DNA of 64,000 nt, taken from a virus. Numbering within the stretch: position 1 is the stretch's first letter; each line of letters opens with the position of its first letter. The DNA lies in the IMG/VR virus record IMGVR_UViG_3300030012_003189, positions 1 to 64,000 of that record; one strand, written 5' to 3'. The notes beneath the pieces were generated by a model. The model worked only from the letters and a program-made list of their open reading frames with translations. It did not search any database and was not told the origin of the DNA. The translations under genes were made by a program, and so were the position numbers. Positions 1-64,000 of this stretch are shown here, piece by piece.

Positions 1-3000
1 ACTATCCAATGAAGTTAGATAAGAACCAGTTTCCGATGCTAATTGATTTATTCTTACATCAGTAGATGCTGTATATGAATTTAAAGATGTTGTTGAATCA
101 GAAGATGATATAAATCCTAATGCGGTAATCTGTGCAGAACCACTAAGAACACCTGTTGGTAAAGCATTTGTAGTATCAATAGATATTACCCAATACCCAT
201 CATAATATACATAAAGATTACCATCATTTGATTTCCACCATAAATCACCCTCTGATGGTGAACCTGGTGCTGAATCTGAAACAGTTACACTTGCACCACC
301 ACCTGCTGAAGAACTAATAAAGAATCCATCACTACCAGAGTTGATTGTTATATTTGTACCTGGTAATAAAGAACCACTTAAAAATCCTAAACCAGTTAAT
401 TGTGAACTTCCACTTACTATTCCACCAGGTAATTGTTCTGATGAACTTATAATACCACTATCTAATGAAGTTAGATATGAAGAAGTTGCTGCACTTAATG
501 CATCTACCTCTGTTTGTATAGAAGAACTAAATGTGTTTAGTGATGTTGTTGAATCAGATGAAGAAATAAATCCTAATCCAGTTATCTGTGCGGAAGATGA
601 TATCGTACCACTTGGTAATTGTGATTCTATTGAACCACTAAGTACACCATCACTCAGATTTACTAATGGATGCCAAGCGCCAGCGTGTGCAAAATATCCT
701 CTACCCGTTGAATGAACATGAGCGAACATACCATGATAAGTTGATGCGTTTGGTAAATCTCCTTCGTTAGAATAAACATTACCAAATAAAACTTTATTAC
801 CACCCATGTCTAAATCAGCGCCAGTTATATGAGCTACTGATTGAGCAGAACTACTAACTAATCCACCCGGTAGTTGTTCTGAACCACTAACAATTCCACT
901 TGGAATTGATGTGATATCTGTAAAGTCAACTGAACCCGAAGATGTTAAGTATGAACTTGTAGCTGCTGATAATCCATCTACTTCTGTTTGAATGGATGAT
1001 GTGAATGTATTTAGAGATGTGTTTTCACCTCCACTTTCTGATACAAATCCTAATGCGGTTATTTGTGCAGATGAACTAATTAGTACAGAACCTGTAAATG
1101 ATTCTAAATTACTTAATTGTACATTTGCTGAAGATGTAAATGCGTTTAATGATGTATTCTCTCCTCCACTTTCAGAAACGAATCCTAAAGCAGTAATCTG
1201 TTCAGATGAACTTACTATATTACTATCTAAAGAAGTTAGGTAAGAAGATGTTGCTGCACTTAATCCATCTACTTCAGTTTGTATAGAAGAAGTAAATGTA
1301 TTTAGTGATGTTGTTGAGTCTGAAGAAGAAATAAATCCTAATCCAGTTATTTGTTCTGAACCTGATATTGTTCCTGATGGAGCTTTTACATTACCAGCGG
1401 TAACATCCCCACCTGTAAATGTACCTTCTACTACATTTTGAACTACATTACCAGCGTTATTTATTAATTCAATCGATGATGTTGTAATTCTAATATTACC
1501 AATTTTTATTTGTTCTGAATCTGCTTTTATTTCAGAAAGTACTGCACCATCTTTTACAAATTTGATTGATTCTGATGTGATAAATAAATCTCTAAAGGGT
1601 TTATCTAATGAACCTAAATCATAGGTACTTGGTGTTGCAGGTAATATTGAACCACTAAATGTTTGTGTTCCATTAAATGTATTTGAAGATGTTACTGCAA
1701 ATCCTAAATCAGTAACTTGTTGTGCCCCACTTACTATACCACTACCTCTTAATTCAAATGAACTTGATAATTGGTCTGAACCACTAACAGTTCCAGCAGG
1801 CGCTTGTGTTAAATAAGAACCACTCTCTCCTTCTAATGAACCTATTCTCTGTGCAAATGATTCAGTTACTGTTTGTACCTGGTCTAATCTATCATCAAAT
1901 GATGCTGATTCTACTTGTCCTATACTTCCAGAGCTAAATCCTAAAGCAGTAATTTGTGCAGAACCTGATATTGTTCCAGCAGGTCCAATTGTACTCAATT
2001 GTCCGTTGTTAGCTGTTATATTTGTACCAGCTATAGCATTAACTAAATCAACTACCGATTCTCTTCTACTTCCATCGGAATTTGAAGCATCTATAAAACC
2101 AATGCTATCATTAGCTACATCTATTACCGAAGGTGATAAACTTCCTAAATCAGTACTACCACCACCGCCACCACCAGCATTAGTTCCATTAATTAAGAAC
2201 ATAGATACAGTTGAACGACCACCTTCTGAATCTGAATTGTGAAGTGCAATCGGTTCTTCCGAAGATGCATCTATCTTACCAACTATTCTAACATAAGAAC
2301 CACTTTCAAAGAATGTAGTAGATACACCACCACCATATGCGTAATCTGGTTCTTGAGATGGTGAACCTATACCAAAGGTTGAACCACTAACATCTGTCCA
2401 ATCAGTATTGTTTAAACTTCTTTGCCATTTAAATAATGCAACTCTATCATTATCATTTGCTTTAAATAATGTAAAGTTAGAATTCAATAAGTAAGTACCA
2501 CTTGTAGTAATTCGTACAAAAGAACCATCTGATATAGTCCAATTTGAACTACCTGTTTGGAAAAGTGGTGTTGATATAAATTCTAAGTTTTGATATGAAT
2601 CGGTAAGTGCTTTTCTTTTGAAAGAACCACTACCACTCATTTCTAACTCTATATCAGAAACTTCACCAGTTATTAAACTACCACTTCTAAATCCTAAATC
2701 TTGTAATTGTTCTGAACCACTAATTATATCTGTTCCACCTAAAACTTGAATCGAACCTGATACTAATCCACCTGGTAGTTGTTCTGATGAGCTTACTATA
2801 TTATCAGGTAAGTTAGCTAACTCTTCATAGTTAACTTGGATTGATGCACTTAATAATGTTTTTGCTGCACTAGCTCTGGCTTCATATCGTTCATCGTATG
2901 ATGATGTAAGTTGTGAAGAACCACTAACTATACTTCTACCTATTGTTTCATAAGAGGAGGTAGCTCCCTCAATATTGTCTAATCGTGCATCTATTGATGC

Positions 3001-4833
3001 CGTTTCTGTTTCAATAGTACCGAATCTACTTTGGAATGAAGAAGTTGTAGATTCAATAGTTTCAAATCTATTTTGGAATGAAGAAGTTGTTGATTCTATA
3101 CTTCCAAATTTATTTTCAAAAGAAGAAGTTGTTACTTCTAAATTATTTAATCTTATTGTAGTTGAAGCGGTATATGCATTTATACCTTCAATTGATTCTG
3201 TAAATTCATTTAATGATGTATTTTCATTTGATGAACTAAATGATTCTAAATTACTTAATTGTATTGTAGCTGAAGATGTAAAGTTATTTAAGTGACTTAC
3301 AGATGCTTCAGAAGATGAAGATACGAATCCTAATGCAGTTATTTGTGCAGATGAACTGATGAATACACTTCCAGTAAATGAGTTAATAGAAGCAGTTGCA
3401 TTTGCTAAATCATTAACTCTAGTTTCTAATGAAGATGAAGTAAATTCAATTCTTTCTAACCTTTGGTCGGTTGATGATGTATATGTGTTAAATCCATCTA
3501 ATCTCGTATCAGTAGATGATGTGTAAGAATTTAGAGATGTAATTATTGTTTTTTCTTCGTATGAACTGGTATTAGATTCAATTTGTTCAACTCTTTGTTC
3601 TAATGATGAAGTTGATGATTCTATATTATCTAATCTATCATCGGTAGATGCTGTATATGAATTAAGAGATGTATTCTCACCTCCACTACTACTTACAAAT
3701 CCCAATTCTGTTATTTGTGCTGAACCTGATATTGTTCCAGCTGGTATTGTATCTCCACTACTACTTACAAATCCTAAAGAAGTAATCTGTGCTGAACTAC
3801 TAACTATATCACTTCCACCTAATATTTGAATTGAACCACTAACAATACCACTCCCAATTGATTCATATGATGATGTAGCTTCTTCTAAAGAATCTAATCT
3901 ATTATCTTGGGCAACAGTACCAGTTTGTAATATAGTAACTCTATTATCTAATGAAGCAGTTGTTGATTCTATATCCAACAATCTTGTATCATTAGATGCG
4001 GTATATGTATTGACAGAACCTAATACATCAACTATCTGTTCTGAACCTGATACTACATTAGCAGGTAATTGTTCTGATGATGATATTAAACCAACTGGTA
4101 ATTGTTCTGATGAACTTAAAATACCCGTGCCAGCCAATACTTGTACTGAACCACTTACTAAACCAGCAGGTAAATTTGCTAAACTATCGAAATCTACTTG
4201 TTCTGAACCTGAGATTACATCATCTCCACCTGGTCTAAGTACTGAACCACTTACGATTCCTTCACCTAAATCAGTTGCGTATCTACTATCTAAATCTGAG
4301 TGTAATTGTGCAGATGATGATATTATTCCAGCAGGTAGTTGTTCTGAAGATGAAAGGATTCCAGTACTACCTAAGACTTGAATAGAACCACTAATTAGAC
4401 CCGCAGGTAAATTATCTAAACCTGTAAATGATACTTGAGATGAACCAGATACTACTCCTAACCCACCTACACTTAAAAAAGAACCACTTACTACACCATC
4501 ACCATCGGTGTTTAAATATCTTGTATCGAATGTAGATAATAATTGTGCTGCTCCAGATACTATTCCACCAGGCAATTGTTCAGATGAACTTATTAATCCA
4601 CCTGGTAATTGTTCCGAACCACTAAATACTCCTCTACCAGATAATTCAATGCCTGATAAGGTACTACCATCACCGAAAAACGATGAACCACTAATGTTTC
4701 CACTAGCACTAATAGAACCAGTAACATTTAGAGAACCTGTAAAGTTCGATGAACCACTTACTTGAAAATCTCCACTTACTGCGGATGCGGTTACAACACC
4801 ACTAATTTGTTTACTTGATATTAGATTGGCCAT
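1..4833 (-). CDS. Giant Ser/Thr/Gly-rich repetitive virion fibre protein (>=1611 aa, runs off the window; missing from ORF track)
   Basis: ATG at 4833-4831 overlaps the upstream stop (TAATG). Manual translation MANLISSKQISGVVTASAVSGDFQVSGSS... shows no stop down to position 1. Contains repeats (SSSEQLPGG, SGSAQITALGF, TSLNTFTSSIQTEVDGLSAATSSYLTS), coiled-coil segments and a C1q-like block. Follows the neck genes. Confidence 0.9.
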   Translation of the reverse strand, partial: MANLISSKQISGVVTASAVSGDFQVSGSSNFTGSLNVTGSISASGNISGSSFFGDGSTLSGIELSGRGVFSGSEQLPGGLISSSEQLPGGIVSGAAQLLSTFDTRYLNTDGDGVVSGSFLSVGGLGVVSGSSQVSFTGLDNLPAGLISGSIQVLGSTGILSSSEQLPAGIISSSAQLHSDLDSRYATDLGEGIVSGSVLRPGGDDVISGSEQVDFDSLANLPAGLVSGSVQVLAGTGILSSSEQLPVGLISSSEQLPANVVSGSEQIVDVLGSVNTYTASNDTRLLDIESTTASLDNRVTILQTGTVAQDNRLDSLEEATSSYESIGSGIVSGSIQILGGSDIVSSSAQITSLGFVSSSGDTIPAGTISGSAQITELGFVSSSGGENTSLNSYTASTDDRLDNIESSTSSLEQRVEQIESNTSSYEEKTIITSLNSYTSSTDTRLDGFNTYTSSTDQRLERIEFTSSSLETRVNDLANATASINSFTGSVFISSSAQITALGFVSSSSEASVSHLNNFTSSATIQLSNLESFSSSNENTSLNEFTESIEGINAYTASTTIRLNNLEVTTSSFENKFGSIESTTSSFQNRFETIESTTSSFQSRFGTIETETASIDARLDNIEGATSSYETIGRSIVSGSSQLTSSYDERYEARASAAKTLLSASIQVNYEELANLPDNIVSSSEQLPGGLVSGSIQVLGGTDIISGSEQLQDLGFRSGSLITGEVSDIELEMSGSGSFKRKALTDSYQNLEFISTPLFQTGSSNWTISDGSFVRITTSGTYLLNSNFTLFKANDNDRVALFKWQRSLNNTDWTDVSGSTFGIGSPSQEPDYAYGGGVSTTFFESGSYVRIVGKIDASSEEPIALHNSDSEGGRSTVSMFLINGTNAGGGGGGSTDLGSLSPSVIDVANDSIGFIDASNSDGSRRESVVDLVNAIAGTNITANNGQLSTIGPAGTISGSAQITALGFSSGSIGQVESASFDDRLDQVQTVTESFAQRIGSLEGESGSYLTQAPAGTVSGSDQLSSSFELRGSGIVSGAQQVTDLGFAVTSSNTFNGTQTFSGSILPATPSTYDLGSLDKPFRDLFITSESIKFVKDGAVLSEIKADSEQIKIGNIRITTSSIELINNAGNVVQNVVEGTFTGGDVTAGNVKAPSGTISGSEQITGLGFISSSDSTTSLNTFTSSIQTEVDGLSAATSSYLTSLDSNIVSSSEQITALGFVSESGGENTSLNAFTSSANVQLSNLESFTGSVLISSSAQITALGFVSESGGENTSLNTFTSSIQTEVDGLSAATSSYLTSSGSVDFTDITSIPSGIVSGSEQLPGGLVSSSAQSVAHITGADLDMGGNKVLFGNVYSNEGDLPNASTYHGMFAHVHSTGRGYFAHAGAWHPLVNLSDGVLSGSIESQLPSGTISSSAQITGLGFISSSDSTTSLNTFSSSIQTEVDALSAATSSYLTSLDSGIISSSEQLPGGIVSGSSQLTGLGFLSGSLLPGTNITINSGSDGFFISSSAGGGASVTVSDSAPGSPSEGDLWWKSNDGNLYVYYDGYWVISIDTTNALPTGVLSGSAQITALGFISSSDSTTSLNSYTASTDVRINQLASETGSYLTSLDS

Positions 4834-5198
4834 TATCTACTTACTATCTTTCCTTTTACTAAAAAATCTCCAGCAACTATATCACCCGGTGATGCTGCTA
4901 TCGCTTGATTGAATGTAACCACTATATTTGTACCATCATCTACAATCTCATAATATGATGATGGAGTTTTGACACTTTGTAAATAAATATCAACATAATC
5001 AGAAGAAGAATCAATTTTTAGTTCTTCATCTAAAAATTTTTTGTTTGAGAGGGTCAAAATAAAGTTTGAACCATCTAAACTTATAGAATTTGGAGTATGA
5101 TGAGAAACAAACATATCATCAAATACACTCTGTATAAAATTATTTGTTTGAGCTTTTCCATCAAATGGTGTGATTATATTTGGTTTCTTTCTACTCAT
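4833..5198 (-). CDS. Putative neck/collar-associated beta-sandwich protein
   Basis: 121 aa, translationally coupled to neighbours; VDIYLQ...IVVTFN...FLVKGKI resembles the adjacent ORF and the C-terminus of 5521-6660. Confidence 0.6.
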   Translation of the reverse strand: MSRKKPNIITPFDGKAQTNNFIQSVFDDMFVSHHTPNSISLDGSNFILTLSNKKFLDEELKIDSSSDYVDIYLQSVKTPSSYYEIVDDGTNIVVTFNQAIAASPGDIVAGDFLVKGKIVSR

Positions 5199-5524
5199 AA
5201 TCTTTGTAAATCTCCCTCTACTGATATTTTATCCGAACCAACCAATGCATAACTAAAGTTTTCTTTTTTAAATTTGATGAAGAAATCCCTTCCTACTTGT
5301 TCAAAAATATAATCCGCATCTAATATAAATTGTCCATTTATAAATACATCGAATCTTGAATGGTCTGGTCTAAGATTATCAAATCTATTATTCATATCTT
5401 TTATTTTACAATTTGATATTTTCCAAATGTAGTGATTTACATCAGCTAAATTTACCTCTTCCATTATGAATTCATTTGGTTCATTTAGTTGTTGTAAAAC
5501 ATCTCTTATTTCTTTTACACTCAT
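5195..5524 (-). CDS. Putative neck/collar-associated beta-sandwich protein
   Basis: 109 aa; FDVFINGQFI...IKFKKENFSYAL...ISVEGDL, paralogous to neighbours. Confidence 0.6.
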   Translation of the reverse strand: MSVKEIRDVLQQLNEPNEFIMEEVNLADVNHYIWKISNCKIKDMNNRFDNLRPDHSRFDVFINGQFILDADYIFEQVGRDFFIKFKKENFSYALVGSDKISVEGDLQRL

Positions 5525-6660
5525 AATTCTCTAAATTTTCCAACAAATGCAAATTCATCGGTTGATTCTAGTTCGTAACCTAATTCTGTTGAAGATGCTG
5601 ATGAACCAGTGGTAAAATTAAACTCTACCGAATCATCAGAACTACTTACAAAGTAAGAATATTTTGTTGATGGAATAAATAATCCATTTATGTAAACTTT
5701 GAACCAATTATCAACATCAAAGTTTCCTTCTAATGATGGTGGTAGTTTTGGAACTTCTACATCATTAATTTTAACAGTGTCCGCATCTACAAAACTACCC
5801 GATACTGAACCTCTTGTTGCTAAGAAATCTAAAACATCAGCGTATTGATTTAATGCTTTTTGTTTAATAGGATTTACCCCTCCACCTCCACCTGTTAAGT
5901 CTGCTTCATATCCAAAAACAACTTTTTTTGGTGTGTATTCTTTGATAGTAGTAGGTTTATTATTGAATTCAGATGGAAGTAAATAAGCGTTTACTGCCAT
6001 TGTAAATGAAGTTCTAACTATTCTTTCACTTCCTTGTCCTACTTCTGTTTGATTATCAAATGAGTCGATTCTTACCCTAAATTTGTATTTATCTTTATCA
6101 CCCCAATATTCATCTGTAGCGTATTGGAATGCTTCTACGATTTTATTCATATGTTCTGTAAAGTTTGTCCAAATCATCACTTCATATGAAACAGTTACAT
6201 AATCAGGCATCGTAATGTTATATGCTTCAACATTAGGATTTACCTCATTCATCAAACTAAATTTATCGTACTTTTGTTTTTTATTGTATTTTGTTAATGT
6301 AGAATAAGATACATTTCTATTCATAGTATTAGCTAAACTATCATCTCTTGCTATACTATTTCTTTTATACATAATAAGAGGGATTTGGATTCTACCTCTT
6401 TGGTCTCTTATGTATCCATCTTTAGTAGCTGCTTTCCATCTTTCTGGATTTCCATATATCAATGGTACTTTTACTTTAGTTCCATTCTCTTCTACATCAG
6501 GAATGACTACATCAGTCATATATTCCATCATAGCAAAATCTATATCAAATAGCGTAATACCAACTTTTGATTTTTGGTCAATAGCGATTTGTTGCGCTCT
6601 ATTTTTAGTTTTACTAATTGGGTCTGTTGCTTTTTTATTATATCCTGATATATCTGCCAT
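5521..6660 (-). CDS. Tail completion / sheath terminator protein (T4 gp15-like) with extra C-terminal domain
   Basis: KVPLIYGNPERW, IQIPLIMYKR, PDYVTVSYEVMIWT motifs; follows gp13- and gp14-like genes. Confidence 0.65.
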   Translation of the reverse strand: MADISGYNKKATDPISKTKNRAQQIAIDQKSKVGITLFDIDFAMMEYMTDVVIPDVEENGTKVKVPLIYGNPERWKAATKDGYIRDQRGRIQIPLIMYKRNSIARDDSLANTMNRNVSYSTLTKYNKKQKYDKFSLMNEVNPNVEAYNITMPDYVTVSYEVMIWTNFTEHMNKIVEAFQYATDEYWGDKDKYKFRVRIDSFDNQTEVGQGSERIVRTSFTMAVNAYLLPSEFNNKPTTIKEYTPKKVVFGYEADLTGGGGGVNPIKQKALNQYADVLDFLATRGSVSGSFVDADTVKINDVEVPKLPPSLEGNFDVDNWFKVYINGLFIPSTKYSYFVSSSDDSVEFNFTTGSSASSTELGYELESTDEFAFVGKFREL

Positions 6661-7115
6661 TATACTATTCTCTCCTCTATATTAAGTTGAGACCTTCTAA
6701 CCATAAATGTAGAACATATGATTGAGAACTTCTCTTCAGGTCTACCATATACTAATTGGTTTTGACCAACTTTATCAATTTCAAAATATGCATTATTATG
6801 AAAAATAATATCTCCAATTTCAGGAAATAAATTTTTCTCTTCTAAAGTTGCCCTATTAAATCTAAATTCAGCATTTTGTGCTCTATCAGGTCCGAATCCT
6901 TCATATTCTATAGTACTTTCATCCCTCTCAATTAAACAAGCACATTGTACGGCAGGTAAGTATGATTTACCCAAAGATTCCCCATATAGATTAGTTCTTG
7001 TTTCAGATAAAGATAATTTAAATATCTCAACTGTAGTCTGAACTACTACATCCACTAATTCTTTAGAAATCTTTTCAAAGAATGCTAAATCTTTTTGTTG
7101 TACAAATCTTGCCAT
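6660..7115 (-). CDS. Neck / head-closure protein (T4 gp14-like)
   Basis: NLYGES, FPEIGDIIFHNNAYFEI motifs; synteny. Confidence 0.65.
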   Translation of the reverse strand: MARFVQQKDLAFFEKISKELVDVVVQTTVEIFKLSLSETRTNLYGESLGKSYLPAVQCACLIERDESTIEYEGFGPDRAQNAEFRFNRATLEEKNLFPEIGDIIFHNNAYFEIDKVGQNQLVYGRPEEKFSIICSTFMVRRSQLNIEERIV

Positions 7116-7119
7116 TTGC

Positions 7120-8265
7120 TTATCCTATATAAATGTTCAAAGGTACTTTAGATATAACTCTCTGTTGTGCATCTGATTGGTCTGCTTCACTCTGATACCT
7201 TTCTTTATCTGATAAATCATTAAGTACATCTCTTAATTGTTCTATCAAAGCATCTTTCTCAGTTTGAGCTTCTGACCTAAGAGCCGCTCCATCTAATGAT
7301 ACCTCAGAACCAGGAATAGGTACAGATGAGAATTTTTCTCTAATTGCTCCTAATAATTCTTTAGCTAATGCTAATGTATATTTTCTAATCCATTGTTTAC
7401 CAACATCATTTATCCTACTATAGTTATGGAAATCATATCCTGTATTTGAATAATCTGCTACTACTCCATCTGTTACAGATGTTGCTGATTGGTCGAATTC
7501 TGATTTTACAATATATTCAAAATACAGTGTTGATTTTTTCACTGGTTTTGGGAATATTTGTAGTTTATTGTTTACTAAATTAAATGTAAATGCTGATTTT
7601 CTAATTTGGTCATTAAATTCAATAGCTCCAATTCTAAGTAAATCTTCATATATTGGCATCAATACAAATTGTGCCGCTGGTGAGAATGAACCAAATCCAA
7701 ACTCATCAATTAAGTTTAGAGTTCCTTGTCCACTTACTGAATATGGGTCAAAGAATTTATTTATTGCTGGTGTTGCCTCATAAAATACTTTTGTTACATT
7801 GATTCTATTTCCACTCTCACTTACATCTGCCCATAAAGATTGTAAGTCATATTCTTGTGAACCACTATTAAGTTCTATATTACCTTTTTTTACATCAACT
7901 TTTCCACCAACATTAGCGTATGTTCCATATGAATCTGATATTTCAATAAGGTTAGGTAGTGGGTTACCAGCTATTTTTTTCTGAGTATAATCTGAACCCG
8001 TAGGTTGACCTTGCAAAGATGTAAGGTTGTTTTTTATATTAAATTGATTTACTTGTGCCGAATATTCTGATACTGCTTCTTCGAAACATGCATAGAAGTT
8101 TAAATCTACTAATTCAACATCAACGATTGGGTATCCCAATCTTTTAGCACACCAAGATGCTACTTTAGGCCCATCTGTTTGATATTCTGTATCTGTATCA
8201 TAAATACCAAATGGCGTTGAACCCGAAATTACATTATCTGCTGAACCACTCCAGAAGTTTGACAT
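7120..8265 (-). CDS. Neck / head-tail adaptor protein (T4 gp13-like)
   Basis: RLGYPIVDVEL, WIRKYTLALAKELLGAIREKF, IPGSEVSLDG motifs; downstream of MCP. Confidence 0.75.
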   Translation of the reverse strand: MSNFWSGSADNVISGSTPFGIYDTDTEYQTDGPKVASWCAKRLGYPIVDVELVDLNFYACFEEAVSEYSAQVNQFNIKNNLTSLQGQPTGSDYTQKKIAGNPLPNLIEISDSYGTYANVGGKVDVKKGNIELNSGSQEYDLQSLWADVSESGNRINVTKVFYEATPAINKFFDPYSVSGQGTLNLIDEFGFGSFSPAAQFVLMPIYEDLLRIGAIEFNDQIRKSAFTFNLVNNKLQIFPKPVKKSTLYFEYIVKSEFDQSATSVTDGVVADYSNTGYDFHNYSRINDVGKQWIRKYTLALAKELLGAIREKFSSVPIPGSEVSLDGAALRSEAQTEKDALIEQLRDVLNDLSDKERYQSEADQSDAQQRVISKVPLNIYIG

Positions 8266-8293
8266 ATTTCTCTCCTTTGTATTATTTCTCTTA

Positions 8294-8301
8294 TATAAAT
8301 A
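8294..8301 (-). promoter_or_regulatory. Conserved TATTTATA promoter-like motif upstream of neck operon
   Basis: Plus-strand TATAAATA in the intergenic gap; recurs in most gaps of the window. Confidence 0.6.
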
Positions 8302-8332
8302 TAGAATAAAAAGATATCACTAAAAAAGACAC

Positions 8333-8359
8333 AAAAAAAGGGGAAATTTCTTTCCCCTT
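8333..8359 (-). terminator. Rho-independent terminator after major capsid gene
   Basis: Minus strand AAGGGGAAA-GAAA-TTTCCCCTT followed by a T tract. Confidence 0.85.
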
Positions 8360-8385
8360 AATTTATCTTACTAAGTTATCTCAGA

Positions 8386-10008
8386 TTAGATTTGGTCCAT
8401 ATCTGCGATATCGATAGTACCATAGAATTCTGGTCTTACCATTTTCTTAGCGTATCTAGTCATTACACCTCTTCGAGGAGTAAAGTTAGATGGGTCATAT
8501 ACCAACGGAGTCATGATTAGTGGTACATATGGTGCGTAAACCGCTCCACTTTCAAGGAAGTTATTTCCTTTGTATCCTAACAAGATTTGGTTAGTAGTCA
8601 TGTAAGGATTTTTGTACACAGTATATCTGTTAGATAATGCTCCGATAGCAGTTACACCTGCTGCGAACTCCATAGCATCTTTTCCAGCGTTTACAGTAAA
8701 CTGAGGAATTGATTCTAAGATAGTACATACATCAGGAGATGCTACGATAAAGTTAGCTCCACCTCTAAGAGTTAATTGGTGAATCTTATTAGATACTTTA
8801 TTGATTTTAGTACCTAATGTAGAGAACCAAGTGTTCTTAGTATAAGCTTGACCTGTAAATGAAGAAGTAGTAAATACTGAACCATTCCACTCTTCACCAA
8901 CTTTTGCTGACCATTTATCGTTAGTCAATGCACCAGCTCTAATCATATCTAAGATTTCTAAGTCAATCTCTAATGAGATATACTCAGATAACATAGATGT
9001 TAATTCAGCTTCAGCATCGATTGAATGGTAAGCGTTAAGGTCTTGCGCCAATTCAGGTGTCCATACTGCTTTCAACTTTCTAGTCTTAGCAACGATAGCC
9101 TCTGATTTCAACTCTAGGTCGATTTCAGGAATATCAAGTACAGTACCAGAACCTGCGTTTCCACCAGCATTGTTTACTGGGTCTCTATCTTCAAAGTCAC
9201 CTCTGTTAGTAGAAACAGGAACATTTGCGAACTTAACTCTAGCACCATCAACTAATGGTGAACCAGCAGATGCTGATACGAAGAATATGTAGTCAGTACC
9301 ACTTACTCTGTTATGCTCACCTACAGTTTCAACAAGAGCAACAGATGCAGAATCAATTGTAAATGCTTTGATTGCATCATCATCAGCTGTTGATGAAATG
9401 TTAGATTTAGCTATAGTTAATTTATGAATTTCTCCAGCTGCGATTGATGCGCTGATAGAACTATCATAATTTACATCTGAAAAAGATGCACTTGCAGCTG
9501 CTACATTAGCGGCTACTACATCTGCAGATTGGTCGTTAAGGGTATATCCATAACGTCCACTTCCATATAGACCATTTTTAGCAACATTAGTTGAACCTAA
9601 GTCCGAACCATCACCACCAAATAATGAAGAACCACTATAAGTAGTTGCTCCAAATTGTTGGTTGTTGTATTTAAAGTCTAGATAGAAAATAAGTCCTGAT
9701 GGTAAGTTCATTGGTTGAACAGAAACGAAGTTTTTCGCTGCAATTTCACCAAAGATTCTTCTTACCAAAGGAAGAGCTACACCATTCCACTCCTCATTAC
9801 CTGAGCCGTTAGAAGTAGCATTAGCTTCATCAAGCAATTGTTTTGCTTGGTTTTCTAAAAGAACCGACATTTGATGTTGGTCTCTTTCTTGTAAACCTTC
9901 AAGAAGTCCAGTTTTCTCCCATTTGTTCTTTAATCCTCTTGTTTCCGCAAGCATTACAGACTGTGGGTTCTTTCCTTCCATAAGTTTATTTAAATCAAAA
10001 TTTGCCAT
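8386..10008 (-). CDS. gp23: Major capsid protein (T4 gp23-like)
   Basis: LPLVRR, VSVQPMNLPSGLIFYLDF, AKTRKLKAVWTPELAQDLNAYHSIDAEAEL, YAPYVPL, FTPRRGVMTRY are hallmark gp23 motifs; strong SD AAGGAG. Confidence 0.97.
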   Translation of the reverse strand: MANFDLNKLMEGKNPQSVMLAETRGLKNKWEKTGLLEGLQERDQHQMSVLLENQAKQLLDEANATSNGSGNEEWNGVALPLVRRIFGEIAAKNFVSVQPMNLPSGLIFYLDFKYNNQQFGATTYSGSSLFGGDGSDLGSTNVAKNGLYGSGRYGYTLNDQSADVVAANVAAASASFSDVNYDSSISASIAAGEIHKLTIAKSNISSTADDDAIKAFTIDSASVALVETVGEHNRVSGTDYIFFVSASAGSPLVDGARVKFANVPVSTNRGDFEDRDPVNNAGGNAGSGTVLDIPEIDLELKSEAIVAKTRKLKAVWTPELAQDLNAYHSIDAEAELTSMLSEYISLEIDLEILDMIRAGALTNDKWSAKVGEEWNGSVFTTSSFTGQAYTKNTWFSTLGTKINKVSNKIHQLTLRGGANFIVASPDVCTILESIPQFTVNAGKDAMEFAAGVTAIGALSNRYTVYKNPYMTTNQILLGYKGNNFLESGAVYAPYVPLIMTPLVYDPSNFTPRRGVMTRYAKKMVRPEFYGTIDIADMDQI

Positions 10009-10035
10009 TTTTTCTCTCCTTATAAAATTAAAAAA

Positions 10036-11193
10036 TTATTTAATGTTAGCTAACTTTTTAAATCTGTTAGCTATCTCGTTACTTTCAGAAATAATTTCTT
10101 TCTTAGGAGCAGTTGAAGCTTGAGGTTTAGAAGCGATTCCTTCTGTTACTCTTACTTTTCTTTTAGTTTCTCCACCGAATTTCATTGATTCTGCTAAAGT
10201 AGCGAATACCAATTTCACCTCTCTTACAGATTTTGTTCTGTCAAGAGTTTCTACAACTTTACTCTTTTGGTCATTGTTCATAGCGTATGAACGGAATAAC
10301 TTGTTAGCGTAAAGTAATTTTGCGTTGAGTAGGTTGACTTCGTTGATTGTACTTTTAAGTTCTTTTACAGTAGCGTATGCTTCTTCAAGTTCTTTACTAA
10401 GTTCTTCAACTTTGTTAGATTCTTCCATGTCTTTCATTTCCTCTTCACCTTCTTCTTCTCCGTATCCCATTTCTTTTAGGATTTCGTCTAAGTCGATGTC
10501 TTCGTCCATGTCATCTTCTTCGGAATCTTTTTCCATTTCGTCCATATCAGCCATTTCTTCATCTCCATGCACTTCTTTATCTCCATGCACTTCTTTGTCT
10601 CCATGTACCTCTTTGTCTCCATGTACTTCTTCAACATCCTCATCATCTTCACCTTCTTCTTCAGAAAGTTCAGATTCTAATTCTCTGATGATATCTTCAA
10701 GATTTAACTCTTCGTCCATCTCGTCCTCATCATCACCTTCTTTTGCCATTTCGTCAACTTCTTCAGAATCTTCTTCTTCGTTTACTTCAGTTTCTTCCTT
10801 AACTTCTTCAGTTTCTTCAGATACAGTTTCTTCAACTTCATCCTCTTCTTCACCTTCTTTTAAGTCATCAACTTTGTCAACAGCGTCTAATTCTTCGCCA
10901 GGAGCTGCAGTCTCTTTTTCAGTTTCTGGGTCTAACTCAGTATGAGCCTCATCGTACTCAGGTTCTTTGTTATCTCCACTACCGATGTTTGAAGAATCTA
11001 ACTCTTCTGCTACTTCTTCCATTTCATCTTCTTCTTCTTCTTCAGCCATTTCTGATTGAAGTTTTTTAGATAAAATTGATTGTAGCTTTGGAGTAAATGC
11101 TTCTTCTAATGCGATTTTAGCATTAGCGATTGCAGTTTCTCTTACAGCTTTAGCGTCAGCGATGGCTTCTTTTAATAATTTAGAATTTGCCAT
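10036..11193 (-). CDS. Prohead core scaffold protein (gp22-like), highly acidic
   Basis: 385 aa, Glu/Asp-rich, directly upstream of MCP; C-terminal coiled coil ending RFKKLANIK; many hydrophobic-x-E sites. Confidence 0.85.
   Translation of the reverse strand: MANSKLLKEAIADAKAVRETAIANAKIALEEAFTPKLQSILSKKLQSEMAEEEEEDEMEEVAEELDSSNIGSGDNKEPEYDEAHTELDPETEKETAAPGEELDAVDKVDDLKEGEEEDEVEETVSEETEEVKEETEVNEEEDSEEVDEMAKEGDDEDEMDEELNLEDIIRELESELSEEEGEDDEDVEEVHGDKEVHGDKEVHGDKEVHGDEEMADMDEMEKDSEEDDMDEDIDLDEILKEMGYGEEEGEEEMKDMEESNKVEELSKELEEAYATVKELKSTINEVNLLNAKLLYANKLFRSYAMNNDQKSKVVETLDRTKSVREVKLVFATLAESMKFGGETKRKVRVTEGIASKPQASTAPKKEIISESNEIANRFKKLANIK
10559..10630 (-). repeat. 18-bp tandem repeat x4 encoding EVHGD(K/E)
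   Basis: Near-identical tctccatgYacYtcttt units; protein EVHGDKEVHGDKEVHGDKEVHGDE. Confidence 0.9.
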
Positions 11194-11337
11194 TTTTTGC
11201 CTTCCTTATTAATGTGAAAATATTATGGGATTTCCAATGATGTTAGGTCGGTTGTTCGGTCACCTCATAATAATGGGTATTCATTAACCAACTGAAATTC
11301 AAACACACATAGAATGGTGTGTTACTGAGTATAAGTA
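11194..11337 (-). promoter_or_regulatory. Promoter variant (TACTTATA) plus ~135-nt structured 5' leader of scaffold-MCP operon
   Basis: Hairpin AACACAC/GTGTGTT (11302-11323); stem GTTGGTT/AACCGAC (11286-11292 with 11247-11253) enclosing ACCCAT-TATT-ATGAGGT; SD-like AAGGAAGG. Confidence 0.55.
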
Positions 11338-11362
11338 TTATAATAGATTAAAAAACGTAAAA

Positions 11363-11629
11363 TTATCTTCGTTTTTTTCTTTTCTTTGTAAATAATCTGA
11401 TTGTTCTATCACCATTATCTATCTTTTCCAACATAGTTAACTTCTGTTGTTCCCTTACTGCTGCTTGTTTTTGTTTTCTTCTTACAGTTGTAGGTTTTGT
11501 GTATTGTTGTTTAGTTCTCAACAATTGAAGATGACCAGATTCATCTATTCTTCTTTTAAAAATTTTAAGTGCTTTTTGTATGTTTCCGTTTCTTACTTGT
11601 ACAGAAACTAATTTTGGGTGTTTACTCAT
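11363..11629 (-). CDS. rpsU: Phage-encoded ribosomal protein bS21
   Basis: VQVRNGNIQKALKIFKRRIDESG...QYTKPTTVRRKQKQAAVR matches the S21 family pattern; location among head genes is as described for bS21 phages. Confidence 0.9.
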   Translation of the reverse strand: MSKHPKLVSVQVRNGNIQKALKIFKRRIDESGHLQLLRTKQQYTKPTTVRRKQKQAAVREQQKLTMLEKIDNGDRTIRLFTKKRKKRR

Positions 11630-11647
11630 TCTCCTTTATTTAAATAA

Positions 11648-11983
11648 CTATGCGCCTGTTTTTGAGAAAGTTGGCTTTTTACCTTTAGACCTGTTTCCTC
11701 CCTTTTTAGAATCACCAGCTTTCTTTTGGTCTGCTCTTTTTCTCCTTACAAATGCTGCTCTACCTTTAGCTCCTAATTTAGCTGCTTTTTCTTTTGATAA
11801 ACATGCTGCGTATGCATCACCTTTTTTACCTCCACCACATTTACCTAATTTTTGTCCATCAGAACCATATCTATCCCATCCTCCACCTGATGAAGAACCA
11901 GTCTTACCTTTACCAAACCACTTACGCAAATCTTCGTTTTGTGGTTCGTTTACTAATTCATGTAGGATATCTGTTAAGTTCAT
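11648..11983 (-). CDS. Basic putative internal head protein
   Basis: Leader MNLTDILHELVNE followed by a Lys/Gly-rich module (EDLRKWF...GGWDRY...YAACL). Confidence 0.6.
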   Translation of the reverse strand: MNLTDILHELVNEPQNEDLRKWFGKGKTGSSSGGGWDRYGSDGQKLGKCGGGKKGDAYAACLSKEKAAKLGAKGRAAFVRRKRADQKKAGDSKKGGNRSKGKKPTFSKTGA

Positions 11984-11984
11984 C

Positions 11985-13043
11985 TTATTTTTTTGTTAAC
12001 ATATATAGTTTTTCCTCTGCATCTGGTACAGTTTTGTATTTACTTGGATTTTCTCCAAATCCTCTTAATGCTTTGTCAATAAATTTTTTGTAATCTCTTG
12101 GACCAATTCTTCTTTCATGTTCTGCCATCTTATCATAAAACTTTTTTTCAGTTTTAGAATATTTGGACATTACTTGGACCGCTTTACTTTCTTTCGTTTT
12201 AGATTCATCAATACCTCTGATTTTCTTTTGGGTCATCATTACTTTAAATCCATCTCTCTTCATATCAGCCATAAACTTTTGAGCCATCTTTTTATCGGCG
12301 TAAGCTGCGAATGCAGGTTTGATAGGTTTAGGTCCTTTTCCGTATGCAACAACAAATGCTTCATCTACTGGCCCTTCATCATCACCCTCATCATCTCTAT
12401 ACGTTCTAAAACTTCTATCAATGGTTTCTGATGTTTTTTCTTCTGAATCTAAATAGTGATATGCTTTTGATACATAATCTCTTGCTAATGTAAGTTTTGA
12501 TTGCCACCAATTAGGAAAATCAACTTCACCTTCCATATCATCATACTTATCTAACTTATCCATCAGTTTTTTACCATACTCCATTATCTCTAATGCAGTT
12601 GATTTTAACATATTTGGTTCATCATCTTGATGTCCTACATCAGTATCCTCTCCGATACCTTCACCGAATCCATATTTGTATCCACCTCTATGTAAAGCGT
12701 TTACAAACTTTGCTAAATCTTTTTTGTTTCTGAAAATTTGTATATCAAAGAAATCACTACCATCTTTGTGTTTCTTTTTACCATCATGGTAAGAGATTAC
12801 ATATTTTGATTTACCGACACCATCTTTTTGATTGTATCTTTTTGGTCCTTCATCTATAGCTTTTGGAAATTTTGTTTTTTTAGCAAGTTGTAGAAGTTTT
12901 TTAACATCAGCTGGTTTGTTTCTATTGAACTTATCAGCGTTCTTCTTATCTTTGAATATAGCAGAAACCATTTTATTACCATCACGAATCATAATGATAA
13001 TACCCTTTTTACCAAAAAATCTTTCTGTTTCTACTTTAGCCAT
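11985..13043 (-). CDS. Multi-module putative internal head polyprotein
   Basis: 352 aa; modules separated by IDE/G, IGE/D, VDE/A, IDE/S; includes FPNWWQSKLTLARDYVSKAYHYL module. Confidence 0.55.
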   Translation of the reverse strand: MAKVETERFFGKKGIIIMIRDGNKMVSAIFKDKKNADKFNRNKPADVKKLLQLAKKTKFPKAIDEGPKRYNQKDGVGKSKYVISYHDGKKKHKDGSDFFDIQIFRNKKDLAKFVNALHRGGYKYGFGEGIGEDTDVGHQDDEPNMLKSTALEIMEYGKKLMDKLDKYDDMEGEVDFPNWWQSKLTLARDYVSKAYHYLDSEEKTSETIDRSFRTYRDDEGDDEGPVDEAFVVAYGKGPKPIKPAFAAYADKKMAQKFMADMKRDGFKVMMTQKKIRGIDESKTKESKAVQVMSKYSKTEKKFYDKMAEHERRIGPRDYKKFIDKALRGFGENPSKYKTVPDAEEKLYMLTKK

Positions 13044-13046
13044 TTG

Positions 13047-14192
13047 TTATCCTTTTTTCCAACCACCACCAGCGGCTTTGTACTTTTTAGCAGCCCATCC
13101 GTTGGCGTAAGCTGAAGGATATACATCAAACTTCTTTTTAGCTTGCGCTTTATAGTATGCCCATTTAGATGGTTGTGTTGGAACATTTTTTTCAATCAAT
13201 GGTGTAACTTTATTTCCAAATTCTTCTAAGGTATTTATTTCACCAATAGTATCTTTGTACATTTTTACAATCATAGCATCAGCTTTAGGTCCAGTTTTAA
13301 GAAATTGACTTCCGAATTCTTTTCTAAACATTTTTACAAAATCTTTATTATCTTTTGCTCGTTTTGCCATCATATGAATTGTTTTCATCACACCTTCTTT
13401 CATTTTCTTCTTCTTACCTTTTTTACCTTTAGCTTTGTATCCACTAGCAAATGCAGCTCTTCGTTGTGCATCTGATGCGAATCCATCCAAAATATAATCA
13501 CCATCTCTATGTTGAGATATACCATCCATATCTTTTAACATATCAGCAGTCAATTCAACTCCCATTTCCTTTGCTTTATCTTGTAAATCTTTGAATCCAG
13601 CTGCTCCACCCTCATCAGATAATTTATCTTTCAAAGCTTGTAGTAACTCTTCTGATTCTTCTTTGATTGTAGTAGTTATAGAACCATCAGCATTTCTACT
13701 TGAAACTTTTACTGATTCTTCTTTGATTGTATCTCCACATCCACCTGGTGTAGTTCCTCCACATCCACATCCACAATCTCCTTTAGATTCTTTGATACCT
13801 AATCTTTCTCTCATTTCATCTTCAGTAATCTCACCGATTTTGTAGTATCTTGAAAGAATGTTCCCCATATCTTCGTATAGAGTATTCATTCTTTGGTCTA
13901 AGTTTCTTGCTTCCTTAGCAACTTTATCAAATTGAGAACCTAACTTAGTTAGTTCACTCATATTTCTTTTTATAGTATGCTTATCAAACCAATCATCAGC
14001 TTCTCTTAGAGCAAGTTCTCTTGCAGCTTCTGTGATACCACCCAAAGTTTCAGCAACTTCAATGATATCAGATTTTCTATCCATTGATTCTTGATATTTG
14101 TTGTATGTAGAAACGATTTCTAAGAAGTGTTTTTTAACTTCGTTAGATAATCCCCTATCCTCTGATTCTTTAAGTATATCTCTTAGTTTCAT
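13047..14192 (-). CDS. Multi-module putative internal head polyprotein
   Basis: Leader MKLRDILKE; IKE/S boundaries; CGCGCGG segment; C-terminal KKKFDVYPSAYANGWAAKKYKAAGGGW module. Confidence 0.55.
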   Translation of the reverse strand: MKLRDILKESEDRGLSNEVKKHFLEIVSTYNKYQESMDRKSDIIEVAETLGGITEAARELALREADDWFDKHTIKRNMSELTKLGSQFDKVAKEARNLDQRMNTLYEDMGNILSRYYKIGEITEDEMRERLGIKESKGDCGCGCGGTTPGGCGDTIKEESVKVSSRNADGSITTTIKEESEELLQALKDKLSDEGGAAGFKDLQDKAKEMGVELTADMLKDMDGISQHRDGDYILDGFASDAQRRAAFASGYKAKGKKGKKKKMKEGVMKTIHMMAKRAKDNKDFVKMFRKEFGSQFLKTGPKADAMIVKMYKDTIGEINTLEEFGNKVTPLIEKNVPTQPSKWAYYKAQAKKKFDVYPSAYANGWAAKKYKAAGGGWKKG

Positions 14193-14201
14193 ATCTCTCT
14201 T

Positions 14202-14564
14202 TTATTTTTTAGTTGTGTTTTGAAACTTAAACTTCTCACCTGTAATAGATAATTTATCTATGACTTCAGTTTGAACATCTCTTAATAGTTTCTCTAACTT
14301 ATCTTTTTCGATAACCATAGCGGATACTTTATCTTCCAATGCCTCATTCCTAGCTTTTAGTGATTCTACCTCTTCAGGATTCTTACCTATAAAAGTATAG
14401 ATAACAACTGATAATGAACCAACTAACATACCAACGATTACTTTAAATATATCGTTATTAGTTTCTGGTATTTCAAAAAATGCTAAAAATAATAGTAGAC
14501 CCATTACAAGTAAAAATACTGTAGCGGCTCCTAAATATCCTCTTAATTCTTTATCTTCTAACAT
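14202..14564 (-). CDS. Two-TM membrane protein with C-terminal coiled coil (holin-like candidate)
   Basis: Two hydrophobic segments (GAATVFLLVMGLLLFLAFF; VIVGMLVGSLSVVIYTFIG); SD GAGGAG. Confidence 0.55.
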   Translation of the reverse strand: MLEDKELRGYLGAATVFLLVMGLLLFLAFFEIPETNNDIFKVIVGMLVGSLSVVIYTFIGKNPEEVESLKARNEALEDKVSAMVIEKDKLEKLLRDVQTEVIDKLSITGEKFKFQNTTKK

Positions 14565-14587
14565 TATTAACTCCTCTTTCTTTTCTG

Positions 14588-14803
14588 TTATTTTATTTTT
14601 TTACCTCTCTTAACATCTCTTTGTAAATCCATCAGAGCGTTAATTTGGTCTTGTATTGCTTGTTCTAAACTTACAGTTCTATATTTAGCTTGTTTTCTAA
14701 CAGCCAACATAGCAATTCTTTTTTCTTCAGTAGAAGGTCCTTCGTTAAGTCCTAACTCTTCTAATACTTTTTTTTGTTCGATAATATCTTTTAACTTTAT
14801 CAT
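14588..14803 (-). CDS. Small putative internal head protein
   Basis: 71 aa; leader MIKLKDIIE...LNE/G. Confidence 0.55.
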   Translation of the reverse strand: MIKLKDIIEQKKVLEELGLNEGPSTEEKRIAMLAVRKQAKYRTVSLEQAIQDQINALMDLQRDVKRGKKIK

Positions 14804-14804
14804 C

Positions 14805-16091
14805 TTAACTTTTCCTTTTTACTACCTTATGTAAATCTTCTAATCTTGAAATAGCATCTTCAATGTGATTTAATGCATCATTGTTTTCACCAGCATTTAG
14901 TAAATCCATCATTTCTTCAAAGTCTTGCTTTATGTTTCCATTCTGAGCTTTCGCCATTCTGATAAGGTTTCTATCAGGTCTACCCTCAGGTAACATTTTA
15001 CTTAATCTCATTGAAGATTCATTAGTATCATCAAAAATTGATTGCATTTTTAATGCTAAATCTTTACTTCCATTTACTTTTAAATCAAATGCGATAGCAT
15101 CTAATGCATCTCTACCATCATAAGAAGCTTCTTGAGAAGCAAATTGTCCTATCTCATCAGTACCAGGTGATGAATCATAATATGAAGAACCATATACACT
15201 ATTCTTTCTCCATTTATCATATTCAGGTGACATGATATCTGGCATATTAGGGTCTTTTCTTGGGTCTTTAGCAAAATCAGGATTATCTTCTAACATTGCG
15301 ATTAATTTTCTTGCTTCAGAATGGAAGTTTGAATCTGTTAATGCTTCTACTGCTGCTTGACCCATTCTTCTTTGATATTCTTCTTTACCTAAGTTCTTTG
15401 GACTAATTCCGATTCTTTTTATTTTACTACGAACTGCTTTGTTTACTTCAATGTTTCCTGCTCTACCACCAGTCGAATCTTTTTGTGGTCCACTATCTTT
15501 AGGTTCTTCTTTATCTTTTTCACCTTTAAGTTTTTGTCCTAACTCTTTTGCGTATGCTACTGCATCTTCTTTACTATTGAATGATTTGTAATGATTATCA
15601 GCACGAGCATTATCCATATCATCAACTTTTCCACCAAATACGGCAAATTTATTAGGGTCATCAAATAATTTACCTTTAGAAATTTGCATATAATTACCAT
15701 CCGAATCTTCAAAATCTTCAGTACCTTCCATTCCACCCAAATCAGCTGATGAGAATCCCATATCTTTCATTGTTGATTCGATATCTCTTTTAAAATCTTT
15801 AAACTTAGCTTTCTTAGGTTTATCTTTTTCACCGGCAGAAGAGTCACCTCCCTTCGCTGCCTTATCTTTTTTTGGTTTATCAAAAATATTTACTTTAGGT
15901 TTATCGGTTGGGTCTTTAACTGCACCATCCTTATCATCTTTTCTTTTTTCGTGAGTACCTGCTTTTATTGCAGCATCTCTTGCTGCTTTTGATTTAAATA
16001 CAGAAGTTGTACCTGTTTCTTTACTGGTAGCAGTAAAAACATCTGCTTCAGTAATTGGTTTTAAATCTATTAATCCACCTAATTTTATCAT
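14805..16091 (-). CDS. Putative internal head protein, Lys/Asp-rich
   Basis: 428 aa; leader MIKLGGLIDLKPITE/A; directly downstream of prohead protease. Confidence 0.55.
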   Translation of the reverse strand: MIKLGGLIDLKPITEADVFTATSKETGTTSVFKSKAARDAAIKAGTHEKRKDDKDGAVKDPTDKPKVNIFDKPKKDKAAKGGDSSAGEKDKPKKAKFKDFKRDIESTMKDMGFSSADLGGMEGTEDFEDSDGNYMQISKGKLFDDPNKFAVFGGKVDDMDNARADNHYKSFNSKEDAVAYAKELGQKLKGEKDKEEPKDSGPQKDSTGGRAGNIEVNKAVRSKIKRIGISPKNLGKEEYQRRMGQAAVEALTDSNFHSEARKLIAMLEDNPDFAKDPRKDPNMPDIMSPEYDKWRKNSVYGSSYYDSSPGTDEIGQFASQEASYDGRDALDAIAFDLKVNGSKDLALKMQSIFDDTNESSMRLSKMLPEGRPDRNLIRMAKAQNGNIKQDFEEMMDLLNAGENNDALNHIEDAISRLEDLHKVVKRKS

Positions 16092-16672
16092 GATAATTCT
16101 GTTATTATTTCTCTTATTAAATCGTGTGCTTTACAATAATCTCCACAAACTTCATTAACTTTAAGTTGTTTTGATTCGTTCATCGGAGTCATAAATGCAC
16201 CATGTGTAGACGGGTTGGATACAAAATCCCAACCTATTAGTTCAAAATCATCACCAACAGTTACACCACCACCATTTCTTGGTTCTACTGAACCCATACC
16301 TCTTGATGAGATACCTAATAGAATGCCAGCTTTTAACAATTCTTTAAGAATGTTACCAGATGGCGTTGGTAGTATTTCAACAGTTCCCATCAAATCATCA
16401 TTTTCCCAATGAATTTCTCTAATGTTGTGTGATACGTTCTTTAAATTTATTACAGAAGATTCTGGATGGTCTAACTCACCCAACGCTCTTCTTTCTTTTA
16501 TGAGAGTTTCATATTTCTTAGCTTCTCTCATTAGAATTTCTTTAGGATAAACCCTTTCGTTTTGGTTAGGCGCTTCAGCTCTCTGTAAGATTCCTTTTAC
16601 GATAGTTCTACCTGATGAATCTTCGTTTATTTTACCTTCGAATAAATGAGTTTCTATAAGTAAATTTTTCAT
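16088..16672 (-). CDS. gp21: Prohead core protease (T4 gp21-like)
   Basis: NQNERVYP, ALGELDHP, VSHNI, GISSRGMGS, WDFVSNPST motifs; likely start is ATG 16672 (TAATG coupling, SD GGGGAG). Confidence 0.93.
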   Translation of the reverse strand: MKNLLIETHLFEGKINEDSSGRTIVKGILQRAEAPNQNERVYPKEILMREAKKYETLIKERRALGELDHPESSVINLKNVSHNIREIHWENDDLMGTVEILPTPSGNILKELLKAGILLGISSRGMGSVEPRNGGGVTVGDDFELIGWDFVSNPSTHGAFMTPMNESKQLKVNEVCGDYCKAHDLIREIITELS

Positions 16673-16857
16673 TATGCTCCCCAACTTCTACGTTTTTTAA
16701 ATAATTCAAAAAATATTGCTGAAACTTCTTGTCTGATAATCTTACGAATCTTATCTTCATCTTCGTTAGTTACCTCTTCATTGACTAAAGAAATTCCACC
16801 ATATTTGTGGATTAGAATTTCTTCTTTAACAATTTGTTTCAACTTATCTATTTTCAT
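16672..16857 (-). CDS. Small putative head-associated protein
   Basis: 61 aa; MKIDKLKQIVKEE leader. Confidence 0.6.
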   Translation of the reverse strand: MKIDKLKQIVKEEILIHKYGGISLVNEEVTNEDEDKIRKIIRQEVSAIFFELFKKRRSWGA

Positions 16858-16860
16858 TTT

Positions 16861-17058
16861 TTAACTTTCTTTCTTTTCGCCTTTGCCTTTCCAAGCAGCA
16901 TCGATTTTGTTAAAAAATGCTTTTTTCTCTTCATCAGACATTTGAGGAATTGATTTACCAGATTTTTTTAGTGCTTTTGCAAAAAACTTCTGATATTCAG
17001 TTTCTTCTCTCAATACATCTTTGATGATTTCTTTTAATCTTTCCTTTGTTATTTTCAT
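16861..17058 (-). CDS. Small putative head-associated protein
   Basis: 65 aa; MKITKERLKEIIKDVLREE leader; YQKFF...MSDEEKKAFFNKID. Confidence 0.65.
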   Translation of the reverse strand: MKITKERLKEIIKDVLREETEYQKFFAKALKKSGKSIPQMSDEEKKAFFNKIDAAWKGKGEKKES

Positions 17059-17516
17059 TGGTCTAATTCCTTTATACTGTTAACTATATTAATTAACCTT
17101 TCCTTTATCTTATAAATATGAGTATTTGTTCTTTTCCAATACTTGTCTTTGTTTAACTCATTCATAGAACGAATCTTATTGTACCATCTAAAAAACATCT
17201 CAACTTCGGCTAATTGATATTTTAATTCTTTTAATCCCAAAGCTAACTTATGGTTGGGAGTTTTTGTTTCATCATTTTTTAACTCTAACCATCTATTTAC
17301 AGGTCTTTTTATCTTCTTACCCTCACCAACAATTCTATAACCCATTTGAGTAGCTATCCTTTTTCTTTTTTCTTTATCTTTTTTGGATTTTTTGTTTAGA
17401 AAAGCGTAAGGAGTATCGAAACCATCTATATTTGCGGTTGTTGTGATTTCATCTAAATCCTCATCCATCTCTTCGACAAGATTACGAATATATTCTTTAA
17501 GCTTTGTTTCTAACAT
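17055..17516 (-). CDS. Hypothetical head-region protein
   Basis: 153 aa; LKEYIRNLVEE...LDE/ITTTANIDGFDTPYAF. Confidence 0.6.
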   Translation of the reverse strand: MLETKLKEYIRNLVEEMDEDLDEITTTANIDGFDTPYAFLNKKSKKDKEKRKRIATQMGYRIVGEGKKIKRPVNRWLELKNDETKTPNHKLALGLKELKYQLAEVEMFFRWYNKIRSMNELNKDKYWKRTNTHIYKIKERLINIVNSIKELDQ

Positions 17517-18372
17517 TTTTTATTTCACTAATCAATTCATATGCTATCATCATAGCAGAAACCTGATTGTCTGAAACTACCCTACCAATTTTTGTTTTTT
17601 TCAAAACATTGATAGTTTCTTTTAACTTTATTTTTGTAACCTTATCTTTGACCTCTTTATGTTGTTTTACCAACTGAGTAACCACTTCTTTGAGTTGTTG
17701 AGTATAGTATTCTGTAAATTTGGAAGTATTACTTACATTGTTAATGTAATTTTTTAACAATGCTTTTTGAGATTCATTTAATTTTTGATGTTTTTTGTTG
17801 AAAGTTTCTAACAATACTTTATATGTTAAGAATCTTTCTTCTTTATTCTGAGTTTTAAACTCAGAAATTGTTTTATCTTCAACAAGTTGTGCTTTATTTT
17901 CTAATTCACCACCTATTAAACCTTCTACAATAGTATATTTAGAATTAAATACATCTTTTACATCGTAGTTTTCTTTGTTTTGAGATTCAAATATCTTATA
18001 AATGGAAGCCATCACCTTATAATTTGTAATTGGTGATGATAAAAATTGATTAATATCAAAAGATTCTTGGATTTTTTTAACTAAATTGTATTTTTCTTTA
18101 GTTAACTTCTTTAAATCAATTCTTTTTCTTGCTTCTAAAATAGTATCAATAAATTTTTCTGCTCTTCCCTCTGATTTGTACTTTTCTTCGGATAGCATTT
18201 GATACAATCTGAGTTCTTTACCTAACTCAGTCCTATTACTATAAAATTCTTTGAGAATTTTTTGTGCTTTTTCGTTATTATCACCATTTAAGACCTCAAA
18301 AGTAATTTGTCTGACTAATAGTTCAAACAAAATTCCAGTGTTCTTAAACTTACTATGTTTAATTTTTTTCAT
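17497..18372 (-). CDS. Hypothetical head-assembly-region protein
   Basis: 291 aa, helical, between portal and protease; SD and upstream TATTTATA motif at 18409-18416. Confidence 0.65.
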   Translation of the reverse strand: MKKIKHSKFKNTGILFELLVRQITFEVLNGDNNEKAQKILKEFYSNRTELGKELRLYQMLSEEKYKSEGRAEKFIDTILEARKRIDLKKLTKEKYNLVKKIQESFDINQFLSSPITNYKVMASIYKIFESQNKENYDVKDVFNSKYTIVEGLIGGELENKAQLVEDKTISEFKTQNKEERFLTYKVLLETFNKKHQKLNESQKALLKNYINNVSNTSKFTEYYTQQLKEVVTQLVKQHKEVKDKVTKIKLKETINVLKKTKIGRVVSDNQVSAMMIAYELISEIKNVRNKA

Positions 18373-18439
18373 TTTACTTCCTAATTTGATAGAATACTAA
18401 ATCTCTAATATAAATATAAAAATATTTATTAAAGAGAAT

Positions 18440-20170
18440 TTATTCCTCTATAATGTTATTTTCATCCAACATATCTGTCTCTTGAAGAAACTTTCGTTTT
18501 GATGAAACACCATTAACTATACTCTTAATTTTATCGGATGATAACCTGGTTTCCTTCTTTAACGCATTTTTACGTTCTTCGTCCCCAAGAGGGTCTCTAC
18601 CATAAGGATGTTTATCTTTCTTATAAGTATTACCTTCTCTCGGTCTACCACCTTTATCTTTCAACTCATTTTTAAGATTTTCCAAAGATTCTTCTACATC
18701 AACTGGCTCTTCATCTTCTTTAGCTGGGTCACTACCCTCATCTTCGATTGAACGGAATCTGTATCTATCTTTTAAATCTTCAATCATTGTTTCTCTTTGT
18801 TTATCAGATTCACCTCTACTCAATTTAAAGATATTATCATATACCCATTCTTTGGATAACATATTTAAACCTTGAATGTCTTGTGCTAATCTAATCTTTT
18901 CACTCCAAAGATTTACTTTTTCTTGCTCATATATCATTGATGGGTTAACCAATCCTAATTCAAAGTTAGTTAACTCTGCATCTTGAATACCTTGTGAGTA
19001 TAAATGAACGATTGCAATTTTTGTTAACTCAGAAATTACAATTCTTTGGATTCTTTCGATTGTTCTTGCGAATCTAACATCTTCAGCTGCTAATGTTGCT
19101 TTACCATTAACCTGCTCTTCGTATCCTAAATAAGCTTTTGGTATTTTAAGAGCTGCAAATAGTTTATTTTTAAGATAATCAATATCTTCAATGTTACTAA
19201 ACTCTAAACCTGATAGGTTTTCAATATTAGTACCACTATCACCACCTCTGACTGGTAAGTAAAAATCTTCTGTAAGGTTTTGTATATTATACTTTAGGTT
19301 GTAATCACCTGTATTTTGGTCAACAAATGGAATCTTCTTCATTTTGTTGATGATTCTTTGCATATAGTTATCTACTTCGTTTGGTGGGATGTTACCTATA
19401 TCAATTTTGAACACTCTCTTTTCAGGTGCTCTCATAATTCTATGAATCAACATAGCATCTTCCATCAGAGATAATTGTTTCCATAATCTTCTACCATTTT
19501 CAATCATAGCTTTACCATATGGTAAGAAGTTTGTATCAGCTAATAATCTAAAATGTGCTACTTCGAAGTTATCATAATCCACTTTACCTAATGAATCATC
19601 TTCTACGTGGAATTTTACAAAGTTTGGATTGTTAGGGTCTGTATTTTCTAATCTTTCTGTATTGTAAACAGATAGTGGAGATACATTTACAATACCTTTA
19701 CCCTCAGCCATCTCCAATGAAAGGAAGAAATCTCCATACTTACACATATTTCTTACCCAAGGCCAAAGATTGAATTCAATATTTAGTACATCGTAGAATA
19801 AGTTGTTTAGAATCTGTTGTACTTGTTCATTTGTTGAACGAACTGTAAGAATATCACCATATTCATTCTTTAGTGTTGATTCATCAGCGTATATATCTAA
19901 TGCTGATGCCAAAATAGGGTCATTATCCATAGCATCATAATCTCTGAATAATTCTCTACGAACTTGTTGATATGCCATTGATTGGGCTGCACCTGCTGAT
20001 TCGTAAAATCCTTTTTGTAATTTTGTGTATCGGTCTCTTAGATGAGATAAGTTTGTTTTTTGTCTCATATCGACATCAGAAACTTTTCTTCTACCTTTAG
20101 CATCGACTCTAACGACTGCTTGTGTAGCGAATAGTTTTCTTAATCTACCGAAAAATGAAGTATCTGCCAT
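18440..20170 (-). CDS. gp20: Portal protein (T4 gp20-like)
   Basis: QLSLMEDAMLIHRIMRAPEKRVFKIDIGN, EDFYLPVRGG, LFAALKIP motifs. Confidence 0.95.
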   Translation of the reverse strand: MADTSFFGRLRKLFATQAVVRVDAKGRRKVSDVDMRQKTNLSHLRDRYTKLQKGFYESAGAAQSMAYQQVRRELFRDYDAMDNDPILASALDIYADESTLKNEYGDILTVRSTNEQVQQILNNLFYDVLNIEFNLWPWVRNMCKYGDFFLSLEMAEGKGIVNVSPLSVYNTERLENTDPNNPNFVKFHVEDDSLGKVDYDNFEVAHFRLLADTNFLPYGKAMIENGRRLWKQLSLMEDAMLIHRIMRAPEKRVFKIDIGNIPPNEVDNYMQRIINKMKKIPFVDQNTGDYNLKYNIQNLTEDFYLPVRGGDSGTNIENLSGLEFSNIEDIDYLKNKLFAALKIPKAYLGYEEQVNGKATLAAEDVRFARTIERIQRIVISELTKIAIVHLYSQGIQDAELTNFELGLVNPSMIYEQEKVNLWSEKIRLAQDIQGLNMLSKEWVYDNIFKLSRGESDKQRETMIEDLKDRYRFRSIEDEGSDPAKEDEEPVDVEESLENLKNELKDKGGRPREGNTYKKDKHPYGRDPLGDEERKNALKKETRLSSDKIKSIVNGVSSKRKFLQETDMLDENNIIEE

Positions 20171-20199
20171 TTTGTTTTAATTTAATTATATAACCTTTA

Positions 20200-20604
20200 T
20201 TACCAAGCTCTACAACTCCAATACCTAGCCTTATGTCTTGGACCAGGATTATCACAGTTGTGTCTTGCTCTGAATGCTTTTCTTCGGGCTGGGTCTGATT
20301 TTTTAATTCTCATTGTTTTCTCACCACCCTTACCTTTGTGACCGAAATTAACTTTTACCACGTTACCTTTCGGATTTTTTACATAAACTTTGAATTTTGC
20401 TACATCACCTCTTGTTGGTTTACCTAATTTTACCTTTCTACCTTGATACTCAGCTTCATTTACATCAGGTTTGTAATGTTTTAAAAATTCTATAAGCTCT
20501 GAAATGTCTTGTTCGTTCACTACATCATACTCTTCAACCTCTTCGGCTTCATTTCTGATAATATTAATGTGATTAGAATATAATGCTTTTGTAATATTGT
20601 CCAT
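20200..20604 (-). CDS. Basic phage protein (VNFG...FRARHNC...ARYWSC), probable internal head protein
   Basis: Acidic leader ending VNE/AEYQG then a basic domain; SD TAAGGAG; TATTTATA at 20621-20628. Confidence 0.6.
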   Translation of the reverse strand: MDNITKALYSNHINIIRNEAEEVEEYDVVNEQDISELIEFLKHYKPDVNEAEYQGRKVKLGKPTRGDVAKFKVYVKNPKGNVVKVNFGHKGKGGEKTMRIKKSDPARRKAFRARHNCDNPGPRHKARYWSCRAW

Positions 20605-20643
20605 AATTAACTCCTTACACTATAAATATATAATTTTTCATTA

Positions 20644-22224
20644 TTACCTAATTAACCAAGTCAAATCCTCATCGGTATCACCAACTCTTTGTGTCCAAGG
20701 GTTTCCATCTACAGTACTTCCACCACCATAAACTCCTTGTCCATGCGTTTGTTGTCCAATACTACCTAAAGCTTGTTTTGTTAAATCAATACCTTCCTGT
20801 CTTAATCTCAAAGCGGTATCTCTAACCCACAATCCGATTGCGAATGACATAGTTAAATCATCATTATAACCTTTCATTGCTTCAGCTCTATTACCACTCC
20901 ATATAAATGTAAATAATTCATCTATAAGGCGTGATGAACGAACCATACAAGATTTTTCTCTGAAGTAATCATCTAATTTAGATATAATCAGAGGTCTTGT
21001 CTTAGATGTAGTACTAAAACCAGCTACCATACCTCTTTCTTCTCTTCGGTATTTATTTGTCATCTGATTTTCTACATCTACATATTTTAAATCCTTACTC
21101 ATATAAAATAAGTTAGGATATGCTCTATCAATTATCTGTTGGATTACTGCCCAACCTATATTTGCGTTTTCAACTACTAATAATGCGTTATTGTACTCTG
21201 TTGCTAATGCAACTAAAAAGTTTCCAAAGTCTTTTGTTTCCAATTTTCCTTTGTACTCAGCTACTTGTGAAGCTTGTTCAACATCAAAGACGTGACAAGC
21301 AGAGTAATCTGTTGAATCTCCTCTAGCTACATCAGCTACTACCATATAACTTTTGTTGTAATCAGGATATTCCCATTTCCATAGGTTTCCATCAAATCCA
21401 GTCTTTTCAATTGGTTCTTGTATATGTGTTTCTTTGTAAAACATAAGGAGTTGAGGGTCAATCACTGTATCACCAGAGGAAACGAAATCACAATCACATT
21501 CTTGAGCCGCTCCTTTTGGTCCTAATAGTTTTTCTTGTTCATCTCTCCAAGTTTGGTCTCTTTCAGGATGTACACTCCAATGTAAACGGATTGTATTAAA
21601 TCCATTTTCCTCTTCTTCGGCTCCTACCCATGTCTTATGAAAGAAATTTCCTACACCATTTGGTGTTGAAAGGATAACTGCACTACCACCAGTAGATAAG
21701 GTAGATTGTGCTGATACCCATATATCTTCAATCTTATCAATGAATGCTGCCTCATCAAATACTAATAAGGATAGTGCTTCAGAACGACCAGCATCACCAG
21801 CTGCTGATGTTGCTTTTATCTGAGAACCATTTGAATATCTAAGAGATAGTTTATTATCTTCTATAGCTGTTTGTTTTAACCACGATGGTAAGTTATCATT
21901 CATATATCTTACCTTAGTAACTAAGTTTTTAGCTACTTCTTGTTTAGTTGCTATAATTAAAATATTGAAATCAGAATTAAATAACATTTTCCAAAGAGAA
22001 AATCCCGCTACTAATGTTGATATACCAGTTTGTCTTGATTTAAGAACTATGTTATATCTATTCTCATCAAATTGTGTAAGAGTTCTTTCTTGAAATTCAA
22101 ATAAATGAAAAGGTATCTTCCCTCTAACTGGGTGCTGAATATAGCAGTACTTTTTCATAAAGTGAATCGGGTCTGATGCACATTTCTGATATTCAATTTT
22201 GATAATCTCCTTTAAGGATGCCAT
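20644..22224 (-). CDS. terL: Terminase large subunit (T4 gp17-like)
   Basis: Walker A KSRQTGIST, Walker B LLVFDEAAF, coupling motif STPNG, RNase H acidic residues (ADVARG, VENAN, NDDL). Confidence 0.96.
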   Translation of the reverse strand: MASLKEIIKIEYQKCASDPIHFMKKYCYIQHPVRGKIPFHLFEFQERTLTQFDENRYNIVLKSRQTGISTLVAGFSLWKMLFNSDFNILIIATKQEVAKNLVTKVRYMNDNLPSWLKQTAIEDNKLSLRYSNGSQIKATSAAGDAGRSEALSLLVFDEAAFIDKIEDIWVSAQSTLSTGGSAVILSTPNGVGNFFHKTWVGAEEEENGFNTIRLHWSVHPERDQTWRDEQEKLLGPKGAAQECDCDFVSSGDTVIDPQLLMFYKETHIQEPIEKTGFDGNLWKWEYPDYNKSYMVVADVARGDSTDYSACHVFDVEQASQVAEYKGKLETKDFGNFLVALATEYNNALLVVENANIGWAVIQQIIDRAYPNLFYMSKDLKYVDVENQMTNKYRREERGMVAGFSTTSKTRPLIISKLDDYFREKSCMVRSSRLIDELFTFIWSGNRAEAMKGYNDDLTMSFAIGLWVRDTALRLRQEGIDLTKQALGSIGQQTHGQGVYGGGSTVDGNPWTQRVGDTDEDLTWLIR

Positions 22225-22932
22225 CTATTTCTTTTTCTTAAATGATAATTTCCAATATAGTGAACCGCCAACATAAGGAGTTACATTATTATTTGCATTT
22301 AGTACACCTAAATTTAATCCAAATATTTTATCCTTCTTGTCTTTATATAAAATACCAAATTTTGCACTTTGTATAAAATCGGTTTTATTGAAATCAGCGC
22401 CAACTCCGTAATAGAATTGTCTTTTGGGTAACTCTTTTACTATCTTTGTATTGTAGATTGTTGGAATCTGAAAGTTCCATTCTATTTTTCTACTTAGAAT
22501 TTTATTTTGTGATATTGTATCTGTAAGATATCCAAATCCTAAAGATGGATTCGGTTTTGTTCCAATTGAATCAATTGTTATTTCAGGTCCAAAATCATAT
22601 GTTAGATTTAAAGTATCTTTTACAATATATTTTGCGTAGTAATCTTCTACTACTTTTAAAGAATCAACATCAGCTGGAACTTCTACAGTAATCGTTTCTA
22701 CTTTTGTAATATACTTAGGTACATACTTTGGAACTTCGATTGTCTTTTCAATAAATACTGTATCTATCTTTTGTTCTAACAATTCATAATCTTTTCCATC
22801 TACCTTAACTATATCTTTTGGTTCTGTGGATGAATCTCCACTACATGCTCTCATTAATAGAATTACAACTATTAATCCTAAGATTAGTATTTCTTTAAAA
22901 TACTTTCTTAATATACTAAAGAATGTGCTCAT
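22225..22932 (-). CDS. Membrane-anchored/lipoprotein, spanin-like
   Basis: N-terminal hydrophobic helix followed by MRA-C; DT/DS-rich middle; C-terminal amphipathic beta-strands ending YVGGSLYWKLSF. Confidence 0.55.
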   Translation of the reverse strand: MSTFFSILRKYFKEILILGLIVVILLMRACSGDSSTEPKDIVKVDGKDYELLEQKIDTVFIEKTIEVPKYVPKYITKVETITVEVPADVDSLKVVEDYYAKYIVKDTLNLTYDFGPEITIDSIGTKPNPSLGFGYLTDTISQNKILSRKIEWNFQIPTIYNTKIVKELPKRQFYYGVGADFNKTDFIQSAKFGILYKDKKDKIFGLNLGVLNANNNVTPYVGGSLYWKLSFKKKK

Positions 22933-23581
22933 AATTTTTATCTTTTATTCGTTGGAAGCATTCTTCTCTTTTTTGTTTTATATCTTCCAACTCTATTTTA
23001 CTCTTCTCAACAAACTCACGCATTTCTGCTTTCATCTCATCTACAGGTTTTGGAAGAGTGTAAGTTTCAATAACTTCACCTTCCTCATTAATTTGTTCAT
23101 ATGTTTGTTTTAAATTTTTGATATCTTCTTCAATCTGGTCTAGTCTTAATATACCATCTGCCATAGCATTTGAAAACATTTTGTATTTTTCGTAATCCTC
23201 AAAAATACCATTTATTCTAAGTTCTCTTTCCATCTCTTTATTACAAGAAATACAAAATCCAGTTTTACGAATTAATTTTTTATTATTTGGTCCGAATTCA
23301 CCAACATGCTTACAATCTGTACCTTTACAATTATTTTGCTCTGCTAAATACTTTCTAATTTCTTGAAAAGTTTCTGAGTTTTTACCTGTTTTTAAAGTAT
23401 AACCCTCTTTCTTTTCATATCTGTAATGTTCATCTTCCCAAACATCACCTACTTTTCTATCTTCTTTTTTAGAAGTCCAACCAACAGTTGTATTTTTATC
23501 AAATTCACCACCCGTTCTAACCATATCGGATAGTTTTCTACGAGTTGGGTGCATAAATTTTCTTTTGAATTCTTTTGCCAT
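22916..23581 (-). CDS. Hypothetical protein with Cys cluster (C-x4-C...CxxC)
   Basis: 221 aa; RKVGDVWED; upstream TATTTATA at 23609-23616. Confidence 0.65.
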   Translation of the reverse strand: MAKEFKRKFMHPTRRKLSDMVRTGGEFDKNTTVGWTSKKEDRKVGDVWEDEHYRYEKKEGYTLKTGKNSETFQEIRKYLAEQNNCKGTDCKHVGEFGPNNKKLIRKTGFCISCNKEMERELRINGIFEDYEKYKMFSNAMADGILRLDQIEEDIKNLKQTYEQINEEGEVIETYTLPKPVDEMKAEMREFVEKSKIELEDIKQKREECFQRIKDKNYEHIL

Positions 23582-23642
23582 ACTATTTTAACATATTATA
23601 TATGTATATATAAATATCACTAAATTGTAAAAACATAACAAT

Positions 23643-24116
23643 TTATATTAAAGTACTTTCTAAAGATTTTAATTGAGCATGTACTTGTTTACAATAAATA
23701 ACATCTTCTGCTAATGAAATACCTATTCTGTAGTTTTTGTAATCAAATACTTTTACCGATGTTAGTTTATCTAATTTTGTAAAATTTAAATTATATCTAT
23801 TACCAAACTCATCAATTAGTATTTTCCATTCACTTTCTAATATTTTAAATTTATGTTCTTTTTTTCCAACTACAATTATATCTTTATAATAACCTCGCCT
23901 TCCTAAATTTAAAATTTCAAATGATTTAGTATTTTTAACACTTTCATAAAATTTTGTTTTGTGTATATCGCTCACATAAAACAAATCAACATCTGTTGAG
24001 TTACGTTTATCTAATTCATCTTTCATATAGTAGATACCAACAGAACCACCCAAAGTTATGTGTGGGTTGTTGTTCATATGTGGCGCTACGAAATCAATAA
24101 GGTTTCTAGCTAACAT
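23643..24116 (-). CDS. Putative Pol-beta-superfamily nucleotidyltransferase
   Basis: LGGS...R..TDVDL (hGS + DxD) pattern; very AT-rich. Confidence 0.5.
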   Translation of the reverse strand: MLARNLIDFVAPHMNNNPHITLGGSVGIYYMKDELDKRNSTDVDLFYVSDIHKTKFYESVKNTKSFEILNLGRRGYYKDIIVVGKKEHKFKILESEWKILIDEFGNRYNLNFTKLDKLTSVKVFDYKNYRIGISLAEDVIYCKQVHAQLKSLESTLI

Positions 24117-24118
24117 TT

Positions 24119-27100
24119 TTAGAAAAATATACCTAATATTTGATTAAGAGGTGCAAATGTACCTGTAAGTTTGAAAGTCTTTCCATTGTAAGTAAATACA
24201 ATACCCTCATTTGGTACTATCTTTTTAGCCCCTCCGATAGAGTTTAATCTTTGAAGTTCTAATTTTAGTTTTTGGATTTTCTTTTCATCACCAGATTTTC
24301 TTACATCTTTGATTGTTTTATCCAATTTCTTTTTCATATCTCTAATAGCTTTGTCAGGATTGACAGTCAATGCGGAACTTACAAATTGTAACACTTCTGC
24401 ACCTAAACCTAAGAAAATATCCTCAAATGGTCTAATATTATCTTTAGCTATTTTACTATGTTTTTCTTTATCAGTTTTCTTTGCCCAATCTAAAGTTTTA
24501 GCATCAACTATGTTTTTTCTATCTAACCTAAATTTCTTATCAAAGAAAGCCCATCTTTTAACTAATCCCATTTTGGTTTTGTTATCTAATGTAGTAGGTG
24601 ATTTTTTATCTACATAGTTTTCCCAAAAAGCTTGGTGATATTCTGCTACACCATCTGTATCTTTAAGATTATATTTCTTTTGTAATCTTTTTATTTTACC
24701 ACTATATACAGATTTCTTTTTAGAAAGGTCTTGCGATTTTGGTAATTTAACAACCGGCGGTCCTTCTATTGTATATGATGATTGAACATTTTGATTGACT
24801 TGTTTAATCATACCAGCTAACACTCTAGCAGCTCCTTGATTCTCACCAATAGCTACACCCTCTTCATTATACTCCATTGTTCCGTGGAATACTAAGAGTG
24901 CTTGTCCATAAGGTACTACATTAACAGATGTTGGATAGATTACCTCTAAGTTCATAAAACAAGCTCCACCTTTGAAAACCTTTTCTCTTTGTTTTTCTGA
25001 TAACGAAGAGATAGCTTTAGATAAATCTCTCATAGCAAAGTTATATGCATCACTCAATCCTCCTCTACCTTGAAACTTATCCGATACTCCCTTTATATCT
25101 AAAGCATTCTCCCCTTTATTTTTAAGGTGTCCTTTATTACGAGCAGCAACCAATCGGTTATCTCTCCAACTGATAGCTAATGCTTGTCCATCAGTTTTTT
25201 CTCTTGTATTTTCTAATGTACCATCAAGCGCTCTGTTTACAATATCTTTTAATTGTCCAAATGTAAGATTAACTTCCGAATCAAATGGGTGATTCATATG
25301 ACCATAAGCTCCTCCTTCCATTATCATCTCTTCTTTAACAACTCTATCCTTTTTAAGTTTGTTGTGTAATTCACCACCCTTACCTTTGATATCTTTATCA
25401 GCCATTCTATAAGTTGGTGATTTAAAAAGTTTTACATATAATCTTTCTAAATATTCTTTTTTCTTTTCAGGTGATAATCCTTTAAATAGTTTATTTATTT
25501 TTCCTCTGTTTTTATAAACATACTTTTTAAAATCCATATAAAAGAAATCATTAACTTCATTAATTGGGTCATACTGATACTCTTGATTTGAATCGGTATT
25601 GTTTCTTGCTTTTGTTAATCTTTTCTTAATAACCTTCATATCTTCTTTTGAAGGATAACCCAAAGTTTCATTCTTAGCTTTGGTTTTCTTTTTCATCTTA
25701 TTGATGTATGCTCTATAAACTGCAGCTTGTGATTTTTTACCCATCTCTTTAGCTCTTTGTTCCATAGCTACAGCAGCTTGGATTTTGTGTGCATGGGATT
25801 TACCACTACTCTTAATCTTACTTACAGATTTTTGTGCATCTTTTACTGTTGCGAATTTTAATCCTTTGATTGTTCCTTTTGGATTCTCATCAGTATATAA
25901 ATCAGAATGTGAAGATGATTGTCTATGTTGTCCTTTTTTTCTTGGGATTCTTGCTGCTTCCTTACCATCAAACTTATCTGCTTCTTTTGCTCTTAACGCT
26001 GGTAAAAATCTGAACTTTGCTCTTTTTCTAACTCTTCCTTTTTTTCTTAATACATTTTTATGAACTACTTTAGCTTGTTGGATTGATAAATCTGATTTCT
26101 TTTTACCAGGAAATAAATCTTTCATAAACTCATCATAGACTTGAAGGTATGCTTTTTTGTATGCAATCTTTTTAAGTTTAGCAAGAGGTTTTCTTCTCTT
26201 CATCGTTCTTGCTCTTCTTCTTGCTATAGCGGCTCTTTTACCAGCCATCGCTGCTTTTCTTCTAAGTAAATCTGCAGGTCTTAGTTTACCTTTACTTCTT
26301 TCATCTAATTCCTCCTCACCCATTTTCATCAAACCTTTAGGTGGTTGTGCTAATGGATTCACCCCAAAACATCTTGTTCTAAATTGTTGTTCGGTTTCAC
26401 CCTTCATTGGTCTATCACAACTTTCTTCTAATTCAACTTTGAATCCTTCTTTCATTAGTCGAAAAGTTACAACTTTTTTACCATTGATAGTTGGCATCCC
26501 ATGCTCATCTTTACCGATTGTTTTAATCACTACCTTTTTGTTTTTGAATCTACCCATTAGAATAGTATCACCAACCTTTACAGGTAACTTAATCATCTCA
26601 GTTAGTGATGCTTCAAACTCTTTCTCTAAATCCTTAGCTCCTTTTGCATCATCGGTTGATTGTTCCTTATCATCCTTTTCTATATCTAACTTTTTGATTA
26701 CATCGTATCCTACCATAGCAGCTTTACGAGTAACATGCTTATACCAATTAGAGTATGCACCACTTGAGTAGATATCAACTTGGTTGTTTGGAGTCATCGT
26801 ACCAATTACACCAGCTGGGAAATATGATACTGCTGTTTGTGGTCCATCGGGATATTCGGGATGTTCATAGTAATCTTCAAACTTCTCATCACCAATCATA
26901 TTAACTACGGTGTATCCTAATTTAGCTGCTCTATCAGCTGCTACTCTTCTGAATGTTTTATAATTTGGTATAAAGAAGTTTGGTCCATCATCTACATCTA
27001 ATCCATTTAGACCACCAGTAGATATTTCCATCATATATTCTTCTATAGTTTCTTTTGGTACAAATAAACCTTCACTAAGTTTATCAGATACCATTTGGAA

Positions 27101-27664
27101 TATAGTTTTGTTAAACTTACCATACGCCCTATCTTTGAAGAACTTTTCTTTCTGGTCATCCGAACCCATTGATAATCCTTGTCTAACTTCAGTACCACTT
27201 ATTGCTCCACCCTGCATCGGTGCTACATAAAGGTATCCTCTATCTTCATATCCTTCGGTTGGCTTACCATCATACTTCTGAAAGTATTTGTGTGATAATC
27301 TACTAGCATCTTTTTGCCCTACAACAGTTACAAATGCCGTAGTATCTTTGTTAAATCTTTTTAGAACTTCTTGTGGATTGTATGGATTTTTGACTTGTAC
27401 GATTTTGGATTTTGGTATTCCAAACATCGTTGTCATTATTTTTACTTTTTCTTTGAAGTTAAAAGGTGAACGACCTTTTTCTGTTTTGTTTGATGTACCT
27501 ATGTACACATCTTTTTTTCCAAACTTTTTCTGAAGGTGTTGGAATGTTTTGAAGTGTCCTTTGTGCATGGGTTGGAATCTACCAACATAGACCACCACAG
27601 TCTTTTTGATTTTAGATTCTTCCATAAGAATCTGTTCTGCTAAGAAATTGCTTAGTTGACTCAT
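24119..27664 (-). CDS. 1181-aa polyprotein: N-terminal HIGH-family nucleotidyltransferase, basic modules, C-terminal ligase-fold (KxDG) nucleotidyltransferase
   Basis: GRFQPMHKGH and ISGTEVR; EKTDG, NLEVI, LVFH, NEGIVF, FKLTG ligase-like motifs. Confidence 0.7.
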   Translation of the reverse strand: MSQLSNFLAEQILMEESKIKKTVVVYVGRFQPMHKGHFKTFQHLQKKFGKKDVYIGTSNKTEKGRSPFNFKEKVKIMTTMFGIPKSKIVQVKNPYNPQEVLKRFNKDTTAFVTVVGQKDASRLSHKYFQKYDGKPTEGYEDRGYLYVAPMQGGAISGTEVRQGLSMGSDDQKEKFFKDRAYGKFNKTIFQMVSDKLSEGLFVPKETIEEYMMEISTGGLNGLDVDDGPNFFIPNYKTFRRVAADRAAKLGYTVVNMIGDEKFEDYYEHPEYPDGPQTAVSYFPAGVIGTMTPNNQVDIYSSGAYSNWYKHVTRKAAMVGYDVIKKLDIEKDDKEQSTDDAKGAKDLEKEFEASLTEMIKLPVKVGDTILMGRFKNKKVVIKTIGKDEHGMPTINGKKVVTFRLMKEGFKVELEESCDRPMKGETEQQFRTRCFGVNPLAQPPKGLMKMGEEELDERSKGKLRPADLLRRKAAMAGKRAAIARRRARTMKRRKPLAKLKKIAYKKAYLQVYDEFMKDLFPGKKKSDLSIQQAKVVHKNVLRKKGRVRKRAKFRFLPALRAKEADKFDGKEAARIPRKKGQHRQSSSHSDLYTDENPKGTIKGLKFATVKDAQKSVSKIKSSGKSHAHKIQAAVAMEQRAKEMGKKSQAAVYRAYINKMKKKTKAKNETLGYPSKEDMKVIKKRLTKARNNTDSNQEYQYDPINEVNDFFYMDFKKYVYKNRGKINKLFKGLSPEKKKEYLERLYVKLFKSPTYRMADKDIKGKGGELHNKLKKDRVVKEEMIMEGGAYGHMNHPFDSEVNLTFGQLKDIVNRALDGTLENTREKTDGQALAISWRDNRLVAARNKGHLKNKGENALDIKGVSDKFQGRGGLSDAYNFAMRDLSKAISSLSEKQREKVFKGGACFMNLEVIYPTSVNVVPYGQALLVFHGTMEYNEEGVAIGENQGAARVLAGMIKQVNQNVQSSYTIEGPPVVKLPKSQDLSKKKSVYSGKIKRLQKKYNLKDTDGVAEYHQAFWENYVDKKSPTTLDNKTKMGLVKRWAFFDKKFRLDRKNIVDAKTLDWAKKTDKEKHSKIAKDNIRPFEDIFLGLGAEVLQFVSSALTVNPDKAIRDMKKKLDKTIKDVRKSGDEKKIQKLKLELQRLNSIGGAKKIVPNEGIVFTYNGKTFKLTGTFAPLNQILGIFF

Positions 27665-27710
27665 AAATACACCCTATCAGTATATAAATATAAGATTATA
27701 AGAAAGGGGA

Positions 27711-27818
27711 TTATTTTTTGTAAACAAACGGGTCTCTCTTTTTAAGCTCTTTTATACGCTTTTTATAGAGTCTTTCCATTTTCCAATCTTTATATTTTTT
27801 TTTAATCCAGTTTATCAT
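27711..27818 (-). CDS. 35-aa basic micropeptide (not in track)
   Basis: MINWIKKKYKDWKMERLYKKRIKELKKRDPFVYKK; fills the gap, starting 1 nt after the upstream TAG. Confidence 0.65.
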   Translation of the reverse strand: MINWIKKKYKDWKMERLYKKRIKELKKRDPFVYKK

Positions 27819-27819
27819 A

Positions 27820-29193
27820 CTATATTAAATAGTTAGAAGCTAATCTTTTTAGATTATTTTGATTCTCTCTTTTTGATATTTTGTAGTTATAAAATAAATT
27901 TAATAAAACTTTATAGTTTTTTTCTAATATTGGTTTTATATTTTTCATCCAAATTAATTTTTCTTCTTCTGTTTTATTTACAAGCTTAATTACCTCATCA
28001 AATACCATATCCATTCTTTTTTGTATATTTGGTTCTAAATCATACGATTCATCTATGAATGGTTCAAATGTTTCAAATCCCATTCTTTTCAATTCTTTTA
28101 AAGTTCCAAAATTACCAAATACAATAAATGGATGATTCTGTCCAAGTGCCTTTACTACCTTTTCTGATATGTAAAATTCATCTTCTAAAAATGATGTTTC
28201 TGATATAAAACTAAACATTGAATCCTCATAAACACTAGCATCTTCATACATTATACCATATAGAGATTCTAAATCTTCAAAATCATAAAACTTCTTATCA
28301 TTATTTATTTGTAAATCTAAAATGTATTTTTTAAGTTCTGTAAAATCTAATAATTCATTTTCGTGTATATTTGGAATTTCCTTTAAATGTTTTTGGTTAT
28401 CATTTATAGTAAAATCATATGTAACAATATTATTATCTATTAAGTTTAATTGATTTAGCTTTGCTAAAATATACAAGCGATGTGTTCTTAATCTACGATT
28501 TAGACAATTAAAATCATATTTTTTTGGTTCAATCTTATAATCCAAATGAACTTTATGAAACTCTTTTGCTTTTTTATATTTAGAGTATTCTTCTCCTTTT
28601 GTTTTCCAAACCCAATGATTATGATTAAATTTTATTTTTTGAGAGATATTAAATTTTTTACAAAAAGTATCATACCACTCTTTTTGATTATATCCAGCAA
28701 ATGAAAATATACATTTTTTAGTTGGTATATTATATTCATGTAATTTTGTATGTAACATTTTTAAAGGTATTTGTTCTATAATACCTTCCCAACAATAATC
28801 TATGTGAATCACAAAGTTTTTATTTTTTTTAAGTGCATCTATAACTCTATATGGAATTAAATCAATAGTTGTATTTCTATTATCGCCAGGAAAAGATAAA
28901 TCACTTCCACCAAACATATCTATTTGATAAAATAGTGGTTCATCTTTGTATTTATCTAATACTATATTATTATCATCAAAAATATCATAAAAGAATAAAT
29001 GCTTTGTAGTCCATTTAGTATTTCTTGCAGGATTGTAAACCCAAGTAGCTATACCTTCAATACCAATATTTTCTTCATAAGCCATCTCCCACAAAGTTTC
29101 ACTATCTAAACTTTTACTAAGAGAGGATAATTTTGAAAAATCAAAAGAGTTTATAAATAAATCATCAAATACATAAGTAAATACTAAATTCAT
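27820..29193 (-). CDS. Putative glycosyltransferase, GT10 (fucosyltransferase)-like C-terminal motif
   Basis: LNRRLRTHR; SFISETSF...YISEKVVKALGQNHPFIVFG...GFETF...DESYD. Confidence 0.55.
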   Translation of the reverse strand: MNLVFTYVFDDLFINSFDFSKLSSLSKSLDSETLWEMAYEENIGIEGIATWVYNPARNTKWTTKHLFFYDIFDDNNIVLDKYKDEPLFYQIDMFGGSDLSFPGDNRNTTIDLIPYRVIDALKKNKNFVIHIDYCWEGIIEQIPLKMLHTKLHEYNIPTKKCIFSFAGYNQKEWYDTFCKKFNISQKIKFNHNHWVWKTKGEEYSKYKKAKEFHKVHLDYKIEPKKYDFNCLNRRLRTHRLYILAKLNQLNLIDNNIVTYDFTINDNQKHLKEIPNIHENELLDFTELKKYILDLQINNDKKFYDFEDLESLYGIMYEDASVYEDSMFSFISETSFLEDEFYISEKVVKALGQNHPFIVFGNFGTLKELKRMGFETFEPFIDESYDLEPNIQKRMDMVFDEVIKLVNKTEEEKLIWMKNIKPILEKNYKVLLNLFYNYKISKRENQNNLKRLASNYLI

Positions 29194-30590
29194 AATAGGA
29201 AATCCAAATTAGTTCTTGCTTTTTGAAAATACCACATCAAATTTCTGTTGTATTTAACCATATCAAAGTTTTTAAGGTGATTGTAATTATGCTCTATGAT
29301 TTCTTTACAATTGTACATAAACGTTTCTCTTTGTTCAGTTGTTAGTTGTGATAAATTTATTATTTCTTTCAAAACCATTTTATATCTTTTTTCAGGATCC
29401 TCTTCACAATCGTAAGTTTCATCAACATAACCAGTTTCACCAAATGTTTTAAAACCCATATTGTGTAACCAAGTTAAAGTTCCACTTGTTGATAGAACTA
29501 TAAATGGATGTTGATGTAATATTGGTTTTATAACTTTTTCAGAAACATATCCTATTCTCTCCGTCTCATAAAAGAAGGATTCAGCTACTACTGTAAATAG
29601 CGTATCTTTATATGGAATATCAGTTTCCATACCTTCTCCTCTAACATCCCAAAGTCTTTCATAATCTATTGTTTTTTTAGGAGCTTTTTCAATTAAATCT
29701 TCTAGTATTTTCCAATACCTTTGAAACTTAGGACTATCCTGCTCAAACCATTGTTCCATTTTAATCCAATTGTTTTTTATATGATTTACATCTTCGTAAC
29801 CTTCATGTAGATAAAAGTCATATGATACATTATTATTTTCTATTAAATCTAAATAGTGTAAGTCACATAAAAGTTGTGTTCTATGAGGTTTTTGTTCTCT
29901 AGTCAATAAATTAAATGATTTTTTTCTACCTACATTAAAATTTTGCTTATACAAAGTTTCATTTGGAAAATTATCGTAATGTAATTTATTATGAAAAAAT
30001 GGAATGGACCATAAATATGGGATAACATTAACACACTTATCAGTTCCATATTTTTCTTTATAATCTAAGGCATATTCTGAAATTCTGTAATTTGCATGTA
30101 TCAAAAAAGTTTTATCTAATTTTAGCTCCTTTTCTAATAACCAATTATTTAGATTGTTAAAACTTTCATAAGGTAAGTATCCTTCAGAACTAGCATTTAT
30201 AATTAAATATACATTTGGATTGTATTTTAGGTGTTCAATAATTTTATATGGTATTTTGTTAAATACACTATCGTTATCAAAAGAATCCGCAGGCCATGAA
30301 TATATGTTAATCTGATAAAAATATAAAGTATCTTCTCTTTGATTTGGATTTTCTAAAAAATCAAAAGTAGGTATTATCTCAAAGTTATCTTCAAAATAAC
30401 CTATGTTACTCTGATAACATTGGGGTTGTGTTTGTTCATTTTGTCTAACAAAATTATCTATATAATCAAATTGGTTTTTAAAAAAATCAGTTTTGTTAAA
30501 ATAACTTGATTTATTAAAATCCATACAATTAATACCTAATTGTTTTCCAAAAAAATAATCTTCTAAAAATACTATATCTTTAAGCTTCAT
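29190..30590 (-). CDS. Putative glycosyltransferase, GT10-like paralog
   Basis: LTREQKPHR; VVAESFF...YVSEKVIKPILHQHPFIV...GFKTF...DETYD. Confidence 0.55.
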   Translation of the reverse strand: MKLKDIVFLEDYFFGKQLGINCMDFNKSSYFNKTDFFKNQFDYIDNFVRQNEQTQPQCYQSNIGYFEDNFEIIPTFDFLENPNQREDTLYFYQINIYSWPADSFDNDSVFNKIPYKIIEHLKYNPNVYLIINASSEGYLPYESFNNLNNWLLEKELKLDKTFLIHANYRISEYALDYKEKYGTDKCVNVIPYLWSIPFFHNKLHYDNFPNETLYKQNFNVGRKKSFNLLTREQKPHRTQLLCDLHYLDLIENNNVSYDFYLHEGYEDVNHIKNNWIKMEQWFEQDSPKFQRYWKILEDLIEKAPKKTIDYERLWDVRGEGMETDIPYKDTLFTVVAESFFYETERIGYVSEKVIKPILHQHPFIVLSTSGTLTWLHNMGFKTFGETGYVDETYDCEEDPEKRYKMVLKEIINLSQLTTEQRETFMYNCKEIIEHNYNHLKNFDMVKYNRNLMWYFQKARTNLDFLL

Positions 30591-31128
30591 AATATAACTC
30601 TGGGTATTCTACTAATATGTGTATTCCACCTTTTGATAATGCATTTTTGTATGCTGGTAAAATCTTATCAGGTGAATCTAATTTTACAATTGTTGAGTTT
30701 GTTACCATCTGTTCAAATGCATCGGTATAATCTGCTTTATGTTGATGACCAGGGTCTAATGGTTTATCACTTCCCTTACCAACTCTAACAATTACATTTG
30801 GTTTCCACTCACCATCAGACATTGCCTCTAATTTATCTAAGTGATTTATTAATTGATTTGCTGCGCAGATTAAAAAATCCCATCTTGGATAAAATGAAAC
30901 TACTCTATGACCTGTCATACTAAGACCTACAGTCATTCCCATTTGTACCTCTTCCATTACTGGTGTCTCAATCATCCTTTCCTTTGGTAATCCTTCAATT
31001 GTTTTACTCATTGGGTTACCATAATAAACTATCTGTTGTCCAATAAAAATAGTAGATGGGTCATCCATACAAAGTTTCATTGATTCTGTAAGTGCATCTA
31101 CATATGGTGTGAATTCTGGTTTACTCAT
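30580..31128 (-). CDS. ThDP-dependent dehydrogenase E1 beta-like subunit (pyrimidine-binding domain only)
   Basis: ERMIETPVMEEVQMGMTVGLS, DFLICAANQLINH, GHQH motifs; 182 aa. Confidence 0.8.
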   Translation of the reverse strand: MSKPEFTPYVDALTESMKLCMDDPSTIFIGQQIVYYGNPMSKTIEGLPKERMIETPVMEEVQMGMTVGLSMTGHRVVSFYPRWDFLICAANQLINHLDKLEAMSDGEWKPNVIVRVGKGSDKPLDPGHQHKADYTDAFEQMVTNSTIVKLDSPDKILPAYKNALSKGGIHILVEYPELYYEA

Positions 31129-31132
31129 AATA

Positions 31133-32293
31133 TTAATTTTTTATATTTGTATAAAGATGATTCCAATTTGATTGAATGTGTATTCTATCTCTCCACTTAT
31201 CAGCTTTTTTAATATACTTTATAAAATCTTTGTGGTTTATATGTTTTGGATTTGATACATCCATTCTCATCATATCCTCATCTGTTAAATGTTGCCATTG
31301 ATTTATATATCCAAAATACATAACTACTTTTTTGGAATCTATATCATCTGTTATTCTATGTTTAAAAATATCATATACCAACTCCAGTGCGAGTTCCATT
31401 TCTTTATAGTTATCATTTTGTACTACAAATGAAATTCTAAAAAAATTTATACTTTTTATTGTTGATATAAATTTTAGATTTTTTAATAATGTTTCCCAAT
31501 GACCCCCTAATCTTGTTTTGTTTTCATAAGTATCTTTTGTACCAGCATCTATGGAAACATCTACTATATCAACATATGGTTGAATGGCTTTCATTAAGTT
31601 CCAATTCTTTTCATTAAAAAGTTTTCCATTTGTAATTAGTTGTACACTTTTTAATTCAGGCCATTGAGAAGGTTGAAAATTAAATAAAAATTTTCTAAAT
31701 GATTTTGAAGCGAATGGGTCTCCACTACCTGTTATTAATATTTTTTTACAATTTGCTGAATATGTTTTATTTATAAATTCAACAATACCATCAATTTCTT
31801 TTACTTCATCAGATTTTGCCATTATAGTATCTACTCTACAAGATGGACATTTAAAATTACAACTCCAATCGAATGTAAAATTAAGTGAGCCAGGAGTATT
31901 TTTTACATAACAATCATCATCTATTTTTATATTATCAAAATCGTAGTGAGGAAAATCTGTATCATCTCTTTTTACAAAAATTCCTCTATCAGTAATTCCT
32001 GTTGAAATTAATGAATTTAAATGTGGACATATTTGCTTATCACAATATGTGTATTTACCATCTAAAATAGATTGCCTTATCTCTTGCGCAGCTTCACTAT
32101 TCCAAACATCATAATCATATTTACCATTTTCATCTTTAGGATATACTAACTCTTTTTTTAACCATGTACCACAACATAATGTAGCTTTATCTTTAAACAT
32201 TTCCATATGTTTAAATGGTATCATACACACATGATTTTTCAAAAGCTCTTCTTCTGTGTATAAGTTTTGAGTATATACCTGTCCTTTAATCAT
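31133..32293 (-). CDS. Radical SAM protein with N-terminal SPASM/twitch-like Cys domain
   Basis: CNFKCPSC; ITGSGDPF; N-terminal C...CC...C..C. Confidence 0.85.
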   Translation of the reverse strand: MIKGQVYTQNLYTEEELLKNHVCMIPFKHMEMFKDKATLCCGTWLKKELVYPKDENGKYDYDVWNSEAAQEIRQSILDGKYTYCDKQICPHLNSLISTGITDRGIFVKRDDTDFPHYDFDNIKIDDDCYVKNTPGSLNFTFDWSCNFKCPSCRVDTIMAKSDEVKEIDGIVEFINKTYSANCKKILITGSGDPFASKSFRKFLFNFQPSQWPELKSVQLITNGKLFNEKNWNLMKAIQPYVDIVDVSIDAGTKDTYENKTRLGGHWETLLKNLKFISTIKSINFFRISFVVQNDNYKEMELALELVYDIFKHRITDDIDSKKVVMYFGYINQWQHLTDEDMMRMDVSNPKHINHKDFIKYIKKADKWRDRIHIQSNWNHLYTNIKN

Positions 32294-32921
32294 ATTTTGG
32301 TTGTTTTAACAAACCCAATTCTTCTATGTTATCTATGATTCGATTTGCTATAATTTTATGTGTTCTAAAATTAAAATGCCTATCTTTACTATCAACTATA
32401 TATTCATCTTTAAGTGTCATGTCAAAAAAACTATATTTGCCATCAAACTTCATACTTATATTTTTGATTTCACTTGGTATTTCTATCATATCTTCTGGCC
32501 AATCCCAATGTAAAAATCTAATAGGTATATTTTTTCCATTACAATAATCCAAAATTTCTTTATACATACTGACTTGTGTTTCCATAGATAAATTTCTACC
32601 ATCAGTCATATTTCTTGTAAAGTTAGTTGTTTGTATTATTACTAAATCTGTAAGAGTATCAATAGCTTTTAAAACGTGTGCATGAATACTCCATGTACTA
32701 CCACCATTGTTTATATCAACCTTTGATTTTCTACCAAAGTAATTACTTACTATAGTTGCAAATCTCCTATCTATAATTTTTTGGTAATCCCAAGAACGGA
32801 CTGAGTTTTCATCAAATCCATGTGTACCTGGTGAGGATGGGTCTACATCACTGTCATCAAAAAGATGTAAACTTTGACCCCAAGTATAAGAGCACCCACC
32901 AAATACAATATTTCTAATCAT
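32286..32921 (-). CDS. SGNH/GDSL-like hydrolase or acyltransferase
   Basis: FGGCSYTWG near N-terminus; DRH near C-terminus. Confidence 0.6.
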   Translation of the reverse strand: MIRNIVFGGCSYTWGQSLHLFDDSDVDPSSPGTHGFDENSVRSWDYQKIIDRRFATIVSNYFGRKSKVDINNGGSTWSIHAHVLKAIDTLTDLVIIQTTNFTRNMTDGRNLSMETQVSMYKEILDYCNGKNIPIRFLHWDWPEDMIEIPSEIKNISMKFDGKYSFFDMTLKDEYIVDSKDRHFNFRTHKIIANRIIDNIEELGLLKQPKYD

Positions 32922-33913
32922 TATGGTTTAGAATTTGGGTCAAATTGGTCTTTGTTTTCTTTGTACCATCTTAGTGCATCTTTCAATCCACTATCTAAAT
33001 CGTAGCTAGGTGTCCATCCTAAATCTCTAAGTTTTTTATTATCTAACAATCTTACAGGTATCATAGGAGCTTTATTGTTTACAAACTCAATAGGATTATC
33101 GTTACCTTCGATTTCTTTAATTTTATTAAGAACTTCCATAACTGTATATCCTTTACCATAAGATACATTGTAAATATCATATGTATCAACTTTTTCAGCA
33201 ACTGTAATAAACCCAAGTACCATATCATCTACATGAATCACATCTCTTACTTCAGTACCATCACCCCAAAGTGGAATTGGATTTAAACCATCAGCAACTT
33301 TCCTAATGTTAGCTGGAGTTACATGACATTTTTCGAAATCATACTTATCATTCGGTCCATATGCATTTGAAGGTCTGATGATTATACACTGCATTGGGTC
33401 GTGAATCTGATTTGAAAAGAAATCACAAAGAGTTTCACAATATCTTTTCATCCAACCTACTGCTTTGTAAACTGGTACAATATCTGGTGTTTGTACTTCC
33501 ATATCTTCTGTACAAGGAACATCTCCCATATCAGGATATGTTGTATTTGAAGATATGAATATAAATTTTCTTACCTTATGTTTCCAAGATTGCTCCATAA
33601 GATTCACATTCATTTCTATATTTGGTGTAACATGAAGTAATGGATTAAATCTAGTATCTAATGCATTAGATGTGTTTGCAGCCGCATGGATTACAACATC
33701 ACAATCTTTAGATACAACTTCACAAAAATCTGCATCTTGTAAATTACCTTTAATGTGTTCTATATTTTCACATCCTTCGAAATCATTTCTTAAATCTCTA
33801 CTCCAAGATGTTGCTCTTAGGTTTGTGTAACCTAATTCGTATAACATCTTAATTAATCGTGAACCTATAAATCCACTTGCGCCTGTAACTAATATTTTAT
33901 CTGTTTTTTTCAT
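32921..33913 (-). CDS. NAD-dependent epimerase/reductase, GDP-L-fucose synthase-like
   Basis: GASGFIG; RPSNAYGPNDKYD...HV; WGDGTEVRD; the usual YxxxK appears as VGWMK. Confidence 0.8.
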   Translation of the reverse strand: MKKTDKILVTGASGFIGSRLIKMLYELGYTNLRATSWSRDLRNDFEGCENIEHIKGNLQDADFCEVVSKDCDVVIHAAANTSNALDTRFNPLLHVTPNIEMNVNLMEQSWKHKVRKFIFISSNTTYPDMGDVPCTEDMEVQTPDIVPVYKAVGWMKRYCETLCDFFSNQIHDPMQCIIIRPSNAYGPNDKYDFEKCHVTPANIRKVADGLNPIPLWGDGTEVRDVIHVDDMVLGFITVAEKVDTYDIYNVSYGKGYTVMEVLNKIKEIEGNDNPIEFVNNKAPMIPVRLLDNKKLRDLGWTPSYDLDSGLKDALRWYKENKDQFDPNSKP

Positions 33914-34875
33914 TTTGTAAATTCATTTAAATAATAATCAATTGTTTCTTTTAATCCTTCTCTTAGAGATACTTGTTGAACTACACCGAAAGATTCTGCT
34001 CTTTCTGTACTCATCAATCTTTTAGCATCTCCATTTGGTTTTGTACTATCCCACTCGATACCAACTTTTACTCCGTACATTTCTTCGTATATATCTACAA
34101 GAGTTTCAGCAAGTTCTCTAATGGTAACACCAGTACCACTACCTAAGTTGATTGGTTGTGTTAATTTTTGTTCGTATGCTTTTATGATTCCATCAGCAAC
34201 ATCACCAGCATAAATAAAATCTCTGATTGGTGAACCATCTCCCCAACAAATTAGTGGATGTTCTTTTTCACCAAATAATCTTTTGATAAGTGATGCGATT
34301 ACTGTTGATTCTGGTCCGAAGTTATCGTGTCTACCATAAATGTTTGCTGGTCTTACAACTGATGCCTTATTCCAATCGAATGATACTGAATACACTTCAG
34401 CTTGTAATTCACCTAATCTCTTTGCCCATCCAGCATACTTATCTTTTTCTGATGGGAATGTTTTCCATACATCATCTTCGTAGAATACCTCAGCGGGTTG
34501 ATAAACTCCAACTGTGGATGTGTAAACATACCACTCAACATCTTCTAATCGAGCCGCTTCCATCATATTGGTATTGAATTGTAACATCGGTACAAAGTAA
34601 TCAGCAGGTTGTTCCATAGCCCTCTTAGGAGAACCTTTGACACCAGCTATATGAAAGATTATATCTTGTCCTTCTACAACTCTTCTACAACTTTTAAACT
34701 CTCTTAAATCAGCGTTTATGAACTGATAGTTTTCATCTTTATATTTTTCTATTTGATTGTTTGGTTGAACAATATCAACCGCAGTTACAAATGCACCCCT
34801 ATCGATACATTTTTGAACCATATAATTACCAACCAATCCATTGGCACCTGTTATTAAAACTTTTTTACCATTCAT
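33910..34875 (-). CDS. NAD-dependent epimerase/reductase, GDP-L-fucose synthase-like
   Basis: GANGLVG; YAGWAKR; RPANIYGRHDNF; WGDGSPIRDFIY; KPNG. Confidence 0.8.
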   Translation of the reverse strand: MNGKKVLITGANGLVGNYMVQKCIDRGAFVTAVDIVQPNNQIEKYKDENYQFINADLREFKSCRRVVEGQDIIFHIAGVKGSPKRAMEQPADYFVPMLQFNTNMMEAARLEDVEWYVYTSTVGVYQPAEVFYEDDVWKTFPSEKDKYAGWAKRLGELQAEVYSVSFDWNKASVVRPANIYGRHDNFGPESTVIASLIKRLFGEKEHPLICWGDGSPIRDFIYAGDVADGIIKAYEQKLTQPINLGSGTGVTIRELAETLVDIYEEMYGVKVGIEWDSTKPNGDAKRLMSTERAESFGVVQQVSLREGLKETIDYYLNEFTK

Positions 34876-36037
34876 TTTCTATTTGTTTAAATATTCTATA
34901 TATACTTTCTTCCTTTAAGGATTTAAAATGATTGTGATTATATATACATATATCTTTTGCTAATTTATACATTTCATTAACCTCACTTATATCCTTTTTA
35001 TTAATACTTAATATTAATTTTAATACTTTATCGTAGCGTTTTTCAAAATCAACCTCATCATCGTAACTTTCATCCCATATAAAATCAAATGTTTTAAATC
35101 CTAATCTTTTTAGTTCTTTTAAATATCCATATGGACCTAATACTATAAAAGGTTGGAATCCTACCAATGGTTTAACTACTTTTTCTGATATAAACAATTC
35201 TTCTAATTCAAAAGAAGTTTCAGTTACGATATTTATGCACGAATCTAAAAATAACTCTTTTTTGAAGTTATTATGTGTTCTATCCCATTCAACTAGCTTA
35301 CCATCTCTTTTTATATGATGAGTATCAATTTCAATTGGTAGTTTTTTTTCTAAATTATCACAATAATCTTGACCATATTTTTCAGTAAGTTCTCTAATAT
35401 CATATCCAACAGTTTTATAAACATTTAGAAATGAAAATAACGAATCATCAAAATTATTTTGATTCCAATCTAAAAATAATCTGTATCTATGATACTTTTC
35501 CAACGTTCTGTTAAAACATAAAAATTTATTGTTTCTGAAAGTATCTAACTCATCAATTAATATGGGTTCATTTGAATATTTTAATTCTTCTTGAAATTTA
35601 TCATGCCCATAAAAAATTTCATTATAATTTTTAGCAGATTCTTCTAAGAAAAAGTTGAACACAAAAGCTTTTGAATCCAATCTCATATTAGTATCCATAA
35701 AAATAACTTTATTATTTAATTTTTCTTGGATAATATCATAATTATCATCGTAAAACTTTTCATTAGTTGGGTCTGCAGTACGCATGTACGCTATTTTAAA
35801 ATCATCTCTATCTAATAAAGATGTAATTTCTTTTTTTGATAAAATATAATCTAAAAATTCTTCTGGATGCTCAACTTCGTAAAATAGTATATTCTTATAA
35901 CCATCTTTCAATTGTAAATTTGATGTTATAGAATAATTATTTTCGATTCTATTTTTTAAAGGGCCTCCTAAGCAAAAATGCTCCCCATTTATATCACTTG
36001 TATTTTTTTCAAAAACAAAATTTAAAATACTACCCAT
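34865..36037 (-). CDS. Putative glycosyltransferase, GT10-like paralog
   Basis: FNRTLEKYHR; IVTETSF...FISEKVVKPLVGFQPFIVLG...GFKTF...DESYD. Confidence 0.55.
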   Translation of the reverse strand: MGSILNFVFEKNTSDINGEHFCLGGPLKNRIENNYSITSNLQLKDGYKNILFYEVEHPEEFLDYILSKKEITSLLDRDDFKIAYMRTADPTNEKFYDDNYDIIQEKLNNKVIFMDTNMRLDSKAFVFNFFLEESAKNYNEIFYGHDKFQEELKYSNEPILIDELDTFRNNKFLCFNRTLEKYHRYRLFLDWNQNNFDDSLFSFLNVYKTVGYDIRELTEKYGQDYCDNLEKKLPIEIDTHHIKRDGKLVEWDRTHNNFKKELFLDSCINIVTETSFELEELFISEKVVKPLVGFQPFIVLGPYGYLKELKRLGFKTFDFIWDESYDDEVDFEKRYDKVLKLILSINKKDISEVNEMYKLAKDICIYNHNHFKSLKEESIYRIFKQIENEW

Positions 36038-36669
36038 TTTCCTGTTCCATAATGTGGATATTTTGAATTATATTTGTAATAGATTACATCTTCTGGTATT
36101 TCTCTCTGCTTATTACCCCATGTATCTAATGTAGGTGTGTTAGTACTTACACCATTATCTTCAACTATAAAATAAAGTGGTAAATCATAATTTCTAGCAT
36201 ACTTATGAACTTCATAAAAGATACCTGTTTCAAAAGTCATATCCCCTATAAAGCACCAAATTTTATTTTTACTATTTTGCATCTTCGCTGCTTTAGCAAC
36301 ACCCAATGCTATTGGTAATATACCAGTTACAATTGCTGAAGAGTAGAATTTAGAATCTTTATCTATTATTGTAATAGATTTTCCATCTAAAATTTTTTCT
36401 TTTAGTGTAGATGGGTCTACTCCATGTAATAAAGCATGATAATGAGACCTCCAAGTTGAAAATACCCAATCATCAACTCCTATTTTATTAAATACTTTTA
36501 TCAATTGCTTCTCATTACCATGAGATAAATGAATAGGTCCTCTGATTTCTCCATTCTCCCAATGTTTTATAATATCATCTTCAAAATCAATTAAATCTTG
36601 CTCAGACCAATTACCATCAACCCATCTATCTTCGTGATAATCTAAATTAAGAATTTTTTCCATTTGCAT
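36022..36669 (-). CDS. ThDP-dependent dehydrogenase E1 alpha-like subunit
   Basis: GPIHLSHGNE, STWRSHYH, GDMTFETG...EDN (GDG-x-N ThDP-binding motif variant). Confidence 0.85.
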   Translation of the reverse strand: MQMEKILNLDYHEDRWVDGNWSEQDLIDFEDDIIKHWENGEIRGPIHLSHGNEKQLIKVFNKIGVDDWVFSTWRSHYHALLHGVDPSTLKEKILDGKSITIIDKDSKFYSSAIVTGILPIALGVAKAAKMQNSKNKIWCFIGDMTFETGIFYEVHKYARNYDLPLYFIVEDNGVSTNTPTLDTWGNKQREIPEDVIYYKYNSKYPHYGTGKWVVF

Positions 36670-37252
36670 CTCTTTTTGAAATTATCGGATTAGTACAAGG
36701 CCACTCTATATTGAACTTCTTACTATTCCATTTTATTGTTTTTTGCTTATCTACATCTACAAACTCACCATCATATGCTAATTTGTAAGAGAATATAGAG
36801 TTTTTTTCCATTACATAGTGTCCATTAGCAAAACCTGGTGGTATTAGTACCTGCGTTTGTGTGGATGGTGATAAAATGTAAGTTTCCCAACTACCATATT
36901 GTGGATTTTTAGTTGTATTACCATCTCTTACATCCAAAACTACCAAATATATCTTACCATGTAAACAAGACACCATTTTCCAAGTCTTATCATCCCAATG
37001 TAAACCTCTTAGTACACCTTCTTCTGATTTTGAGTACCTATCATGTTTAAATTTGACTCCTTTTTCTCTTTCCTCTACAGGAATCAACCTATCATAGTAA
37101 TCTGAATGATATGTGGTGGATATTTCACCTCTATGTTCGTGATAAACCGATGGTTGTATGATTTTTAGTCCACCAGTCAAAACTTCTGATGAATAAATGT
37201 GGAAATCGTTCCAGCTTCTTTCTTTATAATATATACTACGTCCTATTGCCAT
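36647..37252 (-). CDS. rmlC: dTDP-4-dehydrorhamnose 3,5-epimerase
   Basis: GVLRGLH, KMVSCLHGKIYLVVLDVR, IPPGFANGH, WP...ISKRD. Confidence 0.88.
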   Translation of the reverse strand: MAIGRSIYYKERSWNDFHIYSSEVLTGGLKIIQPSVYHEHRGEISTTYHSDYYDRLIPVEEREKGVKFKHDRYSKSEEGVLRGLHWDDKTWKMVSCLHGKIYLVVLDVRDGNTTKNPQYGSWETYILSPSTQTQVLIPPGFANGHYVMEKNSIFSYKLAYDGEFVDVDKQKTIKWNSKKFNIEWPCTNPIISKRDANGKNS

Positions 37253-38216
37253 AACCTAAAGGGAATCCGTTCCTATATTTTGAACTCAAATCTGAAATTA
37301 GTACTGAGTAAGCTTTTATTAACTCAACTATACCATCTTCTAACTCATATATTGGTCTCCATCCAGTATTTTCTAACTTTTCATTACTAACTGTATAGTT
37401 TCTTTTATCTGGGTCTTTATAATAATCAGAATATGTGATTGCAAAATCAGGAACATATGTTTTTATAAGTTCTACTAATTGCTCTTTTGATAAATTAGCT
37501 TCTGATAACCCCACATTGAAGGTTTCTCCACTATATTTACCATATCTTTCTAACATAAACATAAAAGTGTGTGATACATCTCTAATGTGTATGTAATTTC
37601 TTACGAAATCTTTTTCAAAAATGGTGATGTACTTATCAGTCAGTGCTTTATACACAAATTCATTTACCAATAAGTCCATCCTCATTCTCATCGATGAACC
37701 AAAGACCGTTGCCAGTCTTAAAGATATACCACCAACACTCAAAACTTCCTTTTCAGCGTTTACTTTGGTAATCCCATAATGAGATATCGGGTTTAGTGGG
37801 CTATCTTCGGTACAAATACCGCTCTCTCCTATTCCATAACCACTATTTGTGTTAGGATAGATAATTTTTTTATCCGTATCCTTAATTAGTTCACAAATGT
37901 ATCTCACATGTTCATAGTTCACCGCAGTTGCGAGCTCTTTATCCCTTTCACAAGCAGGAAATCCAACGATTGCTGCTAGTGGAATGATAATATCAGCTTC
38001 TTCAACGTACTTTTTTAATAATTTTTTATCTCTAACATCACCATATACAAACTCAAAGTTCTTTTGATGTGAAAAATTCATCGATGATGTTTGATTATAC
38101 ATTAAATTATCATAAATAACAAGCTTTTCAACCATCCCTCTACTGAAAAACGATTGTGTAATTACTGAACCTAAGTATCCAGCTCCACCTGTTATTAAGA
38201 TTTTATCATATTTCAT
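37236..38216 (-). CDS. NAD-dependent nucleotide-sugar epimerase/dehydratase (SDR)
   Basis: GGAGYLG; YGITK; LRLATVFG.S.RMRMDL. Confidence 0.88.
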   Translation of the reverse strand: MKYDKILITGGAGYLGSVITQSFFSRGMVEKLVIYDNLMYNQTSSMNFSHQKNFEFVYGDVRDKKLLKKYVEEADIIIPLAAIVGFPACERDKELATAVNYEHVRYICELIKDTDKKIIYPNTNSGYGIGESGICTEDSPLNPISHYGITKVNAEKEVLSVGGISLRLATVFGSSMRMRMDLLVNEFVYKALTDKYITIFEKDFVRNYIHIRDVSHTFMFMLERYGKYSGETFNVGLSEANLSKEQLVELIKTYVPDFAITYSDYYKDPDKRNYTVSNEKLENTGWRPIYELEDGIVELIKAYSVLISDLSSKYRNGFPLGYGNRT

Positions 38217-38586
38217 ATTTTAATTGTTTTAAAATTTCATATTCTTCTGATGTTAGTTTTATATTGTTTGGATTCTCTAAAATAAATTCAATATTTCCAT
38301 TTTCTATCGAATCTCTTAACAAACTTATCGTACTATCTGCTAAGTTAGATAGTCTACAATCTTTATCAATTACAATTTTAAATACACATTCACTAAGGTG
38401 AAACTTAGAAAAGTCCCTCATTGTAGTTTTTTTACAATCTGTAGTATCAATATGTTCTTTTGTAAATGTATTCTCATCATAATTTACAATCATACTGTTT
38501 GCAAATAAAGTTTTTAGTTTTGTTTTATCAAAACCATTCTTAACGTATCCATCAGGACACAATATTTCAAATAAATGTTTTTTCAT
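38206..38586 (-). CDS. Hypothetical protein
   Basis: 126 aa ORF overlapping both neighbours in the operon. Confidence 0.55.
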   Translation of the reverse strand: MKKHLFEILCPDGYVKNGFDKTKLKTLFANSMIVNYDENTFTKEHIDTTDCKKTTMRDFSKFHLSECVFKIVIDKDCRLSNLADSTISLLRDSIENGNIEFILENPNNIKLTSEEYEILKQLKYEI

Positions 38587-39343
38587 CTCCTAAAATATTT
38601 ACATCTAATGTTCTCCAAGGCTCAACATCATATATTTTTTTAATTAATCCAATGTTTATTTCTAAATTAAAACAATTTCCACTATTATCGTATGCCTTAT
38701 ACTTTGTTAATTCATTTGTGTTTATCAAAAATATGGAATTTGCTAAAGGTTTTACAAGATTTCTTTTTACATCTTTATTTCTTTCTAAAAAATCTTCAAT
38801 TCTTTGAAATGTATAAAGTTTATCAAATAATCCAGCTCTCCACAATGTATATTGGCAAATAGCTTTGTGTTCATCTGTTAAATCATGTTCATAGTTTGCT
38901 ATTCCAAAGTTAAATGGGGTATCGCTATAATCATGCAACCCACCAATATAGTCTATTTCTTTGGAAAATGTTTTATCATCATCTAAACAAGTTAATTTTG
39001 CTTTAAATCTTTTTGATATTGAATCATGACTTATAATCATAACATATCTTTTATATAAGTTTTCTTTACCAACATAAAATGATATATCATTAAAATTAGA
39101 TTTACCATCAATCACATCCCAAAAATCCCAAGTGAACATATTTCTATTTTTAGCAAATACACCCATATGTTTACCTGGTCTACAAAAAATACAATGAGTA
39201 TCTCCTGTATTTATTTCATCCATTTGAAATTCTACATAAAAAGTAAAATCTTTTTGTGTAGATTCCCAAACATTTGTATCAGTAAATCTATAACTATTAT
39301 TATTTGTAATGAACCAAGGTCTTTTGTGTAATATCTTTAACAT
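38567..39343 (-). CDS. Stand-alone LamG/concanavalin A-like domain protein
   Basis: DFTFYVEF, IFCRPGKHMG, PFNFG, AYDNSGN; resembles the inserts in the two GT7 genes. Confidence 0.5.
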   Translation of the reverse strand: MLKILHKRPWFITNNNSYRFTDTNVWESTQKDFTFYVEFQMDEINTGDTHCIFCRPGKHMGVFAKNRNMFTWDFWDVIDGKSNFNDISFYVGKENLYKRYVMIISHDSISKRFKAKLTCLDDDKTFSKEIDYIGGLHDYSDTPFNFGIANYEHDLTDEHKAICQYTLWRAGLFDKLYTFQRIEDFLERNKDVKRNLVKPLANSIFLINTNELTKYKAYDNSGNCFNLEINIGLIKKIYDVEPWRTLDVNILGDEKTFI

Positions 39344-40758
39344 AGTGATTTACATTTATGGTAAAAATCTTCCAATTCAGGAAAAGTTTCTAAAAAGTTT
39401 GTATTTCTTCTCATATCATGAGCATTAAAATATCTATAAAAATTTTGCATTGACATTTTAAGATGCTTAGGGTCTACATCAGCGTTCATCCAATCATATA
39501 TCCTTTTTACTTTTTGTATCTCTATATCTGAGTATCCAATGTAGTTATGGTCAAAAATTGGAACTCCTTGAAAGAACATAAGTTTGGATTGTTCTAATAC
39601 AGTATCTTTCCATTTTTTATCTTGTAGTAATTGTACACTTTGATGCCAAGGATATCTTAGGTATGATGAATCTAAAAATACAGCTGATGCCCAATATCTA
39701 TCTGATGTTCCATACTCTTGTTTTAAATCATAAATACCATCTATAAGTTTTATATAATTTGGAACAGAAAGAAGTCCGTATGTTCCCATTACCGTAATAT
39801 TAACTCTTGGACACTTAGTAAGAATTTTATTTAAATTATCCCAAAATCTATTAAATTCTAAACCAGTCCTTATGTACTCAGCTTGTTTACCCCAAGTATC
39901 AACTGATGTAAATATGATAAATTCTTTAACTCTATCTTCATCAGAAATTTTATTTATTTTATCGATAAATCTATCAACCAATTTATCATCAATACCTAAA
40001 TTAGAATTTATTGCTAATTGTAAGTTTTTATTTGGGTTTGGTTCTTCTATTATATAATCTAATACTTTCCATGTATCTTTTGATAGTAATGGTTCACCAC
40101 CAGTAATTCTAAATGTATGTAAATCTCTATATAAATCTGGCCACCATTTCCAAAATGCTTCTACATATGGATTATGTTCAGTTTGTTTTTGAGGCCACTT
40201 ATCTTCATCAATATGTCTTTGTTTAGAATTAAAATCATCTGAGGTTGGATAACCTCCAAACTTTTCAACTTCTTGTTGCCAAGTTGTTGAATATGCAGGT
40301 CCACAATAAGAACATTTAAAATTACAAGTGTGAGAGAATGCTACCTCTACATATTTTGGATTATAATCAGCTCTCCAGTCTGATGTTGCTATTTCATCCA
40401 TATGAGGTAAAGACCAACTTTCATTTGATTTAAAAACTCTATCTGAAAATTGATTTGAATTATCTTCTACATTCCAACAATAATCGCACTCTTTAGGTCT
40501 TTTACCTTCAAGCATTTCTTTCCTTCTTCTTTTCTTAAATGAAGTATTGTGAAGTGCGGATGGATTTCTTTGAATCTCCCTTACAGGTATTTTATGTGTT
40601 TTAGGATGGTGGCACGAATGTGTATGACCAGTTTGCATTTGTATTGTAACCTGTGTCCATTTTGCTAAACAAAATCCACATCCAACTTTATCTAATTTGT
40701 TTTTTGTGGATACGAAATGTTTATTTTCGTGATGATTCCAATTATTATCTGTTGACAT
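39337..40758 (-). CDS. Radical SAM protein with N-terminal twitch-like domain
   Basis: CNFKCSYC; ITGGEPLL; N-terminal CLAKW..HSCHH..CDYCW. Confidence 0.88.
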   Translation of the reverse strand: MSTDNNWNHHENKHFVSTKNKLDKVGCGFCLAKWTQVTIQMQTGHTHSCHHPKTHKIPVREIQRNPSALHNTSFKKRRRKEMLEGKRPKECDYCWNVEDNSNQFSDRVFKSNESWSLPHMDEIATSDWRADYNPKYVEVAFSHTCNFKCSYCGPAYSTTWQQEVEKFGGYPTSDDFNSKQRHIDEDKWPQKQTEHNPYVEAFWKWWPDLYRDLHTFRITGGEPLLSKDTWKVLDYIIEEPNPNKNLQLAINSNLGIDDKLVDRFIDKINKISDEDRVKEFIIFTSVDTWGKQAEYIRTGLEFNRFWDNLNKILTKCPRVNITVMGTYGLLSVPNYIKLIDGIYDLKQEYGTSDRYWASAVFLDSSYLRYPWHQSVQLLQDKKWKDTVLEQSKLMFFQGVPIFDHNYIGYSDIEIQKVKRIYDWMNADVDPKHLKMSMQNFYRYFNAHDMRRNTNFLETFPELEDFYHKCKSLC

Positions 40759-40771
40759 ATATTAATACATA

Positions 40772-42214
40772 TTAAAACTTTACATTTATCATTTTTGCTT
40801 TAGGGTTGATTTCCTCTATACTAACCAACTCATATTTTAGCTGCTTGATACCATCAGATTTGTAATCCCACTTACCTTGCTGCATTTCCAAAACATATCT
40901 TCTTTCATTTCTTGCTGTAGTTTCTCCTTTAGCCCACCTATCTTGTCCTTTATTATCTGATATCAATCCTTCATCTTTATGGTGTAGACAAAACATTCTC
41001 CCCTTTCTTCGATGTGGAATTGGTGGTTGTGATAATTTGATTATTTCTTCTCCAGTAGTTATTGTTTCCACTTCACCATCATAACTATTACCACTAATAT
41101 CCTTTGCTTCACCATTTTCAAATTCATAGTGAAGTTTTAAACCATCGGATGGAATATTATTTGTTAATTGTTTTATTTCATCATCTTTTAAATTTCTATC
41201 CCATAACATTACCTTTGCTATATCACCTTTAAAGAATCTACTAGCATCTCTTTCACCAACAGAAGTTGTGTGTCCTAACGTGAATGGCATAGAACCATAC
41301 CTTTTTAACTTACCATCAAAACTAAGTGGTGAATGAGTTCCATGTCCATGTCTTGCATCAGATTCCGTACCATTTAGATAAAAATGTATTTTATTGTTTT
41401 CAGTATCAATTGATAATGTTATCCAACTCCAATAATTTTCATATCGTTTCATCCATTGATATAGAGCTTCTTTTTTATGATTCCATAATAGTGATGTATA
41501 TGCTCTACTGTTATTGTAACTCAATCCCCAATCATATCCTGCTCTCCTAATTATAGGATATTCACAAAATCTTCTATCCCAATCACCAACTAACCATATT
41601 GGAACTTTTTCTTCTTGTTGATTTGCCTTTACCAATACTGAAACTGTATGAGATTTTGATGTGAGGTGTGCAATACCTCTATCTACTGGGATTGTTACCT
41701 TTGAATTAGTACCATTGAATCTTAAAAAGTTTTGTTTACCAATTTCTACTTCTCTCACATTAGCATATCCTTCTAAATAACATCTCCAAAACAAATCATC
41801 ATCTTCCATACCCCAATCCCAATAATCATTTGAATATCCGTTGGTTTTTTCAACTTGTTCTTTGTTAAAAAGTACTGCTCCACCAAAATATTCCTGATAT
41901 TTTAGTTCATAGTTCATTTGTGATATATGAGTTGCTATATGAATAGGTGTTTTTTCAGGAAAAGAATAATCAGTTCCTTCTTCTGGTATCATATCGATAT
42001 CGTGCCAAACGATATAATCACAACCATCTTCGAATGCATGTTTTGCAGCTACATTTTTTGTTGCTCCTCTATTAAATAACTTATCATCTACTTGATGAGC
42101 AAAGTACATACAATAATCTATACCTTTAGACTCCAAATATGCTCCGACTTTTGGCACAAACTCTTTTAAGTGAGCTTCTCTATTTCTATATGGTACACAA
42201 ACTCCTAATTTCAT
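40772..42214 (-). CDS. GT7 (beta-1,4-galactosyltransferase-like) glycosyltransferase with inserted LamG domain
   Basis: VPYRNREAHL, FNRG, HDIDM, YFGG, NGYSNDYWDWGMEDDD; ~230-aa LamG-like insert; C-terminal DGIKQLKY. Confidence 0.85.
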   Translation of the reverse strand: MKLGVCVPYRNREAHLKEFVPKVGAYLESKGIDYCMYFAHQVDDKLFNRGATKNVAAKHAFEDGCDYIVWHDIDMIPEEGTDYSFPEKTPIHIATHISQMNYELKYQEYFGGAVLFNKEQVEKTNGYSNDYWDWGMEDDDLFWRCYLEGYANVREVEIGKQNFLRFNGTNSKVTIPVDRGIAHLTSKSHTVSVLVKANQQEEKVPIWLVGDWDRRFCEYPIIRRAGYDWGLSYNNSRAYTSLLWNHKKEALYQWMKRYENYWSWITLSIDTENNKIHFYLNGTESDARHGHGTHSPLSFDGKLKRYGSMPFTLGHTTSVGERDASRFFKGDIAKVMLWDRNLKDDEIKQLTNNIPSDGLKLHYEFENGEAKDISGNSYDGEVETITTGEEIIKLSQPPIPHRRKGRMFCLHHKDEGLISDNKGQDRWAKGETTARNERRYVLEMQQGKWDYKSDGIKQLKYELVSIEEINPKAKMINVKF

Positions 42215-42369
42215 TTAGATTCTCTAATATCTACTAATAATTGCATTACTTCTTCTAACTTATATTTTGATTCTTGCCCTTCACACAAATCTTGACAACA
42301 TATATCCAAATTTCTGTGAATAAATTGTAACTTTTCATCTATCTCATCCCATTTGTTTTCCAATCCCAT
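42211..42369 (-). CDS. 52-aa hypothetical protein (not in track)
   Basis: MGLENKWDEIDEKLQFIHRNLDICCQDLCEGQESKYKLEEVMQLLVDIRESK; ATGA overlap with the next gene. Confidence 0.65.
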   Translation of the reverse strand: MGLENKWDEIDEKLQFIHRNLDICCQDLCEGQESKYKLEEVMQLLVDIRESK

Positions 42370-42371
42370 AC

Positions 42372-42848
42372 TTAATCCATTTCTAATTTTCTATCAAAGT
42401 GTTTTGCATCTTTTAATACTTGTGGATTTTGTTTGATTGTTTGCATAGAAATCATATCCTTCATCTTAGTTGTTGACCAACCATGTGCTCGAGTTGTATA
42501 AACAATCTTTGGTGGTAAGTCATCACCAGTAAATGATTTACCAATGTAATCTTCACCTAAGATTCTTATATCAGGTTTAAAAAACTCTATTAAACGTCTT
42601 AGCTCTTTTTCTGTTTGATATACATAAACTTCATCTATATATCTTATAGCCATCAATGTACGATATCTTTCATGTATAGGAATTACAGGTTTATATTTTG
42701 ATTTTCTATGTTCGGATGGGTCTCTATGTAAAAACACTATGAACTTATCACAATGTTCTTTTGCTGCTTCGAATGTGTAAATGTAACCCGGATGAATTAA
42801 ATCAAAATTACCAGCCGTAAATCCTACTATCTGTTTTTGTTTTTTCAT
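42372..42848 (-). CDS. tagD: Glycerol-3-phosphate cytidylyltransferase-like (HIGH family)
   Basis: GNFDLIHPGY, ERY..L.AIRYIDEV, GEDY, R.HGWSTT. Confidence 0.75.
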   Translation of the reverse strand: MKKQKQIVGFTAGNFDLIHPGYIYTFEAAKEHCDKFIVFLHRDPSEHRKSKYKPVIPIHERYRTLMAIRYIDEVYVYQTEKELRRLIEFFKPDIRILGEDYIGKSFTGDDLPPKIVYTTRAHGWSTTKMKDMISMQTIKQNPQVLKDAKHFDRKLEMD

Positions 42849-44290
42849 AATTCTACTGTTATATAGTTAACTTTCTGATTTCCATAATCAGTACCAAATG
42901 TTAATTTGTTATCACTTATAGTTTTGAATTTTAATGAATCTATTCCATCCCTTCTCCAATTAGTTTTACCTTTTAGCACTTTATTATAAAATCTAAGTTG
43001 GTTTTTACGAGTTTCTGTATAAATCCATTTGTTTTCATAGAATCCATTATCGTCGTGATGTAACAATTCAAATTTAGAGTTTCTTCGCCACGGAATTGTT
43101 ATCTCTTGATAATCTTCAATATGTGGAGTTGATATTCTATTACAATGGTGTATTTTACCATTTGAACCATTACCAGTAAGTTCAATTAGTTTGTGATATG
43201 TAGATGCTTTAGCATCATATGCACATTCTAAACAATGTGGTGTGGTGTATCCATCAAATCCTTCGGTTACACCAATACCTAAGTTATTATATATGGATTC
43301 TACTTGACCCGGCTCTAATGAATGATTCCAAATTGCTACTTGATTTATTAAACCATTAAAAAACCTTCTTCCATTTTGTGAGTTTGGACCAGGCCTACCT
43401 AAGTAAAAATACTTTTGATTGTGGTATGGTAGCAATCTACCTTCAAATGTAGCTTCATCAATTAACTCACCATCTTGATATAGTTTTACAAACTTATTAT
43501 ACTGGTCTACAACTACCATAAGTGTAGTTCTTCTTTCTGTACCGATTGTTGATTTTAAACTTATACATTCTTTTTTAGATGTAAATGTTTCAAACTTAAA
43601 TCGTTTAAATGAATTAAATGTAAATCCAGTATCAAAACCAGGTACTGATAAAATAGAATATTCATCTACTTCTAAATTTTCACTTAAATCCATTTTGTAT
43701 GGTTCGCATTCTAACAACATAGTGTAATTATCCAAACCAAATTTCATCGGTATTTTAACTTCACTATCATATCCATTGAATTCTAAACCAGCGGTGTTCC
43801 AAGTTTTAATTGGTTGGTGTTTTAAATTTAAATCAAAAAAGTTTTCTTTACATCTGAATAGTAAATCATCATCTTCATATCCCCATCCCCAATATTCATT
43901 TGAGTACCCATTTACTTTGTAGTAATCCATTATAGGAAACAAAGTAACTCCTCCGAAATATGAATCGAAGATAATTCTTTTTTCTCCTACCTTAGATACA
44001 AAGTTTGTAGCAAGGTGAGTTGGTCTGTTTACATATGAATAATCAACATCCATAGGTAACATATCCACATCATGCAGAGCTACATAGGTACATTTTAACT
44101 TTTTTGCTCTTTCTACACCAATGTTAAGTAACTTACCTCTATTGAAAGGTTTATCATCAGCTTGCTCTACCACAATAATCTCATATGGTATCTTCTGCTT
44201 TTTAAGATGATTTGATATAGAAGGAATAAATTGGTTAAGATGTTCTCTACGATTTCTGTAAGGAACAACTATACCAATTTTATTTTTCAT
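42845..44290 (-). CDS. GT7 glycosyltransferase with inserted LamG domain (paralog)
   Basis: VPYRNRREHL, FNRGKLLNIG, HDVDM, NGYSNEYWGWGYEDDD; LamG FNGLINQVAIWNHSL; C-terminal DGIDSLKF. Confidence 0.87.
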   Translation of the reverse strand: MKNKIGIVVPYRNRREHLNQFIPSISNHLKKQKIPYEIIVVEQADDKPFNRGKLLNIGVERAKKLKCTYVALHDVDMLPMDVDYSYVNRPTHLATNFVSKVGEKRIIFDSYFGGVTLFPIMDYYKVNGYSNEYWGWGYEDDDLLFRCKENFFDLNLKHQPIKTWNTAGLEFNGYDSEVKIPMKFGLDNYTMLLECEPYKMDLSENLEVDEYSILSVPGFDTGFTFNSFKRFKFETFTSKKECISLKSTIGTERRTTLMVVVDQYNKFVKLYQDGELIDEATFEGRLLPYHNQKYFYLGRPGPNSQNGRRFFNGLINQVAIWNHSLEPGQVESIYNNLGIGVTEGFDGYTTPHCLECAYDAKASTYHKLIELTGNGSNGKIHHCNRISTPHIEDYQEITIPWRRNSKFELLHHDDNGFYENKWIYTETRKNQLRFYNKVLKGKTNWRRDGIDSLKFKTISDNKLTFGTDYGNQKVNYITVEL

Positions 44291-44504
44291 TATCTATATA
44301 CTTGTCTTTCCAAAGTGATAAGTACCATTCCATTCTTGGTCCCCATTCTTCTTTATCGATTTCTTCAAACCATAAAGTAAGTGCATCTACTGAATTAGCT
44401 ATCTTTTCTAATGCTTTTACTTTTCTCTCCTCTAATAAAGGGTCAAAACCTCCACCATTAGCTGAGATACTTGCTTCTTCTACTTTTGCTGCTTTCTTTG
44501 CCAT
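44280..44504 (-). CDS. Hypothetical protein
   Basis: 74 aa ORF within the operon. Confidence 0.6.
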   Translation of the reverse strand: MAKKAAKVEEASISANGGGFDPLLEERKVKALEKIANSVDALTLWFEEIDKEEWGPRMEWYLSLWKDKYIDNEK

Positions 44505-44509
44505 AATTT

Positions 44510-45370
44510 TTAAATTTTTAATATTCCTTTTGTTAGTCTATTCCAATATTGATAATCCCAATGTTCGTTTTCAATAGGAATTTGTCTTTCCAATCCAAAC
44601 TTTACATTATCGATATCTATTTTCCAATCATTATCTTTGATTGCGTTATACATCTTTTTGTATTCTTCCCAAAAAGTGTAATCTTCTTCTGTTTCTGAAA
44701 CTTCTTTTAATCTTTCTAAAACAGTTGAATCCCATTTGAAGTGATGAACTTGTACAAATCCTTCACCTCTACCAGGTGGGTATCTTAAAGAGTGATTAAC
44801 ACCTTCTTCTCCCCACACATCCTTTCCATCAATATGTGCGTAATGCTGTCCGTTTGTTATTTGAATCTTTCCTTTCATTACACACACTTTATTTGGACAA
44901 GCTCCACTAAGTGGATACCTAAAAAAACCACTATATGGAAACGCTTCCCATATATTAGTTTCGCTATCTACAATGGGAAAACTCCCATCCTCTCCAATCC
45001 TATCCAAGAATCCACCTGTGATAAACTCCCATCCTTTTACTTCACATTCATCAATCATTTCTTCAATTGGCTTTGGATAAATCTGAATCTCATCATCATC
45101 TGATACAATCCACCAATCGTTTGGTTTAGTCATCTTTACTTCATTATAAAGTTCAGTTACCTTTTCCCAATGAAACTTTGGTTCAGTTACTACTTTGTAA
45201 GGAGTCAATCCCAAGTTTTCAATTTCCTCTAATATCCCATCGTTCTCATCTTGTCGATAAACTACGATAAAGATATTTTTTTCATCCACAAATTGCTGAT
45301 AGTATTTCAACATATGTGGTAACATAGTGATGTTATGCCCAACTACTGTTACTAAGTTTAAACCCTGCAT
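44510..45370 (-). CDS. GT-A fold (GT2-like) glycosyltransferase
   Basis: MLPHMLKYY, WWIVSDDDE (DxD), HHFKW; likely start is MQGLNLV at 45370 rather than 45448. Confidence 0.7.
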   Translation of the reverse strand: MQGLNLVTVVGHNITMLPHMLKYYQQFVDEKNIFIVVYRQDENDGILEEIENLGLTPYKVVTEPKFHWEKVTELYNEVKMTKPNDWWIVSDDDEIQIYPKPIEEMIDECEVKGWEFITGGFLDRIGEDGSFPIVDSETNIWEAFPYSGFFRYPLSGACPNKVCVMKGKIQITNGQHYAHIDGKDVWGEEGVNHSLRYPPGRGEGFVQVHHFKWDSTVLERLKEVSETEEDYTFWEEYKKMYNAIKDNDWKIDIDNVKFGLERQIPIENEHWDYQYWNRLTKGILKI

Positions 45371-46137
45371 CTTTGTATCAGTGTCAACCCAGTTGTAGAT
45401 GGTTTTTCTTTCATCACCCCGTTGTTGAAGAAATTGAAAAGTTCCCATTCGTTACTTTCTTTTAGTTCTTTTATGAGTTTATTAGGTCCATCAAATGGAG
45501 CATGATGGTTTTTTTCTTTTACATCTTCCGTTATGATGAGTTCTTTTTCAAAAGATTCATCTGTATCGTGGATTGAAATTACACCATAATCCGATAAGAT
45601 ACTTGAGTAAAGAGTAAAATCATTTTTAACATCATCATACGAGTGACCCGCATCTATGTGTAGGTAATCTATCTTTATATCTTCCTTAACAAAGAAGTTA
45701 TAAAATGCGTTTTCGGTGGTATCTAAGATAACTCTACAATCAAAGTTTTTCCTAAAGAATGAACGTTTATCCGTCCAATCAGTAAACCCTCCTACTCCGT
45801 TATCTGCATCAACTACGAATGTAGTACCACAATCACCCCACTCCATCTGTTTTAGACCTGTAAATATTTTTTGGTCATGCAAATCTATTCTCGCTTGTGT
45901 CATTATACGAGGAATAAATCCACCACCACTTCCTAAACATACACATACCTTTGCTCTCATCATTTGTATGGTAGAATATATAATCATACCATCACCTAAA
46001 TGTAAATCGGTTGCTCCATGTGTCCATCTATATGGAACAGGTGCAATATCAGTAAAAGGTTTACCATTAGTATCCCTCTTTTTGACTTGATTGTTTGATA
46101 TGTATTTTTCTATTAAACCTAAATTAAGTAAAGACAT
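45358..46137 (-). CDS. Class I SAM-dependent methyltransferase (sugar O-methyltransferase type)
   Basis: VCLGSGGG; IDYLHIDAGHSY; ISIHDT; upstream TATTTATA at 46161-46168. Confidence 0.8.
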   Translation of the reverse strand: MSLLNLGLIEKYISNNQVKKRDTNGKPFTDIAPVPYRWTHGATDLHLGDGMIIYSTIQMMRAKVCVCLGSGGGFIPRIMTQARIDLHDQKIFTGLKQMEWGDCGTTFVVDADNGVGGFTDWTDKRSFFRKNFDCRVILDTTENAFYNFFVKEDIKIDYLHIDAGHSYDDVKNDFTLYSSILSDYGVISIHDTDESFEKELIITEDVKEKNHHAPFDGPNKLIKELKESNEWELFNFFNNGVMKEKPSTTGLTLIQRCRV

Positions 46138-46194
46138 TTGGTTTAGATTATGGTGTTGTATATAAATATATAAAAATATAGAAAACGATAAAAA

Positions 46195-47181
46195 TTAGAA
46201 TAGTTTTTTTACCTTATCTCGCCATGCCCATTTGTTGTGGTACTTCATCATCCATTCAGATAATCTTATCCAATTATCTAATTGCTCTTCATAAGAATCT
46301 CTACATATGATTTCTACCATAGAATCAAACTCTTCTTTTGATGATGCTCTATATTTGTAATCTACATCTCCCCAATCGGAATGTAGTATTGGAAGTTTTC
46401 CGTAATCAACGGCTTGGAAGATTGAATATCCAAATGGTTCATTTGTATGACAGGAATGTGAAATACTCCAATCCTTTTTCATAAATGAATCTAAAATCTG
46501 AATATCCCATTGGTAAAATTTAATATCACTAAAATTATATTGGTTAGTTTCTACTATGTTTTTCCAATCATATTTACTACTTAAAACAAATCCTCTATGA
46601 TTATCCATATAGTGAATATTTTTACGAGATTCAATACGAGAAGTAAATCCAATTTTAGAATCTGTTAATCTTTGTAGTAAAAAATCTTTTTTAAATTCAT
46701 AAAAGTTTGGAATTGTTATAGTATTATTAGGATAATCTGTAAATAATTGTGAATCTGTTAGTCCAATCCAAATTCTTTGTTTACAATACTTCATTAAATC
46801 ATCAATTGCTTCGGTATCTATATTAGTTTGGAATTGTTTTGTAGAATCACCATACTTTAACATATCGGGTAAATATGCATGTACAAATATATTAGTCCAT
46901 TTATCTTTATACTTCCAAAGATGTTCTCTTTTGTGATAATTCGCATGTAAAAAATGGATTTCTTCACAATCTTCTAAAAGTTGTTCTGATTTTTTAGGAT
47001 TATCGTAATGAAAATGATAATTTGTTAAAGATGTTTCAAATCCAACAGGTTTTCTACCATCTACAAATATAAAATAATCATCTGATAGTTCAGGTAGTAC
47101 TAAGTTAATAAAATGATTTGTCCATAAATCAGCTCCACCTTGTATGATATTTCCAAAACCAGTTGTTACTAATAGTTTCAT
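46195..47181 (-). CDS. GT-B fold (GT4-like) glycosyltransferase
   Basis: GGAD near N-terminus; FTSRIESRKN; EPFGYSIFQAVDYGKLPI. Confidence 0.7.
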   Translation of the reverse strand: MKLLVTTGFGNIIQGGADLWTNHFINLVLPELSDDYFIFVDGRKPVGFETSLTNYHFHYDNPKKSEQLLEDCEEIHFLHANYHKREHLWKYKDKWTNIFVHAYLPDMLKYGDSTKQFQTNIDTEAIDDLMKYCKQRIWIGLTDSQLFTDYPNNTITIPNFYEFKKDFLLQRLTDSKIGFTSRIESRKNIHYMDNHRGFVLSSKYDWKNIVETNQYNFSDIKFYQWDIQILDSFMKKDWSISHSCHTNEPFGYSIFQAVDYGKLPILHSDWGDVDYKYRASSKEEFDSMVEIICRDSYEEQLDNWIRLSEWMMKYHNKWAWRDKVKKLF

Positions 47182-47192
47182 AAAGTATTATT

Positions 47193-49133
47193 TTATGGTT
47201 CAGGTGGTCCGCCAGGATCCCCACCATCATCCCCACTACCAATTAAATTAATTCTGAGTTCATCAGTTCCAGATGAATTTGGGAAAGTGAATGTTAAAAT
47301 TACTAATCTTGTTGAACCATGCTGTGCTTCAGTTTTTGAATTAAAGAAAAATTGAGTTTGTGCATTTGATGTAGGAGTACTGGTGGTTGTACTTAAACCA
47401 GTTAATGTTTGTGAACCTGCACCATTACCAGATGAATCAAAATTTGTACTTAAAGCTCCATAAGTCGTTGAGTTGGCACTTACTGAATATGTTGTAGCAT
47501 AATTCGTTTGAACTGCTATTGGGAAATATGTAGGTGAGTAATGATATGGATTATTAGCTATTTGTGTAATGTTTCTACTTACCAATACTAAAGAGCCAAA
47601 TGAACCAGACCATGCACCACTTAAATTTGTAAAGATTCCAGAATCAACTGGTCTAGGTTGTTGTGAAATATTGAATTGTAAATGTTCACTTGTACCAGCA
47701 GTAGTAGAACCTATATCAAATGTACCAAATTTCTTAGCTCCAGTATTCCCAGCCGCAAATATACTGAAATTTTCGTTACCAGTGCCAGTTTTTGGATTGT
47801 TGTTAAGATTACTAAAGTTTGAACCTTCGTAGAATGTAAATTGACTACCTGTTATAGATGCGTTCCAAGCTAAGTTTGATGTTAAATCAATTGTATTATC
47901 ACCTGATGATAAACTACCACTATGAGTAAATACCATTTCATCACCACTACCTGGAGATGGATTGGATGTGAATGTAACTTGACCTGATTGTTCTAAACCT
48001 ACAGTATCATTTGCACCAGCATCAGTTGTAACTGATACTACTGCTAATCGTTTTGAAACACTACTATTTGAAGCCGTAGGGAATGCATATATAACATCAT
48101 CGCCTGATAAACCACTTATTGAAAAACTAGCTCCACTACCATCTGAATTAGTTGATATCTCAAATTCTAAATCAACCATACCAGGATTATCATCTGAATC
48201 TGCTTGTACAACAGCTGCTGACCAACCAACACTTTCTGCATTCACATCTATTGAAATTGATTTTCTAACACTTGTACCTGATTGATTAGATGTCCATTGT
48301 AACGGGTCTGTTCCAACACCTTCTCCACTAAGTGATACTGTTTCATTTGGTTGTTGAGTAAATGTTTTTGTACCAGTTACAGTACCACCAACATTTCCAT
48401 ATTGTCCTCCACTACCATCTAAATTAGTAGAAGGTACACCCAAAGTAAAATTAACTGTTTGAGATGTTGCAACTCCAACTGTACCGAATGATGTTGGTGT
48501 AAAGAAAACTTGCCCCGCACTTGGTGAAGCATTTGATGTTTGTGAAAATGTTGTTGTGTTTGATATTGCTCCTATACCTGTATTACTATCATTTCCTGGT
48601 GTAATTGTTACAACACCTGTATTTGGATTAATATTTGCTATCCCACCAGTCCAATCATCATATTCTAATTGATATGCACCTTGCGTAGAAGTAACTGTAC
48701 CACTAATTGTTGAACCTGCATTAGTATATGTTACCCCAGTTGCACTTTCAGCTGGACAAGTAAATGAAACATTAGCAGTTCTTGTAGTGTTAGTTAAAAC
48801 TGCGCTAAATGGTGAACTCACATAACTAACAGTTAATGAAGGTACAGGAGATGAACCTCCCGTTGCAACAGGATTAGATGTAATACTTCCGTTTTGTGTG
48901 TTTACAGAAAATCCAGTAATACCAAAATCTTCGAATGTGGCGGTTGCACTTGAACCAACTGAATCTCCATATAATTCACCCAAACTAAGTCCCGCTACTG
49001 AATCATCGTAATTGGGAGCACTTAACTCAAAAGAAGTTGCTATGTCTTGAAATGAAAGTTTAGCAGTAGCTGAGTTAGACAACTCCTCATTTATCATTGA
49101 CATTGATATCGGACCTGATGCTGGTAATGCCAT
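47193..49133 (-). CDS. Tail fibre adhesin / receptor-binding protein with BACON-like Ig repeats
   Basis: MALPASGPISMSMINEE N-terminus typical of proteins that follow S74 fibres; Thr/Ser-rich beta repeats (IDLTSNLAWNAS...GTG...GNTG...FNISQQ). Confidence 0.65.
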   Translation of the reverse strand: MALPASGPISMSMINEELSNSATAKLSFQDIATSFELSAPNYDDSVAGLSLGELYGDSVGSSATATFEDFGITGFSVNTQNGSITSNPVATGGSSPVPSLTVSYVSSPFSAVLTNTTRTANVSFTCPAESATGVTYTNAGSTISGTVTSTQGAYQLEYDDWTGGIANINPNTGVVTITPGNDSNTGIGAISNTTTFSQTSNASPSAGQVFFTPTSFGTVGVATSQTVNFTLGVPSTNLDGSGGQYGNVGGTVTGTKTFTQQPNETVSLSGEGVGTDPLQWTSNQSGTSVRKSISIDVNAESVGWSAAVVQADSDDNPGMVDLEFEISTNSDGSGASFSISGLSGDDVIYAFPTASNSSVSKRLAVVSVTTDAGANDTVGLEQSGQVTFTSNPSPGSGDEMVFTHSGSLSSGDNTIDLTSNLAWNASITGSQFTFYEGSNFSNLNNNPKTGTGNENFSIFAAGNTGAKKFGTFDIGSTTAGTSEHLQFNISQQPRPVDSGIFTNLSGAWSGSFGSLVLVSRNITQIANNPYHYSPTYFPIAVQTNYATTYSVSANSTTYGALSTNFDSSGNGAGSQTLTGLSTTTSTPTSNAQTQFFFNSKTEAQHGSTRLVILTFTFPNSSGTDELRINLIGSGDDGGDPGGPPEP

Positions 49134-52100
49134 TATTTATCCTTTAATTTATTTTCTAAGTTTTCAATCTTATCTGATAATTCTTTGATTGCTTCTAAAA
49201 GTAAAGGTGTTAACTTTTCGTATTTAACTCCAAGAAATTTATTGTGTACATTTTCTTTGACAACCTCTGGTAATACTTTTTGTATTTCTTGCGCAATCAC
49301 CCCAATATCTCTGTTTGTTCCATATGGGTGAACTTTTGGAGTATATCCATCTTTCCAATTAAATAATATACCTCTAAGATTTTTTACTTTTTCTAAAGAG
49401 TCAGGTATAGTAGTAATATTTTCTTTTAATCTTTCATCAGATGAAGCAAATGCTGTAATATTACCCGATGCTTCGATTGAACCTGATACAGATAATGCGT
49501 TAGCTGCTGATTGGTCTGCTGGTAATTTTACAACTTTTAAAGCTGATGGGTTTGCATCGGATACAACCTGAAATCCTCCTCTACTTATTTCAGTAAATGG
49601 TTGGATAGTGGTACTTGTTGGTACACTTACTGAAATTGCTCCAATATCAGGTGTTCTAAATGTAGATGAAAGTGTAACACCCTGCGCAGTTGCTGACATA
49701 AAAGATGAACCATCTTTAATAAAAGTTTCAAATGAATAATTTTCACCATCTTCTAAATCTACTCCCAAACTAAATGCGTGACTACCTGATGTACCTAATG
49801 TATGAATAGCTTGACCACCACCTACATATGAAGTACTTAATGTCCTTTCAGTTGAAGATACGACTGTACCATCACTCTTTTTTATTCTTATACCAATCTT
49901 ACAACTGTTTGACCCGAATCCAACTACACCATTAAAAGATTCCATAACACTGCTTACAAATGGATTAGATGCAGTTTGTGGGTCTAATGTACCAGTAAAA
50001 GTTGCGGTAACACCATCAAAATCAGCTGATACATTTCCCGCATCAGGAAATCTTAAACCACTACCACCTGTAGTTATAGTTTCAGTCATCGTTGTTGGTG
50101 ATTGTGTAATTGATAATGAGTGTGCAAAGAAATCAGTAAAACTTTCTAAATCACTATCATTTTGTGAAGTAAATGATGAACCCAACATTGTAGGTGCACC
50201 TGATAGTACAATTGGAGATAAACTATTTTGTGAACTTAAAGTTACAACATCTACAGATGAAGAAACAAATTTTATCTTTGGTGTACCTGAACCATCTAAA
50301 ATAAGAGCTGAATCACTACCAAGTAATTGGTCACCTTGAATTGTAAATCCACCAATACTACCACCACTTGCACTTATATCCCCCTTAATATCTGCATCAT
50401 TTGCAATCATCCTACCCGCTGGTGATACGGAGAATACATTATCTTTGGATGTAATACTTACATGTTCAAATGAAGCAGATTGTGCTTCAACTACAGAACC
50501 ACTAACAGAAAAGTTAGATGCACTTATTTCTAAACCACCAGCACTATCTCTTTGTTGGAATTTAATAAATTGGTTATCACTACCTACTCTAAAGTAAAAT
50601 TTCTTTTGATTGGGTTCGGCTACCCATGCATTATTTACTACACTATTTACAGCGCCACTACCAGATGTGGTTAATAAGAATCCACCAACATCATCACCAT
50701 CAAAAGTCCAATCACCAGATTGACCAGAATCTAATTGAACTGCCTTTGTAGCACCAGCATTTACAAATCCTATTAATTTATTATCATCTAATGTAAATCC
50801 ACCAATGTTACCTGTACTTGCTGTTATATCACCTTTTATTTGTAATTGCTCACCTGTCCATTCTAAAGAATTATCACCAGTACCAGATAAGAAAAACTGA
50901 CCACTTGATGACATATAAGTTTTCCATGTATCAGACTCGTAAAATCCTAAATTATCTGCTCCCAAAAATAATCCATCCCCACTTGGTGTTGGGTTTTTTG
51001 TTAACTTACCAGTAGAAGGGTCTACTGTACCACTAACTGATGCTGATAGTGCTGCATTACCTGCGAATGCCGAACCACTAAGTACAGAATTATCTCCAGC
51101 TATTGTAGCGAATGCCGAACCACTTAATACTGCATTTTGATTTCCAGTAATAGCTATGGATGCTGATAATGAACCACTCAATACTGCATTTTCACTTCCA
51201 GTAATAGCTATTAATGTAGCAGCTGATGCTGATTCAGCTGCATTAGATGCTGATTGTGCTCCAGCAGCTAATGAACCAGAAATATCTGCTCCTAAAGATG
51301 CAGTAGCAGATTGTAGTGATGCTGTAGCTTGAGCTAAGGATGATGTAGCTACTGCTAACTCTTGTGAGAAGTTTGTTGGGTCTCCTAATCCAGCAATTGT
51401 TGATGATTGAATATTTGTACTAGCTATCTGTACCACCCCACCCTCAACATTTAAAATATCACCAGCATCTGCTATACCACTATTCTTAACATTAATTGAT
51501 GCTTCTAATCCTAACGCTTGATTACCTTTTGTAAATGGTACACTTTGTTCTACCTTTATTGGAATGAAGTTATTATTTATATCATAAAACTCTACCCTAA
51601 AATCAAATTGTTCTGTTGGGTTCTTTCTTGGGATATCTACAATCGCTGTATATTCATCAGGTGAATAAGAAGATTCTTCAGCATTCTTTAATGATAACCT
51701 ACTAAATAAAAATCTACCTGTAGTTGAATCAGTATTTGCTTCTACTCTAATTTGGCATTTACCAGTTGTTTTTGCAAAAAAGTTCTTTTGTATTCTTTGG
51801 ATATTACCCAATCCAGTTGGGTCTCTATCGATAGAACCACTAAGTAAATCTATAGATTGAGAAGTTACTAATGCGTTTGTTGTATTGTTTGATGATGTTA
51901 CAATCAAAAATCTAAGTGTATCTGTGCTTATTGATTCTCCTGAACCAGAATATCTTGCTGTAAATCCAAATGAATATTCAGAACCACTTACTATTTCAAA
52001 CTCACCAATAGCACCATTCGATTCTATAGAATGATTTCCTTTTACTTCTAATGAGTTGATTAATTTATCATTATGTATTTCTACACCCGATGATGTTGTG

Positions 52101-53188
52101 TAATAAACATCACCTGCTTCGGATACTATATTTTCTCTTCTTAATTTACCATAATTAATTACAGTTCTATTTTCTACAGAAAAATCTCTTAATAATTCAG
52201 TAGCATCTAATTTATTTTCTTGTACAACTTGAAAATCTCCTAAATCGTTTCTTGACTTCCTAAATATTTTTATTCTAGCTACATCTCCAGTAAATGTTTT
52301 TAAATTTTCTAATCTTATTTCAGCATATGATGCAGTAACATTTGAACCAGTCACAACTGCATCTTCTACAGATTCAAATTGTAATGAATAAGATACTGGT
52401 TGGAATTCATGCACTATATTGTTTATAAGAAAGGGTTTTCTAACTAACATCTCATCTGCATTAATTACTTCTAATACTGAAGATGAATATCCCAATGAAG
52501 GAATTTGAAGAGTTGTATTCTCCTCCATTGATTGAGTGAACTTATTTCCTTCTTCTAATTTTATTCTGTATTGTGATGGAGCTGTCCAAGTAGAAAAATC
52601 AGAACCTGAATCTGGTACTTCGGGTATACCACTAACTGAACCTGATTTGTTCAATGTCATTTCTGTTTTTACTAATAGTGGTTTTTCTATTTCAGTAACA
52701 GAAAATGATGGTCTTTTAAAAAATCTTACTTGTGTTTTATTTGGAATCTTTGGATTGATTTTGAATTGTTGAGTCCATCTAACATTTTGTATCCCTCTAA
52801 ATTCTTCAGGTACTTTCCTTTCCCTACCTCTATCATCTATATATGTTTCTAATTCAGCAAGTATTCGCAATGTACCAACTCCTATCGGAGTATCATCATA
52901 AACATGAATTGACATTACTATAGAGTTACCTTCTCTAAATGTTCTATCTCCTTGCTTTCCAGGTTCAATATATAATGGGTTTCCATTTACATCTAAAGCT
53001 TCAAATCTAACTTTTGAACCTTTAACAAAAAAAGAACTACCTTCAAATAAAAAAGCATTCTTACCACCAGTTAGTGTTCTTTCTAACTCAGTAACATTAA
53101 AATAAGGGGAATCTGATGAACTATCATCAATGAAAACCTTAGCTTTTCCTAAATTTAGTAAAGGTGAATATTTTTTTAATACTGCCAT
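49133..53188 (-). CDS. Long tail fibre with C-terminal peptidase S74 intramolecular chaperone
   Basis: SSDERLKENI...GILFNW...IGVIAQEIQKVLPEVV...YEKLTPLLLEAIKEL; ASxGxIGGFT repeats. Confidence 0.85.
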   Translation of the reverse strand: MAVLKKYSPLLNLGKAKVFIDDSSSDSPYFNVTELERTLTGGKNAFLFEGSSFFVKGSKVRFEALDVNGNPLYIEPGKQGDRTFREGNSIVMSIHVYDDTPIGVGTLRILAELETYIDDRGRERKVPEEFRGIQNVRWTQQFKINPKIPNKTQVRFFKRPSFSVTEIEKPLLVKTEMTLNKSGSVSGIPEVPDSGSDFSTWTAPSQYRIKLEEGNKFTQSMEENTTLQIPSLGYSSSVLEVINADEMLVRKPFLINNIVHEFQPVSYSLQFESVEDAVVTGSNVTASYAEIRLENLKTFTGDVARIKIFRKSRNDLGDFQVVQENKLDATELLRDFSVENRTVINYGKLRRENIVSEAGDVYYTTSSGVEIHNDKLINSLEVKGNHSIESNGAIGEFEIVSGSEYSFGFTARYSGSGESISTDTLRFLIVTSSNNTTNALVTSQSIDLLSGSIDRDPTGLGNIQRIQKNFFAKTTGKCQIRVEANTDSTTGRFLFSRLSLKNAEESSYSPDEYTAIVDIPRKNPTEQFDFRVEFYDINNNFIPIKVEQSVPFTKGNQALGLEASINVKNSGIADAGDILNVEGGVVQIASTNIQSSTIAGLGDPTNFSQELAVATSSLAQATASLQSATASLGADISGSLAAGAQSASNAAESASAATLIAITGSENAVLSGSLSASIAITGNQNAVLSGSAFATIAGDNSVLSGSAFAGNAALSASVSGTVDPSTGKLTKNPTPSGDGLFLGADNLGFYESDTWKTYMSSSGQFFLSGTGDNSLEWTGEQLQIKGDITASTGNIGGFTLDDNKLIGFVNAGATKAVQLDSGQSGDWTFDGDDVGGFLLTTSGSGAVNSVVNNAWVAEPNQKKFYFRVGSDNQFIKFQQRDSAGGLEISASNFSVSGSVVEAQSASFEHVSITSKDNVFSVSPAGRMIANDADIKGDISASGGSIGGFTIQGDQLLGSDSALILDGSGTPKIKFVSSSVDVVTLSSQNSLSPIVLSGAPTMLGSSFTSQNDSDLESFTDFFAHSLSITQSPTTMTETITTGGSGLRFPDAGNVSADFDGVTATFTGTLDPQTASNPFVSSVMESFNGVVGFGSNSCKIGIRIKKSDGTVVSSTERTLSTSYVGGGQAIHTLGTSGSHAFSLGVDLEDGENYSFETFIKDGSSFMSATAQGVTLSSTFRTPDIGAISVSVPTSTTIQPFTEISRGGFQVVSDANPSALKVVKLPADQSAANALSVSGSIEASGNITAFASSDERLKENITTIPDSLEKVKNLRGILFNWKDGYTPKVHPYGTNRDIGVIAQEIQKVLPEVVKENVHNKFLGVKYEKLTPLLLEAIKELSDKIENLENKLKDK

Positions 53189-53191
53189 ACA

Positions 53192-53199
53192 TATAAATA
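53192..53199 (-). promoter_or_regulatory. TATTTATA promoter-like motif 3 nt from the tail fibre ATG
   Basis: Minus strand CATATTTATATGTATG. Confidence 0.55.
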
Positions 53200-53215
53200 T
53201 GTAAAAGTAGAATTG

Positions 53216-54031
53216 TTAAACAACTGCTCTACCTTTCATATTTTCCCAATCCCTATTTGTTCTCACAACATCATTGGTTTCTTCTACGGCATTTAAAACA
53301 TTCGATTCAGTATCTAAATTCATAGCTAAGTATATTAGAGCCGATAAGTCTTTAGGTAAACAATGTCCTCCAAATCCAAAATCACCATCTGGTCCTGGTA
53401 CATTCCAATGTGATTTACCTAATCTATCATCTAATGTTGCATATTCAACAACTTTATCGTAATCAATATTTAACTTTTCACACACTTGATATATTTCATT
53501 AGCAAAAGAAACTTTAGTTGCCAAAAATGAATTGGTCAAATATTTTACCATTTCAGCGTGGGTAGAATCTGTTTTAATTATATGAGCTTTTGGAAATACT
53601 TTTGAGTATATTCTTCTTAATTTTGTAGTTGATGGTCTTGGTCCTCCTAAGATAATTCTATTTTGATTATTAAAATCTTCTACTGCATTAGCTTCAGTTA
53701 AAAACTCTGGATTGAAAACTATATCAATATCGTAATTTGAATTCCATCGTGCAGTAGTACCTGGTGATACTGTCGATTTTACAACGATAGTTTTACATTT
53801 TTTTAATTTACATATTTTATCAATTGTCCATTCAACTAATTCAGTACTACAACTACCATCACTATTCATTGGTGTTGGTAAACAAACGAAAACAATATTT
53901 TGTGACATAGCTTCTGTTTCGCCTGATGTTCTTTTGCTTTCATCTAAATCATAAGTGTAAACATCGAAGTAATTTTTAAATTTTTGATAAATTGCATTAC
54001 CAACAAATCCTTGTCCTATAATTCCTATCAT
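53216..54031 (-). CDS. ugd: UDP-glucose/GDP-mannose 6-dehydrogenase-like (lacks the C-terminal domain)
   Basis: GQGFVG, CLPTP, KSTVSPGT, FNPEFL.E, AEMVKY..N, GFGGHCLPKD. Confidence 0.85.
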   Translation of the reverse strand: MIGIIGQGFVGNAIYQKFKNYFDVYTYDLDESKRTSGETEAMSQNIVFVCLPTPMNSDGSCSTELVEWTIDKICKLKKCKTIVVKSTVSPGTTARWNSNYDIDIVFNPEFLTEANAVEDFNNQNRIILGGPRPSTTKLRRIYSKVFPKAHIIKTDSTHAEMVKYLTNSFLATKVSFANEIYQVCEKLNIDYDKVVEYATLDDRLGKSHWNVPGPDGDFGFGGHCLPKDLSALIYLAMNLDTESNVLNAVEETNDVVRTNRDWENMKGRAVV

Positions 54032-54909
54032 AATTGTTCTTTTAAATATTCAAATAACGTTTTTGTTATTTTTGGTTTTTCAAAATCTGTATCTAATGTA
54101 TATCTTCTATCATGCCCTTTTCTATCTTCTACAAATTCATACTTTGGTGCTTTACCTAAAAGAAATGCTATGTGAGCTACTATATCTATATTTTGTAAAG
54201 TATCACCACTACCAATATTATAAGTACCTTCTTTATATAACATTAATTTTAAGATTTCTTTAACATTATCTTCGACCCAAATCCATTCTCTAATTTGTTT
54301 ACCATCACCATATACAGGTATTGGTTTATCCTCTTTTATTGAACGCATGATTGTGGGAATAAACTTTTCACTATGTTGGTTAATACCAAAGTTGTTACAA
54401 GTACGAGTTATAACATAAGGTAATCCAAACGTATGTCCACAACTATAAACTAACATATCAGCCGATGCTTTTGTTGCTGAGTAGTAAGATGATGGATATA
54501 AAAAGTTTTGTTCAAACGATGCATCAATATCTAATAAATCTAAATCACCATAAACTTCATCGGTACTGATTTGTACAAACTTTTGTAACTTTGGATTTTT
54601 TCTAGCTAATTCTAAAAGATTATATGTTCCTTCTATATTTGTTTTTACAAAAGGTTTACCATCTTTGATTGAGTTATCAACATGAGATTCAGCTGCAAAG
54701 TTTACTAAAAAATCATACTCACCTAAATCTTCTGCGGTTACATCACATATATCTTTTTTTAGAATTGGTATCTTTGGAATACTATCTACATTGGAAGCGT
54801 ATGTTAGTTTATCTACTACCAAAACATCTAATCCTTTACTAACACATAAATTAGCAAAAGAAGAACCTATAAAACCAGCTCCACCAGTAATGATTACTCT
54901 TATACTCAT
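54028..54909 (-). CDS. rmlB: dTDP-glucose 4,6-dehydratase
   Basis: GGAGFIG, DKLTYA, NFAAESHVDNSI, ISTDEVYG, YSATKAS, DRKGHDRRY. Confidence 0.93.
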   Translation of the reverse strand: MSIRVIITGGAGFIGSSFANLCVSKGLDVLVVDKLTYASNVDSIPKIPILKKDICDVTAEDLGEYDFLVNFAAESHVDNSIKDGKPFVKTNIEGTYNLLELARKNPKLQKFVQISTDEVYGDLDLLDIDASFEQNFLYPSSYYSATKASADMLVYSCGHTFGLPYVITRTCNNFGINQHSEKFIPTIMRSIKEDKPIPVYGDGKQIREWIWVEDNVKEILKLMLYKEGTYNIGSGDTLQNIDIVAHIAFLLGKAPKYEFVEDRKGHDRRYTLDTDFEKPKITKTLFEYLKEQL

Positions 54910-55541
54910 ATTAAATTTGTCTTTGGGTTTTTAAATGAATCAGCATGATATTTAAAAATAGCTGAATACACTCCATCATTATTCCATTTCCTACCATTTC
55001 TATAAAATTGCTGGTGTTTTAGTTCTAATCTATCACATAAAGAATAAATGAAATCTGGTGAAACATAATTTATATTTTCTAATAAAAATAAATACCCACC
55101 AACATTTAAATACTTATCTAAATCTCTAAAAAACTTTTTATGAAAACTATAATCTTCATCAACTAATATTCTTGGATTATGATTAGTATGTTTTGGTTTA
55201 TGTGGAAAATGTGGTGGATTTGAACAAATAAAATCAACCTTTGGTCCATCATAATTATCAAAAGCATCACTTACATAAAACTTAGCATCTAAGTTATTTT
55301 GCTTATTTGTTTCTTCTATACACTCTCTATTTGGTTCATAAATATCTATTAGATGAATATCTTTTATTCCATATTTCATAGCTATATGAAACCCCATAAA
55401 GCCAGGTCCACTACACATTTCCATTATGGAATTTACCTTTGGGAAATCATAATTTTGGTAATCACGCACCCAATTTATTCCACCACCATTTAATCCCCTT
55501 TTCCAATATACATTGTTAAAATTTAACATTACTGAATCCAT
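54906..55541 (-). CDS. SAM-dependent methyltransferase (HemK/NPPY-type)
   Basis: EMCSGPG motif I; ICSNPPHF motif IV. Confidence 0.75.
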   Translation of the reverse strand: MDSVMLNFNNVYWKRGLNGGGINWVRDYQNYDFPKVNSIMEMCSGPGFMGFHIAMKYGIKDIHLIDIYEPNRECIEETNKQNNLDAKFYVSDAFDNYDGPKVDFICSNPPHFPHKPKHTNHNPRILVDEDYSFHKKFFRDLDKYLNVGGYLFLLENINYVSPDFIYSLCDRLELKHQQFYRNGRKWNNDGVYSAIFKYHADSFKNPKTNLI

Positions 55542-58500
55542 TCACTTTTTTTATTTCTACTAAACTATCAACAACGTCTCTCATTGAATCAATATGTGAT
55601 ATAATCATAACAAAATCAAATTGAGTTTTTAAATATGCGAATAACATATAAAGAGATGTTAAGTTTTCATTATCTAATGTACCAAATCCTTCATCAATTA
55701 CTAAGAAGTTAGGTCTTGGAAGGTTACAGACATTGATTAGAGCAATTCTAATTGCTAAACCTGATATGAACCTCTCCATACCACTACACATCTCTAATCC
55801 CCATTTCTGGTCATCGTAAACAATAAATGCGTTAACATTCTTACCATCCATCTCCAACTGCATTCCAAAGTCAACAATCTGTCCTAAGATGTTATTTACT
55901 TCACCTTCAATCATAGGTAATGCTTTTTGTATCAACTCATATGATACACCATCTCTACCCAATGAGTTAAGATAATACTCAAATAGATTATGAGTTTCTT
56001 CTAAATCTTTTACTTCTTTAATTCTATCTTCGATTGTTTCTTTTTGATTTTGTAAAGCAGATATTGTACCATTCATTCTTAGAATATCGGTATTATTATT
56101 TCTGATTATTTGCTTTATTTTTGTTAAATCAGAACGAACATCTACAATCTCATCTCTAACTTCTTTATTTTTCTTAATCTGTTTTTCATTCTTATAATAT
56201 TCTTCGATAAGTTGTTCCTGTTGAGTGATTTGTGTAGAATTCTTAAATTCTTCGGTCTCAATTGTTGATAACTTGTTAATAAGTTGAGATATCTCTCTAT
56301 CAATCTTATCTTCTTTTTCTTTAGCTTCATTGAAATTTTTCCATTCTTCCTCTAAAGTTTTTAAAGAATCTATTTTAATTTCCAATTCAGATAATTTAGA
56401 TTTTAGCTCTTTATTTTCTGATTCTTTTTCATCTAATTCTTTATCTACCTTTTCTTTTTGCTCTAAGATTGTTTGTGAGTTTTCCATACAGATATCACAT
56501 TGTTCATTGTATTTGTGTGAATCTAAATGTTGTTTTCTTTCATATAGAGAATCTAACTTTATTTCTACTTTATCTAATTCTGACTTTATTTTATTAGAAT
56601 CAAATTTTGCTTCGCTTAGAGAATCCATTCCCTCTTCTAATACTTCTTCATCAAATTTATCTAAAATCTCCTCTAACGTTATCTGAAGTTCTTCTCGTTG
56701 GGTGATTCTGTTTTGAATCGAATCCTTATCTGTATCTACCTTATCTTTTTTCTTTTGTAGGATTTTTAATCTTTTTTCTAATTCCTCAATCGATACACCA
56801 CTATCGGCATTTAACTTTACAATCTTTTCATTTAATCTTACAATTTGATTTTGTAAATCCTCTTCTTTACCTTTAGCAGTTTCTTGTTCTTTCTCCATTT
56901 CCCCATACTCCTCAATAGAAGTTTTAAGGTCGTTTTCGATATCGGCCAGTCGGGTCGTAAAATCATCACTCTTGAATTTTCTGATAAGTGAAGCGTTATC
57001 CCTATTCTCATCACTTGCTAATCCATATAGTTTATCAAAGATATCTACTCCCATAAATTGAGCTAATATCTCCTTTCTTTCGGATTGTGATTTATCTATG
57101 AATAGTGCGTTATCACCTTGTAGTGATAAAGTAGTAAGTACGAAATCCTCATACTTACCTAAGTATTGTATAATTGATTTGTTTGTATCCTTTCGTTGTT
57201 CACCATTAAGTGAAGTGATATGTCCATTCTCATCACTCCAAAAATCCACATCTACTTTTAGATTTCTTCCGTGATTAATTAACTTAGCTCTTCTCTCAAT
57301 GTAGTAATCCACTTCATCTATTTGGAAGTGTAGTTTACATCTAAAGTGTGTTTTACGATTATTAAGTATGTTCTTAGCCATAAATGTTCTACTTGTCTTA
57401 TCGTAGATACAAAAGGATAAGGAATCAAATAGTGCTGATTTACCACTAGCATTAGGAGCAAAGATACCAACGATACCTTTTGTTTTAGTAAAATCAACTT
57501 TGTTACCCTCACCATAGGAGAACATATTAGTAAACTCAAATGATTGTGGTATCCATTGTATGTTAGGAGTTACATCATCATCTGTAAGTTTTGTATTGAT
57601 ATCTCTGTTGATTTGCTGAATCTTATCTATCGTATCATCATCTGCCAAATATTGTCTTTCCAAATATCCTTTGATAAGTTCGTTTTGTAATTCAACATCC
57701 CTAACATTACCGATGGTTAAGTTCGTATCGAAATCACCAATTTTTTGTTTAGTCAAAGTATCCATTCGAGTTACAGTAAACTCTTGTACTTTGTATTTCT
57801 TTTTGATTTCAGTTAAAGCCCTTTTGATTTGGGATGGGTCAGTATTTGATATCCTAACTCTCAATCGAGGTTTTTTGGGCATATCAGTTACATCAGGAAC
57901 AACTCCATTATCTACATCTAATGTGTAGAATCCATAATCATTAGGAATGTTAAATTCTTCGAATGTACGAGTAGGTACATCCCACAACAAGTATCCATGC
58001 TTATCCAGCGATTCACCATGATTTTGTTGAATCATAGAACCAGCATAGGCGATATGGTCTCCTCCAATAGTTTGTCTTTTGTGTATATCTCCCAATAGAG
58101 CCATATCAAATCCATCGAACATTTCTTCAGTAAATGAGTTAGAAGATACGATGTATCCAACATCAGTTTTTGAATCATTTACCGGTCCGTGAAAAACACA
58201 TATTTTATGTGCTCCATCAACGGTATCTGCTTTAGGCCAATTTTCCTTGTTATCCAATATAGAATACACAACAAAAGTAAGATTGTGGATATTATAGACA
58301 CCAGTATCACGAAGATAATGAATTCGAGGATTTGAGAGATTTTCGATAATAGGTGTGAGTACATCTAGTCTGTAGTTATTATTTAAGTTACAATCGTGGT
58401 TACCTGTGATTAACACAGTCTCTCTCAGTTTAGCACATTCGGTTAGAAACCAACTAATCTCCTGCACTAATTCGGGTGACATCTCAGTTTTAGCATGAGC

Positions 58501-58656
58501 AATATCACCAGCAATATAGATGATAGAATCTTCTATATTATCTTGTTTAACTTGTTTTAAGAATTTATTGAATACTTCTCTGTATTCTTTGTGTCTCTTC
58601 AGATTTCTAATATGTAAATCTGCTAAGTGATAAATTTTATTTATGGTATAACTCAT
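55516..58656 (-). CDS. Fused Mre11/SbcD nuclease - Rad50/SbcC ATPase (gp47+gp46-like)
   Basis: ADLH, AGDI, GNHD, LGDIH phosphoesterase motifs; Walker A PNASGKS; zinc-hook CDIC; signature CSGMER; Walker B/D-loop IDEGFGTLD; ISH. Confidence 0.92.
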   Translation of the reverse strand: MSYTINKIYHLADLHIRNLKRHKEYREVFNKFLKQVKQDNIEDSIIYIAGDIAHAKTEMSPELVQEISWFLTECAKLRETVLITGNHDCNLNNNYRLDVLTPIIENLSNPRIHYLRDTGVYNIHNLTFVVYSILDNKENWPKADTVDGAHKICVFHGPVNDSKTDVGYIVSSNSFTEEMFDGFDMALLGDIHKRQTIGGDHIAYAGSMIQQNHGESLDKHGYLLWDVPTRTFEEFNIPNDYGFYTLDVDNGVVPDVTDMPKKPRLRVRISNTDPSQIKRALTEIKKKYKVQEFTVTRMDTLTKQKIGDFDTNLTIGNVRDVELQNELIKGYLERQYLADDDTIDKIQQINRDINTKLTDDDVTPNIQWIPQSFEFTNMFSYGEGNKVDFTKTKGIVGIFAPNASGKSALFDSLSFCIYDKTSRTFMAKNILNNRKTHFRCKLHFQIDEVDYYIERRAKLINHGRNLKVDVDFWSDENGHITSLNGEQRKDTNKSIIQYLGKYEDFVLTTLSLQGDNALFIDKSQSERKEILAQFMGVDIFDKLYGLASDENRDNASLIRKFKSDDFTTRLADIENDLKTSIEEYGEMEKEQETAKGKEEDLQNQIVRLNEKIVKLNADSGVSIEELEKRLKILQKKKDKVDTDKDSIQNRITQREELQITLEEILDKFDEEVLEEGMDSLSEAKFDSNKIKSELDKVEIKLDSLYERKQHLDSHKYNEQCDICMENSQTILEQKEKVDKELDEKESENKELKSKLSELEIKIDSLKTLEEEWKNFNEAKEKEDKIDREISQLINKLSTIETEEFKNSTQITQQEQLIEEYYKNEKQIKKNKEVRDEIVDVRSDLTKIKQIIRNNNTDILRMNGTISALQNQKETIEDRIKEVKDLEETHNLFEYYLNSLGRDGVSYELIQKALPMIEGEVNNILGQIVDFGMQLEMDGKNVNAFIVYDDQKWGLEMCSGMERFISGLAIRIALINVCNLPRPNFLVIDEGFGTLDNENLTSLYMLFAYLKTQFDFVMIISHIDSMRDVVDSLVEIKKVNGFSNVKF

Positions 58657-59671
58657 AAAATATATTTTCTAATTTATTTTTGTGGTGTTCCAAAAAGTCT
58701 AATAGCTTTTGGTAATTTCTTTCATATACATCTTTGTACTGTAAACTAAATTCTTTACACTCTTCTAAAGAAAGTTCACATATTCGTTTACAAATTTCCA
58801 GTTGTTGTGTTTTATGGTCTAATCCAAAATAGTTTGGAAATTCAAATCCAAATGATTCTAAATAATCATAAGCTTCTTTTTGTATCACATTTATAGATGG
58901 TCTTTTAAACATAAAAGATTTAAGTGTTTTTTCGGTACAACTTACTAACCAATGACAGTTATCATATTGTGTTGTTCTAGTTTCAATATCCAAAGAAAAA
59001 ATCGATTGAAAATCTTCATTTGGTAAAGTGTATGATTTAAAATCATTATCTATCTCATGGTTTTTGGCTTTATTGTGTAATTCTACTTCTGATTCAAATA
59101 ATTTTTGTTCAATTGAATTTTTTTCAAATTCACCATATTGTTCTTGAAATGCGTTTATACTATATACAAATGATTTATAATCTCTTAAACCTTTACAAAA
59201 TATATTTCTTTCTTCATTTGGTCTACCAAGCTTAGATATTAGATTATACTTAGGTTCTTTTTTATCAAGATTATATTTTTTTAAGTACAATTCAGTAATA
59301 TCTCCAAAAGAACCAATTGATGTATATGTGTTTTTTAGTAATTTGTATGGAGATTCTTTTGAAAAAAAGTTAAATATTATATGGATATTATCTTTTAATG
59401 TAGAAAGTAAAGGATAGTCTGCGTTAAATTCATCCCAATAAAGTTCAGTCATATGTACAATAACCTTATCATATTTTTTGTATAATTTTGTATTTACTAA
59501 AGTCTTTACACATTCTAATACTTTAGAATCACATATAACATATGCTATATCATCTCTATCATATTTTTTTAGTAAAGAAGCTATAGTATTATACCTTTTA
59601 TCTAAAGGTCTTTTTAAAAATTGTAAAGTTATTGTGTTAAATTTTTTATCCTTATATTCGAATATCATCAA
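58637..59671 (-). CDS. Divergent GT10-like glycosyltransferase paralog
   Basis: KLGRPNEER; LDIET...CTEKTLKSFMFKRPSI...YLESFGF...YERNY. Confidence 0.45.
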   Translation of the reverse strand: MMIFEYKDKKFNTITLQFLKRPLDKRYNTIASLLKKYDRDDIAYVICDSKVLECVKTLVNTKLYKKYDKVIVHMTELYWDEFNADYPLLSTLKDNIHIIFNFFSKESPYKLLKNTYTSIGSFGDITELYLKKYNLDKKEPKYNLISKLGRPNEERNIFCKGLRDYKSFVYSINAFQEQYGEFEKNSIEQKLFESEVELHNKAKNHEIDNDFKSYTLPNEDFQSIFSLDIETRTTQYDNCHWLVSCTEKTLKSFMFKRPSINVIQKEAYDYLESFGFEFPNYFGLDHKTQQLEICKRICELSLEECKEFSLQYKDVYERNYQKLLDFLEHHKNKLENIFYELYHK

Positions 59672-60473
59672 TAAATTCTTTTAACTTTTCAGCTATTATT
59701 TTATATCCTTTATAATTTGGATGTAATCCATTTTTATATTCCCTTTCATTAAAAGCAACATCACCCTCCCATATTTTCTCAGTACTATTTTTAAGTTCAT
59801 CAAACATTGTTGATTCTGGCTTATAATAATATTTTTTATTTAGTACATCATATGGTACTATTTTATTTTCATAATCAGTTTTGGGTTTTTGAGCTTCAAA
59901 TGCATTACACATTATATATTTTATATTTTTATCTTCTAAAAGAAATTGACAATAAATTTTAAAACACATTGTATAATAATCTAAAATTACATCACTAAAC
60001 ATTTCTGTTATAAATTTCTTTTTGAAATCTCTCCATACTGGATGCCCATCATCAGTAAATAATCCGTGCATTTCATTATCTAAAAGCATATCTTCACTTT
60101 TAAACAACCATCTACCAGTATCATCTTTATTTTGTTGTGGTAAGCAAAATAACCTATCTCTATATTTAGATGACCACATCATAACAACCAACGTATCCTC
60201 TGTACACTTATTCAACACATTTACCAATTGAAGCATTATTGTTTCATTAGAACAACCAGGCACTGCTTTAATGTCATAATCACACCCATACATTTCAGCT
60301 AATTGAGCTACCCAAGAGCCAGGTGTACACCTATCATAATATGGTTTGGAAACATTATCATCTGTTTGTTCTTTTGCATTTAAAAGTAATTTCTTTTCTT
60401 CTTTCGATAGTAAAGAACTACCTTCTCCAAAAGTCCAACTATCACCAATACCTATAATTTTTTTAAACTTCAT
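59652..60473 (-). CDS. SGNH/GDSL hydrolase-like protein
   Basis: IGDSWTFGEG; PGCSN; GLHPNYKGY. Confidence 0.75.
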   Translation of the reverse strand: MKFKKIIGIGDSWTFGEGSSLLSKEEKKLLLNAKEQTDDNVSKPYYDRCTPGSWVAQLAEMYGCDYDIKAVPGCSNETIMLQLVNVLNKCTEDTLVVMMWSSKYRDRLFCLPQQNKDDTGRWLFKSEDMLLDNEMHGLFTDDGHPVWRDFKKKFITEMFSDVILDYYTMCFKIYCQFLLEDKNIKYIMCNAFEAQKPKTDYENKIVPYDVLNKKYYYKPESTMFDELKNSTEKIWEGDVAFNEREYKNGLHPNYKGYKIIAEKLKEFIDDIRI

Positions 60474-61411
60474 ATACCCATTAGTTTTTGAGATATAACA
60501 TCCTCAAATCCACTTTTCTTTGTTTTCTTTAGCATTTTGTTGACTTCTGAAAATCCCATATCACCGGCATCTTTTTCTGTAGGTAAGATGTTTGTAACTG
60601 TAATTCCGTTATTCATAAAATAGTTTACATAGTAAAGAGCTTGGTCTTGTGCATCTTTATCTAATAATATTTTTATTTCTTTTACACCTTTTTTATAGAT
60701 ATTATCCATTAAAGTTTTTGGAATAAATTTACCCAAAAGAGGGATAGCATTTCGTTTGATACTCATCGCATCAAAAACTCCTTCACAAAGTGTAATAGGT
60801 TTTTGCCAATTGATTTGATTTTCAAAGATTGTAACATTCTTCGATACCGGCGGATTTTTATATTTAAACTTTTCCTCAGAGAATACAGACCGTGCGATGA
60901 AGTAATTGAGTCTATTATCTCTATCATAACTCGGAATAATAATACGATTGGTGTAAATACCACCATCACAATACCCAATATTATAACGAATAATATCTTC
61001 CTTAGTAATACCTCTATCTTTTGCATATTGTACCACCTTTCTATATAATGGATTTAAACCTTTCGGTTCTACCAATAGAGATTTAAATTCTGATGGTAAC
61101 CTTAGTTCTACCTTTTCTTCATCGGTAGGTGTTGCTGAAACGATATAATCATCACCATATATTTCATAAACTTTTTTGATTTTTTTAGAATCAACTTGTA
61201 ATCTTTTTAGTAGAGTTTGTATTTTTCTACCTTTAGCATCACATACCCAACAATGCCATTGTTGTGTTTCTAAGTTTACTTGTAACTTCTTTTTATGATG
61301 GTGACAAAATGGACAGTGATGTGCTTGTTCATTACCTCTTAGAGATGTACCAACACCCAAAATTTCATCCAAAATGTTAATTATAACCGATTTATCTCGT
61401 TGTGAGAGCAT
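60470..61411 (-). CDS. DNA primase (Zn finger + TOPRIM)
   Basis: CPFC...CWVC; RIIIP; KYKNP; CEGVFDA; LDKDA; KDAG. Confidence 0.88.
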   Translation of the reverse strand: MLSQRDKSVIINILDEILGVGTSLRGNEQAHHCPFCHHHKKKLQVNLETQQWHCWVCDAKGRKIQTLLKRLQVDSKKIKKVYEIYGDDYIVSATPTDEEKVELRLPSEFKSLLVEPKGLNPLYRKVVQYAKDRGITKEDIIRYNIGYCDGGIYTNRIIIPSYDRDNRLNYFIARSVFSEEKFKYKNPPVSKNVTIFENQINWQKPITLCEGVFDAMSIKRNAIPLLGKFIPKTLMDNIYKKGVKEIKILLDKDAQDQALYYVNYFMNNGITVTNILPTEKDAGDMGFSEVNKMLKKTKKSGFEDVISQKLMGI

Positions 61412-61431
61412 AAGATATACAATTTACAATG

Positions 61432-61463
61432 TAAATATACGAAAAATTTTTCAATTTTCCAAA
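61432..61463 (-). promoter_or_regulatory. Bacteroidota sigma70-type promoter (TTTG-N20-TATATTTA) upstream of primase
   Basis: Minus strand TTTG GAAAATTGAAAAATTTTTCG TATATTTA versus consensus TTTG-N19-21-TAnnTTTG. Confidence 0.55.
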
Positions 61464-61855
61464 TCTTTTCTAAAGAATTTTCCTAAAATATTATCATTAA
61501 AGCAATGAGATTCATATAAAACATTATGTTTTATCTGTTCTTCTAACTCATAATAAGTCATTGCTTTCTTTGTTTTACAGAATCGTAAGATGAATTTTTC
61601 GATATCATCACCATCCCACTTCTTTACTTCAGCGTGTGATGATTGATAATCTTTCCAATTTGATTCTTTTACTACCTTTCTTTTTCTCTTTGTACCTTTT
61701 AGTGGTGGTAGTGTTCGGTGTGCGTACAAAGATTTTCTTCCGATATAAAATTCACCTGATATTTTCTTTCGGATTTTGTATATAAATCCTATTGAATCTT
61801 CAGGCATATCGGAAATTTCGGTAATCAGTTTACCTTCATATTTCCATGTGGGCAT
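61451..61855 (-). CDS. GIY-YIG-like nuclease
   Basis: GFIYKI...FYIGRK...WKDYQSS...YYE...FNDNI; ATG at 61855 (track uses TTG at 61861). Confidence 0.7.
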   Translation of the reverse strand: MPTWKYEGKLITEISDMPEDSIGFIYKIRKKISGEFYIGRKSLYAHRTLPPLKGTKRKRKVVKESNWKDYQSSHAEVKKWDGDDIEKFILRFCKTKKAMTYYELEEQIKHNVLYESHCFNDNILGKFFRKDLEN

Positions 61856-61866
61856 AGTCAAAAAGT

Positions 61867-62046
61867 TTAGTAATCAACTGAATCAGAGTATTTTTTTAAG
61901 TTCAGTTTGCCGCCTCTTGCTTTTTCTAAGTTTGGTTTTGTAGATATATCTTTTCCACCATCCAATGAGATGGGAGTTTTATCTTTTGAGTCTTTTCCTA
62001 ATTTTGAAAACTCAGAAGCTTTAAATAAATCAAGTATTGAAGCCAT
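61867..62046 (-). CDS. 59-aa hypothetical protein (not in track)
   Basis: MASILDLFKASEFSKLGKDSKDKTPISLDGGKDISTKPNLEKARGGKLNLKKYSDSVDY; SD AGAGGA and TATTTATA at 62065-62072. Confidence 0.75.
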   Translation of the reverse strand: MASILDLFKASEFSKLGKDSKDKTPISLDGGKDISTKPNLEKARGGKLNLKKYSDSVDY

Positions 62047-62084
62047 AATATTTTTCCTCTTTTATATAAATATAAGTTTTTTAA

Positions 62085-63359
62085 TTAAACATCAATTCTA
62101 ACTATAAAGTTAACTGGATAGTCAGGTAAGTTTTTAATTGGTTTTGGTAATTTAGCCACAGCCATCATTTCGTTATCATTATTATATAAACCAATTGTGG
62201 TTATATATGGTGCTAAATAAGAACCAGTCAAATCAGTTGAACCAGATTCCCAATAATCATCCCAACTACCACTAACATATTCGTTAGTTACTGATGATGT
62301 AACTGAACCACTATAAAATGGTTTTCTATCTATACTGTATATATCTCTAATTTTTACAGTTTTAGCTGGTTCACCTCTTACAACTGGTGTTGTTGTAAAA
62401 TTTTGAGAACCACTTTCAAATACCGTTACTGCTGTTGGGTTCTGAGAATAATTAAATTCACAATCTCCAACTTCTAAGAAAAACTCATGCTCATAAATTG
62501 TATGAGTTCCTTTAAATGTTAAATCATATCCATTTAGTAGTGAAGTACAATTAGCATCGTTTAAAACAAATAAGCCTTCACCATAAAAAACATTTCCAAC
62601 TATATAAGCACTCCAATTTGTAATTAGACCAAATGGATTATCATCATCAGCAAATCTAATAATACCACACTCAAAATCCATTGTAAGTATTGATACAGCG
62701 TTCATAGCAGTTACTCTCGTATCTGCTCCACCAATTGGAACTATTGTTAAAACATTTAACGAACCACTTTCAAAGTTTGTTAAATCAGTTGTTCCGTGAT
62801 ATTCATTTCCATCGAAATCAGCAAAGTGTATTTCACCTGTTTCATTATTTAATAAAAGAATCTTAGCACATCTCGTACTTTCAACCAAATTTCCATATCC
62901 ATCATCAACAATCTTTAATCTTTTTGATTCTACTTTAGGTGTGTGTATGAATAATTCTACCGAACCTGGTTTTATTTCTTCACCATATTGTGATTGTGAT
63001 ACTGCTAATAACTCTATGTGATTAGTTAATACTCTTTGATTACCATAAGCAAATTGTGGATGTTGTTTCCCTGCGCCTGTTAATGGTGATAATTTATTTG
63101 ATGGATGATAATATTTTGCTTTTGTTGATTGATATAATTGCCTTTGATAAAATTCATTAGTTTTTGCATCATTAATTGGGTCAAAGAATGTATCTAAATC
63201 ATAAGCACCACCCGGTATAGTATTCAGTACTATAACTTCATCTTTTACTGATGCTGAATGAGCAGTGTAAATCTCATAACTACCCGAACCATGTGTATAG
63301 GTTTTATGAGTCCTAATAGGTCTAATGTTTACGTTTTCTGCTGGAATTTCTTTTAACAT
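62085..63359 (-). CDS. Baseplate/tail structural protein
   Basis: YGEEIKPGS, DDGYGNL, GNVFYGEG, EFNYSQNPT, PYITTIGLYNNDNEMMAVAKL; SD AAGGAG; TATTTATA at 63377-63384. Confidence 0.65.
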   Translation of the reverse strand: MLKEIPAENVNIRPIRTHKTYTHGSGSYEIYTAHSASVKDEVIVLNTIPGGAYDLDTFFDPINDAKTNEFYQRQLYQSTKAKYYHPSNKLSPLTGAGKQHPQFAYGNQRVLTNHIELLAVSQSQYGEEIKPGSVELFIHTPKVESKRLKIVDDGYGNLVESTRCAKILLLNNETGEIHFADFDGNEYHGTTDLTNFESGSLNVLTIVPIGGADTRVTAMNAVSILTMDFECGIIRFADDDNPFGLITNWSAYIVGNVFYGEGLFVLNDANCTSLLNGYDLTFKGTHTIYEHEFFLEVGDCEFNYSQNPTAVTVFESGSQNFTTTPVVRGEPAKTVKIRDIYSIDRKPFYSGSVTSSVTNEYVSGSWDDYWESGSTDLTGSYLAPYITTIGLYNNDNEMMAVAKLPKPIKNLPDYPVNFIVRIDV

Positions 63360-63388
63360 ATGATATTACTCCTTTATATAAATATCAC

Positions 63389-63420
63389 AAAAAGAAAAAC
63401 CTCACTTTTGATGAGGTTCT
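63389..63420 (-). terminator. Rho-independent terminator
   Basis: Minus strand AACCTCA-TCAAAAG-TGAGGTT followed by TTTCTTTTT. Confidence 0.75.
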
Positions 63421-63447
63421 TACTTTGTTTGAAATGCGTGCCTACGG

Positions 63448-63999
63448 TTAAAAGTCTAATTTAACTTTTACTAATATTTCTTTATCAAACGATTTTGCAA
63501 TCGGTTGAGATGTTTTAGCTACTGCTAACATTTCGTTTGCATTATTGAATAATCCAATTGTTGTAATATAAACTCTTGGGTCTCTCTTAAACGATGATAC
63601 TGCAAATGCGTTATCTGAACCACTTACGAATGTTGGGTTGTTAGAGAAGTTAAACTCTCTGTTGTTTGCTCTAACAAAATAATGTGATGTAGATACATTC
63701 TCAGTTCTTCTTGCTTCGAAATCTGCTCCGTTCTTAATTGCTGCGTACAACCAGTGATGTGCTTTCTTATCAGCATCTACTCCAGTAAACAATGAACTAG
63801 TCGTTGAGTAATTCAATGCCGCTGAACCTGTATGTGCTGAGAAACCTATTTCAGCTTCTAATGCGCCAGGATTAAGTAGTATGATTCCTTGGTCAGGATA
63901 AAATACACCATAACCTTGTCCTACTGAGAATGAATTACCATCTGTAGAACCTGATGTATATTTACTATCTATAGTTGCTTCTGCTGAAGAACCTAAGTT
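63448..63999 (-). CDS. Baseplate/tail structural protein, paralog of 62085-63359 (5' end outside window)
   Basis: Frame stays open to the window end (NLGSSAEATIDSK...YGVFYPDQG...); EFNFSNNPT, YITTIGLFNNANEMLAVAK. Confidence 0.75.
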   Translation of the reverse strand, partial: NLGSSAEATIDSKYTSGSTDGNSFSVGQGYGVFYPDQGIILLNPGALEAEIGFSAHTGSAALNYSTTSSLFTGVDADKKAHHWLYAAIKNGADFEARRTENVSTSHYFVRANNREFNFSNNPTFVSGSDNAFAVSSFKRDPRVYITTIGLFNNANEMLAVAKTSQPIAKSFDKEILVKVKLDF

Positions 64000-64000
64000 A

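Follow-up and report, generated by a model that had tools for sequence, protein, structure and literature searches.

Enrichment of an [ST]-Gly-Ser motif on exposed virion proteins of a marine T4-like phage lineage and its possible link to virion O-glycosylation

A marine T4-like myovirus combines outer virion proteins rich in the tripeptide [ST]-Gly-Ser with about 25 cytoplasmic sugar genes, and may therefore sugar-coat its own particle. We consider O-glycosylation of virion proteins at [ST]GS sites plausible across the lineage of this phage, with a probability of roughly 0.4. The stretch of DNA analyzed here (the window) comprises the first 64 kb of a contig that is 54% complete; the full genome probably measures about 210 kb. 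The phage belongs to a distant T4-like lineage that also contains the cultured phages immuto of Flavobacterium sp. LMO8, Mel-JY01 of Microcystis and RM378 of Rhodothermus marinus. Seven genomes of this lineage were compared, among them the nearest complete relative (G006), a further relative (G001) and G004, and T4, S-SKS1, Melnitz and P-SSM2 served as outgroups.

SGS is over-represented in exterior proteins

Motif counts were tested protein by protein against composition-preserving shuffles. In an unbiased proteome scan SGS ranked first for over-representation among all 8,000 tripeptides (79 observed, 19.8 expected), and without the fibres 26 copies were still found against 9.1 expected. Exterior proteins minus the three giant fibres carry 26 SGS versus 4.5 expected (P 4e-12), which argues for virion O-glycosylation, whereas 62 non-virion proteins have none versus 2.9 expected, a marginal deficit (P 0.057). 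The difference between structural and non-structural proteins that an earlier note on this DNA had proposed to look for is thus present. Likewise, the scarcity that it described in portal, terminase, scaffold and internal proteins was borne out. Ten proteins of portal, scaffold and head interior lack the motif, and counts of zero were obtained for these groups, for terminase and protease and for almost all enzymes. For the wider six-member class [ST][GAS]S the non-virion proteins hold 5 copies against 14.7 expected (P 0.0035). The count of proteins with zero sites agrees with the Poisson expectation, and avoidance of the motif by cytoplasmic enzymes is at most marginal and not demonstrable for [ST]GS. 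The carriers are exterior proteins of at least nine mutually unrelated families, a further point for virion O-glycosylation.

Local richness in serine and glycine is ruled out as the cause by a permutation control, in which tripeptides of the same composition were far less frequent (SGS 79, GSS 24, SSG 17); this control also speaks for virion O-glycosylation. An origin at the DNA level is refuted, since the word AGTGGTTC lies in frame 0 in 43 of 43 occurrences and the AGT-GGT codon preference belongs to a genome-wide Ser-Gly/Gly-Ser codon-pair bias. We conclude that selection on the motif targets the peptide rather than the DNA. Collagen-like Gly-Ser-Ser repeats are excluded as well: runs of at least six GXY units ((Gly-X-Y)n, X and Y being Ser or Thr) were not found in the phage or G006, unlike in G001 and Mel-JY01 (1,680 and 468 residues in such runs). 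The N-x-[ST] sequon showed no enrichment in the phage and was dropped as a glycosylation signal.

Of the six-member sequon proposed at first, only [ST]GS can be kept. SGS and TGS alone are consistently enriched across related genomes; SSS, TSS and SAS are not, and in the phage they derive mainly from fibre repeats. The core motif is [ST]-G-S following a beta-strand, with I, V or T favored at position -1.

Motif-bearing virion proteins

The following proteins of the window are considered here (counts refer to the class [ST][GAS]S):

1..4833, minus strand: giant tail fibre, 1611 aa, 3'-open at the window edge
5521..6660, minus strand: neck/tail-proximal virion protein, 379 aa; 4 motifs, 0.8 expected
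7120..8265, minus strand: gp13-like head-tail adaptor (neck protein), 381 aa; 4 motifs, 1.3 expected
8386..10008, minus strand: gp23-like major capsid protein (MCP); 6 motifs, 1.8 expected
47193..49133, minus strand: S/T/G-rich exterior-type protein, 646 aa; no homologue in G006 or G001
49133..53188, minus strand: tail fibre with C-terminal Peptidase_S74 intramolecular chaperone, 1351 aa
62085..63359, minus strand: putative peripheral baseplate-module protein, 424 aa; 9 motifs, 0.9 expected, z 8.6
63448..63999, minus strand: putative baseplate-module protein, 417 aa; C-terminal 183 codons in the window, full gene 63448-64701 on the contig

The class had been said to saturate exterior proteins. 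It does exceed the shuffles in fibres, baseplate, neck and MCP, but the protein at 47193..49133 is depleted (4 against 9.6 expected) and is a counter-example that weighs against virion O-glycosylation. Both listed fibres score high (giant fibre: 96 motifs, 35.7 expected, z 10.8, 32 of them SGS; S74 fibre: 34 motifs, 10.2 expected, z 7.5, 13 of them SGS), although these z-scores overstate the number of independent events because most fibre motifs sit in repeats. The repeats consist of phi-S[GS]S-xQ[IL] units with a spacing of about 11-14 aa and of T[SA]S-xxxR coiled-coil units of 14 aa.

Outside the fibres, the strict motif is clearest in the baseplate module and the neck. The head-tail adaptor has four [ST]GS against 0.4 expected, and 4/4 sites are common to G006. 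Orthologues of the 379-aa neck protein carry five motifs in G006 and none in G001. For the 424-aa protein we counted seven [ST]GS (0.4 expected), six of which are common to G006. The full-length 417-aa protein has 13 class motifs (2.6 expected) and nine [ST]GS (0.8 expected), and five of its sites are each retained by 35-39 of the 40 homologues, over an identity range of 59-97%. An AlphaFold model of this protein places SGS 200-202 at a predicted beta-hairpin turn; with a mean pLDDT of 50, the model was used for local secondary structure only and not for a fold search. Searches of PHROGs and Pfam gave no match for most baseplate-module proteins, and their putative peripheral position follows from gene order beside a gp6-like wedge protein. 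A 94%-identical baseplate protein is present on a 244-kb contig.

In the MCP the motif signal is weak. Five of its six class motifs do fall in the insertion-domain region that separates its two gp23-homologous segments, in line with the variable middle pointed out before. Yet only one of them is an SGS, and the load is typical (median 5 among 77 homologues). With a single [ST]GS in the MCP, the glycan shield suggested for the capsid is not supported.

Position and conservation of the sites

Motif sites fall in lineage-specific, outward-facing domains, which argues for virion O-glycosylation. The surface bias that had been expected is clear in the sheath proteins of G006 and immuto, where 16 of 16 sites lie outside the gp18-like core, and extends to the MCP insertion region. 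Sites are predicted at strand ends or hairpin turns. Of 55 sites, 46 (84%) are common to G006, against a generic triplet identity of 0.26-0.60; the sites are under purifying selection, which favors virion O-glycosylation. Site density is lower in the G001 orthologues (14 versus 33).

These properties could also mean that [ST]-G-S is a structural device of the lineage that has nothing to do with sugars: an ST-turn or tight turn that closes beta-hairpins of surface domains and is kept for folding or assembly, with the sugar genes aimed elsewhere. Gly at position 2 is almost fixed, and conservation of this kind is equally expected of a tight turn, which counts against virion O-glycosylation. The five near-invariant baseplate sites over 59-97% identity, the predicted location at strand ends and hairpins, the regular repeat units of the fibres and the indifference of the motif to the type of glycosyltransferase (GT) island all fit a turn. 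However, T4 orthologues of the same fold (gp13, gp18, gp23) lack the motif, it arose in at least nine unrelated families, and it marks exposed proteins and not internal proteins or enzymes. Moreover, the permutations of the same composition are also turn-capable and are not enriched. We regard a purely structural role as possible, but on balance doubtful.

Across genomes, the observed/expected ratio of the motif is 1.45-2.8 in 7/7 lineage genomes, whatever sugar island each has. The outgroups score lower (T4 0.57, S-SKS1 1.13, Melnitz 1.18, P-SSM2 1.40). The virion proteins of T4, taken as a negative control, show no enrichment (class 30 versus 33.5 expected, SGS 4 versus 5.8). P-SSM2 has a marginal SGS excess and no TGS excess. 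The [ST]GS excess is lineage-specific and not fold-specific, a point for virion O-glycosylation, although the margin between G004 (1.45) and P-SSM2 (1.40) is narrow and speaks against it.

The sugar gene block

As the earlier note had listed, about 25 genes for sugar synthesis, modification and transfer lie at 27820-47181, 53216-55541 and 58637-60473. All their products are soluble (predicted cytoplasmic). The main features are:

27820..30590, minus strand: two paralogues, each about 460 aa long, of a virus-only family, predicted GT-B glycosyltransferase fold
30580..40758, minus strand: nucleotide-sugar tailoring genes, namely a split ThDP E1 beta/alpha pair, two radical-SAM proteins and three SDR epimerase/dehydratases; further an RmlC-like 3,5-epimerase, an SGNH-like protein, a free LamG-like ORF and, at 34865-36037, the third GT-B paralogue of the virus-only family
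40772..44290, minus strand: two fusions of GT7 (beta-1,4-GalT-like) enzymes with ConA/LamG lectin domains, and between them a 158-aa cytidylyltransferase
44510..47181, minus strand: GT2-like protein (weak match), Methyltransf_24 methyltransferase, GT4-like protein of 328 aa
53216..55541, minus strand: UDP-glucose dehydrogenase without C-terminal domain (271 aa), RmlB-type dTDP-glucose 4,6-dehydratase, small methyltransferase

The window thus encodes two GT7, one GT2-like, one GT4-like and three GT-B paralogous enzymes. GT7 enzymes elongate sugars and do not initiate on protein, which is a point against virion O-glycosylation, and a protein Ser/Thr-acceptor enzyme of known type was not identified in the 54%-complete phage contig or in G006. 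The loose parallel to proteoglycan-linker chemistry drawn before had to be abandoned. The SDR beside the UDP-glucose dehydrogenase is RmlB-like (E 1.5e-58 to dTDP-glucose 4,6-dehydratases) and not a UDP-xylose synthase, the dehydrogenase lacks its C-terminal domain, and GT7 matches beta4GalT1 and beta4GalT7 equally well.

In marine cyanomyoviruses, LPS gene clusters have long been proposed to act on the host envelope. The island might accordingly feed unusual nucleotide sugars into LPS, capsule or S-layer, for instance to block superinfection, with SGS being unrelated. RmlB/C, SDRs, GT2, GT4 and UDP-glucose dehydrogenase are indeed typical of O-antigen and capsule loci, and P-SSM2, which has many of these genes, shows no clear [ST]GS excess. 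On the other hand, the island holds no multi-TM protein and no Wzx/Wzy/WecA-type machinery or lipid-carrier genes, so that flippase, polymerase, initiating phosphoglycosyltransferase and membrane protein are all missing; this absence favors virion O-glycosylation. The island also shares its strand with the late fibre genes around it, and its equivalent in G001 has a TibC-family protein-serine GT rather than an LPS heptosyltransferase. Envelope remodeling is therefore an unlikely account of the island.

GT-B paralogues and DNA glycosylation

The three GT-B paralogues could instead be DNA glycosyltransferases, with the island serving anti-restriction hypermodification of phage DNA as in T4 and RB69. 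It is established that phage GTs can place diverse sugars on DNA (PMC13326640; Pyle 2024, as cited in PMC12619734). Among the best structural neighbors of the 457-aa paralogue are T4 beta-glucosyltransferase (Z 12.1 over 285 aligned aa, rmsd 6.0), the DNA-arabinosylation GT of phage HY126 (Z 10.6) and T4 alpha-glucosyltransferase (Z 9.0). The paralogues are thus as near to the T4 DNA beta-glucosyltransferase as to anything else, which weighs against virion O-glycosylation, but a fucosyltransferase and TarM tie with it within about 1 Z unit. An assignment of the 457-aa paralogue to GT10 was rejected: an Atlas search gave a GT10 lead at chance level and otherwise virus-only unnamed clusters.

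A hydroxyl-pyrimidine would be indicated by a ThyA homologue with N177D, L143D/E or D169N (residues for DNA-base modification taken from PMC13326640), or by a C5-methyltransferase plus TET/JBP. The ThyA of the phage, G006 and G001 keeps L143, D169 and N177 and is a canonical thymidylate synthase; it is the sole ThyA-family gene in the phage and in the complete G006 genome, where PF00303 has one match. PF00145 (DNA C5-methyltransferase) gave no match in a search of the 54%-complete contig whose positive controls worked, and PF12851 (TET/JBP) gave none in a search of the same contig that had no positive control. Hence a known route to a glycosylatable DNA base does not appear to be encoded on the 54%-complete contig, which favors virion O-glycosylation, and DNA glycosylation is a very improbable purpose of the island.

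Glycosyltransferases across the lineage

The motif coexists with at least three GT repertoires: GT7-LamG in the phage and G006, TibC/ADP-heptose in G001, and GT2/GT4 in immuto, Mel-JY01 and RM378. Since it persists across these unrelated sets, it is not tied to the phage's own island, which counts against virion O-glycosylation. The motif is hence not private to this phage, as had been supposed, but a trait of the whole lineage. Nor are motif and GT set swapped together: we saw no such exchange in kind, site density nonetheless being lower in G001.

A lineage-core GT4 is present in six lineage genomes and absent from the four outgroups, a distribution like that of the motif excess and to this extent a point for virion O-glycosylation; the phage contig was left out of this scoring. 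Because the contig is 54% complete, the core GT4 is not demonstrable in the phage itself, and its co-distribution with the motif is confounded by phylogeny and amounts to about one event; both points speak against virion O-glycosylation. The nearest solved relative of this GT4 is chlorovirus B736L (PDB 3OY2, E 1.9e-9). A GtfA/GtfB-like pair formed by the core GT4 and its 420-aa neighbor was considered and discarded, as no sequence match was found and B736L remained the best hit.

In the syntenic slot of the phage's GT7 block, the island of G001 encodes a TibC-family protein-serine O-heptosyltransferase (E 2.5e-48 to PDB 4RAP) together with HldE-like genes, a point for virion O-glycosylation. 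The enzyme has no WaaC/WaaF match at E <= 1. Homologues of TibC were not found in the 54%-complete phage contig, in G006 or in 110 loci.

A proposed model for virion O-glycosylation

The motif statistics with their surface bias and conservation, the enzyme inventory, the lack of lipid-carrier genes and DNA-base routes and the TibC enzyme of a relative are results of the analysis; glycosylation of any virion protein, [ST]GS as its acceptor and the identity of the initiating enzyme are inferences from them. O-glycosylation would take place in the cytoplasm, before or during assembly. Acceptors would be exposed beta-strand-to-turn [IVT]-[ST]-G-S sites on fibres, peripheral baseplate and neck, and on the sheath in relatives. 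A lineage-conserved GT, for which the GT4 nearest to B736L is the candidate, would initiate the glycan, and the variable island adjoining the fibre genes would complete it. In the phage, RmlB, RmlC, the SDRs, the ThDP E1 pair, the radical-SAM proteins and the methyltransferases of the island would yield dTDP-6-deoxy or branched sugars, and these may be added by the three GT-B paralogues, the GT4-like and GT2-like enzymes and the two GT7-lectin fusions. A literature search found no report of glycosylated virions for the immuto, Mel-JY01 and RM378 lineage, which weighs against this model.

A broader version would have the whole aquatic T4-like lineage, with hosts among Flavobacteriia, cyanobacteria and Rhodothermus, O-glycosylate exposed tail, baseplate, neck and fibre proteins at an [ST]-G-S strand-end sequon. 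A conserved viral GT4 would initiate and hypervariable islands beside the fibre genes would diversify the glycan, giving phages their own equivalent of variable surface glycan coats. In this complete form we think it rather unlikely.

Relation to known systems

To our knowledge, virion glycosylation has been demonstrated only for a few mycobacteriophages and giant algal viruses. The target of sugar and LPS-type genes in marine T4-like phages is a long-standing question. P-SSM2 and other marine T4-like cyanophages likewise carry large sets of nucleotide-sugar and GT genes, but unlike the lineage studied here P-SSM2 lacks the core GT4.

Chloroviruses such as PBCV-1 and NY-2A also bring their own cytoplasmic glycosylation machinery, and the core GT4 is nearest to their B736L. 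Chlorovirus capsid glycans are N-linked at non-canonical MCP sites. In the present phage, by contrast, the MCP is the weakest carrier, and the linkage would be to oxygen.

Virion O-glycosylation occurs in mycobacteriophages Che8, Corndog and Myrna, where mass spectrometry located the glycans on C-terminal extensions of capsid and tail-tube subunits (Freeman et al., 2023, PMC10527164, as cited in PMC12619734). As in those phages, the phage's own GTs would decorate its own structural proteins in the cytoplasm, here as judged from sequence. Those phages infect actinobacteria and include both siphoviruses and myoviruses; here, internal strand-turn [ST]GS motifs are the candidate sites, and they are spread over fibres, baseplate, neck and sheath in a Gram-negative/cyanobacterial T4-like lineage with a much larger sugar pathway.

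Bacterial autotransporter heptosyltransferases (BAHT) are cytoplasmic and modify a serine at the loop start of a strand-loop-strand motif, without a sequence consensus in their substrates (PMC3835316). The preference for I, V or T at -1 and the predicted hairpin location of [ST]GS agree with this serine context. The TibC homologue and ADP-heptose-type genes in the syntenic island of G001 recall TibC-TibA and Aah-AIDA-I, whereas the phage and G006 have GT7-LamG and a 6-deoxy-sugar pathway in their place. SRRP and SD-repeat systems (GtfA/GtfB, SdgA/SdgB) use cytoplasmic GT-B enzymes on Ser-x-Ser-type repeats. SdgB and GtfA are among the Foldseek matches of the GT-B paralogue, but these matches are weak (TM 0.3), and the candidate acceptors are isolated turns rather than long disordered Ser-rich repeats.

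If virion O-glycosylation is real, [ST]GS would be a predictive sequon for phage glycoproteins, the first defined for any phage, and the GT7-lectin fusions and the virus-only GT-B family would be new protein-glycosylating enzymes. It would also account for the hypervariable sugar islands beside fibre genes and bear on host range, on the stability of the particles and on how grazers or receptors are evaded. If it is not, [ST]GS would still stand out as a lineage-specific structural motif in phage surface domains. The signature is common to three cultured phages, immuto, Mel-JY01 and RM378, which makes the question directly testable.

Proposed reading of the [ST]GS motif

We tentatively propose, with a probability of about 0.4, that exposed strand-turn [ST]GS sites (SGS and TGS) of this T4-like phage are O-glycan acceptors modified in the cytoplasm. 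The glycan would be started by a lineage-conserved enzyme and then elaborated by the variable sugar island. It is somewhat likelier, at slightly better than even odds, that at least one virion protein carries a glycan.

Genome context and relatives

The minus strand carries every gene of the window. PHROGs and Pfam together identified:

8386-10008, minus strand, gp23-like major capsid protein (MCP)
7120-8265, minus strand, gp13-like adaptor

A gp21-like protease, a gp20-like portal, a gp17-like terminase, an SbcCD fusion, a primase and a segE-like endonuclease were identified in the same way. The last is a GIY-YIG homing endonuclease (61451-61861, minus strand, E 3e-23) placed between primase and baseplate module; it is kept in two complete relatives, G006 and G001, as is a phage-encoded homologue of ribosomal protein bS21 (11363-11629, minus strand, phrog_21469, E 1e-9). 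The assembly is a single 102,940-bp contig of 54% estimated completeness. G006 (213.6 kb, MCP 79% identical, fully syntenic) is the closest complete relative found; two further complete relatives, G001 (252.6 kb, MCP 69%) and G004 (368.8 kb), are less close. G001 carries an outer-membrane protein gene, a full TonB-dependent receptor with Plug and beta-barrel (E 3e-35; L137:13072-15048, plus strand, record positions 233072-235048). The MCP shares about 50% identity with its counterparts in Flavobacterium phage immuto, Microcystis phage Mel-JY01 and one 484-kb uncultured phage, and 37% with the one in Rhodothermus phage RM378. Three lineage members (immuto, Mel-JY01 and RM378) are already in culture.

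Strength and extent of the motif

The earlier note had suggested that [ST][GAS]S is a six-member sequon for a phage-made glycan. In the proteins it named, the excess was strong against composition-preserving shuffles, and nearly all other proteins scored zero. The six-member sequon itself is not supported: only SGS and TGS show consistent enrichment across related genomes, whereas the ranks of SSS, TSS and SAS run to hundreds or thousands. An unbiased scan placed SGS as the most over-represented of all tripeptides (79 observed vs 19.8 expected), and it still ranked first without the three giant fibres (26 vs 9.1). Fibre matches are carried on repeats, namely phi-S[GS]S-xQ[IL] units at 11-14-residue spacing and 14-residue coiled-coil units of the form T[SA]S-xxxR, and fibre z-scores therefore overstate the independent evidence. 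The real test is the non-repeat exterior proteins, with 64 class members against 25.0 expected and 26 SGS against 4.5 (P about 4e-12). Motif-rich proteins are mutually unrelated, except for a 150-residue paralogous tail common to the baseplate-module proteins 62085-63359 and 63448-64701. Depletion in non-virion proteins was marginal (SGS 0 vs 2.9; six-member class 5 vs 14.7, P 0.0035), and the count of motif-free proteins equals the Poisson expectation; we claim no avoidance there.

Same-composition permutations (SGS 79, GSS 24, SSG 17) ruled out local Ser/Gly richness as the source of the motif. Its unusual codons, AGT-GGT-TCN, reflect a codon-pair bias found genome-wide, enzymes included. 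Because this bias is genome-wide and the DNA word for the motif occurs in frame 0 only, selection acts on the peptide. Over the whole contig, AGT makes up about 65% of Ser codons before Gly (background about 22%) and GGT about 80% of Gly codons before Ser (background about 54%); the Ser-Gly/Gly-Ser bias is equal in virion proteins and enzymes. N-x-[ST] is not enriched in the proteins of this phage, and no collagen-like sequence was found in them. In 28 T4 virion proteins, including all fibres, the class was seen 30 times vs 33.5 expected and SGS 4 times vs 5.8; SGS ranks 2,932nd among tripeptides genome-wide in T4.

Location and conservation of the sites

The sites prefer Ile/Val/Thr at -1 and Phe/Ser at +3, the flanks of a beta-strand end that leads into a turn. 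Five [ST]GS sites of the 417-aa baseplate-module protein (63448-64701) recur in 35-39 of 40 homologues with 59-97% identity; position 1 swaps between Ser and Thr, and position 3 is strictly Ser. Its AlphaFold model is poor overall (pLDDT 50), and its better central part predicts a hairpin turn for SGS 200-202 and a strand end for SGS 231-233. The G006 and immuto tail sheaths have 16 sites, none of them within the stretch that is homologous to the T4 gp18 core; all fall in the variable part, which in gp18 makes up the outward-facing domains. Essentially no motifs occur in the gp6-like wedge and small wedge/hub proteins of the inner baseplate, the portal, the scaffold or internal proteins. The MCP has six class sites, five of them between the two gp23-homologous segments, and a glycan shield on the capsid, as once envisaged, is not supported.

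This phage and G006 share 46 of 55 [ST]GS sites, against a generic triplet identity of 0.26-0.60. The same orthologues in G001 hold 14 sites vs 33, just 6 of them shared; this lower count is compatible with partial co-variation of motif and glycosyltransferase (GT) set, a comparison confounded by divergence. Somewhat less probable than O-glycosylation, and the next most probable reading, is that [ST]GS is no more than a structural turn motif of this lineage, the sugars having another target.

Sugar genes of the window

The sugar block (27820-47181 and 53216-55541) encodes an RmlB-type dehydratase (E 1.5e-58), an RmlC-type epimerase, three or four further SDRs, a split ThDP E1 pair, two radical-SAM enzymes, methyltransferases and a cytidylyltransferase. 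Its glycosyltransferases are two GT7-ConA/LamG fusions, one GT2-like and one GT4-like protein. The minimal ThDP-dependent E1 beta- and alpha-like subunits (30580-31128 and 36022-36669, minus strand) lie inside the deoxysugar pathway and suggest that it makes a sugar with a two-carbon branch, of yersiniose or avilamycin type. UDP-glucose dehydrogenase (53216-54031, minus strand) has just 271 aa, without the C-terminal UDP-binding domain; this short form is kept at 72% identity in G001 and is thus no assembly artefact. A parallel with proteoglycan-linker chemistry found no backing, UDP-xylose synthase being absent and GT7 matching beta4GalT1 as well as beta4GalT7.

A lineage-conserved 1181-aa protein (24119-27664, minus strand) with an N-terminal cytidylyltransferase/NMNAT-like domain always borders the variable island; its immuto homologue is annotated as a NadR-type NMN adenylyltransferase. 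Outside the window, a second small variable sugar locus (contig 88960-91709) holds four genes without counterpart in G006 or G001, including a GT2 (PF00535 match at 90328-90642).

No sugar-block protein has more than one hydrophobic segment, and a flippase, a polymerase and an initiating phosphoglycosyltransferase are therefore all missing from the block. Remodelling of the host envelope by the island appears improbable. Three paralogues of about 460 residues form a virus-only family, and one, when modelled (pLDDT 72.7), is predicted to have a GT-B glycosyltransferase fold. Its best structural neighbours are tied within about 1 Z (T4 beta-glucosyltransferase 12.1, H. pylori fucosyltransferase 11.0, TarM 10.8, phage HY126 GT 10.6), so the fold singles out no acceptor.

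Known glycosylated phage DNA is built from 5-hydroxymethyl- or 5-hydroxy-pyrimidines made by ThyA homologues with a diagnostic N177D, L143D/E or D169N change (PMC13326640); a C5-methyltransferase plus a TET enzyme is an alternative route to a glycosylatable base. Transfer of the island's sugars to phage DNA is very improbable, since the sole ThyA-family gene in this contig, in G006 and in G001 codes for a canonical thymidylate synthase (the three diagnostic positions being Leu, Asp and Asn), no C5-methyltransferase was found, and a search run without a positive control returned no TET/JBP domain.

Comparison across the lineage

[ST]GS observed/expected per genome (proteins of 80-1000 aa, collagen-like runs masked)
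This phage: 2.42
G006: 1.97
G001: 1.60
G004: 1.45
immuto: 2.20
Mel-JY01: 2.78
RM378: 2.66
T4 (outgroup): 0.57
S-SKS1 (outgroup): 1.13
Melnitz (outgroup): 1.18
P-SSM2 (outgroup): 1.40

The [ST]GS excess is a lineage trait. It extends to genomes without the GT7 island, such as G001, and the motif is therefore not private to that island; the private sequon that the earlier note supposed is not supported. None of the genes of the 27.8-47.2 kb block is present in G001, which has a different island in that slot, flanked by the 1181-aa protein and the fibre, with a GT4-methyltransferase-GT25 fusion and a split HldE-like kinase/nucleotidyltransferase pair. For a 383-aa protein of this island, two TibC entries are the sole PDB relatives (E 2.5e-48, nearly full length), and no LPS heptosyltransferase matched it. 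TibC and Aah are cytoplasmic protein-serine heptosyltransferases (PMC3835316). In one relative at least, the syntenic slot is thus occupied by machinery for protein glycosylation.

As for the initiating step of the proposed O-glycosylation, a separate 463-aa GT4 (G006 148226-149617; closest PDB relative chlorovirus B736L, E 1.9e-9) and its 420-aa neighbour are kept in six of six lineage genomes other than this half-complete one, and in none of four outgroups. Such a distribution would be expected of a shared initiating enzyme, and, lying within one clade, represents roughly one event. In Mel-JY01 (PP395634, about 600-9000), a 1234-aa open frame with a GT4 domain directly follows two fibre genes very rich in SGS (one collagen-like, of 805 aa and 30 SGS, the other of 508 aa and 24 motifs), another GT adjoining Ser-rich fibres.

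Follow-up and report, generated by a model that had tools for sequence, protein, structure and literature searches.

Does the non-coding stretch that separates the ribosomal protein bS21 gene from the scaffold-like and major capsid protein (MCP) genes of an uncultivated phage hold an RNA leader and, if it does, what would such a leader do? We addressed this question in a window of 64,000 nt, which comprises the first 64 kb of the 102.9-kb IMG/VR virus record IMGVR_UViG_3300030012_003189 and in which all genes lie on the minus strand. An earlier note, made from the sequence alone, had described the gap at this place as the longest of the window and as more GC-rich than the others, and had proposed that it encodes a structured, cis-acting leader of the scaffold-MCP operon, with a promoter of its own. 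The gap spans 169 nt (11194-11362) and is indeed the longest true gap in the window, with a GC content of 0.30 versus 0.13-0.25 in most other gaps. The core of the proposal is also borne out by covariation in relatives, RNA contigs are in line with it, and we hold it to be almost certain that the leader is a real, conserved RNA located in cis. An apparent gap of 746 nt elsewhere in the window was discarded, as it is filled by an ORF (45358-46137), and the second-longest gap (27665-27819, 155 nt) seems to contain a small basic ORF starting ATGATAAACTGG and not to be non-coding. The features of the locus are given in Table 1.

Table 1. Features of the leader, its operon and its surroundings; positions are those of the window.
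Feature	Positions	Strand	Description
Operon served by the leader	8386-11193	minus	Scaffold-like gene (10036-11193) and MCP gene (8386-10008); closed by the terminator-like site 8359-8338
Gp23-type MCP	8386-10008	minus	Pfam PF07068, E 3e-79
Scaffold-like acidic protein, 385 aa	10036-11193	minus	ATG at 11193-11191
Translation initiation region	11191-11214	minus	A-rich tract, SD-like AAGGAAGG (11207-11200), ATG (11193-11191)
H3	11236-11215	minus	7-bp hairpin UGGAAAU / CCCAUAAU / AUUUUCA; loop begins with C residues and ends in AAU
Domain 2	11292-11247	minus	7-bp basal stem, two A-rich internal loops flanking a 2-bp helix, apical stem with 1-nt bulge
Domain 2, basal stem	11292-11286 and 11253-11247	minus	GUUGGUU/AACCGAC
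Domain 2, 5' internal loop	11285-11279	minus	AAUGAAU
Domain 2, 3' internal loop	11261-11254	minus	GACCGAAC
Domain 2, apical hairpin	11278-11262	minus	ACCCAU-UAUU-AUG(A)GGU; bulged A at 11265, on the 3' side
H1	11323-11302	minus	7-bp hairpin at the predicted mRNA 5' end; AACACAC / 8-nt loop / GUGUGUU, arms 11323-11317 and 11308-11302
Late-promoter box (probable)	11338-11330	minus	ATACTTATA, a variant of the recurrent ATATTTATA of the window
Weak hairpin and U-run	11350-11378	minus	Lies across the bS21 stop codon; folds at -5.9 kcal/mol (z -2.9)
Ribosomal protein bS21	11363-11629	minus	PF01165, E 8e-14; stop codon at 11365-11363
Head maturation protease	16088-16684	minus	ORF
Portal	18440-20170	minus	ORF

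No proteins of a tailed phage are made in larger amounts than its scaffold and major capsid proteins. Of the two genes downstream of the gap, the second is clearly that of the MCP, while the first encodes an acidic protein that gave no matches when compared with Pfam and PHROG. We infer that it is the scaffold from its position between the protease and the capsid gene, from its composition and from a weak Atlas lead to the scaffold family of T4 capsid assembly (T4_CASP, 0.79). Judged by the capsid protein, no cultured phages are closer than Microcystis phage Mel-JY01 and Flavobacterium phage immuto, with identities of about 50%, and DNA of the phage is present in marine metagenomes. Scanning the minus strand from 11213 to 8386, we found no terminator-like site inside the operon, the first one appearing after the MCP gene, at 8359-8338. 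This site directly follows the MCP gene and precedes the promoter box of the next one; its strong G-C hairpin is symmetric, T-runs are present on either strand, and it is a bidirectional terminator-like site that closes the operon.

Upstream of the leader, the box that had been pointed out as a promoter variant at 11330-11337, TACTTATA, differs by one base from ATATTTATA, which recurs in the window upstream of at least ten other genes, 15-35 nt from their start codons. On the minus strand, ATATTTATA(T) has its first base at 63384, 62072, 53199, 46168, 27690, 23616, 20628, 18416, 17118 and 8301, and it is probably the late promoter of this phage. Although it lies on the coding strand, its sequence is that of the T4 late box TATAAATA in reverse complement. 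Leaders of the other late genes in the window measure only about 20-35 nt and contain no hairpins. In every relative, a box of the form ATAYWTAT lies 8-9 nt upstream of H1, a spacing with which the stem would begin a few nucleotides from the predicted mRNA 5' end. For comparison, a 5'-terminal stabilizer hairpin is expected to have its stem start some 0-4 nt from the end of its mRNA.

Two further elements were seen between the bS21 gene and the promoter box. The weak hairpin that overlaps the bS21 stop codon changes its stem from ACG/CGU to CCG/CGG in two relatives (L006 and L009). It was not called in the terminator scan, having too few G-C pairs, and may act on the upstream transcript as a leaky terminator. 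Besides, the sequence TTTCTTTAGTTTTCTAAAAAA is nearly invariant about 20-45 nt upstream of the box in most of the main freshwater-type group (L019-L137), where it could form a small hairpin or else serve as an upstream promoter element.

The leader itself covers about 115 nt of the minus strand and consists of three modules, H1, domain 2 and H3, followed by an A-rich or SD-like site and the scaffold ATG. The stems, loops, apical hairpin and SD described in the earlier note are all where it had put them; its list of hairpins was right for H1, the basal stem and the apical hairpin and was incomplete, as the third hairpin, H3, had been overlooked. Within domain 2, the 5' and 3' loops are joined by a central helix of two pairs (G-C and U-G). 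H3 ends 22 nt before the ATG in the window, and 20-33 nt before the AUG across members of the family. Regarding folding energy, the z-scores were -0.6 for the whole gap, -1.1 for the whole leader, -2.3 for H1, -2.8 for domain 2 (which folds at -12 kcal/mol) and -0.1 for H3. The statement that the region appears to fold thus stands by covariation, whereas the energy of the single sequence is only modestly better than chance, and it is on the covariation evidence that we base a structure beyond chance.

The site in front of the scaffold ATG is not uniform: some leaders have an SD-like AAGGAG/AAGGAAGG and others only an A-rich tract (compare L019, L022, L023, L053, L104 and L108 with 11200-11207). 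Ribosomes of Bacteroidia ignore SD sequences unless bS21 is missing, and the variable presence of an SD within a single leader family is of interest given this behavior. Bacteroidota-type host ribosomes have been found to largely ignore SD sequences (PMC9976891, PMC7797042).

A search with the scaffold-like protein yielded 16 IMG/VR loci, in eight of which the gap keeps 82-95% nucleotide identity while the flanking bS21 proteins share only 62-78% in most cases; compensatory changes were already visible among them. An exact pattern made from the two loop sequences of domain 2 matched at least 120 IMG/VR contigs, giving 89 distinct leaders (the main set), every one of them immediately followed by the conserved region around the scaffold start codon. 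We then used a degenerate pattern for the N-terminal coding sequence of the scaffold as the source of a second set, free of loop-pattern bias; the 18 new loci tested from it and a prokaryote-binned contig from a separate scan (L140), 19 loci altogether, all carry the leader according to a covariance model, with E ≤4e-7. This model, R1, has 122 positions and 30 pairs and was built from 20 sequences. In total, the covariance model found the leader in 108 of the 108 related loci tested.

In the main set, standard pairs are formed in 98.6% of 2450 cells, and 17 of the 30 pairs show compensatory changes: all seven of H1, three in the basal stem, four in the apical stem and three in H3. None of 500 column shuffles reached the observed values, and sliding the 3' partners by 1-3 columns lowered pairing to 30-49%. 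The second set gave 96.6% of cells paired and compensatory changes in 14 of the 30 pairs. Relatives therefore show both the conservation and the covariation whose absence the earlier note had named as counting against it. The stem of H1 has at least 17 distinct sequences, with 99% of its cells paired, while H3 is paired in 100% of cells. The 3' bulge of the apical stem is always present, with a base and an exact position that vary. Since G-U pairs are frequent, at several positions, the structure belongs to the mRNA-sense strand; G-U pairs and compensatory changes together show that the leader is an RNA structure on that strand.

The stems vary and the core of domain 2, UGAAUA / A-N-CGAA, does not. 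Its invariance in the large set is partly a matter of ascertainment, as the search pattern required those bases, but it also holds in the unbiased set, which amounts to 16 distinct rows. Domain 2 is 76-98% identical in nucleotides where the proteins have fallen to 55-60% (MCP), about 44% (scaffold) and about 30% (bS21). Its central pair appears as U-G, U-A or C-G, which argues for a 2-bp helix between the two A-rich loops. A putative U55-G76 pair closing the apical stem was broken in 5 of the 16 distinct rows of the second set and was dropped. Both strands of domain 2 read YGAAYA, so that its center is quasi-symmetric, an observation that we do not take as evidence of function. We also considered and rejected a kink-turn, for which the only tandem G-A register needs G80: this base is A in four distinct leaders, and U51 changes to C with G80 kept, which fits a Watson-Crick or wobble 51-80 pair instead. 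A leader peptide was discarded as well, because the AUG of the 5' loop opens frames of 5, 8 or 13 codons that encode unrelated peptides, and it is ACG or GUG in some members.

At the RNA level, contigs from four metatranscriptome runs cover the capsid gene, the scaffold gene and the leader. The most informative is an exact 221-nt contig from X15 (11105-11325), in which 132 nt of leader are joined to 88 nt of coding sequence; contigs from X20 and X17 likewise span the leader and scaffold coding sequence. These contigs hint that the leader is co-transcribed with the scaffold-like gene. A transcription start downstream of the stems, the other outcome that the earlier note had set against its own reading, is not what they indicate, since they hold the stems together with the scaffold coding sequence. 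The end of the X15 contig falls 5 nt after the promoter box and lies 2 nt ahead of H1, and it hints at agreement with the fixed spacing between promoter and H1, although contigs cannot prove a start or a strand. Another contig, from a relative in X20, reaches 11345, past the promoter box. In three runs there was no RNA cover over 11348-12100, including bS21, which we read as a weak hint only. Contig depth was not used to rank expression.

Regarding distribution, considerably more than 100 aquatic phages, all of them uncultivated, carry the leader, and in each it precedes the scaffold-like gene. There is a single copy in the 102.9-kb record and a single significant one in each of three CheckV-complete genomes (252, 271 and 202 kb). 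The phages with the leader belong to a large, uncultivated T4-like clade from aquatic settings, and the cultured phage closest to it has a Flavobacterium host. When the region was compared by blastn with 50,697 phage records, the only match was the N-terminus of the immuto scaffold, so at that sensitivity domain 2 is in no cultured phage. Among 185,579 prokaryote genomes, the exact domain 2 pattern had one match, in a 5.9-kb contig of an Ignavibacteria MAG (L140, JBEICW010000203.1), which holds a full-scoring copy of the leader at 4331-4453 (125 bits). Most simply, this contig comes from a phage and was mis-binned with the MAG, and we did not count it as a host signal.

More distant relatives (L010-L016 and immuto) have a simpler leader, made of the promoter box, the 8-9 nt spacer and an H1 of different sequence, usually with a second, H3-like hairpin whose loop ends in AAU and always without domain 2. 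Since these phages keep the simple hairpin leader, domain 2 appears, from this sequence comparison, to be a clade-specific module inserted into an older one; as they manage without it, it is inessential for capsid expression in this lineage. In immuto (L001, MW353175.1), an annotated 30-aa CDS, immuto26A_203 (3866-3958), overlies the promoter box, H1 and the second hairpin, and is probably not a gene.

We then compared the leader with known RNAs. The Rfam search that had been suggested for this region gave no matching family: the whole window had no match in Rfam 15 at gathering thresholds and, at E up to 10, the only matches were a snoRNA on the wrong strand (14.7 bits versus 43) and a c-di-GMP-I in the coding sequence of L071 (15.7 bits versus 35). 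In the literature, the motif strings occurred only in unrelated papers. The closest parallels are therefore of kind. The E. coli ompA leader and the T7 phi10 hairpin are established 5' stem-loop stabilizers of mRNA; like them, H1 would lie a few nucleotides from the predicted start of a very abundant mRNA, with a free sequence and a strictly kept pairing, but unlike them it is one of three modules. The T7 gene 10 leader (g10-L) is a translational enhancer before the major capsid gene and resembles our leader in its length and in its restriction to the capsid operon of a lytic phage, the other late genes here having short leaders. However, g10-L acts through a short single-stranded sequence complementary to 16S rRNA, whereas here the conserved bases are in internal loops of helices. 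With autogenous operators (the T4 gene 32 pseudoknot, the T4 RegA sites and the leaders of r-proteins) the leader shares a structured 5' UTR with invariant unpaired nucleotides and covarying stems, present once per genome and before one operon. It differs from them in that domain 2 is clear of the start site, that there is no similarity to Rfam leaders by sequence or model and that the binding protein is here only putative.

Two previous studies are close to this work. Fremin et al. 2023 (PMC10690425) also used IMG/VR intergenic regions and described 8,495 candidate structured RNAs, some of them upstream of capsid, gp20 and gp32 genes; going by its main text, none is a motif before a scaffold gene or beside bS21, and our leader may already be, unnamed, among these candidates. 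Chen et al. 2022 (PMC9723584) described freshwater Bacteroidetes phages encoding bS21, in which the capsid gene and a hypothetical gene upstream of it appear to be co-transcribed, without mention of promoters, intergenic regions or RNA structure. In those phages bS21 is on the strand opposite to the structural genes, whereas here it is on the same one. According to these comparisons, the leader is a new and widespread phage RNA of a known general kind, the structured cis-regulatory 5' UTR, with a central domain that has no described relative.

What the leader does can be approached from its parts. We put at about even the chance that it is a cis-acting 5' UTR of the scaffold-MCP late mRNA that combines a 5' stabilizing hairpin with an operator-like platform for a slowly evolving trans factor. 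Transcription would start a few nucleotides after the late-promoter box, leaving H1 at the very 5' end, where it would protect the most abundant late mRNA from 5'-end-dependent decay. By analogy with known stabilizers, 5'-end protection is the best supported role for H1, since its position is fixed to the promoter, its sequence is free and it is kept in lineages without the other modules. In domain 2, the invariant A-rich loops on covarying stems would form a specific binding surface; loops that are invariant in sequence on stems that are free point to a specific partner. This could be a host component (the 30S platform or a ribosomal protein, RNA polymerase, an RNase or an RNA chaperone) that would set the translation or the lifetime of the capsid mRNA. 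A fast-evolving phage protein seems to us less likely than a host component that evolves slowly or an intrinsic ligand-binding fold, since the loops are identical while the phage proteins diverge to 30-60% identity. Lying at the border of the ribosome footprint, H3 would keep open the A-rich start region or help to place the 30S subunit. The start region has an unpaired probability of 0.59 versus 0.49 in the rest of the leader, a difference that does not make it clearly less structured and is uninformative.

Other explanations have to be weighed against a stabilizing hairpin joined to a binding platform. The leader could be a feedback or recognition site for phage bS21 or for bS21-modified ribosomes, in line with the link between bS21 and the leader implied in the earlier note. 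The genomic side of that link stands, since bS21 is directly upstream and on the same strand in 60 of the 75 loci with enough upstream sequence, and is encoded in all three complete genomes with the leader; H3, besides, ends at what we take to be the mRNA exit of the 30S platform, near bS21. But in two of those genomes (G001, 252 kb, and G004, 271 kb) bS21 is more than 100 kb away from the leader, so adjacency is dispensable, and at other loci the upstream gene encodes a DUF5856 protein, a DUF3008 protein or an unknown one. Phage bS21 goes down to about 30% identity with the loops unchanged, and five relatives (L011-L015) have an adjacent bS21 and no domain 2. The element is downstream of bS21, not in the place of an autoregulatory leader, and the promoter between them leaves it outside the bS21 mRNA leader. 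We consider this function very improbable. Even less credible is an element that binds RNA polymerase for antitermination (like HK022 put) or an independent small RNA: a place immediately after the promoter and several hairpins with internal loops would suit both, but with no terminator from the leader to the end of the MCP gene there is nothing to read through, and a separate small RNA is at odds with RNA contigs that join leader and coding sequence and with the lack of a terminator after H3.

The remaining alternatives concern mainly domain 2. If the leader were a structural insulator without a trans factor, its hairpins would guard the 5' end and block upstream pairing with the A-rich start region, and the persistence of H1 and an H3-like hairpin in distant relatives without domain 2 does indicate that a simple hairpin leader suffices in this lineage. 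We deem this unlikely, because it leaves unexplained some 11 invariant loop nucleotides on freely varying stems. In a 5' UTR, such nucleotides gathered in the internal loops of covarying stems are the classic signature of a riboswitch aptamer, which would sense a small molecule or ion and gate capsid synthesis by the host's metabolic state; some phages do have riboswitches. Yet no Rfam aptamer matched even at the relaxed threshold, the downstream genes are structural and not metabolic, and we found no conserved alternative pairing or expression platform, nor a U-run after H3. A second arm complementary to the basal stem exists in only 1 of the 89 leaders, and pairing of the H3 loop with the SD, tried as a pseudoknot or masking device, was not significant (means of -2.68 kcal/mol for native and -2.49 kcal/mol for cross pairs, permutation p ~0.1). 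A riboswitch is thus quite unlikely, and we give the same low credence to domain 2 being an RNase III-type processing site, where cutting would yield the mature capsid mRNA, with a new and stable end. In favor of such a site, domain 2 is a helix of about two turns that internal loops break up, it lies in the leader of a late mRNA of very high abundance, and the single-cut RNase III sites of T7 (R1.1 type), also in late mRNA, have a similar length and internal loops. Nevertheless, RNase III recognition needs no sequence-invariant loops, whereas those of domain 2 are invariant; cleavage would discard H1, which no other module matches in breadth of conservation; and domain 2 is crossed by RNA contigs, by that of X15 without a break, although contigs cannot exclude partial cleavage. 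A last, bolder reading of domain 2, possible and still on the unlikely side, is that of an undescribed aptamer class whose quasi-symmetric YGAAYA strands dock a conserved host component (such as the Bacteroidota 30S platform) or a small ligand.

The stabilization and translation of capsid mRNA in Bacteroidota-type hosts are poorly understood, and the leader offers a concrete, testable RNA element of about 115 nt, with clean covariation, more than 100 natural variants and a defined invariant core, in phages that also encode their own bS21 (compare PMC9723584). It is a ready candidate for a new Rfam family and for a metagenome marker of this phage clade. If the aptamer reading were true, large bS21-encoding phages could switch on capsid-protein synthesis selectively late in infection. 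The leader is, in sum, a new candidate regulator of capsid production.

Follow-up and report, generated by a model that had tools for sequence, protein, structure and literature searches.

A marine phage bS21 with arginine at the position of the anti-Shine-Dalgarno-hiding tyrosine, and a possible late switch of ribosome start-signal specificity

Can a ribosomal protein encoded by a phage change the start signals to which the ribosomes of the infected cell respond? Many aquatic viruses encode ribosomal proteins, bS21 far more often than any other. Bacteroidia ribosomes have a conserved anti-Shine-Dalgarno (anti-SD) sequence that is normally hidden and whose release, to our knowledge, is known to serve only the autoregulation of host rpsU. 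The question is raised by a bS21 gene in the head module of a phage known from IMG/VR record IMGVR_UViG_3300030012_003189, the first 64,000 nucleotides of which form the window analysed here. An earlier note on this DNA had proposed that the phage protein frees the anti-SD, leading to preferential translation of late mRNAs that carry Shine-Dalgarno (SD) sites.

The open reading frame at 11363-11629 on the minus strand encodes a true bS21 of 88 amino acids, as seen from profile matches, alignment and an AF2 model. It matches PF01165 (E 7.7e-14, 51.6 bits, cut-off 27) and TIGR00030 (E 1.2e-15, 57 bits, cut-off 28.95) as well as bS21 chains in ribosome structures (E 9e-8 to 1e-4). The two N-terminal helices, the KPS/T motif (here KPT, residues 45-47) and the C-terminal helix of the family are all present; the model places helices at residues 17-31, 33-39 and 48-71 with a mean pLDDT of 89.8. 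When residues 1-47 are compared with PDB chains, Bacteroidota-type bS21 scores 25.9 and 23.3 bits, Firmicutes follow closely at ~21-22 and Proteobacteria reach 14-16; residues 45-88 searched alone against PDB sequences gave no match. A scan of GTDB genomes with bS21 returned Bacteroidota only, the search patterns being biased toward that outcome. The gene lies in a tightly packed run from 18372 to 11363 with gaps of at most 23 nt, and the head module, all on the minus strand, runs from the prohead protease (16088-16684) through bS21 and the acidic scaffold gene (10036-11193) to the MCP gene (8386-10008). Family members with 57-99% identity are found across many marine studies. Judging by an Arg59 that is invariant across 44 members and by the conserved tail, the gene is under clear constraint.

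Tyr54 of bS21 stacks on A1534 of the 16S rRNA, residue 55 (Ile/Val) is listed as a contact with the 3′ tail of 16S, and the tail of Bacteroidetes bS21 is unusually non-basic (PMC7797042). In a HMMER alignment, Arg59 of the phage protein stands opposite Y54 of Flavobacterium johnsoniae bS21 (7jil_z) and the Tyr of chain 9i5v_9, within a local motif, RKQKQ-AV-x-QQ, that the phage and F. johnsoniae proteins share. The Tyr is found 14 residues past the K of KPS in all 81 Bacteroidota bS21 sequences from GTDB genomes, and the phage Arg falls at this position with no gap in the alignment. The replacement of Tyr by Arg that the earlier note had suspected is thereby borne out, and the alignment to Flavobacterium-type bS21 confirms the loss of the Tyr. 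The neighbouring residue is Glu60, where the 81 Bacteroidota proteins have Val (62), Lys (16) or Ile (3) at residue 55. The earlier note was equally right about a basic tail: after KPT the phage protein continues for 41 residues with a net charge of +12, compared with a median of 21 residues and a mean charge of +2.6 (range 0 to +4) in the same 81 sequences. Compared with F. johnsoniae bS21, the phage protein has a conserved basic C-terminal extension of 27 residues that ends in a Lys/Arg run. Three traits of the Bacteroidia-type sequestering protein are absent from the phage bS21, namely Tyr54, the hydrophobic residue 55 and a tail that is short and weakly basic. Arg59 is a natural equivalent of the engineered Y54A mutation; the F. 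johnsoniae Y54A and deltaC variants (Jha et al. 2021, PMC7797042; McNutt et al. 2023, PMC9976891) are laboratory mutants. With Y54A, the protein yield of ribosomes from an mRNA with a strong SD rises ~3-fold, both in vivo and in vitro (PMC9976891).

The SD sites that had been named for the structural genes are all present, each on the minus strand. TAAGGAG precedes the MCP gene (10016-10022, spacer 7), the SD-like AAGGAAGG at 11200-11207 precedes the scaffold gene, and AAAGGAG (8272-8278, spacer 6) precedes the head-tail adaptor or neck gene at 7120-8265. GAGGAG is found upstream of gene 5521-6660 (6672-6677, spacer 11) and, as an SD with a spacer of 6, upstream of gene 14202-14564 (14571-14576). 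TAAGGAG recurs at 20611-20617 (spacer 6) before gene 20200-20604, between terminase and portal, and AAAGGAG at 63369-63375 (spacer 9) before gene 62085-63359, the start of the tail/baseplate block. GGGGAG (16677-16682, spacer 4) precedes the prohead protease, which truly starts at ATG 16672 and overlaps the upstream gene in a TAATG; the simple longest-ORF rule used to call gene starts miscalled this one. The portal gene, taken earlier as the SD-less exception among structural genes, does lack an SD, but it is not the sole exception, as TerL, both fibre genes and altogether 26 of the 39 virion-block genes carry none, a proportion that counts against a switch.

A GGAG or GAGG core occurs in 17 of 109 genes where all positions together predict 7.0 (p 5.7e-4), and 2000 shuffles of the leaders gave 5.1 such genes on average and never more than 11; in 15 genes the core has a spacer of 4-12. 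With alternative starts allowed in both classes, 13 of 39 virion-block genes and none of the 33 sugar and replication genes have a core (Fisher p 1.2e-4), in agreement with the expectation that sugar and replication genes would be SD-less and that SD strength would set virion genes apart. Outside the virion regions of the record the count is 0 of 49. The leaders differ in the same way in composition, G at -14 to -6 amounting to 27% in virion-block leaders versus 10% in others (p 1e-7). The motif, AAGGAG and often 7 nt long, is exactly complementary to the 16S tail, and its spacers are mostly 6-9 nt. Among orthologs with 55-85% protein identity, the GGAG of the MCP gene is kept in 8 of 10 loci, the SD of the neck gene in 7 of 10, and that of gene 20200-20604 in 5 of 5. 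Portal and TerL orthologs are SD-less in all relatives, and so are protease orthologs, where the ORF was scored from an upstream TTG and the GGGGAG before the true ATG did not enter the score. In complementarity, spacing, excess over chance and conservation among orthologs, the GGAG/GAGG sites behave as SD sites, for which an effect on initiation is predicted. One family member (G045) shows the same split between modules, with SD sites in 6 of 29 versus 1 of 25 genes. One SD-led gene, at 84660-85235 of the record, is located behind an early-type promoter, and a candidate late motif, ATATTTATA, stands upstream of SD-positive and SD-negative genes alike.

The genes without SD sites form two blocks on the minus strand. 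The first, at 22225-47181, comprises 25 sugar/nucleotide-sugar and other non-virion genes with G-poor leaders that are A-rich from -14 to -12; the second, at 53216-61861, comprises eight sugar, nuclease/SbcCD-like and primase genes. A at -14 to -12 makes up 67% in non-virion leaders compared with 44% elsewhere (p 8.5e-5). This enrichment of A, together with the depletion of G, makes the leaders of the SD-free genes Flavobacterium-type, as in F. johnsoniae and Flavobacterium phage immuto. In F. johnsoniae, A-12 and A-13 stimulate translation (PMC6847099). An early-type promoter with the core TTTCGTATATTT (TTG-N20-TATATTTA) lies at 61433-61444 on the minus strand, upstream of the primase gene, and is one of five copies in the record. 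The pattern TTG-N20-TATATTT[AG] is common to the record and immuto, and its core TTCGTATATTT to the record, immuto and Microcystis phage Mel-JY01. Taken alone, this promoter is no marker of the host, as it fits both the Bacteroidota TTG/TAnnTTTG and the sigma-70 geometry.

These features can be joined in a model in which a phage copy of bS21, belonging to the late module, would keep a Bacteroidota-like N-terminal half for docking on the ribosome and present a C-terminal half stripped of the features that hide the anti-SD (Tyr54 to Arg, Val/Ile55 to Glu, a tail of 41 residues at +12). The phage would infect a marine host of Flavobacteriia type, the ribosomes of which are blind to SD sites; because such ribosomes ignore the SD, the early and middle genes for sugar metabolism and replication would use SD-free leaders rich in A at -12/-13. 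The phage bS21, made together with the head genes, would then swap into 30S subunits and leave the anti-SD free, and a conserved subset of virion mRNAs with AAGGAG 4-12 nt upstream of the start (capsid, scaffold, neck, protease, baseplate wedge and several unnamed genes) would be initiated better. What the sequences show is the gene with its substitutions, the conserved split in SD use and the Flavobacterium-like leaders of the SD-free genes; the host, the incorporation into ribosomes, the release of the anti-SD and the gain in translation are inferred, and we put the probability of a late switch in start-signal specificity through phage bS21 at roughly 0.4. The published effect of Y54A, only ~3-fold, counts against it. 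If true, a virus would here be seen for the first time to re-program the start-signal choice of the ribosome, and since the bS21 family abounds in the marine metagenomes of many studies, the turnover of marine Flavobacteriia would be affected; if the host reads SD sites normally, the protein would be one more host-like phage bS21.

Much depends on the host, which is probably a member of the Bacteroidota. The G-poor leaders with A-12/-13, the N-terminal half of bS21 and the promoter motif shared with immuto favour this assignment, which the earlier note had assumed, and this evidence makes the idea of a switch plausible. Searches for a CRISPR, tRNA or prophage link to a host found none; the 64,000-nt window has no tRNA genes and the record no T9SS sorting domain (PF18962). 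Neither the bS21 protein searched alone nor the carbamoyltransferase gave a host match in GTDB genomes, and a DNA search of five Flavobacteriales MAGs with related phage contigs yielded no spacer-like exact match. Bin labels are weak evidence, as bin NAT55 contains many phage contigs; members of the clade turn up in bins of many phyla. One Flavobacterium MAG includes a 2.4-kb contig that carries a family-type bS21 and a capsid fragment sharing 76% identity with the capsid protein of the window, an observation that was given no weight. The search of sequencing runs returned matches from marine metagenomes only and pointed to no host. The alternative anti-SD of some Flavobacteriia, ASD2 (AUCUCAUU), does not fit the phage AAGGAG sites and was set aside. 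The cultured relatives infect different phyla, Flavobacterium in the case of immuto and, as recorded, Microcystis in the case of Mel-JY01.

The nearest cultured relatives, immuto (Flavobacterium phage vB_FspM_immuto, MW353176) and Mel-JY01 (PP395634), have TerL 56-57% and MCP 49-51% identical to the phage proteins and the same order of terminase, portal, protease, scaffold and capsid. Mel-JY01 (TerL 57%, MCP 51%) has a bS21 in the same slot, with Lys at the Tyr position, and GGAG upstream of its capsid, sheath and tube genes, so the same pairing exists in a phage recorded on an SD-reading host. This brings in the rather unlikely explanation that SD use is ordinary here, in a marine host outside the Bacteroidota or a lineage without sequestration, with the SD sites acting as normal translation enhancers, retained only for the virion proteins made in the largest amounts; bS21, being of Arg type with a basic tail, would then mimic a normal SD-competent bS21 and help to take over or maintain ribosomes in general, a role that has been suggested for other phage bS21. 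Such a reading would sit well with the spread of the clade's contigs over bins of many phyla, with the predominance of non-aromatic residues in related bS21, and with a sugar gene, the SDR gene at 54028-54909, that is 63-65% identical to a gene in two gammaproteobacterial MAGs. This match was rejected as host evidence, being a single shared gene in DNA of 44% GC. The N-terminal half of bS21 is a poor fit to Proteobacteria. The two phages of SD-reading hosts used for comparison also look different: SD-core genes make up 35% in SAR11 phage Mosig and 18% in Mel-JY01 and occur in nearly every 10-kb bin of each, and G is enriched at -8 to -11 even in those of their leaders that have no core, whereas the sugar and replication leaders here are poor in G and show the A-12/-13 signature known from F. 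johnsoniae and immuto. At the Mel-JY01 rate, 0 of 33 to 0 of 49 SD genes outside the virion blocks would arise with a chance of 6e-5 to 1e-3. Mel-JY01 differs further in that its bS21 is short-tailed, with 75 residues, and its SD-like sites extend across the whole genome. Immuto has no bS21 in the head-module slot and makes no use of SD sites, its 4% of SD-core genes being background.

It is also conceivable, though unlikely, that the host belongs to the Bacteroidota and that bS21 and the SD-like sites have unrelated roles. The protein could keep late ribosomes complete, counter a translation-stalling defence or select phage mRNAs through its divergent N-terminal helix, and the AAGGAG leaders could be unstructured leaders, binding sites of a phage factor or targets of bS21-poor ribosomes. 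Selection of mRNAs by the N-terminal helix and counter-defence have both been proposed by Chen et al. (PMC9723584), an SD-less clade with a short Arg-type bS21 (58-62 aa) shows that a Tyr-less bS21 can be kept without SD targets, and the SD-like site of the bS21 gene itself has a non-productive spacer of 1 nt. The exact complementarity of the motif to the 16S tail, its spacing and its conservation at specific orthologs speak against a separation of the two, as does the lack of such leaders in immuto, a related Flavobacterium phage without bS21. A further reading is a passenger gene combined with compositional noise, the excess of GGAG stemming from purine-rich intergenic DNA or miscalled starts. 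The longest-ORF start calls, wrong for the protease, and a noisy duplex-energy background in which ~6% of control sites reach -7 kcal/mol lend this some substance, but the enrichment holds under shuffles and alternative starts, the sites are conserved across orthologs and bS21 is constrained, which makes it very improbable.

The switch model is further limited by what the relatives show. Arg and Lys are the commonest states at the Tyr position in related phage bS21 (56 R, 29 K and 8 Y among 150 cluster representatives), and in at least 21 related loci a non-aromatic residue occurs together with a capsid gene that has no SD, so that loss of the Tyr alone does not predict SD use. Conversely, SD sites lead 28% of the genes, genome-wide, in one relative (L219/G049) that retains the Tyr and whose tail is acidic. 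Independent contrasts numbered four for the aromatic residue and seven to eight for tail charge, neither being significant; the Tyr-type relatives L118-L120, with no capsid gene in their records, were left out. In favour of the model, the SD-positive, long-basic-tail clade of this phage branches in the MCP tree within a set of SD-less lineages, one of them the Tyr-type L159.

The closest precedent is the set of freshwater Bacteroidetes myoviruses of Chen et al. 2022 (PMC9723584), which likewise have a large genome, capsid, portal and terminase of T4-like type, and a bS21 on the same strand in the head module between protease/portal and scaffold/capsid. Their nearest cellular bS21, as appears to hold here too, are from Bacteroidota. 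Their bS21 is transcribed late together with the structural genes, has Tyr in 54 and another aromatic residue in 7 of 61 cases, and was concluded to block the anti-SD like the host protein (PMC9723584). The present family is marine, has Arg in every member at the position of the aromatic residue, has a long and strongly basic tail, and has a conserved subset of virion genes led by SD sites. A literature search brought up no proposal of anti-SD release by a phage bS21 that lacks the Tyr. New here are the Flavobacterium-type leaders of the SD-free genes, the calibration of SD use against SAR11, Microcystis and Flavobacterium phages, and the promoter shared with immuto. The bS21 of Pelagibacter phage HTVC008M, from a marine myovirus as here, enters E. 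coli 70S ribosomes (Mizuno et al. 2019, PMC6375957), which supports the idea of an exchange of phage bS21 into ribosomes. The HTVC008M/Mosig protein is only ~32% identical to the phage bS21 and derives from the SAR11 host's own bS21; in Mosig the gene lies among non-structural genes, and SD genes occur throughout with no split between modules.

The start of the bS21 gene has a peculiarity of its own. Host rpsU has a well-spaced extended SD and is autoregulated, whereas in the phage the SD-like AAAGGAGA (11630-11637, minus strand) abuts the bS21 ATG with a spacer of 1, a spacing too tight for productive pairing. A tentative extension of the model is a timed switch in which private SD-led virion mRNAs would outcompete host and early phage messages while AAAGGAGA would let the converted ribosomes throttle bS21 synthesis. 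The AGGAGA-ATG geometry recurs in 13 loci of the family.

The open reading frame at 11363-11629 (minus strand) encodes an 88-residue ribosomal protein bS21, with profile scores well above the cut-offs (PF01165 Ribosomal_S21, 51.6 bits; TIGR00030, 57 bits). It belongs to a large marine phage family of 86-110 aa proteins, carried on contigs of up to 244 kb from Tara and other ocean data, and family DNA is present in marine metagenomes from about eight studies. A HMMER alignment with the F. johnsoniae ribosome chain 7jil_z places phage R59 opposite Y54. The pattern KPS-x4-RKQK-x2-A-[VI]-Y is found in all 81 bS21 proteins extracted from 81 Bacteroidota genomes, and the phage protein reads KPT-x4-RKQK-x2-A-V-R without a gap, bearing out the earlier note's claim that Arg has replaced the Tyr. 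The next position, Val/Ile55 in Bacteroidota and another contact of the 16S tail according to Jha et al. (PMC7797042), is Glu in the phage. R59 is unchanged across 44 aligned family members and lies midway along the long helix 48-71 predicted by AlphaFold2 (other helices 17-31 and 33-39; pLDDT 89.8). The proposed basic tail is likewise present: the part following KPS/T has 41 residues and a charge of +12, versus 21 residues and a mean of +2.6 in Bacteroidota, and the C-terminal extension LEKI-x-GD-x-IRLFTKKRKK is conserved in the family. The N-terminal 47 residues score highest against two Bacteroidota-type ribosome chains (25.9 and 23.3 bits), followed by Firmicutes chains (21-22 bits), with Proteobacteria at only 14-16. 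Given these scores and the tail comparison, the protein appears to combine a docking half of Bacteroidota type with a tail resembling those of bacteria that use Shine-Dalgarno (SD) sequences.

The gene is part of the head module of a 102,940-bp IMG/VR record, the first 64 kb of which form the window; the virus record is about 54% complete, has 31% GC and holds nearly all genes on the minus strand. PHROGs names the other minus-strand module genes as terminase (20644-22224), portal (18440-20170), prohead protease (16088-16684), acidic scaffold (10036-11193), major capsid protein (8386-10008) and head-tail adaptor, or neck (7120-8265). The baseplate/tail block occupies about 62-81 kb of the record, and sugar-nucleotide, nuclease and primase genes lie at 22-47 and 53-62 kb. 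No gap in the head module is longer than the 169 nt between bS21 and scaffold (11194-11362), in which a simple scan found no intrinsic terminator. An SDR/dehydratase-family gene (54028-54909, minus strand) is 63-65% identical to one gene in two gammaproteobacterial MAGs, both complete 2.1-Mb chromosomes (GC there 44%). Relatives of these MAGs have homologs at only 42-49%, no neighbouring gene is common to the window and the two MAGs, and from its sequence matches the gene looks like an isolated transfer.

All SD sites named in the earlier note are present, including GGGGAG before the protease. The start of that gene is most likely ATG 16672, which overlaps the upstream stop (TAATG) and has GGGGAG ahead of it; TTG 16684, given by the longest-ORF rule, was rejected in its favour. 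Of 109 genes, 17 have a core (GGAG or GAGG) no more than 14 nt from the start, versus 7.0 expected from all positions (p = 5.7e-4), and shuffled leaders gave 5.1 such genes on average and 11 at most (2000 shuffles). When any in-frame start within the first 25 codons is allowed and a spacer of 4-12 nt required, cores separate the gene classes as had been claimed, with 13/39 in the virion block and 0/33 among sugar and replication genes (Fisher p = 1.2e-4); outside these blocks the same rules give 2/38. At -14 to -6, G makes up 27% of positions in virion-block leaders versus 10% in those of sugar and replication genes (p = 1e-7). The portal is not the lone SD-less exception it was taken for, as an SD core is missing from 26 of the 39 genes in the virion block, TerL and both fibre genes among them. 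Related contigs, with proteins 55-85% identical, retain GGAG ahead of the capsid gene (8/10), the neck gene (7/10) and 20200-20604 (5/5); judged from these sequences, the SD sites are gene-specific and conserved. Portal and terminase orthologs are SD-less in every relative, as is the protease ORF, which was scored there at the upstream TTG only, leaving out GGGGAG before the true ATG.

The identity of the host decides which interpretation is chosen. A Bacteroidota host is probable, favoured by four indirect lines: SD calibration, the SD-free leader profile, an early-type promoter and the position in the capsid tree. Kinship names no phylum because the nearest cultured phages are those of Flavobacterium (immuto; TerL 56%, MCP 49%) and Microcystis (Mel-JY01; TerL 57%, MCP 51%). 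SD cores precede 35% of genes in the SAR11 phage Mosig and 18% in Mel-JY01, spread over almost all 10-kb bins of each genome, and 4% in immuto, which is background. The record has 25-40% in virion regions and 0/49 in the 30-60 kb and 90-103 kb bins, and a second family record, G045, shows the same split (6/29 vs 1/25). In the SD-free leaders A at -14 to -12 reaches 67% vs 44% elsewhere (p = 8.5e-5) and G is lowered to 10% vs 18% for the strand (p = 1.3e-4). Leaders of immuto have the same A-rich, G-poor profile; those of Mosig and Mel-JY01, SD core or not, are rich in G at -8 to -11. Experiments in F. johnsoniae showed A-12 and A-13 to be positive determinants (PMC6847099). The early-type promoter-like element TTG-N20-TATATTT[A/G], with core TTTCGTATATTT, occurs five times on the coding strand of the record, before primase and several small genes (window 61433-61444, minus strand; record 85267, 93009, 96789 and 97042), and its core 18 times on the coding strand of immuto. 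Mel-JY01 also has the element, its core there reading TAAATTTG or TATATTTG, which fits the Bacteroidota sigma-A -7 box exactly. The element fits both the flavobacterial sigma-A box TAnnTTTG (PMC9723704) and a sigma-70 promoter. In a tree of capsid proteins the window's clade sits inside a set of lineages whose capsid genes have SD-less leaders rich in A and C, among them the Tyr-type locus L159. There are no tRNAs in the window and no T9SS domain in the record; the related-phage-bearing Flavobacteriales MAGs searched gave no spacer-like match, and the sequencing-run search returned marine metagenomes, no run being informative on the host. Of the 46 GTDB hits, about half carry a Bacteroidota bin label. 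The marine Flavobacteriales MAG NAT55 (G041) holds at least five contigs of this phage clade, including loci L230, L250 and L257, which reflects heavy phage contamination of the bin or else hints at the host.

Tyr54 stacks on A1534, at the turn of the 16S tail toward bS18/bS6 (PMC7797042), and with Y54A or a deleted C-terminus strong-SD mRNAs are translated 3- to 5-fold more, with no benefit to SD-less mRNAs (PMC9976891). Late transcription is known for related phage bS21 genes (PMC9723584). Together with the SD split in the record, these facts make it the best single reading, at a probability of about 0.4, that phage bS21 would switch ribosomes to SD reading late in infection. Ordinary SD use in an SD-reading host would suit the kinship to Mel-JY01; set against the four lines that favour Bacteroidota, it is unlikely. 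A Bacteroidota host in which bS21 has a role unrelated to the SD sites, an idea that would suit the clade with short Arg-type bS21 and SD-less capsid genes described below, is given slightly less credence again. Noise and unknowns take the remainder. Phage bS21 genes, their site beside head genes and their late expression are already known (Mizuno 2019, PMC6375957; Chen 2022, PMC9723584). Chen et al. found the aromatic residue kept in 61/61 Bacteroidetes-phage bS21 proteins and concluded that phage bS21 blocks the anti-SD as the host's does (PMC9723584). The marine family, in contrast, departs exactly at this residue, with Arg, and adds conserved, module-restricted SD sites. A literature search found no paper proposing that a Tyr-less phage bS21 frees the anti-SD for SD-led genes.

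Across the clade, Tyr loss tracks SD use only weakly. In an unbiased HMMER search, the 150 best cluster representatives include 56 with R at the Tyr position, 29 with K and 8 with Y. In 43 loci holding both a capsid and a bS21 gene, a non-aromatic residue accompanies an SD-less capsid gene in 21 and an SD-led one in 17, and an aromatic residue in 4 and 1, respectively. On the tree, the aromatic residue and SD give only four independent contrasts, about 1.6 with the prediction and 0 against (not significant); a tail charge of at least +8 goes with SD in 3.4 contrasts vs 1.0 (not significant). The sole aromatic, SD-led locus, L219, is on a related 103-kb record (G049, IMGVR_UViG_3300006737_000020), and its Tyr-type bS21 is extended by 25 aa at the N-terminus and ends in an acidic tail like that of Bacteroidota. 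This pairing is opposite to the window's, but since SD-led genes (28%) are spread genome-wide, L219 resembles a phage with an SD-reading host rather than a true counter-example. Tyr loss is at most necessary for SD use and not sufficient, because the 21 loci and the entire clade with short Arg-type bS21 (55-62 aa) are non-aromatic yet have SD-less capsid genes. Sequence comparison places the long basic tail as the trait that arose together with virion-only SDs, at the root of the clade to which the window belongs, in a single evolutionary event.

In the bS21 leader (11630-11637, minus strand) AAAGGAGA abuts the ATG with a spacer of 1. This AGGAGA-ATG geometry recurs in 13 family loci (within L100-L111 and L123-L125), and the sister groups L121, L122, L126, L127 and L118 have no GGAG at the bS21 start. 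Productive SD pairing needs a longer spacer, so the abutting AGGAGA may allow ribosomes whose anti-SD is free to repress bS21 synthesis. The bS21 start is preceded, at 0-20 nt, by a GTTAC(A)/GTTAT motif (window about 11640-11650, minus strand), which is also found in loci L112, L113, L121, L154, L213 and L219, lineages that are otherwise divergent and include Arg-type, Tyr-type and short bS21 forms. The candidate late promoter ATATTTATA (sense strand) precedes SD-positive and SD-negative genes alike. It is located 3-40 nt ahead of about 15 genes, virion and non-virion, from 8294 to 63384 in the window and beyond, with the minus strand as sense.
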